Source of the DNA: Eledone cirrhosa
Taxonomy: Eukaryota
Length of the DNA: 64,000 bases
NCBI GenBank assembly: GCA_964016885.1
Contig: OZ024741.1
Coordinates: forward strand, 174,158,001-174,222,000
Direction: 5' to 3'
Shown: positions 1 to 64,000 of the stretch, piece by piece
Position numbering within the stretch: the first letter of the stretch is position 1
Layout of the letters: each line of letters opens with the position of its first letter
The notes under the pieces: generated by a model
The model's input: only the letters and a program-made list of their open reading frames with translations
Databases searched by the model: none
Told to the model about the DNA's origin: nothing
Made by a program: the position numbers and the translations under genes

Positions 1-120
1 ACATGACCACTTTACAGTGTGGACAGGGTGCTTTTTGTTGTGTCATCTATCATCATCATTTTACATCCGCTCTTCCCTGCTTGCAAGGGTGGGACTATAT
101 ATATATATATATATATATAA

Positions 121-620
121 GAGAGTATTGAAGTTTGCTTGAAGCATTGTGGAATAATAAGGTAAATTTCTTTAAGTCGTTTGGAAGCCTCGACAATGCA
201 GATGGGTAAATCTCCGGGTAACAAGATCCGGTGGTGGAGAGAGAGATGTAAGTGGGTGTACGTTGAGATGAGTGGCGTGTATAAGACTGTAGCGTGTAGA
301 GGAATGAAGGAAAGAGCGTAAAGGATAAAAATAAAAATAAAAATAACAACAGAGATAGAGTTACCTTGGGAGAGATTTAATTGTCCCTATATATTTCGGA
401 TTCACATCCATCAACTGGAGTTTTTTCCGGGGAGGGGGGGTTGTCTGTCGGAAAGGTGCGAAACGTGTCCTCCGCTGTTCGTTGTTTTGAATATCTGAGG
501 TATTCAGCAGAGCGCGCATGCGCATGAAATGGGGTCGGTCAAGCAGAGGTCAGCGGTCGAAGTAGTTCTTTCAATTGTGGGAGTGGGGTGGCGCTAGCTG
601 TCAGTCCATAGTATTCTCTG
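121..620 (-). repeat. Putative 3' pseudo-LTR/UTR of Penelope-like element 1, with a degenerate hammerhead-like motif
   Basis: Lies downstream (minus strand) of the GIY-YIG ORF and ends at a (TA)n tract. Minus strand ~385-418 reads ttgat-ggat-gtga-atcc-GAAA-tata-TA. A tcgaggcttcc motif sits at 183-193. Confidence 0.45.
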
Positions 621-826
621 CCTGTTTGGTGATTGTTACTGCATGTGTGTGTGTGTGCGTGTGTAGTTGTCTCGCTTGAGTGTGTGTGTGTGTGTGTTGT
701 TGCCTTGTTCCTCTGTATTGGCAGTGTAGTATGTCCGTATGGTGGAATGCTACTGTGTGTGTGTGTGCATGTGTTGCTGTCTCGCTTGTGTGTGTGTGTG
801 CGTGTATTGCTGCATCGTTTCTTAAC

Positions 827-2380
827 TTAAACCAACCACCTCATTTCGCTTCTCTCGGATCGGTTGTTTAATTGTGGCCCTAGGCATTTGATCCAAAGTG
901 CTTCCTTGATACATAATGTGCCGACGTTTCTTTCTGTCACTAGAATTATGACAATGGGCCTTCCGTCTTTGTTTCCGCATTTGGCTATGTGTTTCCGGAA
1001 AGACGAGGCCCTGGTGTTAGTGTGTTCCTTGATCCAGATGTGCAACGGCCGGATTGTGCTACCTATATAGTATTGGTTGCACTTGTTACATTCTATCTCA
1101 TACACGACGTATGTGCGTAGGCAACAGTTCGCATGGCGCATCGGGCAGTGTCTGAGGGAGCACGCGTCAATTGATTTCCCGGGTTTCCTGGAGAGGCATC
1201 TTCACAGGGAGGGGCCCAAGTGGGCCAGGTGGATGTCGAGGCCCTCCCTCCATATAGCCTTGCGGATAGCGTTGGTGGTATTCTCGCCCAGGTGTGGCAT
1301 TTTAAGGAAGCACTTGCCTTGGGTGCCTCTCTGTCTCTTGTGTCTGGTGTCTCCTACTCTGTCTGTGAGCGAGGTAGGGTACCCGTTCATCTCCAGCACC
1401 TCAAGGAATCGCTTGGTATGAGTGACACCACTCGCGGGATCGCTGCATCTGTTTTTGATTCACGCGATCTCGTTCATGATGTATCCTCTTTTGGCACTGT
1501 TAGGGAGGGCGGACTTGTAGTGGACGAACAGGTCCCTGCAGGCTGCCTTTCGGTAGAAGTTGCAGTGGATCCCTCCCTGTTCCGTGATGTTGATTCGGAA
1601 GTCGAGGAGGGCAAGTGACCCGTCGTCGCTGGGGTGTTCAAACCTGAAGTCAATGTTCTCGTCCATGTTGTTGAACGTCTCATAGATTCTGTTCACCATG
1701 TCTTGGGAAGATGTGAAGATGAGGATATCGTCCACGTACCTTGAGAAAAAGGCAACGGCGTTGAGTGCCTTGCGCTCGAGGCTGTCCATGTAAGAGATCG
1801 CTAGCACACCCGACAGGCTTGATCCCATGGGCAGTCCCAAGGTTTGTTGGTATGTTTGGTCAAGGAATCCGATGGATAGGAGTTGGTGGATGTCAGTGGT
1901 GGTGAGCCTGAAGCAGTGTAGGTCGATGGATTGGACGTGTTCCATCAGTATATTAACGGCCGGGAGTGCCGGGACCGAGGTGTAGAGAGCGACTACATCA
2001 AAGCTGAAGGCATACCTGTTATTCTTTCTGCTGTTGGGATCCATTTGATGCAGGCGCTTCAACACCTCCTCGGAGCTGTTAACATGTCCCGGCAAGGTGT
2101 CTAAAATGGGTTTGAGTATTCTGGCTAGGAGCCATGAAATTTTGTAGAGTGGTCCTTCCACGCTCGATACAATAGGCCTGATCTTCAGGTCGGGTCCCTG
2201 TTTGTGTGTTTTCACGAGATGGTAGAAGGCGGGTAGTCTGCTGTTCCTCGTGAGGAGGTTGTATCTCAGCTTCTTCGGGAGCTTCCGCCGGTCGCAGATG
2301 TTGGTCCAGGCAGCGTTGATGTGCTCTTCTATCTGTGTGGGAGTGATTCCCGTGATCTTGGAGTAGAGGTTGTCATCGAG
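827..2380 (-). mobile_element. Penelope-like element 1, 5'-truncated and disrupted (RT + GIY-YIG endonuclease)
   Basis: RT motifs KTHK..RPIVS, SFDVVALYTSVP, GLPMGSSLSGVLA, RYVDDIL, LLDFRI..YRK (ORF 1460-2479). GIY-YIG motif VVYEIECNKC..YIGST.R.L...IKEH..EA..I....PQLN (ORF 827-1141). Internal stop and frameshifts. Confidence 0.92.
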
Positions 2381-2545
2381 AGAGAGAGAAAGCACTCTTC
2401 TTTCCTTTACCTTTTCTATGGAAATACTTATATATATGTATATATATATGTGTGTGTGTATATTGCATCTTATTTCCATTGAGCTCTTTACAGAACAATG
2501 AAATCAAAATGTTTTTATTTTGATTTATTTGTGCTTGTTTATATA

Positions 2546-2624
2546 CATGGTGTCCCCTAAAAATGTATACATACTTCAATTAGAATGCTGTTGAAGTGTG
2601 TATACATTTTTAGGAGGAATCCTG
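2546..2624. mobile_element. Small TA-flanked MITE-like fold-back (Tc1/mariner type)
   Basis: Imperfect inverted repeats cctaaaaatgtatacatacttcaa / ttgaagtgtgtatacatttttagg, with TA on both sides. Confidence 0.45.
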
Positions 2625-3101
2625 TATATATATCTCATCTCTGTTTTTACATCCACTTTCTCATGCTGGCATGGGTATTGATGGGATGGTTTGAGACAAT
2701 ATATATGTGTGTGTGTGTGTATGTGTGTTTATATATATATATGTATGTATCATCATCATCATCATGACCATTTAACATCCACTTTCCCTGCTAGCAAGCA
2801 TTGGATAGGTTGTCACAGAGCAAGTCAGTACTTAATCAGAGCTACTGACCTCACAGATGGACCAGGTGCCACATCTTGCTTACATATATATATTTTTTTA
2901 CAGTGTTTATCATGTATGTTATCATGACACCATTGCTAGGGAGGTCATGATGTCTTTGAAACAACTGAAGAATCTTCTCTTACCTTTGTTTGACAAGTCT
3001 TCTATGGTTCAATGTCCTTTCTATGCCTTACTACTTACTAAATGCCGTTTCTATAATTACAATAATAACATCCATTCTGTTGCAAGCATTCAGACTAGAT
3101 C

Positions 3102-3311
3102 TCATTTAAACCAGCTGTATCCGGCCCAGAATTCTTTCCCCCTTTTGAAACTGGCTGTAACCAGTAGCTCACAGCTCACACTGACATTAAGATATCGTTC
3201 TTAAAATAAACAATAACATCATCAGAATCTTGTAGACTCGAGATTATGTGAGATAAAACCTTTACCATGAATATACAATAGTGAATATAGGGTAATGTAA
3301 ATGCTAAAGGG
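3102..3311 (+). mobile_element. piggyBac-type MITE, left end eroded
   Basis: Ends taaatgctaaaggg-TTAA and is colinear with the copy at 27992-28359. Confidence 0.55.
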
Positions 3312-3479
3312 TTAATTCTTTCACAACTCCACTCCCCCACCTGTCTCAGAGGCTTTGAAAAGGGTTATTGGTAGTACCTCTCCTTCCATGACTAAACAGT
3401 AAAAAGAAAAAAATAAATAACCTACAAAACTTTCATACTCACAAACAACGCACAATTCAAACATTTCAGAAAATTCATA

Positions 3480-3775
3480 AATGCTGGACCTTACAATTTC
3501 TGGGATTTCTCCTGTGTGTTGCAGGATCATCAAGCTGTCTCTTGTATGAGAGCAATTTGTGATTCACTGTCTATTTGCTTAACCTTCAGCATGCTGTTGT
3601 CGACAAGAGAGTAATCTCCCCTTAATACATAATGCATGCTGAAGGTCAAGATACTCAGTTTAAGTGGTATTAAACCCAAAGCTCCGATGACAACTGGAAT
3701 TAACTTGAAGTTGTTAGGTAGTATTGATCATATTAATTCAATTTTGACCTCCAAGTCAAAATATTGTGCTATTAT
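3480..3775 (-). mobile_element. R4/Dong-like non-LTR retrotransposon remnant (restriction-like endonuclease end)
   Basis: Minus strand translates as KYFDLEVKI...IPVVIGALGLIP with stops. Confidence 0.45.
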
Positions 3776-3789
3776 TATCCTTATCAGGG

Positions 3790-4000
3790 CTTTGGATTGG
3801 CAGAATTGTTATAGCATTAGATAAAATGCCTGGCAGCATTGGTTTCAGCTCTTTTCATTCTAAGTTCAAATATTGCCATGGTCAACTATGCCTTTCATCC
3901 TTATGAGGTCAATAAAATAAAGTACCAGCCAAGAACTGGGTTTGATTTAATCAACTTTCCCTTCCCCAAAGTTGCTGGCCTTTTGTCTAAATTAGACCGT
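3790..4000 (+). mobile_element. SINE family B, degraded copy
   Basis: ttctaagttcaaat..ggtcaactatgcctttcatcc..aataaaataaagtaccag is shared with 7250-7350, 37061-37175, 37400-37582 and 43610-43700. Confidence 0.6.
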
Positions 4001-5157
4001 ATTATCATTATCATGAGCATGTGTTAATGAAAATAATATAAATAATAATAATTTTTTTTTTAAAATTTATATTGAACACTAATAATATAGAATTGAATGA
4101 AAGGAAACAATGCAGTAGGGAGGACTGTTTAGTCTTGTTGGGGACAAGGTGACTTCTTTAGTGCTGGACTTAACAATGAAATACATCCATTAAAAGAACA
4201 ATAACACCAAATAGGAAATAACTTGGACTGTGATGATCCATTCAACCCATGCGGCGATAAAAAAAAAAATTATGTAGCTTAATTGTTAGGGTGTTCAACT
4301 CATAATCATAACCAGGTGGAGCATTGTGTTTTTAAGCATGAAACTTCATGTTCCTCCAGGTGTCCACTTAGCTGAAACAAAATGATCCTAGCAGCAGCTG
4401 TGGGTTAATCCCAGCTATGAACTAATGTCTATGATAGAACTAGGAGAACCTATTATTTAAACCCCTGAGAAACCTCCTATGAGTTGCAACTTCATAGGAG
4501 GCCAACTAAACCTACATAGATATGAGTTACAACAACAACATATATATATATCTACATATAAATACATGCTCATACACACACACTGCAGGCAGACAAATAA
4601 AAAGAAGTAAGGTTGTGTAGACATAAAGGAAACTTAGAGGGCATTAGTCATTGATAAGGTCACAGGCTGTAATGAAAAGACTTTGACAATTAATTATTTG
4701 ATTAACCAACTGACTGATGGATGAATTAATGAGACTTACCTGTGTTTTAATAGGTAGCATATCCCTCTCAAAATACAACACTATATCATTATCATCATCA
4801 TCATTTAACGTCCCCTTTCCCTGTTAGCAATTGAGATATATATATATATATATATACAGCAATTGAGATATATATATAGAGAGAGAGAGAGTCTGGTTAT
4901 CAAGTAATGAATATTGGCATTATGATGTTTTGTGATTTGGGGGTGGCTTGTATGAATAAATATAAGCTCAACACCTTTAGGCAAGCAGTGCTGAAGTGTG
5001 TGTTCACAAAAGCATCTAAGAAGCTAATTGCATCAGAGTCAAGCTATAAGTTACATAACAGATTATTAACTGTTCCATCAAAGCAAAGCACGCATCATGT
5101 GAATATGTAAATAAACATCTGCTAAATTGTAATTTCACTCTCTTGTTTTGTAACATA

Positions 5158-5202
<45 letters not shown>

Positions 5203-5429
5203 CATGACAAAAAGCAATCAATACTCACTGTAAATAAGGTTGGCGTTAGGAAGGATATCCAGCTGTAGAAACCAACCCAAAATCAGTTCCATATGTGCAA
5301 AACATGGTCACAACAGGACAATTCGTCTAACCCATGCTAGCGTGGAAAAATGGATGATGATGATGATACATGATGGACCCTCCAGTCATATGTTGATGTC
5401 ATTTGAGGGTTCAACAATCTTCTAAGTTC

Positions 5430-5960
5430 AATTTTTTATGGTTATGTCTCAAATGGTACTTCAGTCCAGTTGCTGATTTACACATCAAGCAGCATTTAGT
5501 GCAGATGACAGGATTTTGAGTGGAGTGGGATGGAAGGTTTGATTGAATCTCGGTGTTAGATTTTAGTTTATGAAGATGAACCAAACGTGATTTTTCAAAG
5601 TTCTTTATACCTTCATGGCAGATAGTACTCCAGTTTCCACAGTCAGCAGCTAGAGCTTCAAAAGAAGTAAGAGGTATATTTACAGATTTAGGATTGTACT
5701 TCAGTTTGTCTTTATACCTGAGTTATTGTATGCTTACATTACATGCACCATTATGAAGTTGACTGTATAACAGTACCTTGGGTGTGCAGTCCTCCGTCAT
5801 CCAAAGAACATGACCTGCCCATATGAGTTGGTATTGCATCAGAAATGACTCAATCCCACCAAGACTGCACCTCATGAACAGATTGGCATTGGAGACTCTG
5901 TCAGAAAATGCATAACAACAGATAGAGCAAAGACAATGTTTGTGGAAGACATCAAGCTTA
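5430..5960 (-). mobile_element. RTE (BovB-like) LINE 3' remnant
   Basis: Minus strand translates as KLDVFHKHCL..DRVSN..QLIWAGHVLWM...PKVLLYSQL, homologous to 36014-36532. Confidence 0.65.
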
Positions 5961-7361
5961 TAAATGTATATATATTTTTGTACTCTTGAAGAAGGGCTAA
6001 AGCTCGATACATCAAATTTTCTTTCCCCTTTTCCATATAAAGCATGAAACTAATAAGACTTTTAGTACCTCTGTTTGTTGTCTCCTTGAACTATATATTA
6101 TATATACATACACACATACATGGTGGCTGCCAACTCGTTTTCAAGTACGGCCACTACTTTATATCCATGTAGGAGAACCCTTACCGATGCGCTGAACGCG
6201 TGTGACCTTTTAGTCCAGCCACCGACTTGAAAACTCTGGTACAAACACTACACTTGTGACAATTACTGACACATAGTGCTGGGCCCATGGTACCATGTGA
6301 CGCCAAGGGCAGAGAGATCTCCAGATATAAAGCAATGCCTGTGCTGTGAAGCTTTTATAGTGAACAAAGGCACTGCACGACCCGACCATGAGACATACAT
6401 ACACACATACATACACACATACATACACACACATATATAAATGTAATGAACAATCAAAACATAATGTGAAAGTCTATGAAAACACTGGTAATGTGCAAAT
6501 AAGTCAATCTGTTAATTGTTACATATATACATATATATATGTGTGTGTGTTTTTCATGGTAGTATTTTTTCTAATTATACTCTATTTATCTTACAGTAAC
6601 TTCAAATGACTTCACATGTTTGATTTCTTTTTTTTATTTAAATTTTTTCAATACATTCAGTTCATCTACACATTCCTTTATCTGTATGTGTTAATATTAT
6701 ACATGATATTTTTACAAGTGTAACTTTATATTTAAACAGTAACCTGTATTCTCCAGTAATACTTCCAATCTAGATATGAAAAAAATGTGTGTCTGTGATA
6801 ACAACAAATTATAGCTTTCTCTATGCCTATCACAATGTAAAATTTGTCTTACTTTAAAACTTACTTTCACATTTTATTTAGCAAGAACTTTAGTGTGTCT
6901 ATCTTGCTTCTTATTTTGTTTTTTATAGAATGATCAAACAATTGCTATAGTAGTGGGGCCTTGTGAAATATGTGTTTAGGATCGTTTGGTAAAAGTCAGT
7001 ACAATGCAAATTAGAAATATGGTGGCGGGAGCAAATCTAGAATAAACAACAGTTTACACTTTTACTTTATATTTCATATTTCAGGGTTAAGATCCCTTTT
7101 TCAAGCTTGTCATCACCATCACACTCTATTTCCTTGTTTTGAAAAAGTAAAAAGGTTTTAACCTTGGAATATCATGAAATATTTAGGGATTTTGTCAGAT
7201 GCTTTAATGATTCTGTCAATCCAATAATAATAATAATAATAATAATTGTTTCTTCTTTAGGCACAAGGCCAGCAATTACCCAGTGCATTACTGGTACTTT
7301 ATTTTATTGACCCCATAAGGATGAAAGGCAAAGTCAACCTCGGCGGGATTAATAATAATAA

Positions 7362-7865
7362 TAATAGTACAGACACACACCAGAAAAGAATGACAAAGCA
7401 ACCATTATCTGGGATATTCCAATACATACAGACAGAGAGATCAAGGCCAAGACTAGATATTATATCTCCGAAGACCACAAAAAAAAAAAAAAGCCTTCTA
7501 ATATCCCCACAGATGACAATATATCTTCCAAGGAAATAGAGAAACTCTCCAAATATAAAGATCTAGAGATGGAATAACATGAATGTAGCAACTGAAAACA
7601 GAAACAATATCTATAATAATAGGTGCTCTAGGAATGATAAAAAAACACAGACAAATACATAGCCAACACCCCAGGACTTACAAATATATACAGCATACAA
7701 AAGATAGCACTACTAACACTGCACACATATTATGAGAAGTACTGTTAATACAATAGAAACAACATCAGCAAAAACTATACTGTTCATACCCAAGGCGTAC
7801 AGAGCTGTGCTCAGTAAAGCTGGAATGATGCGCAATAAAAATAATCATGGAAATAATAATAATAA
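7362..7865 (+). mobile_element. R4/Dong-like LINE 3' fragment (restriction-like endonuclease domain) in a (TAA)n tract
   Basis: Degraded IIWDIPIHTDREIKA.(R)LDII...KEIEKLSKYKDL.....IIIGALG...IQKIALL..AHIL. Flanked by (aat)n on both sides. Confidence 0.75.
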
Positions 7866-8440
7866 TTATTTCTAGTATAGGCACATCGACCCCAGTGTTT
7901 GGTGTTAGGAAGAGCATCTTGCCATACCAAATATATAAAAGTACATAGAAAAAGGTTCAGTTATTTGATTTGTCATGAAGTAAATGAAAAACATCAAGGA
8001 AGTAAGATAAGTTGAGTGGGGAAATCAATAAAGTTACTGTGGCTGCCAGAAGTCAGGCTAATGATTCTATTATCACAATGAATAGTTATATCTCTGGTCT
8101 GTGTCAAATATTTGAAGTAGTAGCAGTAGTAGCAGCAGCAGCAGCCAGGAAAATCTTTAAAATGTTGTACAGTTCTTGAAGATAAATATGATTTCTGGCA
8201 TAAATTGAGTTTGAGCAAATTTCAAGACAATTATCGTAATTATTTCTTGAATTATGCGAGTCTATAGAATTAGAACTGCAGCTCAACTTAGGTTTCAGTG
8301 AATAAGAAATAAATATGTTCTTTATAATTTTTCTAGTTATTAACATTATTCAACAGTAATTGACATTTGTAATTTTAGTAATAGGTGGTGGGTCTCACTA
8401 AAAAGGAAAAAAGAGTTAGAGCAGAATCTGCTTTGGAAAC

Positions 8441-8565
8441 GATGTAATGATAGAAACTGAAGTAATGATAGATACTGATGTAATGATAGATATGGATGTA
8501 ATGATAGATATGGATGTAATGATAGATATGGATGTAATGATAGACACTAATGTAATGATAGAAAC
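8441..8565. repeat. 18-bp minisatellite (gatgtaatgatagatatg)n
   Basis: About 7 imperfect tandem units visible. Confidence 0.85.
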
Positions 8566-8803
8566 CATAGACTAAAGGAGAAGATGGATAGATTACACAT
8601 TTCATGCAATGTGCTTGTGACAAGAATGATCCCTAGTCAACACTCCCTCTAAGCTGTGTGGGTGCACAGCCACACAATCACTGTATTCATGCCACACATA
8701 TCAAAATGTTGTCAATCAGTCACTTTGGAATGTTGCTACACAGTAGCTTTGAATTTCAAACATTCTTTTTTATTCAAAACATCAATGGACTACAATAAGT
8801 ATA

Positions 8804-8992
8804 TCGGGGACAGATTAAGATCTTTATAGGCCCTAAGCATTGAATTATGATAACCCCATATACTGGTAACCCCATATACTGTAAATGGAAAAATCTTTCA
8901 TACACTGTATAGGAAAAAAACTCTATGGGGCCCCCTCTTTACCTGAGGCCCTAAGCATGTACTTATTTTGCTGGGATGCATGTTGTCCACTG
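8804..8992 (+). mobile_element. Degraded hAT-type MITE related to 56897-57052
   Basis: Two ggccctaagca subterminal motifs in the same arrangement as the younger copy. Confidence 0.45.
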
Positions 8993-10061
8993 CACATTCG
9001 AACTGTTCATAAGGATGATAGACTGGAGACAGAAGACTTCAATGTCTATCTTCACAGTCCACTGAGTCACTTGGTAGAAGGTAAAAAGTGTTATAAAAAT
9101 CCAACTGAAGTAGCAAATCTGTTAACTCTTTCACTACCATGCTTCTAATGAAAGACACAGTATATGGTTTTCAAATAATTTTCAAAATAATCAAGAACTT
9201 TAGAGATATTTAGTAATATAACTAACTTTTTCATTATCAACTTAACAATAGTGTTTACATAAAATTATGATGGAAGTCTTTTAGATAGATAGAAACACTC
9301 TAAAACAAACAGTTTTTATTGTAGAACCAAGGAGGTTTCAGGCAGTTTGGTATCAAAAATGTTAAATGATTCTGTGAGAGGTAAATTAACAGGATTAGAT
9401 GTTTTTTTTCTTACAAATAAGTCAAACTAGTTTGCCACTGTATTTAGAGATGCTTACCCCAACTGGCAGTGAACTGAGAATATAACTAACTGCATGAGTC
9501 AAGAATTAGGGATGCTTCTGAAGATAAGCTTGAACAATGAGCACATATTGAATAATTTTAAGCACATAACTGCTAAACACAAAGTTAAAGATGTTGGCAA
9601 AGGTGATAGCCGAGAGGTTAGCTTATGTCATTGTTAGTGGCGTTGTTGATGCATAAACCTGCAAAATACCTGGAAAACTGCAGTATGTTATTATAAATAC
9701 ATCCATGGTTACTCTCACATACACACTCTCTCTCTCACATACTTACACACATACACTATGAAAGGAGCAAAAAATAACAAAAGTGAGAATATAAATATAT
9801 GTTGGTGATACAGTACACTCTTTAAAGTATTTGGCATTAGGAAAGCCATCAAGTTGTAGAAACCATGTAAAAGAAAAAGGTAGAGAATACACTTTAGTCA
9901 TGTCCATTACATAACAACCTCTATAGTGTTTGGTGCCATAATAAAATGAACCCTGTACATTCTGTAAAGTGTTGGAAAAACATAAAATGATGATGGTGGT
10001 GGTAAAGAGGAAAATGCAAGGATTGTTTGTGAAATTCTAATATCCCATTTATATTTTCTAG

Positions 10062-10133
10062 GTTCTTAATCATGGTGAACCACCCAACAGTTTTTTGGCT
10101 GAAAAAAGTGATTGTCTTCAGTCAGTTTCTATG
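10062..10133 (+). CDS. SPEF2: Internal coding exon of a SPEF2-like gene (VLNHGEPPNSFLAEKSDCLQSVSM)
   Basis: atattttctag acceptor and gtaag donor; 72 nt, phase 0-0, open, and splices in frame to 17128. Confidence 0.55.
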
Positions 10134-10200
10134 GTAAGATTCACTGAAATATTTTCAATATTGCATTCATGGTTATAACAGTATGGTATAATTTCTCATA

Positions 10201-13200
10201 ATGCAATGTCACACAGCACTACACATGATCACACAACACCACACATCACCACACATCACCACACATCACAACACCACACATCAACACACACAACACAACA
10301 CAACACCACACATCACCACACAACACCACACATTACCACACATCACCATGCAACACCACACAACACCACACATGACCACACAACACCACACATGACCACA
10401 CATGACCACAAAACGCCACACATCACCACACATCACAACACCACACATCAACACATACATCACAACATTACAAAACATCACACATCCCTCAACATCTCAC
10501 AACATCACACATCACACAACACTGCACATCACACAGCATCACACATCACCACACTACACCACACAACACAACACCACACAACACCACAGATCACCACACA
10601 TCACACAACACTGCACAACATCACACAGCATCACACATCACCACACAACACAACACCACACAATACCACAGATCACCACATATCACACAACACTGCACAA
10701 CACACAACACCAAACATCACACACCACACAATACTACACAACACCATACATCATCACACAACATCACACATCACCACACAACAATATACATCATCACACA
10801 ACACCACACATCACTACACAACACCACAGAGCATCACACATCACACATCACCACATAACATTATGTCTCACACAACATCACTCAACAGCACACAGCACAC
10901 ATTATCACACAGCACACACAGCAAACATCACACATCACCACACAACACCACACATCATCACACAACATCACACATCACACATCACTACACAATACCACAC
11001 ATCATCACACAACATCACACAACATCACACAACACCACACAACACCACAGAGCATCACACATCACACATCACCACATAACATTATGTCTCACACAACATC
11101 ACTCAACAGCACACAGCACACATCATCACACAGCACACACAGCAAACATCACACATCACCACACATCATCACACAACATCACACAACATCACACATCACT
11201 ACACAACACCACACATCATCACACAACATCACACAACACCACACAACACCACAGAGCATCACACATCACACAGCACACACAGCAAACATCACACATCACC
11301 ACACAACACCACACATCATCACACAACATCACACAACATCACACATCACTACACAACACCACACATCATCACACAACATCACACAACATCACACAACACC
11401 ACACAACACCACAGAGCATCACACATCACACATCACATTATGTCTCACACAACATCACTCAACAGCAGACAACACACATCATCACACAACATCACACAAC
11501 ATCACACAACATCACACAACACCACACAACACCACAGAGCATCACACATCACACATCACATTATGTCTCACACAACATCACTCAACAGCACACAGCACAC
11601 ATCATCACACAGCACACACAGCAAACATCACACATCACCACACATCATCACACAACATCACACATCACTACACAACACCACACATCATCACACAACATCA
11701 CACAACATCACACATCACTACACAACACCACACATCATCACACAACATCACACAACACCACACAACACCACAGAGCATCACATATCACACATCACATTAT
11801 GTCTCACACAACATCACTCAACAGCACACAGCACACATCATCACACAGCACACACAGCAAACATCACACATCACCACACATCATCACACAACATCACACA
11901 ACATCACACATCACTACACAACACCACACATCATCACACAACATCACACAACATCACACAACACCATACAACACCACAGAGCATCACACATCACACATCA
12001 CATTATGTCTCACACAACATCACTCAACAGCACACAACACACATCATCACACAGCACACACAGCAAACATCACACATCACCACATAACAACACACTCAGC
12101 ACACGTCATCATACCACCTTACAACGGTACACATCACCACACATCACATCACAACACAACACACAGCACACAACATTACACATGACTACACACAGCACTA
12201 TACATCACCACACAACACACAGTTCACATCGTCATACCACACCACACATCACCACACAACGCCACACTACATAACACAACACAACATCTCACACATCACC
12301 TCACACAGCATTACACATCACAACACAACATTACACATCACCACACAACACAACACACAGTACACATCACCACACAACACTACACACAGTTCACATCACC
12401 ACACAACACAACACACAGTACACATCACCACACAACACAACACACAGTACACATCGCCACACAACACTACACACAGTACACATCACCACACAACACTACA
12501 CAGAGTACACATCACCACACAACACAACACACAGTACACATCACCACACAACACTACACACAGTTCACATCACCACACAACACAACACACAGTACACATC
12601 ACCACACAGCACTACACACAGTACACATCACCACACAACACAACACACAGTACACATCACCACACAACACAACACACAGTACACATCACCACACAACACT
12701 ACACACAGTTCACATCACCACACAACACAACACACAGTACACATCACCACACAACACAACACACAGTACACATCACCACACAACACAACACAACACAACA
12801 CATCACCACACAACACAACACACAGTACACATCACCACACAACACTACATACATTACACATCACCACACAACACTACACACATTACACATCACCACACAA
12901 CACAACACACAGTACACATCACCACACAACACTACACACAGTACACATCACCACACAACACTACACACAGTACACATCACCACACAACACAACACAACAC
13001 ATCACTACACAACACACAGTACGCATCACCACACAACACTACACACAGTACACATCACCACACCACACAACACAACACAACACATCACCACACAACACTA
13101 CACACAGTACACATCACCACACAACACTACACACAGTACACATCACCACACAACACAACACAACACATCACTACACAACACACAGTACACATCACCACAC

Positions 13201-13368
13201 AACACAACACTCAGTACATATCACCACACAACACAACACAACACATCACTACACAACACAACACACAGTACACATCACCACACAACACTACATACATTAC
13301 ACATCACCACACAACTCAACACTACACACAGTACACATCACCACACCATACAACACAACACACACCAT
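10201..13368. repeat. C/A-rich pentamer-based satellite (cacat/cacaa/cacca) with higher-order units
   Basis: Direct inspection; marker blocks cattatgtctcacacaacatcactcaacag and cagtacacatcaccacacaacac recur. Confidence 0.95.
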
Positions 13369-13531
13369 CATGTCTGTCATCTTACAAGGTTTCCAGTGGT
13401 AAAGATTTGGCAGGAATGTTAAACTGGAAAAAAGACCTGCAAGCCATTAATTATTTTGCATTCTTGTGAAAATGCTGACTCTCAAGAGAGTATTTTTCCT
13501 GTCTTGAAAACCAGGCAGGAAATTGTTGTAG

Positions 13532-13832
13532 CTGCTGTTGTTGTCGTCTTCACTGTTGTTGTTGTTGTCATTGTTGTTGTTGTTGTTGTTGTCACTGTTG
13601 TTGTTGTTACAATTTTTACTGCTGTTGTTGTTGATACAATTTTTACTGCTGTTGTTGTTGTTTTTGTTGTTGTTGTTGTCACTGTTGTTGTTGTTGTTAC
13701 AATTTTTACTGTTGTCGTTGTTACAATTTTTACTGCTGTTGTTGTTTTTGTTATTGTTGTTGTTGTTACAATGTTTACTGCTGTTGTTGTTTTTGTTGTT
13801 GTTGTTGTCACTGTTGTTGTTGCTGTTGTCAC

Positions 13833-13869
<37 letters not shown>

Positions 13870-14270
13870 ACTGTTGTTACAATTTTTACTGCTGTTGTTG
13901 TTGTTGCTGTCACTGTTGTTGTTACAATTTTTACTGCTGTCATTGCTGTAGTTGTTGTTACTGATGCTGTTGTTGTTGTTGTTGTAATTGTCACTGCCTC
14001 TGTTATTGTTGTTGTTGTCACTGTTTCTGCAGTTGTTGTCACTGTCACTGCTTCTACTGTTGTTGTTGTTGTTGTTGTCACTGTCACTGTTTCTGCAGTT
14101 GTTCTTATCATTGTCCCAGTTTCTGCCATTGTTGTCATTGTCACTGTTTCTGCCGTAGTTGTTGTTGTTGCTGTCGTTGTTGTTGTTTTCATTGTCATTG
14201 TCTCTGCAGTTGTTGTTGTCATTGTCACTGTTTCTGCTGCTGTTGTTGTTGTTGTCATTGTCACTGTCTC

Positions 14271-14318
<48 letters not shown>

Positions 14319-14350
14319 CATTATCACTATTTCTGCTGCTGTTATTGTTG
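13532..14350. repeat. Compound (GTT)n microsatellite with recurring aatttttactgct / gtcactg variants
   Basis: Direct inspection; explains the poly-N/V/T/L ORFs. Confidence 0.95.
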
Positions 14351-14796
14351 TTCTTTAGCCATAGGTCAGCCATCATTGAGTTGACCTCAGATCAATAACA
14401 CTCCAGCTGTGACAATCTCAATTTCATCTTTTATTCAGACTTGGCAGTCTATCTTGGATTACATTTCTCAATAAATCCCTTGATTTTTAAAGAACATAGT
14501 TGGGGAAATTTGAGAAAGTTTCGCTGTTATTTCTAAAAGGTCAAAAAACAGATGTTAGAACAGCTGTCTGGTTAAGAAGTTTGTCTTGCAATCACATCAT
14601 TCTAGGTTCAATCCCTTTGCATGGCATCTTTGACAAATGTCTTCTAAATTGTCTCAAGTTAACCAATACTTTGTGAGTGGAATTTTGGAAACAGAATCTA
14701 TGCAGAAGACTGCCAAATATACATATATACTAGGTTTTTTTTCAACACACTGACACTTATGTGTGTATGTACAGTTAGACGTTGTTTTCTGTAGTT

Positions 14797-15121
14797 TGTC
14801 ATCACCCCTTCCTTCCTCAATCATCTCTAGTGTGTGATGCCATCACCCCGTCCTTCCTCAATTATCTCTAGTGTGTGACATCATCACTCCTTCCTTCCTC
14901 GGTCATCTCTAGTGTGTGACGTCATCACCCCTTCCTTCCTCAGTCATCTCTAGTGTGTGACGTCATCACCCCTTCCTTCCTCAATCATCTCTAGTGTGTG
15001 ACGTCATCACCTATTCCTCGTTCATCTCTAGTGCATGACATCATCACCCCTTCCTTCCTCAGTCATCTCTAGTGCATGACATCATCACCCCTTCCTTCCT
15101 CAGTCATCTCTAGTGTGTGAT
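14797..15121. repeat. ~41-bp minisatellite (gtcatcaccccttccttcctcagtcatctctagtgtgtgac), about 8 units
   Basis: Unit starts at 14921, 14962 and 15003 give the 41-bp period. Confidence 0.9.
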
Positions 15122-15159
15122 GGAAGGATAGACGGAAGTTGCTCAAATTTATATATAGA

Positions 15160-15945
15160 TATCATCATCATCACCACCATGAACATTTAATGCATATTTT
15201 CCATGTTTGCATGAGTTAGATGGGTTGTCATGATCTGCGGCTTGACAGGTCGAGTGAGTGACCATGCTTAGCTCATATGTTCTGTTTCTGGCATAGGTTT
15301 ACAGTTAGATGCCTTCCTAACATCAACCACTTTACATCATATACTGGAAGAATGTTGTCATAGTGACAGCATAGCAACTGGAGAGGGTGGACCTGGAGCT
15401 TGTTTTTAATCATAGCACACAAAATTAGTAGTGCTGCTTCCACAATAAAAATCACCCACTTTCAACCCTGTAGAGTGGTAGTACTGGTGCCAAGATAAAA
15501 TGCTCTTAGTTCACACTGTAAAATGGTAGTGCTGGTGCCACAATAAAAATCACCCACTTTCACCCTGGTGCCATGATAAAAAAAAAAAACAAGCTCCCAG
15601 TCGACCTTTTTAGGTCGCTATGCTGTCACTATGTCAAAATTCTCCCAGTGTATGATAGTTCAGTGAGCATGCTTAGCTCATATGTTCTGTTTCTGGCATA
15701 GGTTTTACAGTTAGATGGCTTCTTAACATCAACAACTATACATCACATACTGAGAGAATTTTGTCATAGTGACAGCATAGCGACCTGAGAGGGTGGGCTG
15801 GGAGTTTTTTTTTTTTATCATGGTACTAGTACTACCACTCTACAGGGTAAAACTAGGTGATTTTTATTGTGGTGGCAGCACTACAATTTTACAGTGTGGA
15901 CTGAGTGCATTTTATCTTGGCACCAAAACTACTCCCGTTACAACA
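15160..15945. mobile_element. Rearranged RTE-tail/SINE fragments in direct and inverted duplication
   Basis: 15260-15415 recurs at 15665-15825, and 15480-15650 is the reverse complement of parts of 15750-15930. Carries a gatgccttcctaac tail motif. Confidence 0.6.
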
Positions 15946-16519
15946 CTAATGTTTAATTATATCCTCGGCCAGACTGGTAAGGCAGTGATGAGAGTGTGGA
16001 GGAGCTGTGACAGGGGTGGGGCTGTATGACAAGAATTCAGGAGTTACCTGCATCTTGTTTGCTGATGGGAGGGTCATCCCTGGCCTTGAAGAGTGTGACA
16101 TTTGGCATTGTATTATGTGGGGCGGCCAGCTTTCCATGTAAGCCTGGGCTGGGCAAAGGAGAATTGTTGATGTAAATATATATATATATATATATATTTG
16201 TGTGCATGCATGCATGCGTGTGTGTGTGTGGGTGTGGGTGTGCGTGTGTGTGTGTGTGTGCGTGTGCGTGCGTGTGTGTGTGTGATGTCAGTTGACTGAT
16301 GCTGAAGTTTGCCAATACTGGCTAGTCATTCAGTAAAGATATTAGTTTATGCAGAGCAATTTATAGGATTTGTTTTAATCTAAAGAGATTTGTTGAAACA
16401 CATGAAAATATTGAAGGTGTAATTGGGGGTGAGGTGGTGTTTATAGGGTGCCGAGTTCAGTCGGTGGACCTTGAATTATAGCTAAGGGAAGTAAAAAAAA
16501 TATTCAAACTTTGAATGTG

Positions 16520-16866
16520 GGAGAATGTGTTTGTGTTTACGTGCGTGTGCATATGAGTGTGTGTGTGAGAGAGGATACAAGTGTGTGTGTGTGTGAGAGT
16601 GAGAGGTGGTGTATTTGTGTGTGAATGTGTGCGACAGAGAGAGAAAGTGTATGCATTTGTGAGTGAGTATGTATCTGTGTGAGAGAGAGAGAGAGATGAA
16701 AGAGTGTGTGCGTGTGTGTGTGTGTGCTTGTGAGAGTGTGACAGAGAAAGTGTAGCTGAAAGAGAGTGAGGTGGTGTATTTGTGTGTGAATGTGTGTGAC
16801 AGAGAGAGAAAGTGTATGCATTTGTGAGTGAGTATGTATCTGTGTGAGAGAGAGATGAAAGTGTGT

Positions 16867-16958
<92 letters not shown>

Positions 16959-16990
16959 ATGTGCTTGTGAGAGTGTGACAGAGAGAGATG
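16520..16990. repeat. (GT)n/(GA)n compound microsatellite with an internal duplication
   Basis: The block starting gaggtggtgtatttgtgtgtgaatg occurs twice; long pure (GT)n follows. Confidence 0.9.
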
Positions 16991-17127
16991 GAACTGTTTC
17001 TATATTCACATAGAATTGACAGGAAATGAAGACGATTCTAATGGTTTTGATAATGTTGTTGATGATGATGTTGTTGATGATGATGACGTTGATGCTTCTA
17101 ATGCTTTGTCCCTGTTCTCTGATGCAG

Positions 17128-17253
17128 AATGAATTAATAAGTATTTACCAAGACCTCGGATCTGAAGATGCTGAACCAGTTCCATTTAACACTCTAATTG
17201 AACATCCTTTCATACAGGACTTCATTGCAAAAGGCAACAACTTTCTCCTGCAG
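17128..17253 (+). CDS. SPEF2: Internal coding exon of a SPEF2-like gene ([42 protein letters not shown])
   Basis: ctctgatgcag acceptor and cag|gtaac donor; 126 nt, phase 0-0. QDLG...EP.....L.HPFIQD matches the SPEF2 C-terminus as I recall it (not database-checked). Confidence 0.7.
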
Positions 17254-17261
17254 GTAACATG

Positions 17262-17322
<61 letters not shown>

Positions 17323-17456
17323 ATATTTATGTGTATATGTATATATATATTTATATATATTTATATATATTTATATATATTCATCTATACATTTATGTAT
17401 ATATATATATATATATATATAGATATATTAATCTATACATACACATATATATATAT

Positions 17457-19665
17457 ATCATCATCATCATCATCAACGTTTAACGTCCGTGTTCCACGCT
17501 TGCATGGGTTTGGACGGGGGTAGTCCCACTTGAGGCAAGAGTGATTGTCTTGCTCGCATAGGACTGTCTGGCAGGTTTTCTACAGCTGGATGCCCTTCCT
17601 AACACCAATCACATTTACAGTGTGGGTCTGGGAGGTTTTTACTGTGTTGCCTACACGGCCACATTACAGCGTGGACTGTGTGTTTTTTTGTCGTGACACC
17701 TACACGATCTCATTTGTTTCGGCCTGGATGTTGTGGCACCAACATAACTTTACATAGAACGGGGTGGTGTGGATGGGGTGGGGGTGGTGGTGGTGGGACG
17801 GGGGGTATTTTGTTAGAGATGCCTACTGGCTGTAGTAGGTTTTACTATGTATTTAGGTAAGGCGGGTCTTCTCTGTTACTGAGTACCGCCAAAGGTCTCG
17901 GTCCAGTGACATTGTCTTGGAGAGGTGTAAGTGTGTGAGGTCGGAGTTTATCAGCTCGTCCCAGGTTTTTCTAGGTCTGCCTATTCCGTGGCTACCGTCT
18001 ATCTTTATTGCCCTGCACTTTGTTATACAGCTATCGACTTTCATGCGCATCACGTGTCCATACCAACGTAGCCTTCTCTCGAGTAAACAACATCTGATCC
18101 CTCTTATTTCTAATTTTTTTCCTTAGTTCGTTTATGCTTTGCCGTTCACGTATATTACTGTTACACATCCAGCGGAGCATGCAAGCTTCGTTCCTCTCTA
18201 GTCTGCGTATATCCTCTGCACACAATGCCCAGGTCTCACTGCCATGCAACATTGCTGTTCGTATGCAGGCATCGTACAACCTGCCTTTCATTTTTAGGGA
18301 GAACCCTTTAGCAGCTAATAGTGGTATAAGCTCTCTGAACTTTTTCCAACCAGTTCTGACTCTAGCTACTGTACTTTCAGAGCACCCTCCCCCACTGCTG
18401 ATTTTATCACCCAGGTAACGGAAGCTGTCCACTATTTCTATAGAACCCTCTGCGCAATTGAAAGAGCTAGTATTTTGTGGGCACTTGCTGCTACTTATTG
18501 CACCAGAGCACCGGCCACATGTAAAATCTATGTTCTTAGTTAGCTTACCTGTGATCCCACTACATCTTTTATGCACCCATACTTTGCATTTAGGACATAA
18601 AATGGAGTTTCTACCTACACCTTTCCTACACACCGAGCACGACCATTTCCCAGAAGGGACCGCCGCCTTATTTTCTTTCCTACAAACTAGAACTTTAGTC
18701 TTAGCCAGGTTAATTTTAAGTCCTTTTGATTCTAGGCCGTGCTTCCATGTTTGGAATTTCTTCTCTAGCTCGGCCATTGATTCAGCTATGAGTGTCAGGT
18801 CGTCTGCGTATAGGAGTTCCCATGGGCAGCCGGTCTTGAACTCCTCTGTTATAGCCTGAAGGGCAATAATAAATAGTAGGGGGCTGAGAACAAAGCCCTG
18901 ATGGACGCCAACTTTTACGCTAAACTCTTCACTATATTCGTTGTTAATTCTAACCTTGCTGACTGTTTCTTTATACATGGCTTGTATAGCTCTCACAAGC
19001 CATTCGTCAATGCCTAGTTTTCTAAGAGCCCACCAGATAATGGAGCGGGGGACTCTGTCGAAGGCTTTCTCCAAGTCGACAAAAGCTAAGTAGAGGGGTT
19101 TACCTTTAGCTAGGTACTTCTCCTGTAGTTGTCGTACAATGAAAAGAGCGTCTGTGGTACTTTTGCCTGACACAAACCCGAACTGCATTTCATCTAGGTC
19201 AATTCTCTCTCTGATTAGTTGTGCTATTACTTTTTCCGTGACCTTCATGACCTGGTCGATTAATTTAATGCCTCTATAGTTACTCCTATCTAGGGCGTCT
19301 CCTTTACCCTTATAACAGTTAACGATGATGCTGCTATGCCAGTCCTTCGGAACAACCCCATTCTGTACGACTTGGTTAACTATGCGGGTGACCATGGTGT
19401 GTCCCACCGTGCCAGATGCCTTCAGCATCTCAGCAACTATTTCCGAAGGCCCAGCCGCCTTACCCGTCTTCATATCCTTGATTGCCTTACTTATTATACT
19501 CCCCTCGACTAACACTGCTGGTCCCTCTATTGGGTCGATATGGGGGAGACTGTCTTTCTCCCATTTATTCTCCTCATTTAGTAGCCTTTCATAGTGACAC
19601 TTCCAAGCTACCTTCTTATCAGCGTCGGTGATGGCAAGTATGCCATCATTGTTAAGTACACACTT
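17457..19665 (-). mobile_element. RTE-clade LINE, 5'-truncated, well preserved
   Basis: ORF 18031-19515 has GKAAGP, NYRGIKL, QFGF..GKSTTDA, FVDLEKAFDRVP, GVHQG.VLSPLLF, LLYADD, FRYLG, LHGSETW. An embedded C4HC3 PHD finger, a 3' UTR and a (gat)n tail are present. Confidence 0.95.
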
Positions 19666-19684
19666 CTCATATTAATCTATACAT

Positions 19685-19768
<84 letters not shown>

Positions 19769-19849
19769 TCTATACATACACACATATATATATATATATA
19801 TATATTAATCTATACATACACACACATATATATATATATATATATATTT

Positions 19850-19990
19850 ATAGGAGTAAGTAAGACCCCGACGGCTGAGCTCAGCCGTCGGGGTCTTACT
19901 TACTCCTATTTCCCACTCTACTACACGAAGTATTGAGTACTTTGGTGCGTTATGGTCCACCTGGTTCCTTACCACTTTTCCCTCGCTATA
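19850..19990 (+). mobile_element. Fold-back mini-element (PLE pseudo-LTR derived) with a perfect 60-bp palindrome
   Basis: Palindrome 19850-19909 is centred on tgagctca. The tail is nearly identical to 40860-40940. Flanked by (TA)n. Confidence 0.75.
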
Positions 19991-20057
19991 TATATATTTA
20001 TATATATTCATCTATACATTTATGTATATATATATATATATATATTAATCTGTACAT

Positions 20058-20092
<35 letters not shown>

Positions 20093-20173
20093 CCTGTACA
20101 TTTATGTGTATATATATATAAATAATATATTTATATATATTCATCTATACATTTATGTATATATATATATATA

Positions 20174-20600
20174 TAAATGGAATAGAATGAAACGAAATTT
20201 CATTTCTCACTCTTAGTACGGCACTTATTTAAATGGCACTTACATTTAAGTAAGTGCCATAATAAGAGTGAGAAATGAAGTTTTGTTTCATTCTATTCCA
20301 TTTATCGTTTTCGGTGTGCCCGGCCGACTGAACTCACTCGATATGCAAATTAGGCTGCTCAGCCGTTAATATGCATAAAGAAAGTATATACTTTCAGACG
20401 TTCAATCATCTGGCAGGAAGGTATACGATGCTGACGATAGCTAATAAGCTTGAAACTAGTATATCGTTTCTGTGTCAGTGTTGAACAAAAAAGGCGACGT
20501 GGTTGCCTAAACACTGTACAGCGTAATTCGGGCTGTTTGTTTGTTTACAAACAAACAAACCGAGCATTATAATAAATGTTCGGTAAACCGATACGTGCAT
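20174..20600 (+). mobile_element. Fold-back mini-element carrying a hammerhead ribozyme
   Basis: Inverted arms ~20174-20235 / 20243-20305, hammerhead at 20425-20467, (TA)n flanks. Confidence 0.6.
20425..20467 (+). ncRNA. Type I minimal hammerhead ribozyme
   Basis: acgatg-CTGACGA-t-agct-aata-agct-t-GAAA-ctag-TA-tatcgt: 6-bp stem I, stem II, palindromic stem III (ACTAGT), GUA cleavage triplet. Confidence 0.8.
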
Positions 20601-20744
20601 ATATATATATGTGTGTGCATGTATCTATATATATGCATACTACTGTACGTCTGTATACATATATGTATGTACGTATACATACATACATACTTACACATAT
20701 ATATATATATATATGAATCTATATATATATATATATATATATAG

Positions 20745-21131
20745 ATTTGGGGTTTATGTTGGTTGTATACCAACACCTCAGTATGCAGGCTGGAGCACTC
20801 GACGAAGTACGCAGGTTGGTTTGGTTACTCCGGAGTAGTGTAAAATAAATTTAAATAAAAGTCAAATGATTAAAATTTAGCTTCGTTTATTACTGCTATA
20901 TATATTTCAGTGACAGCCATCTTTGGCTGTGACCTCTTCAGGCAGTTTGAATTAGTATGGTATAGACAAGTACATATGTTGTTTAGGTGTATAATATTGT
21001 CAATACTCTGATATGCCCAGTTCCTTGTTGGGTTGTTAATTCACTGAGGAACTGGAGTCATATGGCTGTCACTGAAATATATATAGCAGTAATAAACGAA
21101 GCTAAATTTTAATCATTTGACTTTTATTTAA
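20745..21131. mobile_element. Fold-back mini-element with 70-bp perfect inverted arms (20851-20920 / 21062-21131)
   Basis: Arms read directly; contains the 20892-20946 hammerhead and a tcgagtgctcc motif (minus, 20792-20802); (TA)n flanks. Confidence 0.75.
20892..20946 (-). ncRNA. Type I hammerhead ribozyme
   Basis: Minus strand actgc-CTGAAGA-ggtcacagcca-aaga-tggctgtcact-GAAA-tatata-TA-gcagt: perfect stem I, long stem II, palindromic stem III. Confidence 0.85.
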
Positions 21132-21134
21132 CTT

Positions 21135-21197
<63 letters not shown>

Positions 21198-21198
<1 letters not shown>

Positions 21199-21455
21199 TT
21201 CCTTGAGCAAGACACTTTATTTCACATTGCTCCAGTTTACTCAGCTGTAGAAATGAGATGATAGGGACAGGGGTCCATATCATTCCACTGCAAAGTGGTC
21301 GTGGAGGTGCCACGGCAAAAAAGCACCCTGCACTCACTGTAAATGAGGTTGGTGTTAGGAAGGGCATCCAGCTGTAGAAATCACGCCAGAATCAGTTCCC
21401 ATCCCACCCTTGCAAGCAGGGAAAAGCAGACGTAAAATGATGATGATGATGATGA
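21198..21455 (+). mobile_element. SINE family A, 5'-truncated copy
   Basis: tccttgagcaagacacttt core, ggtgttaggaagggcatccagctgtagaa tail and (gat)n; colinear with 42193-42584. Confidence 0.85.
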
Positions 21456-21654
21456 TATATATATATATATTCATCTACACATATATATATGTATGTGTGT
21501 GTGTATTCATCTGTCTATTTATCTAGCAGCTATCTGTTTATGTATGTACTTATCTATCTGTTTACCTATCTATCCCTCAACCTCACTCTTTTTCTCTCAC
21601 CACTTTCACTTTTATTTTCAATTGTCTTTTCATGTTTCTTTCTTTCTATATATG

Positions 21655-22020
21655 TCCTTCTCTCACTCTCCTTCTCTTTCTCTCTCTGCCTCTCTCTCTC
21701 TTTCTCTCTCTCTCTGCCTCTTCTCTCTTCTCCTCCTCTCTCTCTCTCTCTCCTCTTCCTCTCTCCCCTCCTCCTCCTCCGCTCTCTCTCATCTTCCTCT
21801 CTCCCCTCCTCCTCCTCCGCTCTCTCTCTTGGCCTCCCCTCTCTCTCTCCTGCTCTCTGCCTCTTCTCTCTCCTCCTCCTCCTCCTCCTCCTCTCCTCTA
21901 TACCTCCTCCTCTCTCTCTCCTCCTCCCCCCCTCTCTCTCTCTCCTCCTCCTCTCTCTCTCCTCCTCTCTCTTTCTCTCCTCCTCCGCTCCTCTCTCTCT
22001 CTCCCCTCATCTCCCTCTCC
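21655..22020. repeat. Polypyrimidine (CT/CCT) low-complexity tract
   Basis: Direct inspection. Confidence 0.9.
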
Positions 22021-22189
22021 ATTTCATCTCTGTATATCTGTTACTCCCCCCCTCCCCCTCCTATTCAGACATCTACTACAGTAACAGCTGTAATTACCTC
22101 AGCATGTCCCAAATGTCAATTACATAATAATAATGATGACACAACAATTGTTATAAGATGTAAAGTGGGGTGGAGGGCGATTATAATGT

Positions 22190-24925
22190 GTGGGGTGGGG
22201 GTGATGTGATGTGGTGTGGTGGGGGGTGATGGGATGTGGTATGGTGTGATGGGGTGTGATGGGATGGGATGGGATGGGGTGTGATGTGGAGATATGTGAG
22301 GTGATAGAATGGGATGTCATTACATTTGTGGTGAGGTGAGGTTAGATGATGTGATGGCATGGGGTGATATTTGATGAAAGGTGATGTGAGGTGGGGTGAG
22401 CTGAGCTGATGTCATGGTATGTGATGTGATGTGATGTGATGTGATGTGATGTAATGTGGTGTGATGTAATGTGGAATAGTATGGTGTGGTGTAGTTATGT
22501 GTAGTGTTGTGGTGTGATGTAATGTAGAATAGTATGGTGTGGTGTAGTGTAGTGATGTGGTGTGGTGTGGTGTGATGTAATGTGGAATAGTATGGTGTGG
22601 TGTAGTTATGTGTAGTGTTGTGGTGTGATGTAATATAGAATAGTATGGTGTGGTGTAGTGTAGTGATGTGGTGTGGTGTGGTGTGATGTAATGTGGAATA
22701 GTATGGTGTGGTGTGATGTAATGTGGAATAGTATGGTGTGGTGTAGTGATGTGTAGTGATGTAATGTAGAATAGTATGGTGTGGTGTAGTGTAGTGATGT
22801 GTAGTGATGTGGTGTGGTGTAATGTGGAATAGTATGGTGTGGTGTAGTGTAGTGCTGTGATGGGATGTGGTGTGGTGTGGTGTGGTGTAATGTGGAATAG
22901 TATGGTGTGGTGTAGTGTAGTGATGTGGTGTGGTGTAATGTGGAATAGTATGATGTGGTGTAGTGTAGTGATGTAATGGAATGTGGTGTGGTGTGATGTA
23001 ATGTGGAATAGTATGATGTAGTGTAGTGTTGTGATGGGATTTGATTTGGTGTGATGTAATGTGGAATAGTATGGTGTGGTGTAGTGATGTGATGTGGTGT
23101 GGTGTGGTGTGAGGTGATGTGATGTGGTGTGAGGTGATGTGATGTAATGTAGAATAGTATAGTGTGGTGTGGTGTGGTGTAATGTGGAATAGTATGGTGT
23201 GGTGTAGTGTAGTGATGTGATGGGATGTGGTGTGGTGTGGTGTAATGTGGAATAGTATGATGTAGTGTAGTGTTGTGATGGGATTTGATGTGGTGTGATG
23301 TAATGTGGAATAGTATGGTGTGGTGTAGTGATGTGATGTGATGTGGTGTGGTGTGAGGTGATGTGATGTAATGTAGAATAGTATGGTGTGGTGTAGTGTA
23401 GTGATGTGATGTGATGTGGTGTAGTGTGAGGTGATGTGATGTGATGTATAGTGTAGTGTAGTGTACTGATGTGGTGTGAGGTGATGTAATGTAGAATAGT
23501 ATAGTGTGGTGTGGTGTAATGTGGTGTGATGTAATGTAGAATACTATAGTGTGGTGTGGTGTAATGTAGAATAGTATAGTGTGGTGTAATGTGGAATAGT
23601 ATGGTGTGGTGTGGTGTGGTGTAATGTGGAATAGTATGGTGTGGTGTGATGTGGTGTAATGTGGAATAGTATGGTGTGGTGTAGTGTAGTGATGTAATGG
23701 GATGTGGTGTGGTGTGGTGTAATGTGGAATAGTATGGTGTGGTGTAGTGATGTAATGGGATGTGGTGTGGTGTGGTGTAATGTGGAATAGTATGGTGTGG
23801 TGTAGTGTAGTGATGTAATGGGATGTGGTGTGGTGTGGTGTAATGTGGAATAGTATGGTGTGGTGTGGTGTAATATAGTGTGATGTAATGTAGAATAGTA
23901 TAGTGTGGTGTAATGTGGAATAGTATGGTGTGGTGTGGTGTAGTGTAGTGATGTAATGGGATGTGGTGTGGTGTGGTGTAATGTGGAATCGTATGGTGTG
24001 GTGTAGTGATGTAATGGGATGTGGTGTGGTGTAATGTGGAATAGTATGGTGTGGTGTAGTGTAGTGATGTAATGGGATGTGGTGTGGTGTGGTGTAATGT
24101 GGAATAGTATGATGTAGTGTAGTGTTGTGATGGGATTTGATGTGGTGTGATGTAATGTGGAATAGTATGGTTTGGTGTAGTGTTGTGATGGGATTTGATG
24201 TGGTGTGATGTAATGTGGAATAGTATGGTGTAGTGTAGTGTAATGTGATGTGGTGTGGTGTGATGTGGTATGGTGTGGTGTGAGGTGATGTGATGTAATG
24301 TAGAATAGTATGGCGTGGTATAGTGTAGTGATGTGATGTGATGTAATGTAGAATAGTATAGTGTGGTGTAGTGTACTGATGTGGTGTGATGTGATGTAAT
24401 GTAGAATAGTATAGTGTGGTGTGGTGTAATGTGGTGTGATGTAATGTACAATAGTATAGTGTGGTGTAGTGTGGAATAGTATGGTGTGGTGTGGTGTAGT
24501 GTAGTGATGTGATGTGGTGTGGTATGGTGTGATGTGATGTTATGTGGTGTAATGTGGTGTGATGTGGTGTGGTGTGATGTTATGTGATGTAATGTGGTGT
24601 GATGTGGTGTGGTGTGGTGTGATGTGGTGTGATGTGGTGTGGTGTAATGTGGTGTGGTGTGATGTGATGTGGTGTGATGTTATGTGGTGTGATGTGGTGT
24701 GGTGTGATGTGGTGTGGTGTGATGTTATGTGGTGTAATGTGGTGTGATGTGATGTGGTGTGGTGTGGTTGTGATGTGGGATAGTATAGTGTGGTGTAGTA
24801 ATGAAATGTGGTGCGATATGATGTAATGTGGTGGGATGTAATGTGATGTGATGTGGTGTGATGTAATGTGGAATAGTATAGTGTGGTGTAGTGTGGTGAT
24901 GTGATGTAGTGTAATGTGGTGATGA
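22190..24925. repeat. G/T-rich pentamer-based satellite (gtgat/gtggt/gtaat) with recurring gtggaatagtatg units
   Basis: Direct inspection; broadly complementary in motif to 10201-13368. Confidence 0.95.
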
Positions 24926-25548
24926 TGCCATCTTACTTTCTTCCCCCTTCTTTCATTCTTTCCCTCTTTCCTCTGCTCTTCCCTTCCTCTCATTGCTTCT
25001 TTCCTTCTCCCTTCACCTACCCGCCACTCCTACTTGTCACTTTCACTTACTACCAGCTCCACACACAGAGCCATTGTTGTTGCCTTTTCTTACAGCGACC
25101 TGAGGCCGAGTGGATGCACTTTATTTTTCTCTCTCTTTGACCTGTCTGTCTGTCTATCTAATCTGTTCGTTCACACAAACATCATACCCACAGAGATATT
25201 TATTTTTCGTTGTACGAGCCATCTATTCTACATGGTTCTTTTAGTTAAATTGTCTAAACCACAGGTGGTCTAAAAGCTGTGGAGGGTATCTAAATGTTTG
25301 TGAGATCTTCTCTCGTCCTTTTTCTTTGCTTTTCCCCTTTCTTCCTATCACTTCTGCAGGCCAAATCACTTCTAGCCACTGATTTCTATGCTTTGAGGTA
25401 AATTTTACTTGATGTTGTCACTGACAGCATTTTGCTGTTTTAACTGCTTCCTTACGTTGAGTTCTTTCCATTATTCTACAAATTCTAATACACTTGCACA
25501 TCAAACTCGATAATCAAGATAACTCTGTTTATATATATATATATATAT

Positions 25549-25857
25549 CATTTCATTTTTCATTTCATTTTACGTCCACATTTCCCTGCTTGCAAGGGTG
25601 GGACGGGAAATGATTCTGGCTTGATTTCTACAGCTGGATGCCCTTCCTAACACCAACCTCATTTACAGTGAGTGTTGGGTGCTTTTTTGCCGTGGCACCT
25701 ACACGACCACTTTGCAGTGGAATGATAGGGACCCCAGTCCCTATCATCTCATTTCTACAGCTGAGTAAACTGGAGCAATGTAAAATAAATGTCTTGCTCA
25801 AGGAAACAACACATCACACGGTCTGAGAATTGAACTCACAACCTTTCGATTGCAAGG

Positions 25858-25860
<3 letters not shown>
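25549..25860 (-). mobile_element. SINE family A copy
   Basis: Reverse complement of the 42193-42584 head remnant, core and tail. Confidence 0.85.
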
Positions 25861-25893
<33 letters not shown>

Positions 25894-26023
25894 TATATAT
25901 ATAATATATATTAAAATAACATATATCATCATCATCATCTATATTAAAATAACATATATATATATAATATATATTAAAATATATATATATATATATATTA
26001 GAGGTGTAACACACAAGTTATTA

Positions 26024-26364
26024 TATATTGGTAAACGGAATAGAAAATGCTGACAAATTGTTCACAGTTGAAAAATGGTTTAATTAGGAATAAAAGAGTA
26101 TTAGTGATTGTATGGGTTAGTATTCAGTTGTGGTTTTAAGTTTTTAAGTTTTTACCGGTTGCGCATTTCTAAATGCTTCAAACAGCACGGACACTCTATC
26201 TCAAAATTATTTTTGAAAAGCATTTAGAAATGCGCAACCGGTAAAAACTTAAAAACTTAAAACCACAACTGAATACTAACCCATACAATCACTAATACTC
26301 TTTTATTCCTAATTAAACCATTTTTCAACTGTGAACAATTTGTCAGCATTTTCTATTCCGTTTA

Positions 26365-26372
<8 letters not shown>
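26024..26372. repeat. Fold-back with ~155-bp perfect inverted arms (26024-26178 / 26218-26372) in (TA)n
   Basis: Arms read directly; the inner ends carry a hammerhead-like gcattt-ag-aaatgc-GCAA-ccgg-TA. Confidence 0.9.
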
Positions 26373-26418
<46 letters not shown>

Positions 26419-26466
26419 TATAATATATATATATTATATATATATATATTATATATATATATATTA

Positions 26467-26532
<66 letters not shown>

Positions 26533-26533
<1 letters not shown>

Positions 26534-26682
26534 TAAAATAACAGATTAAAGTTTAAGCAAAGAATCGCTGCTTTCACTCTTAACGGGATCTTCTGAAACT
26601 GCTCTACGGTTCTTATATATTTGATATATATTTATCCTTATTGAGCCCTCCGAATTTTAGTCTTCAAATTTATTATTATTAC
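26533..26682. mobile_element. Solo pseudo-LTR remnant of the Naiad-type family at 32049-35348
   Basis: 26533-26600 matches 32049-32116, and 26600-26682 matches the tail 35263-35348; (TA)n flanks. Confidence 0.85.
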
Positions 26683-26702
26683 TATATATATATATATATA
26701 TA

Positions 26703-27335
26703 TGCCCTCTTCTTAGTTAGTCAGATGCCCTCTTCTTAGTTAGACAGATGCCCTCTTCTTAGTTAGACAACTACAAGAGAGGTTCTTAGAGAAGAATAAG
26801 CCACTATACTTAGCTTTTGTTGACCTAGAGAAGGCCTTTGATAGGGTACCCCGATCTGTCATCTGGTGGTCCCTAAGGAAACTAGGTGCATAGGAATGGC
26901 TTGTGAGGAAAGTGCAAGCTGTGTACAGAGGTGCTGTCAGTAAAGTGAGAGTAGGAATGGAGTTTAGTGAGGAATTCCAGATACAAGTAGGTGTACATTA
27001 GGGTTTGGTCCTTAGCCCGCTCTTGTTCATTATAGTCCTCCAAGCCATAACAGAGGAGTTTAAGACTGGCTGACCATCTGGTTCTTATAGCAGAATCAGT
27101 AGAGGAGCTAGAGAATAAATTCTGGCTATGGAAACAACAGTTGGAATCAAGAGGACTGAGAGTGAACATAGCTAAGACAAAAGTGTTGATGAGTAGAAAA
27201 GAGGACAAAACTCTGATTCCATCAGGGAAATGGCCATGTTCGATATGTAGAAAAGGAACTAGCATAAATTCTATAAAATGTACACAATGCAGATCTTGGA
27301 TACACAAGAGTTGTAGCTTGACTGCTGACGACACC
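26703..27335 (+). mobile_element. RTE LINE internal fragment (RT and PHD start), degraded
   Basis: ALFLVRQLQE..FVDLEKAFDRVP..GLRVNIAKTKVL..WPCSICRKG; a 23-bp triplication sits at its 5' junction. Confidence 0.9.
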
Positions 27336-27480
27336 TAAGATCAATGTTGTCGCTGGAAACTTTGTCTGCATGACTCTGGGCACATCTTTGGATGAGACAG
27401 CGAGCCACCTGTTGTTCTGGGAGTTGATCTTCTGCTCTTATTTGTCCTCCCGATGCGGATTCCAAGAAAAACAAATTTGG
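27336..27480 (-). mobile_element. Tc1/mariner-superfamily transposase remnant
   Basis: Minus strand reads KINSQNNRWLAVSSKDVPRVMQTKFPA..ILG, typical of the segment after the first catalytic D in DD37D-like transposases (recalled motif). Confidence 0.5.
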
Positions 27481-27598
27481 AGGTTCAAAATTATTCATAA
27501 TCAATTATTCTGAAAATAAATAATTGAAATATAGTCACTGTTTTTATGAAGACAAGAGTGACAACAGAAGTAAAAAGAATTTGCATAAAATTAGCAGC

Positions 27599-27665
<67 letters not shown>

Positions 27666-27991
27666 TACATGTACTATTTGACAAGAAAATTTTAAAATGT
27701 TGTTTCAAAACATAATATTATCCTTCTTGTCTGCAAAATCTCTTTTAAATTCCACTTTCTTCACAGGTATCTGTGCCACATTCATATTTTAACTCATTTC
27801 ATACCAACCTGGCCAAAAATGACTTTGGTTCTATGAAACAAAGCCACCCATTTGAAAGTTTAGATTTTCGAACATAATTTTATATAAGAAGCATATGTTA
27901 AATTACCATCTTGATAATGAAATAATTAATAATTTTTTTAAATCTCCCAAAATTCTTCATAAATTAAAAAATACACTCACAAAGGGGTTAA

Positions 27992-28359
27992 CCCTTTAGC
28001 ATTTAAACCAGCCATATCCAGCCAGAAATCTCTCACCTCTTTTTGTTCAAACAAACTGTAATGGCCACTCATACTTATGTTATGGTATTGTTCTCAAAAT
28101 AAATAATATCAAAATCTCATAGATTCAATATTATGTGAGATAATTATGTGAGGTAGAGCCTTTACTATGAAAATATAATAGTATATATATAGAGTAATCA
28201 TCATCATCATCATCATCGTTTAACATCTATCTTCCACGTCTATCTTCCACGTCTATCTTCCACGCTAGCATGGGTTTAGATGGGAATTGCCCCACTTGAG
28301 GCAAGATTGGTCGGATGACCATGTCTCGCTCATATAGGACCGTCATAAATGCTAAAGGG
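27992..28359 (+). mobile_element. piggyBac-type MITE with a nested RTE 3' tail (28196-28345)
   Basis: TTAA-ccctttagcattta ... taaatgctaaaggg-TTAA: 14-bp TIRs with a TTAA duplication. Confidence 0.8.
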
Positions 28360-28629
28360 TTAAACAATGTGGAAATGTTAGGTAGATTGGAAAGAAGATG
28401 AAATTGTCATATAGAAGAAAAGATGACCTACATATGAGGATCTGTTGGAATTAGAACCCACATGTCTTTGTTGATACTTCAGTACAATCACCACTTATAT
28501 TGAGTGTCCTCAGTTCTCCACCATACCTTTTCCCTACCTCCCAGTATCCACTCATCATATTATTGATTTACAATAAATAGTCGTCTTCTAATGTTTACCC
28601 AAACAAATCTCATCTCTTATCTATTTCAG

Positions 28630-28698
28630 GATATCAAAAATGTTTTGTACAACTGTCCAGAGTCTTCTGAACCAAATAGTTGCAACATATGCAAATAA
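28630..28698 (+). CDS. SPEF2: Terminal coding exon of a SPEF2-like gene (DIKNVLYNCPESSEPNSCNICK*)
   Basis: ctatttcag acceptor, phase 0, stop TAA at 28696-28698, AATAAA at 28806. DIK.(V/I)L follows the HPFIQD exon as in SPEF2. Confidence 0.6.
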   Translation, partial: DIKNVLYNCPESSEPNSCNICK

Positions 28699-29038
28699 CT
28701 TCTTCAAAACATATTTATATTCCTGTATTCTTGTTATATATTCTTGTATTCCTGTTTTGTATTCCTGTAATTTTTGTTTCACTGTTGAATCAAATAGAAT
28801 TGTTGAATAAAATCTTAACTGATTTTGTGTTAAAATCTTCTGCAGACTTTCTTTTTTTTATGATACTGTTGCACAATTATTATGGTTATGTATACATGTG
28901 TGTACATTGAAGTTGGAGTTTTAAATACTAGTGTACATAAAATGCTGAAACTCTAACTAAATGAGCATTCAATACATGTGAGCAAAGTGTAAAATATACT
29001 TTCTGAAGAAAAAAGTAATAATAACTTTGAAGTTTCAA

Positions 29039-29110
<72 letters not shown>

Positions 29111-29118
<8 letters not shown>

Positions 29119-30419
29119 GAATTCTACAGAACTAAAACTGTTTCATTTGTATGAAATCATCAAGAAACAGTTCTAGTCCTAGTCCTGTAGAAGTTGTTTC
29201 CAACACCACTCAGGAAACTATATGTATATATATATATATTTCGTTTCTGAATTTGTTTAGCAAGATTCTTTATCTGAAAACGTGTGTTGAAACCGATATT
29301 GTTATGCTTTGGGAGGGTCAGGTTGCCAATAAGAAACACACGCACCAGTTGCTTTCACACCAATTTATTATAAGTTAAATTTATAAATTTAAGAATTTAT
29401 AAATTTCCGGTTGGTTGGTTCCATAACCAGACGATTGTTCATATATTGTCAAAGTTCTTTCGTCACACATTCTGTGACCTCTTCAGTGACTGGGGATTCT
29501 TTTCTTTGTTTTTGTGCCTCTCCTTTGTTCTGTCCTATGCCATCTTGTTTTTGTGTGTGTTGTGTGCTTAGTTTGCGCATGTGTTACATCCGGGTGTCTG
29601 TGTGTGTTTATATTTGTTTATTTATTTGTTTATTTACATGTTACTGGTTAGTTGTTTATTCTATGTGTGTGTGTGTGTTTTCATTTTGTCCTTAATTGTA
29701 AGTTGTGATGTTGCTATTCCATTCATGTTTTCTATTTAATTTTGGTTGGAGTTCATTTATGTTTATTGCCTCTGTGATTTGTCTAAACATTGCATCTTTT
29801 CTGTGTGTACATTCTATTTTTATTTCTATGTTCTCTAATTTAGTAAAGAATCATCTGTACCCCACCAACACGCTAAAATAGAACATAAGGGTAAATTAGT
29901 GAACATAGAAATAAAAATAGAATCTACACACAGAAAAGACGCAATGTTTAGACAAATCACAGAGGCAATAAACATAAATGAACTTCAACCAAAATTAAAT
30001 AGAAAAATGAATGGAATAGCAACATCACAACTTACAATTAAGGACAAAATGAAAACACACACACACATAGAACAAACAACCAACCAATAACATGTAAATA
30101 AACAAATAAATAAACAAATATAAACACACACAGACACCCGGATGTAACACATGCGCAAACTAAGCACACAACACACACAAAAACAAGATGGCGTAGGACA
30201 GAACAAAGGAGAGACACAAAAACAAAGAAAAGAATCCCCAGTCACTGAAGAGGTCACAGCATGTGTGATGAAAGAACTTTGACAATATATGAACAATCGT
30301 CTGGTTGTGGAACCAACCAACCAACCGGAAATTTATAAATTTAATTTATAATAAATTGGAGTGAAAGCAACTGGTGCGTGTGTTTCTTATTGGCAACATG
30401 ACCCTCCCAAAGAATAACA

Positions 30420-30422
<3 letters not shown>
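29111..30422. mobile_element. Severely truncated Penelope-like element forming a ~540-bp inverted repeat (29298-29842 / 29892-30422)
   Basis: The arms include a GIY-YIG C-terminus (RQITEAINI..QPKLNRK.EW) and 3' UTR. A hammerhead-like motif lies at 29121-29192 (minus). Confidence 0.75.
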
Positions 30423-30497
<75 letters not shown>

Positions 30498-30504
30498 ATG
30501 TGTG

Positions 30505-30640
30505 AAGGCGCGTGTCTGAGTGGTTATAGAATTGGATTCGCAATCGTCAGGCTGTGAGTTTGATTCTTGGACTGGGTGATGCATTATGTCCTTGAGCAAG
30601 ACACTTTATTTCATGTTGCTCCTTCTACCTGTAAATGCAA
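30505..30640 (+). mobile_element. tRNA-headed SINE 5' fragment
   Basis: A-box-like gtctgagtgg, B-box-like gagtttgattc, core gtccttgagcaagacacttt. Confidence 0.7.
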
Positions 30641-30723
30641 CCAATAGATAGTATTAGCAATTGGATAGACCAACAGAAACATTGTTTCCTTGGTCAAATT
30701 TGATGAAAGTTGATTGACTGTCA

Positions 30724-30761
<38 letters not shown>

Positions 30762-31140
30762 ACAAGATGGAATAACTTAAACAAAATCAAAATCAAGAGC
30801 AGACACATTGGAGCAAGAATAATCAAATAGAATGTCACAGAATGTGTAATGAAAGAGCTTTGATAACCATGTGGTTACTCAACTAATTGAGGAATGGATT
30901 AGTTATCTAACTAATAATAAACTGAAGTAAAACTTAACTTATGTATGCAGTTTTATTGGCAGCCTGACCCTCTCAAAGTAATATATATATGTGTGTATAT
31001 ATATCATCATCATCATCATCGTTTAACGTCTATCTTCGATGATGATGATGATATATACACATACATATATATATTACTTTGAGAGGGTCAATAAAAATGC
31101 ATATATAAGTTAAGTTTAGTAACCAGATATATAAATATAC

Positions 31141-31200
<60 letters not shown>

Positions 31201-31204
<4 letters not shown>

Positions 31205-31385
31205 TTAATATAGATGAGATTCTACAGGACTAGAACTGTTTCATTCTTTAGAAATCATCTGATGATTTCTAAAGAATGAAACAGTTCTAGTCCTGTAGAA
31301 TCTCATCTATATTAAAACTTTTATACTCTGCAATGTATTGAGTACCTTACTTACTGTGGTTACCTCCGATTCAACCCGGAATAAC

Positions 31386-31390
<5 letters not shown>
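31201..31390 (+). mobile_element. Fold-back mini-element: perfect ~119-bp hairpin centred on a hammerhead CTGATGA box
   Basis: Arms 31201-31259 / 31261-31319. Right arm reads CTGATGA-tttctaaagaat-GAAA-cagttctag-TC-ctgtagaa; ttgagtac at 31338. Confidence 0.75.
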
Positions 31391-31425
<35 letters not shown>

Positions 31426-31560
31426 TAGTTAAACAAGATTCAATGAGTATGTCAAAGAATGACTTTTACAGTAGATTGGAAGCACTCTACGGAAAATAAT
31501 TTTCCAGAGTTATTAATATTAAAATACAAATATTAATAAAATAGATGTTCTTTTGATCAA

Positions 31561-31621
31561 TTACATTTTATTATACATATTTCGGATGTACGACTGTACG
31601 TCCTCATCAGACAAAATATAA
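31561..31621 (-). ncRNA. Type I hammerhead ribozyme in a solo pseudo-LTR (~31421-32035)
   Basis: Minus strand ttatattttgt-CTGATGA-ggacgtac-agtc-gtacatcc-GAAA-tatgta-TA-ataaaatgtaa: 11-bp stem I with G-U pairs. Confidence 0.85.
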
Positions 31622-32048
31622 TGATACATGACATACCCTGAGATGTTAAATGGTTAAGATTTAATCAAGGTAGTGATTAACCCAAGAAAAATTTAACATT
31701 TATACCCTAATAATGAGAAAATGCAAAAATGTAATAAAATCAACAGAGAAAGTGCGAGTAAGAAAAATGTTGCTTAATGGAACAGTTAAATAGATATTAA
31801 GATGTATGATACTATAATTTTTGAATAAAGGGGGGTAATAAGCTGAAGGAGTTTTATTTTTGCCGAAAGTTAAACGGTTAATTTTGAAAATATTTAATGT
31901 ATGTACTATAGAGTGAAGGTTCGAGATATTGGCTATTTTTAAATTAAAAAAATTGCTGGTTATTTATATATTAGTTTTATAAATTCTATAAGTGTGTTAA
32001 CATTTCAAAGCTTCTGAATTTCATGTGGGTAACATTTATATATATATA

Positions 32049-35470
<3,422 letters not shown>

Positions 35471-35698
35471 ATTTTAATAAGATTTTCTCATAGAATAACT
35501 GCAAAATAGTTTTATAAAGAAATTTATAGTACCGGTTTTAGTCAATAAATATTTTGACTTCTTCATGCTACAGGAAATATGACAAAAAGTATATATATAT
35601 AATTAGTCACAACAGTTGTAACTAATTATACTTAACTCATCCTATGGGCTGAGTGCTCTATACTCTTGGATAATTATATGAAATTTGTACTACAGTAG

Positions 35699-35750
<52 letters not shown>

Positions 35751-35759
35751 ATGTATGTA

Positions 35760-36830
35760 AAACCGTCGTCATGTACCAATCTGCCCCTGGTAAGCAGTAC
35801 AGTGAACCAAATATCTATGTGTATGGTAAACGACTTGGAGTGGTTGATTAGTTTGTCTACCTGGGAAACACTGTCAATCGATACAGCAACATTGATAATG
35901 AAATCCCACTCAGGATTAGGAAAGCAAGTGATGCTTTCAGAAAGCTAGAAAGGCGACTCTGGGGTCGGCGAGACATATGCAAGAAGACAAATGTAAAGGT
36001 GTAAAAGGCATGTGTGCTCTCTTCTCTTCTTTATGCCTGCGAGACCTGGGTCACATATCAACACCACCTTAAGAAATTGGAGCGTTTTCATCAGATGTGT
36101 CTCAGACGGAACCATGGCGTTCACTGGAGGGACCACATCAGTGATGTCGAGATTTTGGAAAGCTCTCTGTGTGACAGTATAGGAGCTCTTGTGCTTAAGC
36201 AAAGACTCCGTTGGAGTGGTCACCTTGCCAGGATGAAGGATTCTAGAATACCAAAACAACTTTTTTATGGAGAGTTAGTTAAAGGAAAACGACCTCCACA
36301 TAAACCAAAACAGAGGTATAAGGATTCCTTGAAAACCTCTTTGAAAGACGCTAACATCTCTGCTGATACATGGGAAAATGTTGCTGCTGATCGTAATAAA
36401 TGGAGAAAGACTGTATATGAGGGGAAAGTTGCCTTTGAGGCATCTCGAATCGCATACGAGAAAGTAAAGCAGGATGTGAGAAAGGGCATTACTGTTGCAT
36501 TTCAGATGGCAAAGGTCCTCCTATGGCGCTGACATGCAGCGTCTGTACGAGACTCTGCCTAAGCAAAGCTGGACTCGAAAGTCATCTTCGCAGTCATAAA
36601 GTGAGACCAGTGATTGACTACCAGGCTGCTGTTGGAGATGTTACTCATCATGCTTGCCAAGTGGTAGAGAATGTAAATCAGCAGGAGGGCTCAAACGACA
36701 TGCAAAAGTACATGAACTTCAACCACAGACGACTATTCCCAGTGAATGTTTTGGTTGCCGACTCTGTGCAAGACATTTTAGATCATTGGCTGGGCTAAAA
36801 AGCCACATTCGATCGCAGCGCTGTTAATTG
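35760..36830 (+). mobile_element. RTE (BovB-like) LINE 3' fragment with three C2H2-like fingers
   Basis: FVYLG, LLYACETW, LERFHQMCLR, LRWSGHLARM..RIPKQLFYGEL..GKRP, followed by CxxC-x12-HxxxH repeats. Confidence 0.9.
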
Positions 36831-36834
36831 CTAT

Positions 36835-36960
<126 letters not shown>

Positions 36961-37060
36961 TAGATATGTTTATGTGTGTGTGTGTATATATATATATATA
37001 TGTGTATATTATTATTGTTGTTGTTGTTGTCATTATTATTGTTGTTATTATTATTATTAT

Positions 37061-37579
37061 TCTGAGTTCAAATCCCGCCGAGGTTAACTTTGCCTTTCAT
37101 CCTTACGGGGGTGATAAAATAAAGTACCAGTAATACACTGATAATTGCTGGCCTTGTGCCAAAAGTAGAAACAATTATTATTATTATGGTTTTTTTTTCT
37201 CGTGCAATGGCCATACTCGATAACGAGGGGGCAGCCAATTTGTATGTATGTATGATGATGTGATCTTTTCTTCTTTTCAGGTTATAGCTACTGTCGCTCA
37301 GAGAGTGGGATTGGCTCAGTGCACAGTCTTTCCTCACTTTAAAAAATATCTTCACGCACAGGCATTGCACGATAGAATTAATTAATAATTATTAATAATT
37401 GTTTCTACGTTAGGCACAAGGCCAGCAATTACCCAGTGCATCACTGGTACTTCATTTTATCGACCCCGTAAGGATGAAAGGCAAAGTTAACCTCGGCGGG
37501 ATTTGAACTCAGAATGGCAAGGGCCGTAACTCTATACGTCAAAGCATGGCGTCCGACCCTCTCCCAATACTGCCAATCC

Positions 37580-37582
<3 letters not shown>
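37061..37582. mobile_element. Inverted pair of SINE family B copies (37061-37175 +, 37400-37582 -) enclosing another repeat
   Basis: tctgagttcaaatcccgccgaggttaactttgcctttcatccttacgggg is present on both strands. Confidence 0.8.
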
Positions 37583-37626
<44 letters not shown>

Positions 37627-37936
37627 CTTAAAATGCAGTGGGAATACGAAGAAAGCAAGAAGAGGTGGGGGGGGGGGGGGGTTGCTCATCAGTTGTCTAC
37701 TGGGGGTCTAGGATATTTCTACGCTTTAAAGATAAGCTACCACTTCACTCCAGGGCATCAATAACTGGATAAGTTATTGGAAAAACGAAGGAAGGGGGGA
37801 AGGAAAGCAAAGGGGAAGAAAAGAGAAACAGTAACAAAACAGCGAAAAAAAACACAAACCAAGCAATGTGCGAGCAACTATACGTAGGAAATCTAAGACC
37901 ACTCGATAATAGAACTTAAGTTCAAGACCGAGTAAT

Positions 37937-37974
<38 letters not shown>

Positions 37975-38130
37975 GAGGAAAGACTGTGCACTGAGCCAAT
38001 CCCACTCTCTGAGCGACAGTAGCTATAACCTGAAAAGAAGAAAAGATCACATCATCATACATACATACAAATTGGCTGCCCCCTCGTTATCGAGTATGGC
38101 CATTGCACGAGAAAAAAAAACCATAATCAT
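37180..38130. repeat. Local inverted duplication (37180-37340 / 37971-38130)
   Basis: Near-identical ~160 bp including the junction with flanking (aat)n. Confidence 0.85.
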
Positions 38131-38131
38131 A

Positions 38132-38173
<42 letters not shown>

Positions 38174-38659
38174 TATGATGAAGATCATCATCATTTTAAC
38201 GTCTGCTTTCTCTGCTAGCAAGGGTTGGATAGGTCTACATAGACCAAGTCAGTACTGAAGTGGGACTGCTGATCTCCCAGAGCGGCCAGGGATCTGCATC
38301 TCGCTTATGTAAGGTTTCAAGTTCTACCGAGTGCACAGGAGAGGTTGTCATGTCTTTTACACAGCTGAGGGTCCTCCCAACCCTTTGTTTGGTCAGCGTT
38401 CTATGGTTGGATGCCCTTCCTAACACCAACCATTTTACAGTGTGTACTGGGTACATTTATCCTGTAGATCACCAACACTAGGGAACTTGTCATTTCCTTG
38501 ACACTACTGAAGGGTCCTCCCAACCCTTTTTTTGGTATGTTGACTGTTTAACTCTCTTTCTTTTTAGCATGACATTAATAAGACTTTATGTTAATGCATA
38601 TCCATGTTTGTTTTGTTTGCTTAATTCTTGTATTCTTAGTTTATATATATATATATATC

Positions 38660-39065
38660 AATATATACTACACCTCTCAAAGTCAATGACACACGACCGT
38701 GACTTCTGGCGTCACGCAGTAATACAGGGTACCCGACCTCCCATGGGTACATGCTGAAGCATATAAACAATATGCCCCCACTCCCCCCACCGCAAGGTGG
38801 TCGTGGAGGTGCCACGGCAAAAAAGCACCCAGCCCACACTGTAAAGTGGACGTGTAGGCGCCACGAAAAAGCACCCAGCACTCACTGTAAATGAGGTTGG
38901 TGTTAGGAAGGGCATCCAGCTGTAGAAATCAAGCCAGATCAGTTCCTGTATGAGCAAGGCATGGTCAGCCGACCAGACACTGCCCACAACAGGACAACCC
39001 GTCTAACCCATGCTAGCGTGGAAGAACGGACGTAAAACGGTGATGATGATGATGATGATGATGAT
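38660..39065 (+). mobile_element. RTE LINE 3' end with (gat)n tail
   Basis: MTHDRDFWRHAV C-terminus and 3' UTR matching 50603-50880 in reverse complement. Confidence 0.85.
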
Positions 39066-39262
39066 ATATATATATCAAAATGTAGTAACAGAGTTAGAAA
39101 CTTGTGTTAGTCCCTGTAATTCATGAGCTCAAAGAGTAGAGAATCCTAGGCTCTTCAAATACTATATGTATCTGTATATATATATATATATATAACCCAT
39201 GTTAGCGTGGAAGATGGACATTAAACGATGATGATGATGATGATGATGATGATATATATATA

Positions 39263-39577
39263 TATGGCTTTGTGGTTAGAGCATCATTCGGTTCATGATT
39301 GTAGGTTGTGAGTTCAATTCCTGGCGGCACGCTGTCCTTGAGCAAGGTACTTTATTTCACATTGCCCCAGTCCACTCAGCTGGTTAAAATGAGTTGTACC
39401 TGAAATTTGAAGGGCCAGCGTTGTCACATTCTGTGTCACACTGAATCTCTCTGAGAACTACATTGAAAGTACGTGTTTGTGGAATGCTCAGCCACTTGCA
39501 CGTTAATTTCAGGAACAGGCTGTTCTGTTGATCATATCAACAGGAATACTCATCGCCATAACCGACAGTGTGCCACT
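39263..39577 (+). mobile_element. tRNA-headed SINE, second body type
   Basis: A box tggctttgtgg, B box gagttcaattc, core gtccttgagcaagg; 3' part differs from family A. Confidence 0.75.
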
Positions 39578-39599
39578 ACTATGTATGTATGTGTGTATG

Positions 39600-39945
39600 T
39601 AGGACCCCTAGCCTTTGTCAGGGCATTTTTCTAGGAGAAGGCAACTCAGGAAACTGGGATAACTCCGATATAAAACCTGCGGCTCAGTAGTTACCGATGA
39701 TGTTGATCTTTTCTTCTTTTCGGGTTATAGCTACTGTCGCTCAGGGAGTGGGATTGGCTCAGTGCACAGTCTTTCCTCACTTTAAAAAATATCTTCAGGC
39801 ACAGGCATTGCACGATGGAATTAATTAATAATTATTAATAATGGTATATCGTGCAATGGCCATACTCGATAACGAGGGGGCAGCCATCATGTATGTATGT
39901 ATGTATGTATGTATGTATGTATGTATGTATGTATGTATGTATGAA
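39600..39945 (+). mobile_element. Non-autonomous repeat with (tgta)n tail, possibly RTE-derived
   Basis: ctaggagaaggcaactc resembles RTE 5' UTR motifs (recalled). The body matches 37200-37385. Confidence 0.5.
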
Positions 39946-40744
39946 TGTATGTGTGTAGGTATGTAGGTATATATGTATGTATGTAGGTATGTAGGTATAT
40001 ATGTATGTATGTAGGTATGTAGGTATATATGTATGTATGTACGTGCGTATGTATGTTTCAGTGATTGAAAAACATTTCTTCTCCAAAAGTTTTTTATTAT
40101 ATTGATATTATCTACTTGTTATTTGTATATTTGTCTTTGTATTTCCAATAGAACTTTCAGTCATCTTCATATCTACTTTTAGCTATTTTAGAAATTTTTT
40201 ATTTTTGTTCCTGTATTTATCTACAAACCTTGAAAATAAACTTGAACTCTTGACACAGGAAACGCCACCTAAATCTACACACATACACACACACCTCAGA
40301 ACAACAAAATGCCCTATGGGCCTTTATTCTGAATAGAAAAGGAACTTTCTATTTAAATGAGTAGAATTTTCTAGTAAATCGATTGAATCCTGATCTCTTG
40401 AACCTCACCTCCACCTTCACTACTCCACTTTCATAAATAACAGTTATATAAGAAGAGATTTTGAGAGAAAACTCTCATATGTTCTAACTGCCCACAGAAT
40501 ATAAGAACAAACTTTTTTAATATCTGATAAGATTGCTATACCAACCTAGTAATATTTGATAAAACTTAAATTAATTTAATGAAACAATTATAAGAATATT
40601 TATTCTGTCGAATTAAAGAAAAAAAAAGAATTGTTAAATATACAATATACTTCTGAGATTTTCCACTTTTACTTTTTACCCATAATCTTCGATTTGCATG
40701 GAACTTTACCCCCTTTTTCAACTATATATATATATATATATATA

Positions 40745-40940
40745 TAGGAACGAGTAGGACCCCGACGGCTGAGCTCAAGCCGTTTCGACGGCTAATTCTG
40801 TCCAGAATTAGCCTTCGAAACGGCTTGAGCTCAGCCGTCGGGGTCCTACTCATTCCTATTACCCACTCTACTACCCTAAGTATTGAGTACTTTGGTGCGT
40901 TATGGTCCACCTGGTTCCTTACCACATTTCCTCCGTTATA
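40745..40940 (+). mobile_element. Fold-back mini-element with a hammerhead 3' half (same family as 19850-19990)
   Basis: Arms 40745-40800 / 40803-40858. Reads cagaattagccttc-GAAA-cggc-ttgagctca-gccg-TC-ggggtcc; (TA)n flanks. Confidence 0.8.
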
Positions 40941-41107
40941 TATATATATATATATATAAACCCATGCAAGCGTGGAACACGGACGGTAAACGTTGATAAT
41001 GATGATGATGATGATGATATGCAAAAAGCAAACAGAACTAACAAAGCAAATGACACAGTACAATGAAGAAATATAGTTTTAGTTTTACACTTGATATAGT
41101 TGGAAAA

Positions 41108-41148
41108 GAGTCTGAACGTTTCAGGTGCTAGTCTTTCATCAGAAAATA
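41108..41148 (-). ncRNA. Degenerate hammerhead motif
   Basis: Minus strand CTGATGA-aagactagcacct-GAAA-cgt-TC, but stems I and II pair poorly. Confidence 0.3.
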
Positions 41149-42192
41149 GAATGAGAAATTAAAGAAGAAATTAGAAAGATTGAGAAGAGTGGGTAGTGGC
41201 AGAAACGGGGAAAAAAGATTCTAGAGAAAAACAGGTCTATTTGCGTTGCTATCTCTTGGAAAACTGTTGATGCTGGCATTTTGTTTAAGATGATCTTGAT
41301 TTAAAAGGTGGTGATCAAACACATTTAGCTGAAAAGGAGTGTGACAAACCTAAAGATATGTTATGTCGACAGAGTGGATAATCTTTTACTTTCCCTCATA
41401 TATATATATATATATATATTTGTTCCTGTGTGTATCCTTGTTGATAGAATGGATACACTAAATCCTTCGGTATCATAAGAGGTGACTAAAAGGGTTTGCA
41501 TTAGGAAGAGCATCCGACTGTTAACTGTTGCCTCAAAATGTCTCAGCCAACACTAACCAGCATGGAAAAGTGGACATAAAAGCAAAGTTGAAACAACTGT
41601 AACACTCATCATCAAAGCCAAGAGAAGTACATTTATTTCCCTTGACTTTTGAAGATAAAATCAGTTTTAGTAATGTAGACAGATACCTGAAGACATTTGA
41701 TTCAGAGTTTGATTGTGTAAAACTATTCCATGGAAATAGTAAACAGAGGTATTGTTGATTGAGTAAGGTGATGTGCAGAGAAATATGTAAATTTGACCTA
41801 AAGTTCATAAGTGGATAATTTAGCTTCACAGGTAATGATATTAAGAAATTCATTTTGCAACCACAAGGTTCTGAATTCAGTCAAATTATGCAGCCCCTTG
41901 GGAGAGTATCTTTTATATTTTCAGGTTGGCCAATTACTTGTGAGTTGAGTTTGGTAAACAGAAACTGCAGAAACCCACTGTGTTCCTGTTTTGTGGCATT
42001 GTCTCATAAGCTTCTTTCCAGCAGCTTGTTTTGGCCATTGTGTAACCTGGGCTCAATATGATCCAATCCCAATCTTGTGCATGAAATTGCATCACCCAGA
42101 GAGTGAATGGCAAGGAAGACAGATGCTGTTGTTCATTTCTCCCACGTGTTTGTTTTGTATTTTTTTTGTATGCAATTTTGCTATATGTGTAT

Positions 42193-42584
42193 GGAGGCAC
42201 ATGGCTTAGTGGTTAGAGCATTGGCCTTGCAATCGAAAGGTTGTGAGTTCAATTCTCAGACCGGGTGATGTGTTGTTTCCTTGAGCAAGACACTTTATTT
42301 CACATTGCTCCAGTTTACTCAGCTGTAGAAATGAGATAATGGGACTGGGGTCCCTATCATTCCACTGCAAAGTGGTCGTGGAGGTGCCACGGCAAAAAAG
42401 CACCCAGCCCACACTGTAAAGTGGACGTGTAGGCACCACAGAAAAAAAAGCACCCAGTACTCACTGTAAATGAGGTTGGTGTTAGGAAGGGCATCCAGCT
42501 GTAGAAATCAAGCCAGAATCAGTTCCCATCCCACCCTTGCAAGCAGGGAAAAGCGGACGTAAAATGATGTTGATGATGATGATG
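42193..42584 (+). mobile_element. Full-length tRNA-derived SINE (family A) with an RTE-derived 3' tail
   Basis: A box TGGCTTAGTGG (42202), B box GAGTTCAATTC (42245), core tccttgagcaagacacttt, tail shared with the RTE LINEs, (gat)n end. Confidence 0.92.
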
Positions 42585-45500
42585 TGTGTGTGTGTCTACA
42601 TTTATGTTCCTAATTACGTCTCATAGCTTAGTGGTTCGACAAAGAGACCAACCAAATAAGCACCAGAGTTGAAAAAAAAAGAATACTAGTGTCTATATGA
42701 TTGCCTAAACCAAGGCTGTACCCAAGCATGGCCACAGTTTAATGACCGAAACCAGTAAAAGAATAAATTAATATACCAATCCCCACAGTACAATACAATC
42801 TTCTACCATTTTCATTGGTTATGTTAAAACCCCTGTAAGCTGTATTAGTTCACATTGCTGTGTAAGTGGAGCTTTTATCAATAATTCTATCGGCATTATA
42901 AACATTCAGTCGATAAAGGAAAGGAATAAATATGGTCTTGCATTTTCTACCCTTCCCTCTTTTTTATATCTATCTCTGCTGCTGCTTTCATAAATTCACC
43001 ATGGATTTGATTTAACAAATTGGTTGAGTCCTGGGTGAAGCCTTGATAATATAAACGTTTTTCTGTGAACGTTTGATTATTATAGTTTTTTTTTGTTTGT
43101 TTGTTTTTTGTTTTGTTCTGTACATCAATGGAAAGTGAACTACTGCTTTGGTTATCAGATTAATCACACTATAATTGTCACATAAATACAACTTTGGCAG
43201 GTCACCTTGCCAAATGTGCAGCTTATTCAGAATTAACTGTAATTTTTCTTGTTCTTGTGTTCCTGGTTAACGATTGAGACTATAAGTATGTTTTTAGTTC
43301 CTTTTATCTGAATATATCTCCCAAATTCAAACAATCGACAAGCCCAGGGAGAGACTCTAATGATGCTAAGATAAAATATTTGTTTTCTCTTTGCATGTCT
43401 AAACCTTCAAGCTCAAAGCCTAGTTGATTTGACATTTCCCACTCTAATAACATTATATTCAGTGTAAGGAACTAATGCAGAGAAATACAGTTGATCAACA
43501 AAAGCTAGTATAGTAAATACTATACCTTGGCATCCAGCTACAACTTTGATTGGATCATTTGACATTAGGCAACAAATTGGTGCACTTGTTACGGGTGTTG
43601 GATAAAATATCTTGAGGCAATTGTTCTAGTCCTCTGCACTCGGAGTTCAAATCCCACAGGGGTCAACTTTGTCTTTTATTCTTTTGGGGTTGATAAAATA
43701 CTAATTCAAGATGCTTTTTGATATCTGTTCTGGCATTTTGCATTCTGAGTTTACATTCTGTCTAGGAATTCAAATTTGACCAATGGCAAGGACTAATCAC
43801 TCAATCATGGAACCACAACTGATTATTAAAGCTGATATAGATAGATGAGGATTGAGGCTATTTCCTATTGCAGTCAAATAATAATTTTGATAGTGAAGAT
43901 GATGAAGCTGGTGATGGATTTCAAAGGATTAATTCTGGAGAAGCAGAAGACCAATCTATCATTGCCGTAGAGTCAGAAATATGTATAAATAAATAAGAGT
44001 TTGTATTGTGAGTTATCTGAAGTTTATATAAACTCAGAATGTCAGTTTAATGATAAACTTAAAAAGGTCACTACATATATTATTGAACGCATGAAACAAA
44101 GCTGTTATCATTTACTGGATTAGTCAATGTATCAATGATAAATTAACCAAATGATAATCACATTCTAACTTAATGCACTTTATCAGAGTAAAGTATTTAA
44201 ATACAGATCCTGATGAATCTATATATAAATTTCTGCGATTCTGTTGCAACACGTAAAGGGAGAGGAGTAGTTTGACTATCTCATACTACTCCTCTGTCTT
44301 TATGTCTGCTGCCTGCATGAATATAGGTGTGTGTAAAAGGAAGGAAAGGGGTGGTGAAAAAACTACTACTCATACTACTTCCCTCTCTTTACAACAAAAA
44401 CAGAGTGTTGCTACCACTGTTGTTATAACTACCTTATACTACTCTTCCCTCTTTACATCTTATGTAAGAAATAATAGACGATCAATGGAGAAAATAAAAA
44501 TATTATAAACAAATTGTTTTCTTCTTCTGTGGTCGATTTTCCACATACACACACGCACACACATATACACATACACATCAGTGTATGAAAAATAGTTCTA
44601 GTATGAGAAAATAACCAAACATACAGTGCTTAGTTGTATTCTCTGTGGTCATTCAACCCACTAGACATAGCAGCCTAATCTCAAGTCACACTTTATTGTC
44701 TTAAATTGGAAGGACACATTGGATAAGATAGTTCTGCATATCACTAAAAACACTGGATGGTTATGGATGAATGCCTTTCACCATAGATTGCATGTATCAT
44801 TATATGATTAAAAAATTATTTTTGCAACTACATGGTTTGGAGCTTGATCTCACTCTGTAGAACCTTGTACATATCTCATCTAACATAGTCTCAAATTGAC
44901 TAATGCCATGTGAGTGAAATTTGGTAAATGGAAAATAATATGAAAGCACATTTATGTATGCATGTATAGTACATATATATGTTTGTAAATATATTTTGCC
45001 AATGTCAACTTGCAAAGGATGTTAACATAAATATATGAACAACAAGTATTGTAAAGCCATCTAATCTTCTAATGCAAAGGCTAGCTTTGCTGGCCTCCAT
45101 GATAAGCTTCTCCATCTTTAGCCATGTCTTTCTTGATCTTTTTCCATATTTATTTCCATCACTCTTCTCACCAAAGTACTTTCATCTTTCCTCAACACAT
45201 GACCTAACCATCTCATTTTAATTTTCTTCACAACATTCATCACTGGTTCTATTCCCATAACCAAACCTCTGAGCCATAGTCATAATAACTTCTCTAGTGT
45301 TGGTGATCTACATGACAAATACACCCAGAACTCTCTGGAAGGTTGAAGGACACCCAGCTGTAGAAAGCCTGCTAAACAAAGGGTTGAGAGGACTCATCAA
45401 CTCTGTCAAAGACAAGACAACTTCCATAGTGTTGATGCCACAATTAAATGTACTTTGTAGCATGTGGGATCATATGTTAGACTCCTGACCTGACATACAA

Positions 45501-45638
45501 TAGTTAGTCTGACTTCCGACTCTTCTGTGACAACAGATCCAACCTTTATTAGCAGGGAAAATGGATGCTAAATAATGATGATGATGATGATATATATTTG
45601 TGTGATGATATATATGTGTGTGTGTGTCTGTGTGTGTT

Positions 45639-45669
<31 letters not shown>

Positions 45670-47080
45670 GCGCATGCATGTGTGTAGTGTGTGTATAGTG
45701 ATGTTGAAGCATTCAAAATGTCTGTTTCTTCCTGTCATGACTATTGACATACATACACAATGCCGATAGATTTTAAAACATTGAACAAATGAAGAGAATA
45801 TTTTCAATTCAACATTTGCCAGAAAGCCCAATCAATGACAATGATATGCCATTTGTTGGAAATTTCTGGCAGTGACAACGATCTCAATTTTACCGGAAGC
45901 CATACTTAGTGACACATCAAAAGAATTTTCCAATTTGTACCAGAAAATCTGAATAATACATTGTTTCCTTTACCTGGCATCGAATAGTGAACTAGAATAT
46001 CCTCATTATCATCATCATCATTGTCTTCATCATCAGCATCATCATTGTCATCATCACCAGCATCATCATCATCATCATCATCATTGTATAATCCTCATCA
46101 TACTTTATTGTTCAATCCGTGCTGGTACAGATTGAACAATATATAAACAGAAATAGACTTCATATTTGAATTTAGTTTAAACAGTAATTTGGTTTCAACT
46201 GACTTCTGCCACTTTACAGAGCTAAACTGAGATACATGCTGGATAAAAGTTTGTTCAAAGGTTTGCATATTTCATTTATCACTATCACCATCAGTATCGT
46301 TGTCATTTTCGAAACCTGCTTGAGTTGGTGCAAGACTTTTGTGGCAGGTTTTCTATGTTATGATATGATGCCAACCTATACTTTATTTCCCTTGAAGCAT
46401 TTCTTGTATACCACTAAACATTTGTTGAACCACTATGCTGCAGGACATAGTGTTTATGGGAGACATAAACAATATAACCACTGGCTTTCTATAAACAGTG
46501 TTATGTCATTTGCAGTGACTGACCTACACACACAGTATTTGAAGTCTGTTTTTTTTGCTAGTAAGGGTTGGGCAGGGCATCATGGACCAAGTCAGGATTT
46601 ACTGACCTCACAGATGGGCCAGGAGCCTGCATCTCACTTATTTACATTCCTGTACTCTACAAGTGCTCAAGGAGTCAAGCAGCCCACATTTCACTTACAA
46701 AATGGGAGGTTGTCATGTCTTTAACACAGATGAAAAGTCTGCCTAACCTTGGTGATACGACAAAAAGCACCCAGCCCACACTGTAACAGGATTGTTTTGC
46801 TGTAAAGTAGTTATTTTGGTGCCACAACAAAAAATGCCCTCATCTGACCCATGTTAGCATGGAAAAATGGACCGTAAACGATGGTGATGATACATACATG
46901 TTGAGCTACTCTACAGTTTCCATCTACCTGATTCACTCAGATGTATTGACATACTGGTAAGACGTTAAAACGTTATTCTGGTGGAATAAAATTTTAATGG
47001 CTCACCAACTATATTTTAAACTTGTTTACATTTTCTAAGTAGAGATGTCTGGACATCGATGGTAAATATGTTATTTACAT

Positions 47081-47859
47081 CAGGCAAAGTAAACATGCGG
47101 CCTACAGGCCCATGCGGCTCTTTACAAGTACATATATGGCCCACACAAAGGTTTTTATAGTACAAGCTTTTTTTTATCTTCATAATATAAAATTAAAAAA
47201 TCTTTGATTCGATTGTTTTTTTTTGTGCGATTTTTGTCAACTACTTTTAACTTCCGGTGAATCACGCACAGCTCATTAACAGTTGTAAACAGAAAAATTT
47301 CTTCCAAAATTTCAAAAGATTTTGCTTTTAAAATGGCTAGTGCTCCTCCAGCTAAGAGGAAAGGGAAATTGAATGAAGAAGGGCGAGTGTTTCAAGAAAA
47401 GTGGGAATTACAGTATTTTTGCACAACAGTGAACAGAAAGATACACTGTTTAATTTGCAACAACTGCATCACCACGCCAAAAGAGTACATTTTGAAAAGG
47501 CATTATGAAACGAACCATCGATCTTACGATAAATATGAAGGCCCAATGCGTGTTTCAAGACTCAAGGAATTGAAGGCTAACTTGACACAGCAACAGACCT
47601 GTTTTATGTAAATTCAGGAAAGGAATGTCGCTTCCATTACTGCAAATTATGAACTCAGCCAAATGATCGCCATGAGTGGGAAATCTTACAGTGAAGGAGA
47701 TTTTGTAAAGCAATGCCTTGTAAAAGCAGCTGAAATTGTATGTCCAGAGAAAGCACAGTTATTCAAAGACATTTCATTAACCAGTTGTTGTGTGTGGCCC
47801 TCAGACAACACTTATGTGACTCATGTGGCCCTCGGGGGACACTCAGTTTGACATGCCTG
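47081..47859 (+). mobile_element. Internally deleted hAT transposon (SPIN/Charlie/GTF2IRD2-like)
   Basis: 8-bp TSD atttacat (47073-47080, 47860-47867). TIRs caggcaaagtaaac / gtttgacatgcctg. Transposase N-terminus RVFQEKW..YF..CLIC..KEY.LKRHYETNH and IA.SGK.YSEGDFVKQCL..CPEK..LFKDISL. Confidence 0.9.
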
Positions 47860-48372
47860 ATTTACATTATTTAATGGATTCTGAAGAAATCAGTACAGAG
47901 GAAAATAATGGAACATCTTACTGTATTGATAGAAATGTTCGTAAATCAATTAAATAATCTAATGTAATTCAATCCTGGTTATTTTATTCATTTATATATG
48001 CTCTGTGATATTGAAAACTACTGTGATTGGAAATTTACTAATTGGATTAAACTCTGAACTGTCTTTTACCCATCTTACTGTAGACTATAAAATCACATTT
48101 GAGTTTTGAATTATTCTTTGCCTTATATGGTTGTGTTATCATCTTATCTAAACTATTTTATATATGATGATGATGATAATGATGATAATTATATACATTT
48201 ATTTAGAGAGAGAGAGATAGAGAAAGAGAGAGAGAGAGAGGATGTGTTTACATTTGTCTATATATAGACTGCTGGCTAAAATCTATAGATATAGTGTATA
48301 GCATTGAAACAACACACCACATCAGTAATTTATTTTGATATAGCCATTAATACTTTAACCTATACAGGGATA

Positions 48373-50601
48373 ATCATCATCATCATCAACATCATCATTT
48401 TATATCCATTGCATGGATTGGATGGGTTTTTTTCAGTACAGCATCTCTGCATTTGTTGCATTCCTTTGTCATCTCCACAGAGCCTCGGAAATTTTAGATC
48501 AGCTCTCACCACTTCCATCCAGGTCTTCCTTGTTCTTCCTCTACTATGGCTTCCTTGCACTGGGATTACTTGGCATTCTTCACCTAGCGATCATCATCCG
48601 TGCACATCCTATGTCCATACTAATACAGTCTCTTCTCCTGCACACTACATTTGATTCCTTTTATAACCAGTTTCTCTCTCAGTTCATCCATGTTTTGTCA
48701 TTCTCGCACATAAACATTGCACACCCACCTTAGCATGCTTGCCTGATTTCTCTCCAGCCTTTGCATTCACAGCCCATGTCTCACTACCATGCAGTTTGCC
48801 CTTCACACACAGGCATCATACAGCTGACCTTTTGTTCGTAAGGAGAAACCTTTTGTAGTCAACAGAGATAGCAGTTTCTTAAACTTTGTTTATACTGTCC
48901 TTATTCTAGCTACTATGCTCTCAAAGCACCTTCTAAGTATATCATATAGGTAGCAGAAGCTATCAACCACTTCTATGGATCCTTCCTGAGATTGGAAAAG
49001 GTTTATATTATTCATTTTATAATTATTATTGGTGTTCTTGCTATTAATTGATCCTGAACACATCTGCTGCATAGAAACTCTTCCCTCCCTGTTAGTCTAC
49101 CTGTTATCTCACTACATCTCTTGTGTACCCAAGATTTGCATTGTGTGTATCATATAGAGTTTATGCCTACTCCTTTTCTACATATCAAACAAGGTCACTT
49201 CCCTGATTGGATTAGTGCCCTATTTTCTTTCCTACTTCTTAACATTTTGGTTTTTGCTAAGTTTACTCTCAGCCATTTTGGTTCTAAGTTCTGTTATCAC
49301 AGCCAGAATTTATTCTCTTGTTCTTCGACTGATTCAACTATGAAAACCAGATCATTGGCATACAGAAGTTCCCATGTGCCACCAGTCTTAAACTCTTCTG
49401 TTATGGCCCGGAGACCTACAATAAACAGATGTGGGCTAAGAACTGAATCCTGATGCACTCCTACCTGTATCTTGACTTCCTCACTAAATTCATTTTACTT
49501 ATAATTCCTCTGTGCACGGCTTGCACTGCTCTTACAAGTCACTATTCTGCACCTAGTTTCCGTGAGGACCACCAGATGACAGGTCAAGGCACTCTGTCAA
49601 AGGCCTTTACTAGATCAATAAAAGCTAAATATAGCTGCTTATTCTTGGCTAGGAACTTCTCTTGCAGCTGTCTCACTAGGAAGAGTGTATTTGTAGAAGT
49701 CCTCCCAGGCATATAACTGAACTGCATCCCATCTAATCTGACTCTTTACTTAATTAGCTTTTTTATCATTTTCATAACTTGGTCCATTAGTTTTATCCCT
49801 CTGTAGTTGCTCCTTTATAGATCACTACCTTTTCCCTTGTAGCAATTTTTTTATTGTACTGTTGAACCAGTCATTGAGTATGACTTCATACTCTATTACC
49901 TGATTGACTATACTGGTTAGTAGTTCAGCTCCTACTTCTGATGCTTTTAGCATCTCAGTGACTATCTATGACCATCCCACAACTTTACCATTCTTCATCT
50001 CTCTGATCGCTTCTTTCACTCTATAATTGTTGATTTCAAAAGCTGGTTCCTGTCTTGGGTACCAGCCTCAAAGCCTCTTTCTTTTGAGCATCAGTGATGC
50101 TAAGTGCACCAGTGTCATTTCGAACAGACTTTTCCCCAACAATATTCTGATTTACATGCTGCTTTAATATCAGAACATCTCACATCACTGATCCTCACTT
50201 TGCAAGACATTCGCTAATGTTACAGGTCTTTCTGTGTTACGTAAACTAGTCATCTAGCTTCTCACTTAGATAACTGGTACTGTTTTCTGCTACCTTCATT
50301 TTTCCAGTCTTTTCACACATGTCTCTTGGCCTTAATAGCTCTGTCCACTGTGCTATTCCACCACCAGGTCACCTGCTGTTTGGCTGGTGGTTTGCTCCAA
50401 CCACAAGTCTCATCAGTAGTTCACAATAGGTTGACACGTAAGAATTTCCAATTGTTCTCTATGTCATATGTATCTAACTCATTTCCCCTCTCATCAAATG
50501 CATCCCATAGGACCTTTCTAAACCTGTATTTCATAGAAAGGCCCTTTAGCTTCCATACTCTCCATCTCCATATTTTCCTGCATATCTTGTCTGTCTTCTG
50601 A
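48373..50601 (-). mobile_element. Old, heavily mutated RTE LINE (PHD family)
   Basis: Frameshifted RT motifs (IDLVKAFDRVP, VHQDSVLSP, ELLYAND, VDSFCYL) and a (gat)n tail. Confidence 0.85.
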
Positions 50602-50602
50602 T

Positions 50603-51999
50603 TTGGCTTGATTTCTACAGCCGGATGCCCTTCCTAACACCAACCTCATTTACAGTGAGTGCTGGGTGCATTTTCGTGGCGCCTACACGTCCACTTTACA
50701 GTGTGGGCTGGGTGCTTTTTTGCCGTGGCACCTCCACAACCACCTTGCAGTGGGAGGGTGTGGGGGCATATTGTCTATATGCTTCAGATTGTATCCATGG
50801 GAGGTTGGGTACTCTGTATTACTGCGTGATGCCAGAGGTCACGGTCGTGTGTCATCACCTTTGAGAGGTGTAATTGGGTAAGGTCGCCTTTTATCACCTC
50901 ATCCCAGGTAATCTTGGGTCTCCCCACTTCGTGGTTTCCATCGACTTCCAGTGCTCTGCACCTTTTTATGCAGCTGTCATCCTTCATACGCATCACATGT
51001 CCATACCAACGCATCCGCCTCTCCTGCACACAGCATTTGATTCCTCTTATGCTCAGTCTCTATATTCAATTCATTTATGCTTTGTCATTCGTGTATATTA
51101 CTATTACACATCCATCGGAGCATGCAGGCTTCGTTTCTCTCTAATCTACGTAAGTCTTCCACCTTCAGCGCCCAGGTCTCACTACCATCTAACATTGCTG
51201 TTCGGATACACGCATCATACAGTCTGCCTTTCGTTTTGAGGGAGAAGCGTTTTGTAGCTAGCAGTGGTAGTAGTTCCCTGAACTTCTTCCATCCCGTTCT
51301 TACCCTAGTTATTGTACTTTCTGAACACCCACCTCCGCTGCTAATTCGGTCACCTAGGTAGCAGAAGCTGTCTAATGTCTCTACAGAGCCCTCCCAGAGA
51401 TTGGTGGTACTTGTTTCCTGTGGCTGTTTGCTGCTTGCTATCCCAGTACGGCTGCTGCATGTGAAGCCTACATTCTTAATTAAGCTGCCTGAGATCCCGC
51501 TACATCTCTTGTGTACCCATTGTTTGCATTTGGGGCAGAGAATGGAGTTCCTACCTACACCTTTCCTACATACTGAGCAAGGCCATTTCCCTGAGGGGAT
51601 CTGGGTTCTGTTTTCTCGTCTACTTACAAGGACCTTAGTCTTTGTCATGTTGACTTTGAGACCCTTTCTTTCTAGTCCCTGCTTCCAAGTTTGGAATTTC
51701 TTCTCTAGTTCTACCATAGATTCAGCTATAAGTGCGAGGTCATTAGCATACAGGAGTTCCCATGGGCATCCGGTCTTAAACTCCTCCGTTATTGCCTGCA
51801 GGATTATGATGAACAGGAGAGGGCTAAGAACAGAGCCCTGGTGGACCCCAACCTGTACGCTAAATCCCTCGCTATACTCATTGCTAATCCTAACTTTGCT
51901 GACTGCTCCCCTATACATGGTTTGTACAGCTTTCACAAGCCATTCATCTAATCCTAGTTTTCTAAGAGCCCACCAGATTGCAGCACGTGGAACTCTGTC
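50603..51999 (-). mobile_element. RTE LINE 3' fragment (PHD family)
   Basis: ORF 51085-52062 has GVHQGSVLSPLLF, LLYAND, the PHD finger, FCYLG and GSETW; ORF 50784-51029 has RMRWYGHVMRM. Confidence 0.93.
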
Positions 52000-52000
52000 A

Positions 52001-52519
52001 TATATAATAAAATGTGGAGAGGAAGCACACGAGTTAGGATATATATATATATATGAAAACAAGGAGAAAGAGACGATTATTAAGAAGAAAAATATATTTT
52101 TTTCCTTTTTTGTTTCTCTCTCTTTTTTTTCTGGGTTAGAAAATGATTAAAACGAAATGTTTTACTTTGTGTGAAGTGTTAAGGTATTAGTTGATTTATT
52201 TATTATTTAACAATGGTATTTATTTATCTATTTATATATTTAATTATTGTCTATTACCGGTTTCAACATTTTTATGCATTATCAAATAATAGTGAAATGT
52301 ATTAGACAATAATTAAATATATAAATAGATAAATAAATGCCATTGTTAAATAATAAATAAATCAACTAATACCTCAACACTTCACACAAAGTAAAACATT
52401 TCGTTTTAATCAATTTCTAACCCAGAAAAAAAAGAGAGAGAAAAAAAAAAGGAAAAAAATATATTTTTCTTCCTAATAATCGTCTTTCTCCCTGTTTTCA
52501 TATATATATATATATATAT
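52001..52519. repeat. Fold-back with ~215-bp inverted arms (52040-52253 / 52293-52519) and a hammerhead-like loop
   Basis: Arms read directly. The loop on the minus strand reads ttgataa-tgcat-aaaa-atgtt-GAAA-ccgg-TA-atag; tcgtgtgcttcc at 52021-52032. Confidence 0.85.
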
Positions 52520-52541
52520 CTAATATTTATAAAACCATATT

Positions 52542-52606
52542 TATTTCATTATACATATTTCAAGGACACCAAGTTAAATTATGGTGTGCTTTCATCAGAT
52601 AAAATA
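52542..52606 (-). ncRNA. Type I hammerhead ribozyme
   Basis: Minus strand tattttat-CTGATGA-aagcacacca-taatttaact-tggtgtcctt-GAAA-tatgta-TA-atgaaata. Confidence 0.82.
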
Positions 52607-52666
52607 TAATATAGATCAGTTTTATAAATAAATATTGACATTTTCCATTTGTTAATATATCGTATA

Positions 52667-53651
52667 CTAGCAGTAAAGCCCGGCGTTGCTCGGGGTCGCT
52701 CAGTAGCTGTGTTAAAGTTACAATGTTAAGTTTCTTTCTTGGCTTAAAAACTGTAGTGTCTACTGTGCAGACTTGCATGTGGTGTTTTTGATTAATATTC
52801 CCTCAACCAACAATATGCCTTATGAAGTTAAGAAAACATAACGATAACCCGAATGTTATAACAAAAGAGGATGCTCGGGATAGAAACTGCACTGGTTATT
52901 TATTAACAAAGATCGAAAATGTAAACACTGCAATGCAGAGAAAAACATTAGCGTAACCAAATTATCAGTTATGTCTGTCTGCACGCCTATATCACCTCTC
53001 TGCACGACTGTCTGTCTGCACGCCTATATCACCTCTCTGCACGACTGTCTGTCTGCACGCCTATATCACCTCTCTGCACGACTGTCTGTCTGCACGCCTA
53101 TATCACCTCTCTGCACGACTATCTGTCTGCACGCGTATATCACCTCTCTGCACGACTGTCTGTCTGCACGACTGTCTGTCTGCACGCCTAACGACGAAAT
53201 ATTTGCTTGTTTTACGTAGTCTTTAAATAGACTTGTTTTCAAGTAAAAATATTGTTTTAAAATGCTTTTAAATGGAAATGAAGCAAAACGGAAGCTTAGT
53301 GTTCGAACTGATGAATTTTGCAGGTCAATATTTTGCTGGCTCAACAACTGTTCGTGTATTGTGTTAATGTCATTTTAAACGCTGAGAAAGCCAGCGTAAT
53401 TTTTTACGTAAGACGCTCAATGTAAACAGAACAAAGGGAAATAACTGATAACTTACGCTCAAAAATCGATACATTATATTCGATTTCGTAACATAGGGTG
53501 GGTCAATTTAAAATATTTTTTTTCCGATGTCTTCGCTAGGGCTCAATGTACAAGTATAGCAATTTCGGTGCAATTCCGTGAGAGATTCTAAGAGGAGATG
53601 TGTGCCAAAAATCGATAGACAGACAGACAACCACAGTTTTATATATATAGA
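52667..53651 (-). mobile_element. Non-autonomous Helitron with an internal 37-bp minisatellite (52972-53190)
   Basis: Minus strand starts A|TCTATATATATAAAA and ends cccgagcaacgccggg-ctttactg-CTAG|T. Confidence 0.8.
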
Positions 53652-53653
53652 TA

Positions 53654-54843
53654 TCTAATATATATTTGTAAAATGGGTGGTGGTTGAAATTCAGATGTGC
53701 ACGGTTAAATGGTAGTAGACGTGGTCGGACTGACATGAAAATTTACACACCTATGTAAAAAGTGCCAAGGAAGCAAATAGACGAGGTTTCAAATCTCTAA
53801 CTTGAAAAATGTGGTCCCTGGAGCCCCAAAGCTATCGCGTTCGGTGAGTTATTTCCCCCTGTTCTAATACTTTTGTCTTATTTACAATTTCATACAAATA
53901 CAGCAGTAAAATCCCGTAGTAAGTCCTAAAAAAATGGTTAGATACACCATGACGCACCGATCATCACGATGGAGTTGAAAAGCAGACTCAGAACATGGCG
54001 TTGTGTGGGGGTGGCTCGCAGCCCAATGTTCCAGGGGGAACAAAAGAAGAAGAATAAGGTGTGAGCTGGAGTCCTATCAAATATGCAGGTTGTGTCTTAA
54101 ATTGAAGGTTTAGTAGAAACAATTCATGTATAGTTTTGTACTTTTCTTTTTGTCATTCATATATAAACAAATCTACTAATATTCTATTTAAAATAATCGA
54201 ATGATTTCCAGCCCCAGAGTTTAAGAATGATGTAAATAAAATTGAAAACGAAAATGACAGAGGTTATTAAAATAGTAAAAGTAAATAGTGAAAATTTAGG
54301 CCAGTACATACGTATGCCCCGATGGACATACACATACATACGCACACACAAATACATACATACACACCCACCCACACATACACACACACACACAAACGCA
54401 CGCGCGTATGTATAAACCTTATGCATTTCTACAGTATTTTCACCAAACTTAAGACATAGGTTACTTATGTACTCCGATTAGTCATGGGCACTGTCATTTT
54501 TCCAGATATTGATTATAGGGCCCCCCGGCAGATAACCACTTTAACCACTTCCTTAGAGTCGGCTGAATCACTGCAGTGCAATGCAACAAAACGTCATAAC
54601 TTCTGGAGTTCGCAACCGATTTTCACAAAACTTGACACATGGGCTACGTTTGTCCTACAGATTAATGGGAACTCTCAGAATTGGCACTTATTGGGTAGGG
54701 GACCCCTGGGGGCAGGAACCCCCTTTTGGAAAAAGCCGATGATTTTGTAAAAGTATAGTTTTCGAAGCAGCACTGAAGTATTGACATAAATGGTATACAC
54801 AACTGCTATTTAATATCCGAGCAACGCCGGGTACCTCTGCTAG
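53654..54843 (+). mobile_element. Non-autonomous Helitron (composite)
   Basis: Starts A|TCTAATATATA and ends ccgagcaacgccggg-tacctctg-CTAG|T. The body recurs at 61499-63700. Confidence 0.8.
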
Positions 54844-54857
54844 TATATATATATATA

Positions 54858-57710
54858 TTAAAATAACAGTGAAACAAAAATAATCAATCTGTGAACGCAA
54901 AAGTAAATATTTCGAAAAACGTTGCAACCGAAGGAAGACAAGAAGACGATATTTTGGTCCGTGGAGACGTTCCCTGGCAATGAACGGGAAAAAAACGAAG
55001 ATAATACGTCATTATTTGGAGCGCGGAGAACAATTACACGCAAAGACAAAACCACGTTTATGGTATAAATGAAGTCGTGGAATAATATTCTATTTAGGTG
55101 GTTCGTGGAGACGTTCCCTGGCAATGAACGGGGGATACAAGCGAAGATAATAGTCATTATGTGTATCGATGAGAACAATTACGCGCAAAGACAAAACCAC
55201 GTTTATGGTATAAATGAAGTCGTAGACTAAAATTCTATTTAGGAAACCGAATGATTCTCGGCTTCAGAGTTAAGAATAATGTAAAAAATTACAGAGGTTA
55301 TTGAAATCAACAATAAATAAATACATACATGCACGCATCCATATACGTACACACACATGCATACGCGAACACACCCGCCATAGGTTTGCATATACAAGCA
55401 CGTACACAAAAACACGCGCACACATATAAAAACCTGCGCAACACCTGTACCCGCACACATACGAACATATACACCAAATACACATAAAAATATATTAAAT
55501 ATATATATATATGTGTGTATGCGTGTATACATATAATTATATAAACGTATATAAATATATGCACATAAATACGTATATAACGTGCACACACATACCTACA
55601 GGTAAAAACACATATGTTAACAAAACGTACGTCAACCAAAACACAAAGTGAGCATATAAACAGAACCTGCATACTTGCAAACTCGCATAGACACACAAAC
55701 GCAAAATACTCGTATACACAACCATATACACATGTACCAGTATATATAATATAATATATACACCTATAACAAATACAAACAAATATACGTACGAGAAAGT
55801 ATACGTACCTTCACAAAACATACAGGTAATATATACTTACCTGCACAAATAAGTAATGGTATAAACATAACATATACTTAGCTACCACATCAAGACGTAA
55901 CTTATCCGCGTATTGTTCGTACTATCCGTTAGGGTATAATATGGGGCTGTAATGCAGGAAAGTTTTATGCAATTTATGTTTACAAGCCGAAATTGCCTCA
56001 GATTTTTTGTTTAAGATGTGGTCTTTGGCGTAGAGTATTTCCAGGTCTTCAGCGGCGCAGAGGTCACATGGTCTTTTATTTTCGTTATACGATCTAGCCT
56101 TAACTAGGATCTCCCAGTGTAACCTATATTGGGTGTGGTTGTCTTTTAGACTCCAGATATAAGCTGAAAGTGATGTCATATTCCTTCTTAAAGGGTTAAG
56201 AAAAGAATGGGTATGCATGTAAAGACGCTGCTTGAATCTATTGGCGGTTAACTCTATGTAGGCCCTACGAGACGTGGGTGTTTCAACATTACATTTGTAG
56301 ACAATGTTACTGGAGAGGCATTTCCCGGATAGGGGGCAGTCAACCCGATTCCTACAATTACAGTTAGTACTAGCTACAGGGTTGCACGTGTTCCTACGGT
56401 TAGGTAATTTAGCTAAATTTGAAGCAGTGATGTTATGTGCAAGGTTAGGAGTCGTAGAGTAAGAGAATTTAATGTTTTTTCTATTAAAAATTTTATTATA
56501 TTTATGCGCTGGTGGGAAATGCTTGTTAATAAGGGAGAGAAAGATCTTAGCTAATGGTGTGGCCACCTCCATATTATATGGTGGGTTATACCATATAATG
56601 CGTCGGGATTTATTTTTCCTAGGTCTATGCTCATACTCGGTATATGCTACCTTATCGACAAATCCACTACGAGCAAGAGCTTCATTGTAATATGTGGAAT
56701 GGTCGGTGAAAATATGCTCGTTTGTAGATAGACGGGAAAGCCTAAAAGAAACGTTTCTTACCAGGTTCTTGGTTATGCTGGCAGGATGGTTAGAATGCTT
56801 ACTTATCTAATTAAGCGTATCATTCGGCTTTCTATACGGGTAGTGCAAGCCATTCGACAAATTGAGGGTAACGTCGAGGTAATTAACGACCGAGAGCAGG
56901 GCCGGATTTAGATTTGATGAAGCCCTAAGCTATTTGAGATAATGAGGCCCTTTATATGTCCAGATGTCCTATGTCAGTGACAAATTATCGCTGTTTTTTG
57001 TGTGGGAGCCCTAAGCTATAGTTTGTTTAGCTTATACGTAAATCCCACTCTGACCGAGAGGTTGGCCTCAACCTGTATGGAGAGGTTGAAGCCTTTAAAG
57101 AAGGCAGTAAGTTCTTTTCTGAACCTGTCGCAAGCGCGTGGGCCGCACTTTGTCATCGTCAAAAGACCGTCATCATGGTACAAACCACCGCCCACGTTGA
57201 GGATTTCTTCCTTGATAGAGAAAATAAGGAAAAGGCCGATAAGATCAGTAACCTCCGCAGAATCGCGTCGAATGGGGTAGTATTAGATTTTTTAATCCAA
57301 ATAGAGTCGTCTAAATTAATCACCGACTTACGGGTATTGAGGATGACATCAACTTCGAAATCCTTAACCACCGTGAGCGTTTTAGCGAAATTAATAGCTC
57401 TTAGAAGAAGTGGTAAAGTGATGGAGGAGGAGTAATTATTGATATCGAATTGGATAAAACGGCAATGTTCCTTGTTGCATATGCCGTTGAACCAATCAAT
57501 CACCGCGAAAGAATTGTTCCACAGTGCAAGAGGGGCCAAACTTCTAATTTCAGGTATAATTCTATCTAAAATCCTTTTACTAAGTCTACCTAAATCGGAC
57601 TTCGTAGGGTTAATAAGCCGAATAGAGGGGTTGTTCGGGAAATTGGATTTGTGATCCTTCAGGGTAAAGTGGGGAGAAATAGGGTCCAGAGGTTCAGTCC
57701 GGTCCAGGAT
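54858..57710 (-). mobile_element. Penelope-like element 3 (Naiad type, same family as element 2), 5'-truncated
   Basis: Colinear with 32049-34740. ORF 55922-56572 is the GIY-YIG part; extra partial ~140-bp repeat unit; MITE insertion. Confidence 0.93.
56897..57052 (+). mobile_element. hAT-type MITE (156 bp)
   Basis: 8-bp TSD accgagag (56889-56896, 57053-57060). TIRs cagggccggattta / taaatcccactctg. The empty site is visible at 34067-34074. Confidence 0.9.
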
Positions 57711-60535
57711 ATAAATGGAAACTATATTTATAAAACCATATTTATTCTATTATATATATTTCAAGGGTACCAAAACTTTGGTATGCACTCATCAGATAAA
57801 ATACAAAGTTTGTTTTATAAATAGTGACATACCCAGGAATCAGACCTTAACGGTTTAAGTTCCGTTTGGATAGTGAAAGGAAAGAGGGAAAAGGGGAAGA
57901 AAAAAAAACATATATTTCAAATTATTTTGATGAATATGCAAATGAAGTTGAAGCATAGGGCTGAAAAAATCGTTATTTTTAGATGCTAGGTAGATTTAAA
58001 TAATTATTAGGATATATATATGTAGGAAGAAGAAAGAGAAGCTTCTATTAATAGTATTACAGTGTACCAAAGTTTTGGTACCCTTGAAATATATATAATA
58101 GAATAAATATGCTTTTATAAATATGATTCCCATTTATTAATATCATTGATATTATACTCCAGAAAACTTGTCGAGTGCTTCGAATCTGTTATAAATATAT
58201 TTGTTGAATTACCAACAAATTAAATATCCCTTTGCTTATAAATAGCTCCTTTAAACTATAACAGATTGCAAAAAATTAATAATGGAATTCTTTAGGATTT
58301 CTTCTTTAAAGGATGTACACTTACCTAAAAATAAGGAATATGTAAAACAACTCATAGAAAAATCAGACTCCTTCATAAGAAGACTTAGATGGTGCGCTTT
58401 CCATTTTGATAAGAAATCGGAAAACAAAATAAATAAATCCAAGTATAATTTTGATCTTATTTTCAAATCAAGGAAAAATCCACCTTGCAACAAACTACTA
58501 GCCGAATTTGAAAATGAAATAATCTCCATCATACAGAACGTTAAATTCAAAAGGAACCAATTTATTGGCCAGGAGTACCTCAAAGGCCTCAAAAACAAAA
58601 TAGACAATCTAGAAAAAACAAAGAAGATCCTTGTAAAATCGCACAAAACCAATAATCTATATGGTATTGAAAAGGACGCGTATAATATCCTAATACTGAA
58701 GGAACTCAGAAAAAACTATAAAAGGACATCAAATGAAGATCTTTCAACCCTAAATAGAGAAGCTTCGGAAATTATTTATAAACTAGGCATTCAAAATAAG
58801 ACAGAACCCTTTATACATAGAAAACCGAAGATTAATTTGAAGGACCATAAAAGAAATTTTGAAGTAGAACTACCAGTCAGACTCATCGCACCATCTAAAT
58901 CTGACTTAGGCATAATTAGCAAACATATACTAGATAGGATTATTCCAGTACTTAAAGAAAAATCACACCTTAAACTATGGAACGGTACTAATGAAGTAAT
59001 AGATTGGTTTACAGACATAAAATTAAAACATAAGAAAAAATTTATTCAAATGGATATTGCAAATTACTACTCCTCTATTACTCCTAGCTTACTTAATAAG
59101 GCACTTATCTACGCTTCTAAACATACAGACTTATCTAGTGATGAAATGAATATCATTCTAACAGCATGTAAAACCCTAATAGAATTTAATAACCATCTCT
59201 GGACAAGTGCTGATAGACAAAACAATTTTGATATTACTATGGGATCATCTGATTCAGCTCAAGTAACAGACCTCGTTGGATTATTTATTATTAATGTACT
59301 GCATAGAAACATGCCAGAGATGACCGGAGGTTTATATCGTGACGATATGTTACTTTTAATCGAAAAACATAGCAATAGTGAAATTGATAGGAAAAAGAAA
59401 TCCATCATACAGTTTTTCAACAACTACAACCTTAAATTATAAATCGAGAATAATTATAAAATCGTTAACTTCTTAGATGTAACTTTAAACCTTATCTCAG
59501 GTCTTTACTATCCTTTCCATTAAATTAATGAAAATCTAAATTACGTAAGCTTCAACTCTAATCATCCTAGAAATATAAAAAATACTATTGTCAATAGTAT
59601 CCAGCAACGAATTTCACGCATCTTTGCTAATAAAAATATTTTTGATAATAAGGCAGAATATTACAATTAGGCTTTACATAGATCTGGATACTCGAATAAA
59701 ATTAAATACTTAGATAACAATAACATACTAAATCATCCTAAAATTCACTATAATAATAATAAGCAATTCAACTTAAATAGTAAACCAAACTAAAAAACTA
59801 GAACTAGAAATATTATTTGGTACTCTCCCCCATTCTCATTAGGTGTTAAAACACCTGTAGCAAAACTATTTTTCAAAGCACTGGATAAGTATTTTCCTAA
59901 AGCCCACAGATACCACTCTATTTTTAACAGACACACTATCAAACTATCTTACTCTACTACTATGGACATAGCACAAAATATAAATAGAATTAATAATAGA
60001 AACTTAAATTTAAACCCTAACCAAACAAACCAAGATAACAATAATAATATTTCTAATAACAATATTCATACTAATAATAATAGTACCGTTTCTAATAACA
60101 ACAACTCCCTAAAATGTAACTGTAGAATTGAATCAAACTGCCCTTTACAAAACAGTTGCTTAGATAAAAACTTAATATATAAATGCACAGTAAAAACTAG
60201 AGACAAAATATTTAACTATATAGGTGCCACAAAATTCAAAGAACGCTGAAATAATCACAAACATACATTTAATAGGTCCGATAAAACATCTTCCACATCA
60301 TTTTCACATCTAATTTGGTATTTAAAGGACAATAATATAGACTATTCAATATCTTGAGGAACGATTTCGAAAGCACCCTCATACCGAAATATGGCCCTCT
60401 CAAGAATCTGTCATTTGTGTATCGAGGAATTTTTTTTATATACTTAACTGTCAAAATTCTATTAATTTAAAAAATGAATTATTCAGTTCTTGCAGACATC
60501 GCCAAAGAACCACTTTCCGAAGTATTTTTAATCTA
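57711..60535 (+). mobile_element. Penelope-like element 4 (Naiad type), near full-length, with in-frame stops
   Basis: ORF 58282-59442 has IRRLRW, LKDHK..P.RLIAPSKS..G.ISK, MDIANYYSSI, MGSSDSAQVTDLVG, GLYRDD. It continues through NFLDVTL, SNHP, WYSPPF, CNCR..CPL..C..IYKC..YIGAT and SSCRH. An inverted pseudo-LTR lies upstream. Confidence 0.93.
57743..57803 (-). ncRNA. Type I hammerhead ribozyme in the inverted pseudo-LTR of element 4
   Basis: Minus strand tattttat-CTGATGA-gtgcataccaa-agtt-ttggtaccctt-GAAA-tatata-TA-atagaata. A partial + strand copy lies at 58061-58137. Confidence 0.78.
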
Positions 60536-61498
60536 TAATATTCATTACACTTGACTACATCTTATATGTCTTTAAAATGCTTCTGTTGTTTAGTGATGTT
60601 TTTTTTTAATGATCTTTTTTCTTCTGAAATTAATATTTTTACCAATATTCTTTTCCAAATGATACTCTTCTTAATGTATATTTTTTTTTTTTTTAGATTG
60701 ATACTTTTTAATTGGTATTTTGAATGATATCCTCTTTACGATAGTTTTTCTAAATGCACTCTTGACTTATCTAATAATTTTATTTTTCTTCTGTTAATTT
60801 TCAAACTTTTCACACTTCTATCGACGTAGATAGATATACATATATAGTAAATACATATATAATTGAAATTCTCATCCTTGAAAACATGTAATATAAAAAC
60901 CTTATAATCTCACACAAAATAATATATAATTTTCTCTACATACTTTCCGCATTTTCTAAGAAAGTTATTCATCAAATCTAACATTAATAGTTTAACAAAT
61001 AATATTGGAGTTATCTTTTCCTTTAAAATTGAGCAAACATTGACATACTGCATAGTAACTTGTATGTTAAATTCTATGTGATTTCGCTAATTTAATAATT
61101 TTCTGTAAATATTTTCAATTTTTGATGAAACTATTTGAATGTACAAAATGTTCTCTTAAAATTTGAACTACGTGTTTTTTCTTAACTATATATTTAAAAT
61201 GTAAACTCAACATCCTTCGTAACTTATATTAGAAATGTAAACAAATTAATACGTGTGTTATATATCTATAAAAAATAACAGCATATAATCACCAATATTT
61301 ATATTTATATATTTATTAATCTATATAGATATTTATATACTTACAACCTGTTGTAATATAATAAGATAAAATGTACTTACAACCATAATTCTTCATATAA
61401 TCTAATTATAATGATTATATATATATAATATTATAACTCATGATTTAGTTAAATATTTTTTAAATTCTGGATTGATATTCCACCACTTCAACAAACTT

Positions 61499-62518
61499 TG
61501 CCAACTCCAGAAGTTATGACGTTTTGTTGCATTGCACTGCAGTGCTTCAGTCGACTCCAAGGAAGTGGTTAAAGTGGTTAAAGGGGTTATCTGCCGGGGG
61601 GCCCTATAATCAATATCTGGAAAAATGACAGTGCCCATGACCATCCGGAGTACATAAGTAACCTATGTCTTAAGTTTGGTGAAAATACTGTAGAAATGCA
61701 TAAGGTTTACACATACGCGTGTGCGTTCGTGTGTGTGTGGGGGGGGGGGGGGTATGTGTGTGTGTTTGTGTGTGTGTTTGTTTTGTGTATGTGTATGTCC
61801 GTCGGGGCATACCTCTGTCATTTTCGTTTTCAAATTTATTTACATCATTCTTAAACTCCGGGGCTGGAAATCATTCTGTTATCTACTATATAAATTGGAA
61901 GTGATCGGACGTTGTATATTTAAGTAAGTAGGTGTAGTCGGATAAACGTCGAAATGGCTCGGTGGAATGCAGCGAAAATTTACACAGTTATGCAGAATGA
62001 CCCGAAGAGGCGTTGGGTCGACTTTTAGGGTACAAGCTTCCATGGTTACGTAGAAAATCGATGAAACAGGAATTTCCCATTCAAATTGAACTGAGAGTAA
62101 TCTGTGAACGCAGAAGTCAATATTTAGAGAAACGTTCCAACCGAACGAAAACAGGAAGACGATATTTTGGTTCGTGAAAACGTTCCCTGGCAATGAACGG
62201 GAAAACAAGCGAGGATAATACGTCGTTATGTGGAGCGTAAAGAACAATTTCATGCAAAGACAAGAACTAGTTTATGGTATAAATGGAGTTGTTAGACTAA
62301 TATTCTATTTATCATAACAGAATGATTTCCAGCCTCGGAGTTTAAGAATGATGTAAATAAAATTGAAAACGAAAATGACAGAGGTTATTAAAATTGTAAA
62401 AGTAAATAGTGAAGATTTAGGCCAGTACATACGTATGCTCCGACGGACATACACATACATACGCACACACAAATACATACCCCCCCCCCCCACACACACA
62501 CACAAAACACACACACAC

Positions 62519-62563
<45 letters not shown>

Positions 62564-63700
62564 CGCGCGCGTGTATAAACCTAATGCATTTCTACAGTAT
62601 TTTCACCAAACTTAAGACATAGGTTACTTATGTACTCCGGATGGTCATGGGCACTTTCATTTTTACAGATATTGATTATAGGGCCTCCCGGCAGACAACC
62701 CCCTTTAACCACTTCCTTGGAGTCGACTGTAGAACTGCAGTGCAATGCAACAAAACGTCATAACTTCTGGAGTTCGCAACCGATTTTCACAAACCTTGAC
62801 ACATGGGCTACGTTTGTCCTACAGATGAATGTGAACTCTCAGAATTGGCACATATTGAGTAGGGGACCCCCTGGGAGCAGGAACACCCTTTTGGAAAGAG
62901 CCGATGATTTTAAAAGTATAGTTTTCGAAGTAGCACTGAAGTATTGACATAAATGGTATACACAACTGCTATTTAATACCCGATCAACGCCGGGTACCTC
63001 TGCTAGTTTTAAATAGAATATTAGTCTAACGACTCCATTTATACCATAAACTTGGTCTTGTCTTTGCATGAAATTGTTCTTCACGCTCCACAACGACATA
63101 TTATCCTGCCTTTTTCCCGTTCATTGCCAGGGAACGTCTTCACGAACCAAAATATCGCCTCCTGTTTTTCGTTCGGTTGCAACGTTTCTCTAAATATTGA
63201 CTTCTGCGTTCACAAATTACTCTCAGTTCAATTTGAATGGGAAATTCCTGTTTCATCGATTTTCTACGTAACCATGGAAGCTTGTAGCTTGAAAGTCGAC
63301 CCAACGCCTCCTCGGGTCATTCTGCATAACTGTGTAAATTTTCGCTGCATTCCACCAAGCTGTTTCGACGTTTATCCGACTACACCTACATATACAACGT
63401 CCGACCACTTCCAATTTATATAGTAGATTTGTTTATATATGAATGAAAAAAAGAAAAGTACAAAACTATACATGAATTGTTTCTACTAAACCTTCAATTT
63501 AAGACACAGCCTACATATTTGTTAGGACTCCAGCTCACACCTTATTCTTCTTCTTCTTCTTCTTCTTCTTTTGCTCCCCCTGGAACATTGGGGTGCGAAC
63601 CACCCCCACACAACGCCATGTTCTGAGTCTGCTTTTCAACTCCACCGTGATGCACGGTGCGTCATGATGTATCTAACCATTTTTTTAGATCTTACTACGG
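61499..63700 (-). mobile_element. Helitron copy (minus) split by a younger insertion: 61499-61881 + 63007-63700
   Basis: Both pieces are reverse complements of the 53654-54843 / 61882-63006 family and join seamlessly across the insertion. Confidence 0.8.
61882..63006 (+). mobile_element. Complete non-autonomous Helitron (1125 bp)
   Basis: A|TCTACTATATAAA ... cccgatcaacgccggg-tacctctg-CTAG|T, inserted between A and T with no TSD. Confidence 0.9.
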
Positions 63701-64000
63701 CTGATTTCTTCCAGAGAGAAAGAAAGAGATGGAAAAAGGCAGAGAAGATTCATCCCCGGAGGAATAATAAAAAATGTTCACACGGCACATTTCATTTTTT
63801 CAAAGCTAAAGCTGCCGATCCAAAATCAGTAATTCAACTCCCTGAAAACTTTCAAATATATGCTGTTCTAGCATGAATATTATGCTAAGGGGCAGCTGTC
63901 CACAAAGTAAGATTTACTTGCATATCCCCGCTCATATAAACACATAAATACGTGCATAGATACATTACACTTGATATTTTTTTTTTATTAAAGCGTTTTC

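Follow-up and report, generated by a model that had tools for sequence, protein, structure and literature searches.

Hairpin copies of a Hydra-clade Penelope-like element suggest twin priming, run-off at RNA 5' ends, and head-to-head joining of two cDNAs

Two fold-back copies of a Penelope-like element (PLE) were found in the window, a 64,000-nt stretch of the Eledone cirrhosa genome, and comparison with copies elsewhere in this genome suggests that both arose by twin target-primed reverse transcription (TPRT), run-off of the cDNAs at RNA 5' ends, and head-to-head joining. This reading is drawn from the insertion products, and we give it a probability of about 0.74. Each strand of a cut (TA)n target would prime one cDNA, and the two cDNAs would start at fixed internal sites of the RNA, +58/61 (site 2) and +138/141 (site 1). 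They would then run off the RNA 5' end, either at +1, the likely transcription start, or at +42, the predicted ribozyme cut. After some trimming, the cDNA ends may be joined by template jumping of the reverse transcriptase (RT) or by host microhomology-mediated end joining. The signs of twin priming are fixed outer ends, symmetric inner ends, and added bases on both arms. Priming from two start sites, followed by run-off and joining, would explain the inverted 5' ends of PLEs. The initial annotation of this DNA had attributed the same structures to nascent cDNA snapping back at ribozyme helices; its observation was right, its mechanism is wrong, and the true pattern is more informative.

A recheck of the sequence found the palindrome and the hairpin reported by the initial annotation to be real and as described. 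Positions 19850-19909, in copy A, form a perfect 60-bp palindrome with TGAGCTCA at its center (19876-19883), and positions 40744-40859, in copy B, form a hairpin whose arms have two mismatches, with TC at 40801-40802. The folding z scores of the two hairpins against shuffles are -20 and -14, and (TA)n surrounds both copies. The tails had been called near identical; a common part of 121 nt does exist, but its identity is only 90.9%, and the two copies therefore belong to different subfamilies. In copy B the arms end at +5 and +2 and share 1 nt of microhomology, and in copy A both arms end at +28, with 8 nt in common. Copy B is likely a near-complete run-off pair, and copy A is likely a trimmed pair annealed via the 8-nt loop-III palindrome, arising either at insertion or by later deletion. 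Neither copy contains the hammerhead core box, in agreement with the earlier statement that both lack CTGAnGA. The hairpin of copy B, with its TC apex, had been interpreted as stem II of the ribozyme, but the 5' strand of that stem is the inverted arm and not native helix II, so the stem is present by construction. Both copies lack the native helix II 5' strand, which is located 25-36 nt farther upstream. The features are listed in Table 1, where element numbering takes as +1 the A located 6 nt upstream of the helix II 3' strand.

Table 1. Positions of the arms and ribozyme parts of the two hairpin copies in the window
Feature	Position	Strand	Remarks
Copy A (19850), inverted arm	19853..19883	-	Element +58 to +28; outer end at initiation site 2, adjoins (TA)n
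Copy A, junction	19876..19883	.	8-nt self-complementary loop III; microhomology common to both arms
Copy A, direct arm	19876..19986	+	+28 to +138, then (TA)n; holds hammerhead 3' half, predicted cut after 19889, site 2 at 19906, and tail to site 1
Copy B (40745), inverted arm	40747..40800	-	+58 to +5; outer end at site 2, adjoins (TA)n
Copy B, direct arm	40800..40936	+	+2 to +138; starts one base inside main run-off point (+1, likely transcription start)
Copy B, hammerhead 3' half (type I)	40805..40844	+	Core and 5' strands missing
Copy B, helix II 3' strand	40805-40816	+	
Copy B, GAAA	40817-40820	+	
Copy B, helix III with palindromic loop	40820-40838	+	
Copy B, predicted ribozyme cut	after C 40839	+	+41/+42
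Copy B, helix I 3' strand	40840-40844	+	
Copy B, PLE tail	40857..40936	+	About 80 nt between site 2 and site 1; on one arm only

The family to which both copies belong (family 1) is abundant: the 3.0-Gb genome contains 20,557 exact matches to a 27-nt tail motif, there are roughly 15,000 short fold-back copies, and 4,670 arms extend upstream into the core region. A tandem insertion (L151) has a unit of 3,118 bp and carries a single 719-amino-acid ORF (L151:4580-6739), in which RT and GIY-YIG-type endonuclease motifs were identified by eye. These are RWR, DKT, CNC-x5-C, and CNLC..E..N..CKH, and the endonuclease is C-terminal, for which reason an assignment to Naiad was dropped. A Pfam search of the 719-amino-acid ORF returned no match. 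Family 1 has the structure of a PLE, with tandem units, an inverted 5' copy, and a tail at one end; the earlier assignment to the PLEs is thus borne out by the RT/endonuclease ORF, the tandem units, and the tail on one arm. Assigned by motifs and published description rather than by RT phylogeny, family 1 is classed as a new, ordinary endonuclease-bearing (EN+) PLE of the Hydra clade. Its novelty lies in the mechanism recorded by its copies, not in the element itself.

In the accessible part of the description by Craig et al. (2021; PMC8557442), members of the Hydra clade have, like family 1, a single ORF with RWK-like and DKT motifs, a CxCx5C linker, and CxxC and CxH around conserved E and N residues. 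They likewise have (TA)n targets, in which family-1 insertions also sit, a hammerhead, a tandem and inverted structure, and a tail at one end. Family 1 differs from that account in unit length (3.1-3.5 kb versus <3 kb), in its hammerhead (a U3-A8/C3-A8 core variant with a long helix II versus a canonical one), in its tail (about 80 nt versus the 30-40 nt quoted for PLEs), and in that most copies are hairpins of about 200 nt.

Further insertions of related kinds occur nearby. Three more Hydra-like PLE copies, at 32042-35262 (with long inverted ends), 54870-57746, and 58303-60429 of the window, encode proteins with 41-57% identity to the family-1 ORF, and a putative PLE RT stretch with an IRPIVS motif can be read on the minus strand at about 2100-2200. 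An inverted pair at 29409-30322 has 271-nt arms, each with a minimal CTGAAGA...GAAA hammerhead-like motif, and belongs to another PLE family. Hairpin insertions in (TA)n are also found at 26022-26374 and 52039-52517, with arms of 157 nt and 219 nt and spacers of about 40 nt. At several loci (L048/L049, L023, L024, and L047) newer copies are inserted in the (TA)n flanks of older ones, and such nesting results in hairpin clusters that mix several subfamilies and families. In one sequencing run from another organism (X5, organism B), three low-depth contigs are at least 99% identical to family 1 and may represent contamination or a shared sample.

The initial annotation had recognized a ribozyme in the element, and un-inverted copies can indeed be folded into a type-I hammerhead. 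The minimum-energy fold is a three-way junction (z of only -0.55) in which the helix I 5' strand, a 7-nt core, helix II, GAAA, and helix III with its palindromic loop follow one another. Helix II pairs -36..-25 with +7..+18, and the predicted cut lies between +41 and +42. The fold has the features of the type, namely, three helices around the core, G10.1-C11.1, GAAA, and UH. Standard pairs fill 94% of the pair cells in 12 copies versus 13 to 56% when the structure is slid, and compensatory base changes were absent among these 12 copies, which are 91% identical (a young family). The sequence ggacccc-CTGAnGA had been predicted upstream; a stem I partner, ACCCC, is there, but none of the 100 core matches listed has the canonical CTGAnGA (CUGANGA) core. 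The cores at 30 loci are TTGAGAA (16), TTGATAA (6), CTGAGAA (5), TTGAAGA (2), and one other, and by sequence the family-1 core is a U3-A8 variant of the hammerhead. Rfam gave no hammerhead match within the window at the gathering threshold and none in two longer copies at an E value of <=1. The subfamily with C3-A8 cores has fewer +42 ends, which is too weak a difference to claim that the core variant affects cleavage.

The U3-A8 form is a published variant of PLE hammerheads (PMC4209133). Those of the Schistosoma Cercyon PLEs, as far as the available text of Cervera and de la Pena (2014; PMC4209133) goes, resemble family 1 in core covariation, a palindromic loop III, an extra base at the 5' end of helix II, and opposite-strand pairs 100-700 bp apart. 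Unlike in Cercyon, helix III of family 1 is a full 5-bp stem. For the Cercyon elements, cleavage, circles, and more-than-unit copying were proposed (PMC4209133).

The anatomy of family-1 copies was established from the first 100 tail matches along one contig (C1), which were not chosen by structure and in which both arms were aligned; 13 rows were corrected by eye, and 2 rows of an older subfamily were excluded. Hairpins number 76, and in 22 copies no inverted arm lies within reach. The inverted arm starts at site 2 in 72 of the 76 hairpins, and direct arms end at about site 1, with a few running on into the element. Rare exceptions to this rule of one site each are a hairpin with site 2 at both ends (L227) and another with site 1 at both (L043). 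Since (TA)n lies on both sides, any target-site duplication or deletion by which the two nicks could be recognized is hidden. Inner ends are concentrated as well: 107 of the 148 ends between -36 and +58 (about 70%) fall in -5..+7, compared with 42 in the best 12-nt window of 5,000 uniform shuffles, and none of 152 ends falls in -24..-6. The mapping of apices proposed in the initial annotation thus gives a strongly nonuniform distribution, but the pile-ups are at -5..+7 and +42 and not at native-loop junctions. Junctions show microhomology in 32 of the 76 hairpins (at least 3 nt in 9), are blunt in 17, and carry insertions in 27; 8 of the 12 longer inserts contain short templated insertions. 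Two observations were set aside as evidence: subfamily mismatch between arms, which is rare (8/71) and mostly involves single bases, and an A/G difference between arms in the first 30 matches, once read as a sign of two templates, which concerns a CpG site in matches chosen for A.

Inner ends at +42 make up about 2% of arms and coincide exactly with the base that follows the predicted cut. Both arms end near helix I at 459 sites (46 in the control), and among those listed, 49 distinct sites were counted by hand. Both arms end exactly at +42 in 25 of the 49 and one arm in 7, while 3 or 4 sites are seemingly unrelated. The 25 comprise 19 with a spacer of 1-6 nt, mostly added A, and 6 that are blunt and formally ambiguous. 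The scaled estimate of such concordant sites is about 234, versus 5-7 expected from independent arms. Single arms adjoining (TA)n give the same picture, with 30 of 54 distinct arms, a few of which are neighbors, starting at +42 out of 10 positions (P = 1e-16), or 24 if possible CpG decay is excluded. Pairs of a +42 arm with a +1-class arm are rarer (9 clear and 16 ambiguous per 100 rows listed of 587 matches). From its position, +42 is very probably the 5' end left by hammerhead self-cleavage. The concordance of the two arms at +42 indicates that ribozyme cleavage of the templates took place in vivo and that the two cDNAs ended on one kind of RNA end; that they read the same RNA end, in one molecule or in two that were co-cleaved, seems reasonably likely. 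A family-1 transcript with its start at +1 would have no core and be incapable of self-cleavage, in keeping with cleavage as the minor class. The accessible parts of PMC4209133 and PMC11167929 describe in vivo cutting by PLE hammerheads as unproven, and Frangieh et al. saw no reads that end at the ribozyme cut site of their element (PMC11167929), a point against the present reading. In vivo evidence is absent for Cercyon according to PMC4209133, whereas in family 1 genomic ends mark the cut site.

The variety of junctions, including the 19850 type, could also stem from deletion inside full-length hairpins after insertion, a reading that concerns the origin of trimmed copies and not hairpin formation and that we regard as possible but rather unlikely. 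Junctions in loop III and stem III do lie at direct repeats created by the inversion, and the inverted arm of one copy (L041) has a deletion between such repeats. Later deletion cannot, however, yield sharp +42 ends with added bases, nor can it yield single arms starting at +1 or +42 beside (TA)n.

Ten long inversions, chosen solely as close opposite-strand pairs, have the same outer ends as the hairpins, with site 1 on one arm and site 2 on the other in all 10. The tail-less arm is the longer one in 6 of the 10, and in 6 of the 10 each arm covers sequence that the other lacks. Of 62 direct arms extending to +7, only 7 go on upstream; once a whole unit has been copied, back to the 5' untranslated region (UTR), 24 of 25 arms run seamlessly across +1 into the next unit (best-scoring matches, several of which belong to the same arrays). 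Whether +1 is passed therefore depends on the template, which could be a multimer, a circle, or an RNA able to take a jump at its 3' repeat. These rates are unexplained by a single capped linear template, and a second template pool is needed. Two copies (L107 and L162) ran off near +1 and then jumped into the ORF, and a third (L007) jumped onto an A-rich end in the 3' UTR. Head-to-tail arrays of at least 4 units with a period of about 3.53-3.54 kb (G000:C1:437200368-437211051 and C1:91476525-91487242) are candidate rolling-circle products. Long inverted PLE insertions would then be the same event on templates without an end at +1, that is, a read-through multimer, a circle, or a 5'-to-3' jump.

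An AT-rich, TATA-like stretch precedes the main stop, at +1, by 27-31 nt, and the stop has the context TT-AGT or TC-AGT, in agreement with the initiator consensus (pyrimidine-A-G). A hand count of 69 distinct sites found a single base between (TA)n and +1 to be G in 9, T (templated) in 7, C in 2, and A in 1, and no reference arm has G at -1. At hairpin arm ends the next cDNA base is A in 62, C in 20, G in 15, and T in 3 of 100 listed (hand count, in which hairpins may appear twice), and three listed hairpins have the extra G on both arms. The extra G suggests a cap. It is not clearly commoner before +1 (13/57) than before +42 (4/30), where a G run adjoins, and a test of 11/45 against 4/30 was not significant (P = 0.38), so that the cap reading is of moderate strength. 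Taking together the TATA-like box 27-30 nt upstream, the pyrimidine-A-G initiator, and the extra G, +1 is probably a capped transcription start. Transcription of Penelope begins at an initiator inside its repeat, according to the available text of PMC2377424. A splice-acceptor reading of the +1 boundary was rejected, as the ends keep AG and have no common upstream exon.

Twin priming might also be combined with a stop of another kind, in which structure or a bound protein at the apical part of helix II blocks the RT at +1, or a nuclease cuts there at a pyrimidine-A step. In the minimum-energy fold, +1 coincides with a bulge of a predicted apical extension of helix II; the ends of this region are spread over -5 to +1 instead of falling on a single base; the extra G is not significantly commoner than at +42; and long arms cross +1 freely. 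A roadblock should, however, act at every pass, and the passing rates of 7/62 and 24/25 speak against this. The second family, described next, also counts against a roadblock, which we consider improbable.

At 31201-31380 of the window there is a perfect palindrome with 59-bp arms that belongs to a second TA-targeting family (family 2), which has a canonical CTGATGA hammerhead. Its tail has 15,745 matches, and the outer end of its inverted arm has two sub-sites. Among 70 loci examined, 22 were scored as main-subfamily hairpins, 22 have no inverted arm, and 26 rows (other subfamilies or too short) were left unscored. The arm ends fall in -3..+8 in 36 of 44 cases (32 before four mis-seeded rows were corrected by eye). 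The stop is 30 nt behind TATAAATA in 2 of 4 reference arms and 32 and 37 nt behind it in the others; it lies 5' of helix I and of the entire ribozyme, at the same distance from a clear TATA box as in family 1. The stop thus follows the promoter and not the helices, and family 2 is a stronger argument for a transcription start at the stop than the extra G is.

A one-ended TPRT has also to be weighed, in which host repair would fold back or hairpin-cap the cDNA end with a repair polymerase, copy it back, and join it to the upstream (TA)n via TAT microhomology at site 2. Site 2 does have 3 nt of homology to (TA)n, and the templated insertions at junctions resemble the signature of polymerase-theta joining. 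Against this, inverted arms hardly ever begin at another TA step of the tail (one site accounts for 72 of 76), site-2 ends also occur alone, without a tail arm, and the site-2 arm is the longer one in 6 of 10 long inversions. This course of events is very unlikely.

The mechanism of the initial annotation, in which nascent cDNA snaps back at ribozyme helices and self-primes, so that the inverted arm is copied from the direct arm, is highly implausible and already largely refuted. Snap-back at helix II or III predicts that the native loop is kept and that the inverted arm is a subset of the direct arm, and the model fails on junction, arm length, loop origin, and containment. A native-loop junction was found in 0 of 76 hairpins. 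The inverted arm reaches further 5' in 34 of these, the direct arm in 27, and both equally in 15, and 6 of the 10 long inversions noted above have arms of which neither includes the other. Junctions within the strands of helix III occur at 158 sites genome-wide; in 30 of them that were examined, loop III derives from the tail arm in 16 and from the other arm in 13 (11 clear, 2 by eye), and 1 copy has no tail. Moreover, a fold-back loop cannot be made of the 0-1-nt spacers at +42, the inverted arm has a fixed outer end, and the family 2 stop is shifted relative to the ribozyme. What the model would account for is the agreement in subfamily between arms (63 of 71 copies), as expected from arm-from-arm copying, and the templated inserts, which show local fold-back synthesis. 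Helix symmetry also yields microhomology at the 158 sites and at 135 others of the 19850 type, joined through the loop-III palindrome (0.7% of copies). Outside the main cluster, helix strands hold 29 of the 40 ends between +8 and +58, versus 49% expected (P = 0.004), an excess inflated by decay of the main cluster and by the +42 class. The claim that apices lie at ribozyme helices therefore stands for the microhomology at a minority of joins, which the helices supply, but the helices do not set the stop.

An assembly or library artefact is practically negligible, since, although fold-backs are a known product of long reads and amplified libraries, the ends here are element specific and fixed across thousands of copies, and the depth step at +1 and the (TA)n ends at both sites recur in short-read contigs from two runs (possibly including the source sample).

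Twin priming with run-off has partial parallels in other systems. In L1 twin priming, reportedly described by Ostertag and Kazazian in 2001, the second target strand is said to prime a second cDNA, giving an inverted 5' part joined by microhomology, with a variable second priming site and nonoverlapping arms. In family 1, in contrast, neither start site varies, and the arms are copies of one RNA stretch, which makes the product a hairpin. Retroviral minus-strand strong-stop DNA also runs off the RNA 5' end but is primed by tRNA and made once, whereas the family-1 cDNAs would be made twice and from target DNA. The RT of R2 runs off the 5' end, where the bases it adds are mostly A, and is able to jump to a different end, but it starts at the RNA 3' end (PMC8857657 and PMC13000458, as far as their accessible text goes). 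A further parallel is PAc, the Poseidon element of Anolis carolinensis, whose protein cleaves both target strands and starts their extension at two internal sites (Frangieh et al. 2024; PMC11167929). PAc shares with family 1 two internal RT start sites bracketing the tail, an AT-rich target, and uncleaved RNA as the main template (PMC11167929). Its sites lie in the ORF and show no strand preference in vitro, whereas in family 1 site 1 is nearly always paired with site 2, and the available part of the PAc account contains neither an explanation of inverted ends nor a description of run-off hairpins (PMC11167929).

The origin of the inverted 5' ends, tandems, and one-sided tails of PLEs is stated to be open in the accessible parts of PMC8557442 and PMC11167929, and PMC8557442 attributes inversions and tail to cleavage properties of the endonuclease. 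Neither run-off hairpins nor genomic ends at a PLE ribozyme cut site were found in the literature searched, which included few subscription papers and no supplements. The hairpins join tail, inversion, and ribozyme in one model with base-level predictions. Their ends are a sequence-only way to read RNA 5' ends from insertions, and the +42 pile-up would be genomic evidence for in vivo cutting by a PLE hammerhead. On even odds, PLE integration is intrinsically two-ended: one ribonucleoprotein, with an RT from the group most closely related to telomerase RT, would prime both target strands at two fixed points close to the RNA 5' end and make paired strong-stop cDNAs on the same RNA. Joining of these would give a hairpin, and passing the end, by a circle, multimer, or jump, would give long inverted and tandem copies; the hairpins would then map where transcription starts and be proof that a variant hammerhead cuts in vivo. 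If this is true, the read-out from genomic hairpins, of which there are tens of thousands, should work in any PLE-rich genome.

Follow-up and report, generated by a model that had tools for sequence, protein, structure and literature searches.

Penelope-like elements (PLEs) of the Hydra clade are defined by a C-terminal GIY-YIG domain together with RW-K/R, DKT, CxCX5C, CxxC and CxH motifs and are described as 'generally' shorter than 3 kb; one published Hydra family with a hammerhead, Hydra-1_Obim, comes from Octopus bimaculoides (PMC8557442, in the sections drawn on here). Naiads, as treated in the same sections, carry an N-terminal endonuclease (EN) and a DKA motif and are described as having no canonical hammerheads. 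The palindromic dimer design of the hammerhead has likewise been described for metazoan PLEs (Cervera and De la Pena 2014, PMC4209133; review PMC6765202, both in part). Both hammerheads in Hydra pseudo-LTRs (pLTRs) and palindromic dimer hammerheads are therefore already known, and three related hammerheads in one retroelement family, as first noted for the DNA discussed here, are an ordinary finding.

The role of PLE hammerheads is still called unclear in the cited part of PMC8557442, and in one in vitro study cleavage proved dispensable: in a PLE from an anole, two internal start sites downstream of the hammerhead define a 'tail', hammerhead cleavage is protein-assisted and not needed for insertion in vitro, and no RNA reads ended at the cut site (Frangieh et al. 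2024, PMC11167929).

The window analysed is a 64,000-nucleotide stretch of the Eledone cirrhosa genome (GCA_964016885.1, contig OZ024741.1, positions 174,158,001 to 174,222,000). The pattern TATTTTRT-CTGATGA...GAAA-TATRTA-TA-ATRRAAT, reported in the preliminary description, is present at all three sites and always on the minus strand, which that description had left unsaid. The cores lie at 31580-31610, 52558-52598 and 57759-57795.

31564..31618, minus strand: hammerhead 1 (family g); stem I pairs 31618-31611 with 31571-31564, the core starts at 31610, stem II spans 31603-31584 with C·A at position 4, stem III is palindromic and the predicted cut falls after 31572.
52542..52606, minus strand: hammerhead 2 (family b); position 4 of stem II is C·C and the cut is predicted after 52550.
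57743..57803, minus strand: hammerhead 3 (family c); stem II with C·C and two private mismatches, predicted cut after 57751.

Each copy has a type I layout: stem I of 8 bp is followed by CUGAUGA, a long stem II, GAAA and the octamer AUAURUAU, and cleavage is predicted after A17. The type I core (CUGANGA, GAAA and UH with A15.1-U16.1) is present in all three, with A as H17. Stem I pairs over its 8 bp in every copy, the A/G differences giving G-U pairs, just as had been proposed. The companion statement that stem II differs yet still pairs holds for most of its length but not for all of it: 7/8, 9/10 and 8/11 positions pair, position 4 is mismatched in all three copies, and the two extra mismatches of the 57743 copy do not occur in the consensus of its family. 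An upstream GGGTATGT motif was considered as a partner of stem II and rejected, as no covariation was seen by eye; it was also rejected as a splice donor, as no conserved acceptor accompanied it.

A loose core alone matches five times in the window (1.64 expected), and the Rfam hammerhead models gave no match to the three copies at the gathering score or at E<=10. A strict motif pattern matches 43,090 times in the 3.0-Gb genome and its reversed form not once (0), so that the motif occurs far above chance; a relaxed pattern finds 78,095 matches against 25 in the control. These roughly 78,000 motifs missed by Rfam form a deep natural set for learning what the structure needs outside its core. 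Judged by sequence, the three motifs are genuine type I hammerheads, for which self-cleavage is predicted.

Other families were gathered with patterns in which stem I was unconstrained or had to carry a different base. The 329 distinct pattern matches comprised 228 that were assigned to 20 families by their stem II signature and 101 that stayed unassigned; a 21st family was added from further loci. Each of families k, u, t, h and o is represented by 2-4 copies. A search for purine-pyrimidine swaps at stem I position 1 returned 271 matches against 93 in the control, mostly noise, and its loci L191-L220 were dropped except for three or four.

The comparison leads us to regard the three motifs, with good though incomplete confidence, as decayed type I hammerheads of Hydra PLE pLTRs, the fold of which has been kept across many families and which are predicted to cleave themselves probably only as a pair. 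The elements that surround them in the window are as follows.

31422..31823, minus strand: 5'-truncated Hydra pLTR remnant around hammerhead 1, with the longer type of 'tail', its (TA)n end lying ~150 nt beyond the cut site; the position of the 5' limit is approximate.
32042..35262, minus strand: Hydra PLE of family A; its 3' end is repeated in inverted form on the 5' side (34778-35262) and its ORF (33103-34781) is broken.
32066..32116, minus strand: hammerhead-like motif of family A; core position 4 is A, stem I is AGTTT/AAACT and stem III has 5 bp.
35188..35238, plus strand: the U4A motif of family A for a second time, within the inverted arm.
52523..52641, minus strand: ~120-nt remnant with hammerhead 2 and both distal-helix arms, ending in (TA)n.
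54870..57710, minus strand: second family A copy, truncated at both ends and abutting the hammerhead 3 arm at 57710/57711.
57711..58063, minus strand: inverted 5'-truncated pLTR copy that carries hammerhead 3 with its distal arms and is attached to element B at the 5' end of that element.
58064..61497, plus strand: element B, a decayed Hydra PLE with a 5' half-hammerhead at 58065-58137.

The first 73 nt of element B repeat the 3' part of the hammerhead motif. Its ORF runs from 58255 to ~60540, open for 395 aa and then broken by stops and frameshifts, and encodes a reverse transcriptase (RT) followed by a C-terminal GIY-YIG region, with decayed RWC and HKT motifs. The 3' UTR is cut short by another repeat, and the 3' end of the element was not found in the remaining window or in the next 10 kb. 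Relatives found by protein search have open frames of ~740-750 aa, and intact Hydra ORFs measure 742-753 aa.

On sequence evidence the three motifs lie in pLTRs of Hydra-clade PLEs. Read from their motifs, the host ORFs encode RT and then a C-terminal GIY-YIG with RWR, DKT, CxCX5C, CxxC and CxH, the combination on which the assignment to this clade is based; the protein at locus L123, for instance, contains RWR, DKT, YRDD, CxCX5C (CNCRDRSKC), YVG, CxxC (CDLC) and CxH (CRH). A Pfam search with five Hydra ORF pieces gave no family match. Among 20 loci examined, same-strand hammerheads stand on both sides of the ORF in L123, L128, L129, L131, L134, L136 and L137, and also in L126, and in families a-c their spacing across the ORF is ~3.7-3.9 kb. 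The family of hammerhead 1 runs into a Hydra ORF in two of 25 loci chosen by tail (L403 and L406), and the Hydra ORFs beside it are 49-66% identical to that of L123; the family of hammerhead 2 precedes Hydra ORFs in L107, L111 and L120, and a family with a C-G stem I also continues into one. For families r-u a Hydra host is not established, the ORF matches near family t being 24-31% identical and partly on the other strand. Insertion into (TA)n is observed for these elements, and their length, ~3.7-3.9 kb in families a-c and ~3.25 kb in family A, lies above the usual <3 kb of Hydra. The protein tree contains only ORFs of this genome and has long branches for families e, i and A; no order of events is taken from it.

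As a monomer, stem III consists of 2 bp, the closing of which costs a computed 2.8-3.5 kcal/mol, and in the computed structures an 8-bp helix forms only between two copies, through their loop III octamers. Energies per unit are -9.9, -11.8 and -5.3 kcal/mol for paired copies versus -4.1, -6.0 and +1.0 kcal/mol for the closed monomer, a gain of 5.8-6.3 kcal/mol per unit for the double hammerhead that omits the cost of looping out 3.8 kb. The two central bases of loop III are TA or TG in 78,095 motifs genome-wide, TT or TC in 509 and something else in 2,625. The first 100 of these 2,625, counted by hand, include 29 CG, 15 GT, 9 AT and 1 GC centres; CG, GT and AT each recur with a characteristic stem II, and the remaining 46 are non-complementary, scattered one-step changes in known families that we read as decay. 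All centres that occur at the family level (TA, TG, CG, GT and AT) are self-complementary. The hallmarks of dimeric PLE hammerheads are thus present, with a hammerhead in the pLTR on either side of the ORF and a self-complementary stem and loop III, and the modelled energies make self-cleavage likely only for a pair.

In 16 of the 21 family consensuses stem II has C·C at position 4, flanked by positions 1-3 and 5-6, which covary. Searches in which stem II was left free yielded 143 copies, with C·C at position 4 in 127 and a pair in three. This fixed mismatch is likely to be a docking or protein-binding feature, a role for which the sequences make it a candidate only; a literature search for a C-C mismatch in hammerhead stem II, which was not exhaustive, gave no match.

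A second feature is the hexamer AATAAA or ATTAAA, found at most 32 nt from the cut site in 20 of 22 families, compared with 5.4 ± 1.9 in shuffles and one of 22 in the 5' arm. Counted with one row per larger lineage, it occurs in 11 of 13 (2.7 ± 1.3 expected from shuffles). Its position varies from -1 to +23 and it spans the cut site in families e-h; in family A, AATAAA stands at the very end of the copy. Most published Hydra 3' flanks, of which 20 nt are shown, are without AATAAA in the rows considered (PMC8557442). A literature search for a coupling of Penelope-like ribozymes to AATAAA, again not exhaustive, gave no match. The (TA)n end of a copy lies 48-56 nt beyond the predicted cut site in most families, or else at ~150 nt. 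By eye, ACTC...GAGT stems can be seen near both copy ends.

Two copies of family A lie in the window. Members of this family terminate in a hammerhead-like motif that has A at core position 4, a stem III of 5 bp and a distal helix of 8 bp. The motif has 20,507 matches, with A4 in 20,285 and another base in 222; C3/G8, G5, A6, G12 and A13 are kept. A4 is present in both pLTRs, and a canonical second hammerhead core was not found inside family A elements. Fifteen long ORFs of the family (645-713 aa) have a mean identity of 97.7%. When a type III hammerhead was scanned by mutation, changes in the CUGA turn left little activity (PMC9901934, in part), and U4C is known from a viroid (PMC3088659, in part); a literature search for U4A in hammerhead ribozymes, not exhaustive, gave no match. 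Since a family with A in place of U4 has passed 20,000 copies, Hydra elements may not require catalysis. The genome offers a natural comparison between intact canonical dimer-type elements and a young family with a fixed uridine-turn substitution.

Under our preferred reading, a single hammerhead would be unable to close its 2-bp stem III, so that a transcript with one copy would stay uncut and could become an mRNA by way of the AATAAA just past the cut site. In a tandem read-through transcript the two loop III octamers would pair into the 8-bp helix and the RNA would be cut to unit length, probably with help from the protein of the element, and reverse transcription would be initiated internally, beyond an uncut hammerhead on its downstream side, at either of two sites. 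Several observations sit uneasily with this scheme: the dispensability of cleavage for insertion in vitro and the missing RNA ends at the cut site in the anole PLE (PMC11167929, as far as cited above), the family with more than 20,000 copies and A at U4, the 46 non-complementary centres among the 100 counted by hand, and the hexamer itself, which lies at the copy end in family A and is absent from most of the published Hydra flanks shown.

The main rival is that the fold is kept mainly to bind and position the RT-EN protein, setting the start of reverse transcription ~50 nt downstream, with cleavage weak or dispensable. The fixed distance of 48-56 nt from cut site to copy end in most families, the conserved non-canonical C·C and the youth and abundance of the U4A family would all be expected from it, and catalytic mutants of the anole PLE are unaffected in insertion in vitro (PMC11167929, in the part considered). 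Against it, 21 families with diverged stems share the catalytic core and a self-complementary loop III (the core being partly built into the search), and even family A has kept C3/G8, G5, A6, G12 and A13. We regard this explanation as possible but doubtful as a whole, although family A makes optional cleavage plausible.

The preferred reading, that of a hammerhead acting in pairs, can be extended into a bolder proposal, which we offer tentatively and think improbable in its full form. The hammerhead would serve as a copy-counting switch wired to polyadenylation: one copy would remain uncut and AATAAA would make an mRNA, while two copies would pair by way of loop III and cleave either shortly before AATAAA or within it, so that a unit RNA without a tail is released. 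The invariant C·C would be a new docking or protein-binding element, and family A would represent either an active U4A core or 20,000 copies made after catalysis was lost with the fold retained.

A different possibility is a monomeric hammerhead stabilized by tertiary contacts, in which a long distal stem I docks on stem II. The preliminary description had noted a distal helix in the 52542 and 57743 copies, and 12-bp arms are indeed present in both (52524-52535 with 52619-52630, and 57725-57736 with 57812-57823). Native arms were compared with dinucleotide shuffles after removal of the first five pairs. Among the window copies z is +0.3, -1.5 and -2.3; at the family level it is -2.1 to -4.4 in families a-d, the clade of the 52542 and 57743 copies, and +0.2 to +1.1 in families e-h, which include the 31561 copy and have no such helix. 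The helix is also absent in families j, r and t. It beats the shuffles in eight of 22 families (a-d, o, p, u and family A; z < -1.5), with a mean z of -1.06, which speaks for docking, as do the recurrent A-to-G changes in the 5' arm, which remain G-U compatible. The C·C mismatch sits about where loop II begins in canonical hammerheads, and we count this in favour of the model as well.

Against these points, the 3' arm is nearly invariant in a-d, one T-to-C change in the 5' arm creates a C·A break in one subfamily, and there are no family-level double changes; a single copy (L074) is changed on both sides beside the distal helix, too little to count. Both arms contain the palindrome TTTATAAA, so that their complementarity can come from repeating one motif. 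Stem III, moreover, cannot close in a monomer. A monomer held by tertiary contacts is accordingly unlikely, and the suggestion that the extended stem I supplies such contacts finds no support in a helix that is confined to certain clades, has no double changes and is missing around 31561. By its sequence distribution, the distal helix is a clade-specific extension that the fold does not need.

It could also be argued that the similarity reflects only the shared ancestry of AT-rich repeats, with no structural selection. The window by itself does little to contradict this: identity between the 52542 and 57743 copies is 80% over the motif and 95% over the 3' flank, stem I shows one-sided A/G changes only, and the covariation that had been claimed for the three copies is barely present among them. 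It is strong across families. Stem I, stem II and the base of stem III show compensating pair changes between families, and at stem I positions 1-4 all four Watson-Crick pair types occur with pairing kept, among families the proteins of which are 40-75% identical. At these positions 57 of 60 cells pair over 15 distinct arm types, and one of the three unpaired cells belongs to family h, from a search that selected mutated copies. With permuted arms the count is 37.2 ± 2.9 of 60, and 57 is never reached in 100,000 permutations; with slid registers it is 17-30. The three window copies were also included in a 14-row MAFFT alignment, where 97.6% of the 168 cells are paired and ten of the 12 pairs show changes on both sides, with a covariation score of 0.83, compared with 0.35 when shuffled and at most 0.16 when slid; these permutation and shuffle controls ignore relatedness among the families. 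Such results contradict an explanation by ancestry alone, which we consider very improbable.

The core was also expected to be more conserved than its flanks, and here the individual copies fail the expectation: within families the core diverges by 3.3% and 2.6% and the flanks by 2.0-7.2% (in copies chosen by tail), a near-equality that the ancestry explanation would equally predict. Invariance of the core across families is partly built in, the catalytic cores having formed part of the search patterns. Since core and flank decay about equally within families, selection would have acted on active lineages and not on the three relics in the window. The earlier idea of a structure under selection across diverged lineages is thus borne out, by the genome-wide comparison of families and by that comparison only; the sequences support a fold kept by selection across many active Hydra families, the genomic copies of which decay neutrally.

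The proposal that the host elements are Naiads has practically no chance of being right and is already refuted by the domain order, since the hosts have a C-terminal EN, RWR, CxCX5C, DKT in place of DKA and canonical hammerhead cores, whereas Naiads have an N-terminal EN and are described as lacking such hammerheads (PMC8557442, in the sections cited above). Targeting of (TA)n is common to Naiad and Hydra.

Compared with known systems, and within the parts of the cited reports drawn on here, the elements stand closest to the published Hydra clade (PMC8557442), with which they share RT followed by GIY-YIG, the same motifs, the (TA)n target, inverted 5'-truncated copies and a type I hammerhead near the 3' end. 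They differ in having units of ~3.8 kb instead of <3 kb, in a stem III that is an 8-nt even palindrome (ATATRTAT) where published Hydra hammerheads have a 3-4-bp stem with a short loop, and in a 7-12-bp stem II with a fixed C·C that is not seen in the published Hydra rows considered; the hammerhead sequence of Hydra-1_Obim also differs from those described here. In the mammalian Clec2 3' UTR hammerhead (PMC6765202) the cut site likewise lies upstream of the polyadenylation signal, so that cleavage removes the signal. Clec2 is a host gene with a discontinuous ribozyme, whereas here the ribozyme belongs to a retrotransposon and use of the signal is inferred. The Poseidon PLE of Anolis carolinensis (PAc; PMC11167929) resembles the present elements, whose copies have two kinds of end, in its two internal start sites downstream of the hammerhead and its AT-rich target. 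It belongs to a different clade, and in the present elements the two ends precede the start codon, at ~50 and ~150 nt beyond the cut, with a tail of ~100 nt compared with 30-40 nt in PAc.

Three features have no match in the literature searches, which were not exhaustive: the fixed C·C, the AATAAA/ATTAAA just past the predicted cut and the young U4A family, all of them read from sequence. With respect to the metazoan PLE hammerheads (Cervera and De la Pena 2014, PMC4209133, in part), the clade of the three window copies has a stem I of at least 8 bp in contrast to the published 4-5 bp, a helix II with a symmetric C·C in place of a bulge, and an adjoining AATAAA that the published examples considered do not share. 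In their remaining design the two sets agree: type I hammerheads reside in pLTRs and have a long helix II, helix III is palindromic and points to action as a dimer, many sequence families with compensatory changes coexist in one genome, and pairs of motifs lie on opposite strands 100-700 bp apart.

Family A, the Hydra-clade Penelope-like element present as two minus-strand copies in the window (32042-35262 and 54870-57710), is a young Hydra family, with intact ORFs of 713 aa at loci L379-L401 of the same genome. In its hammerhead-like motif, stem III comprises 5 bp, the cut-site base is U and core position 4 is fixed as A (20,285 of the 20,507 matches in a genome-wide pattern search). The 3' UTR contains a tandem unit of ~141-145 bp that also occurs outside the family. 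At 26518-26703, flanked by (TA)n runs, a short fold-back is left over from the end of a family A element and comprises an inverted part of the hammerhead plus the tail.

Features in the window
32066-32116 (-), 35188-35238 (+): family A hammerhead-like motifs
32194-32478, 34827-35109, 54955-55243: family A tandem unit
62099-62363, 63010-63218: tandem unit within a distinct inverted-repeat element at around 62-63 kb
31259-31281: CTGATGA of the hammerhead-type end inside palindrome 31201-31319
31490-31520 (-), 58155-58180 (+): ACTC/GAGT- and GCTC/GAGC-type stems (also at loci L403, L436 and L439)
1460-2503 (-): reverse transcriptase (RT) fragment of another Penelope-like lineage, with KTHK and LPMG motifs (Pfam RVT_1)
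18031-19671 (-), 51085-52146 (-): LINE-type RT fragments (Pfam RVT_1 and PHD)

In families a-h, defined by their stem II signatures, GGGTAYGTCA is conserved 30-55 nt upstream of the core (~31630-31640, minus strand, in the window); it resembles a 5' splice site, and no conserved acceptor was seen for it. In the window and at L403, L436 and L439, inspection by eye shows an ACTC-hairpin-GAGT stem directly beyond the position of the first end, ~50 nt past the predicted cut site, and a GCTC...GAGC stem directly beyond that of the second, at ~150 nt.

Further hammerhead-type motifs were observed. One lies within the near-perfect fold-back palindrome at 31201-31319, and its family recurs, with GT at the centre of loop III, among the matches listed in a genome-wide core search. 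Another family is represented at 41119-41142 (minus strand) by a minimal hammerhead in degenerate form, with GAAACGTT directly after the core; it has a relative at locus L042. At ~21040-21140 (+), a hammerhead of family j is reduced to its 3' half, the 5' core having been lost; AATAAA and the (TA)n end are retained. Outside the window, L251-L252 (G000:C2:359517000-359536800) is an array in which a unit of ~3.85 kb occurs at least five times; each unit carries a hammerhead (stem III ACATGTGT) as well as pieces of distant PLE-like ORFs in both orientations.

In both LINE-type fragments, a PHD finger is inserted behind the RT core.
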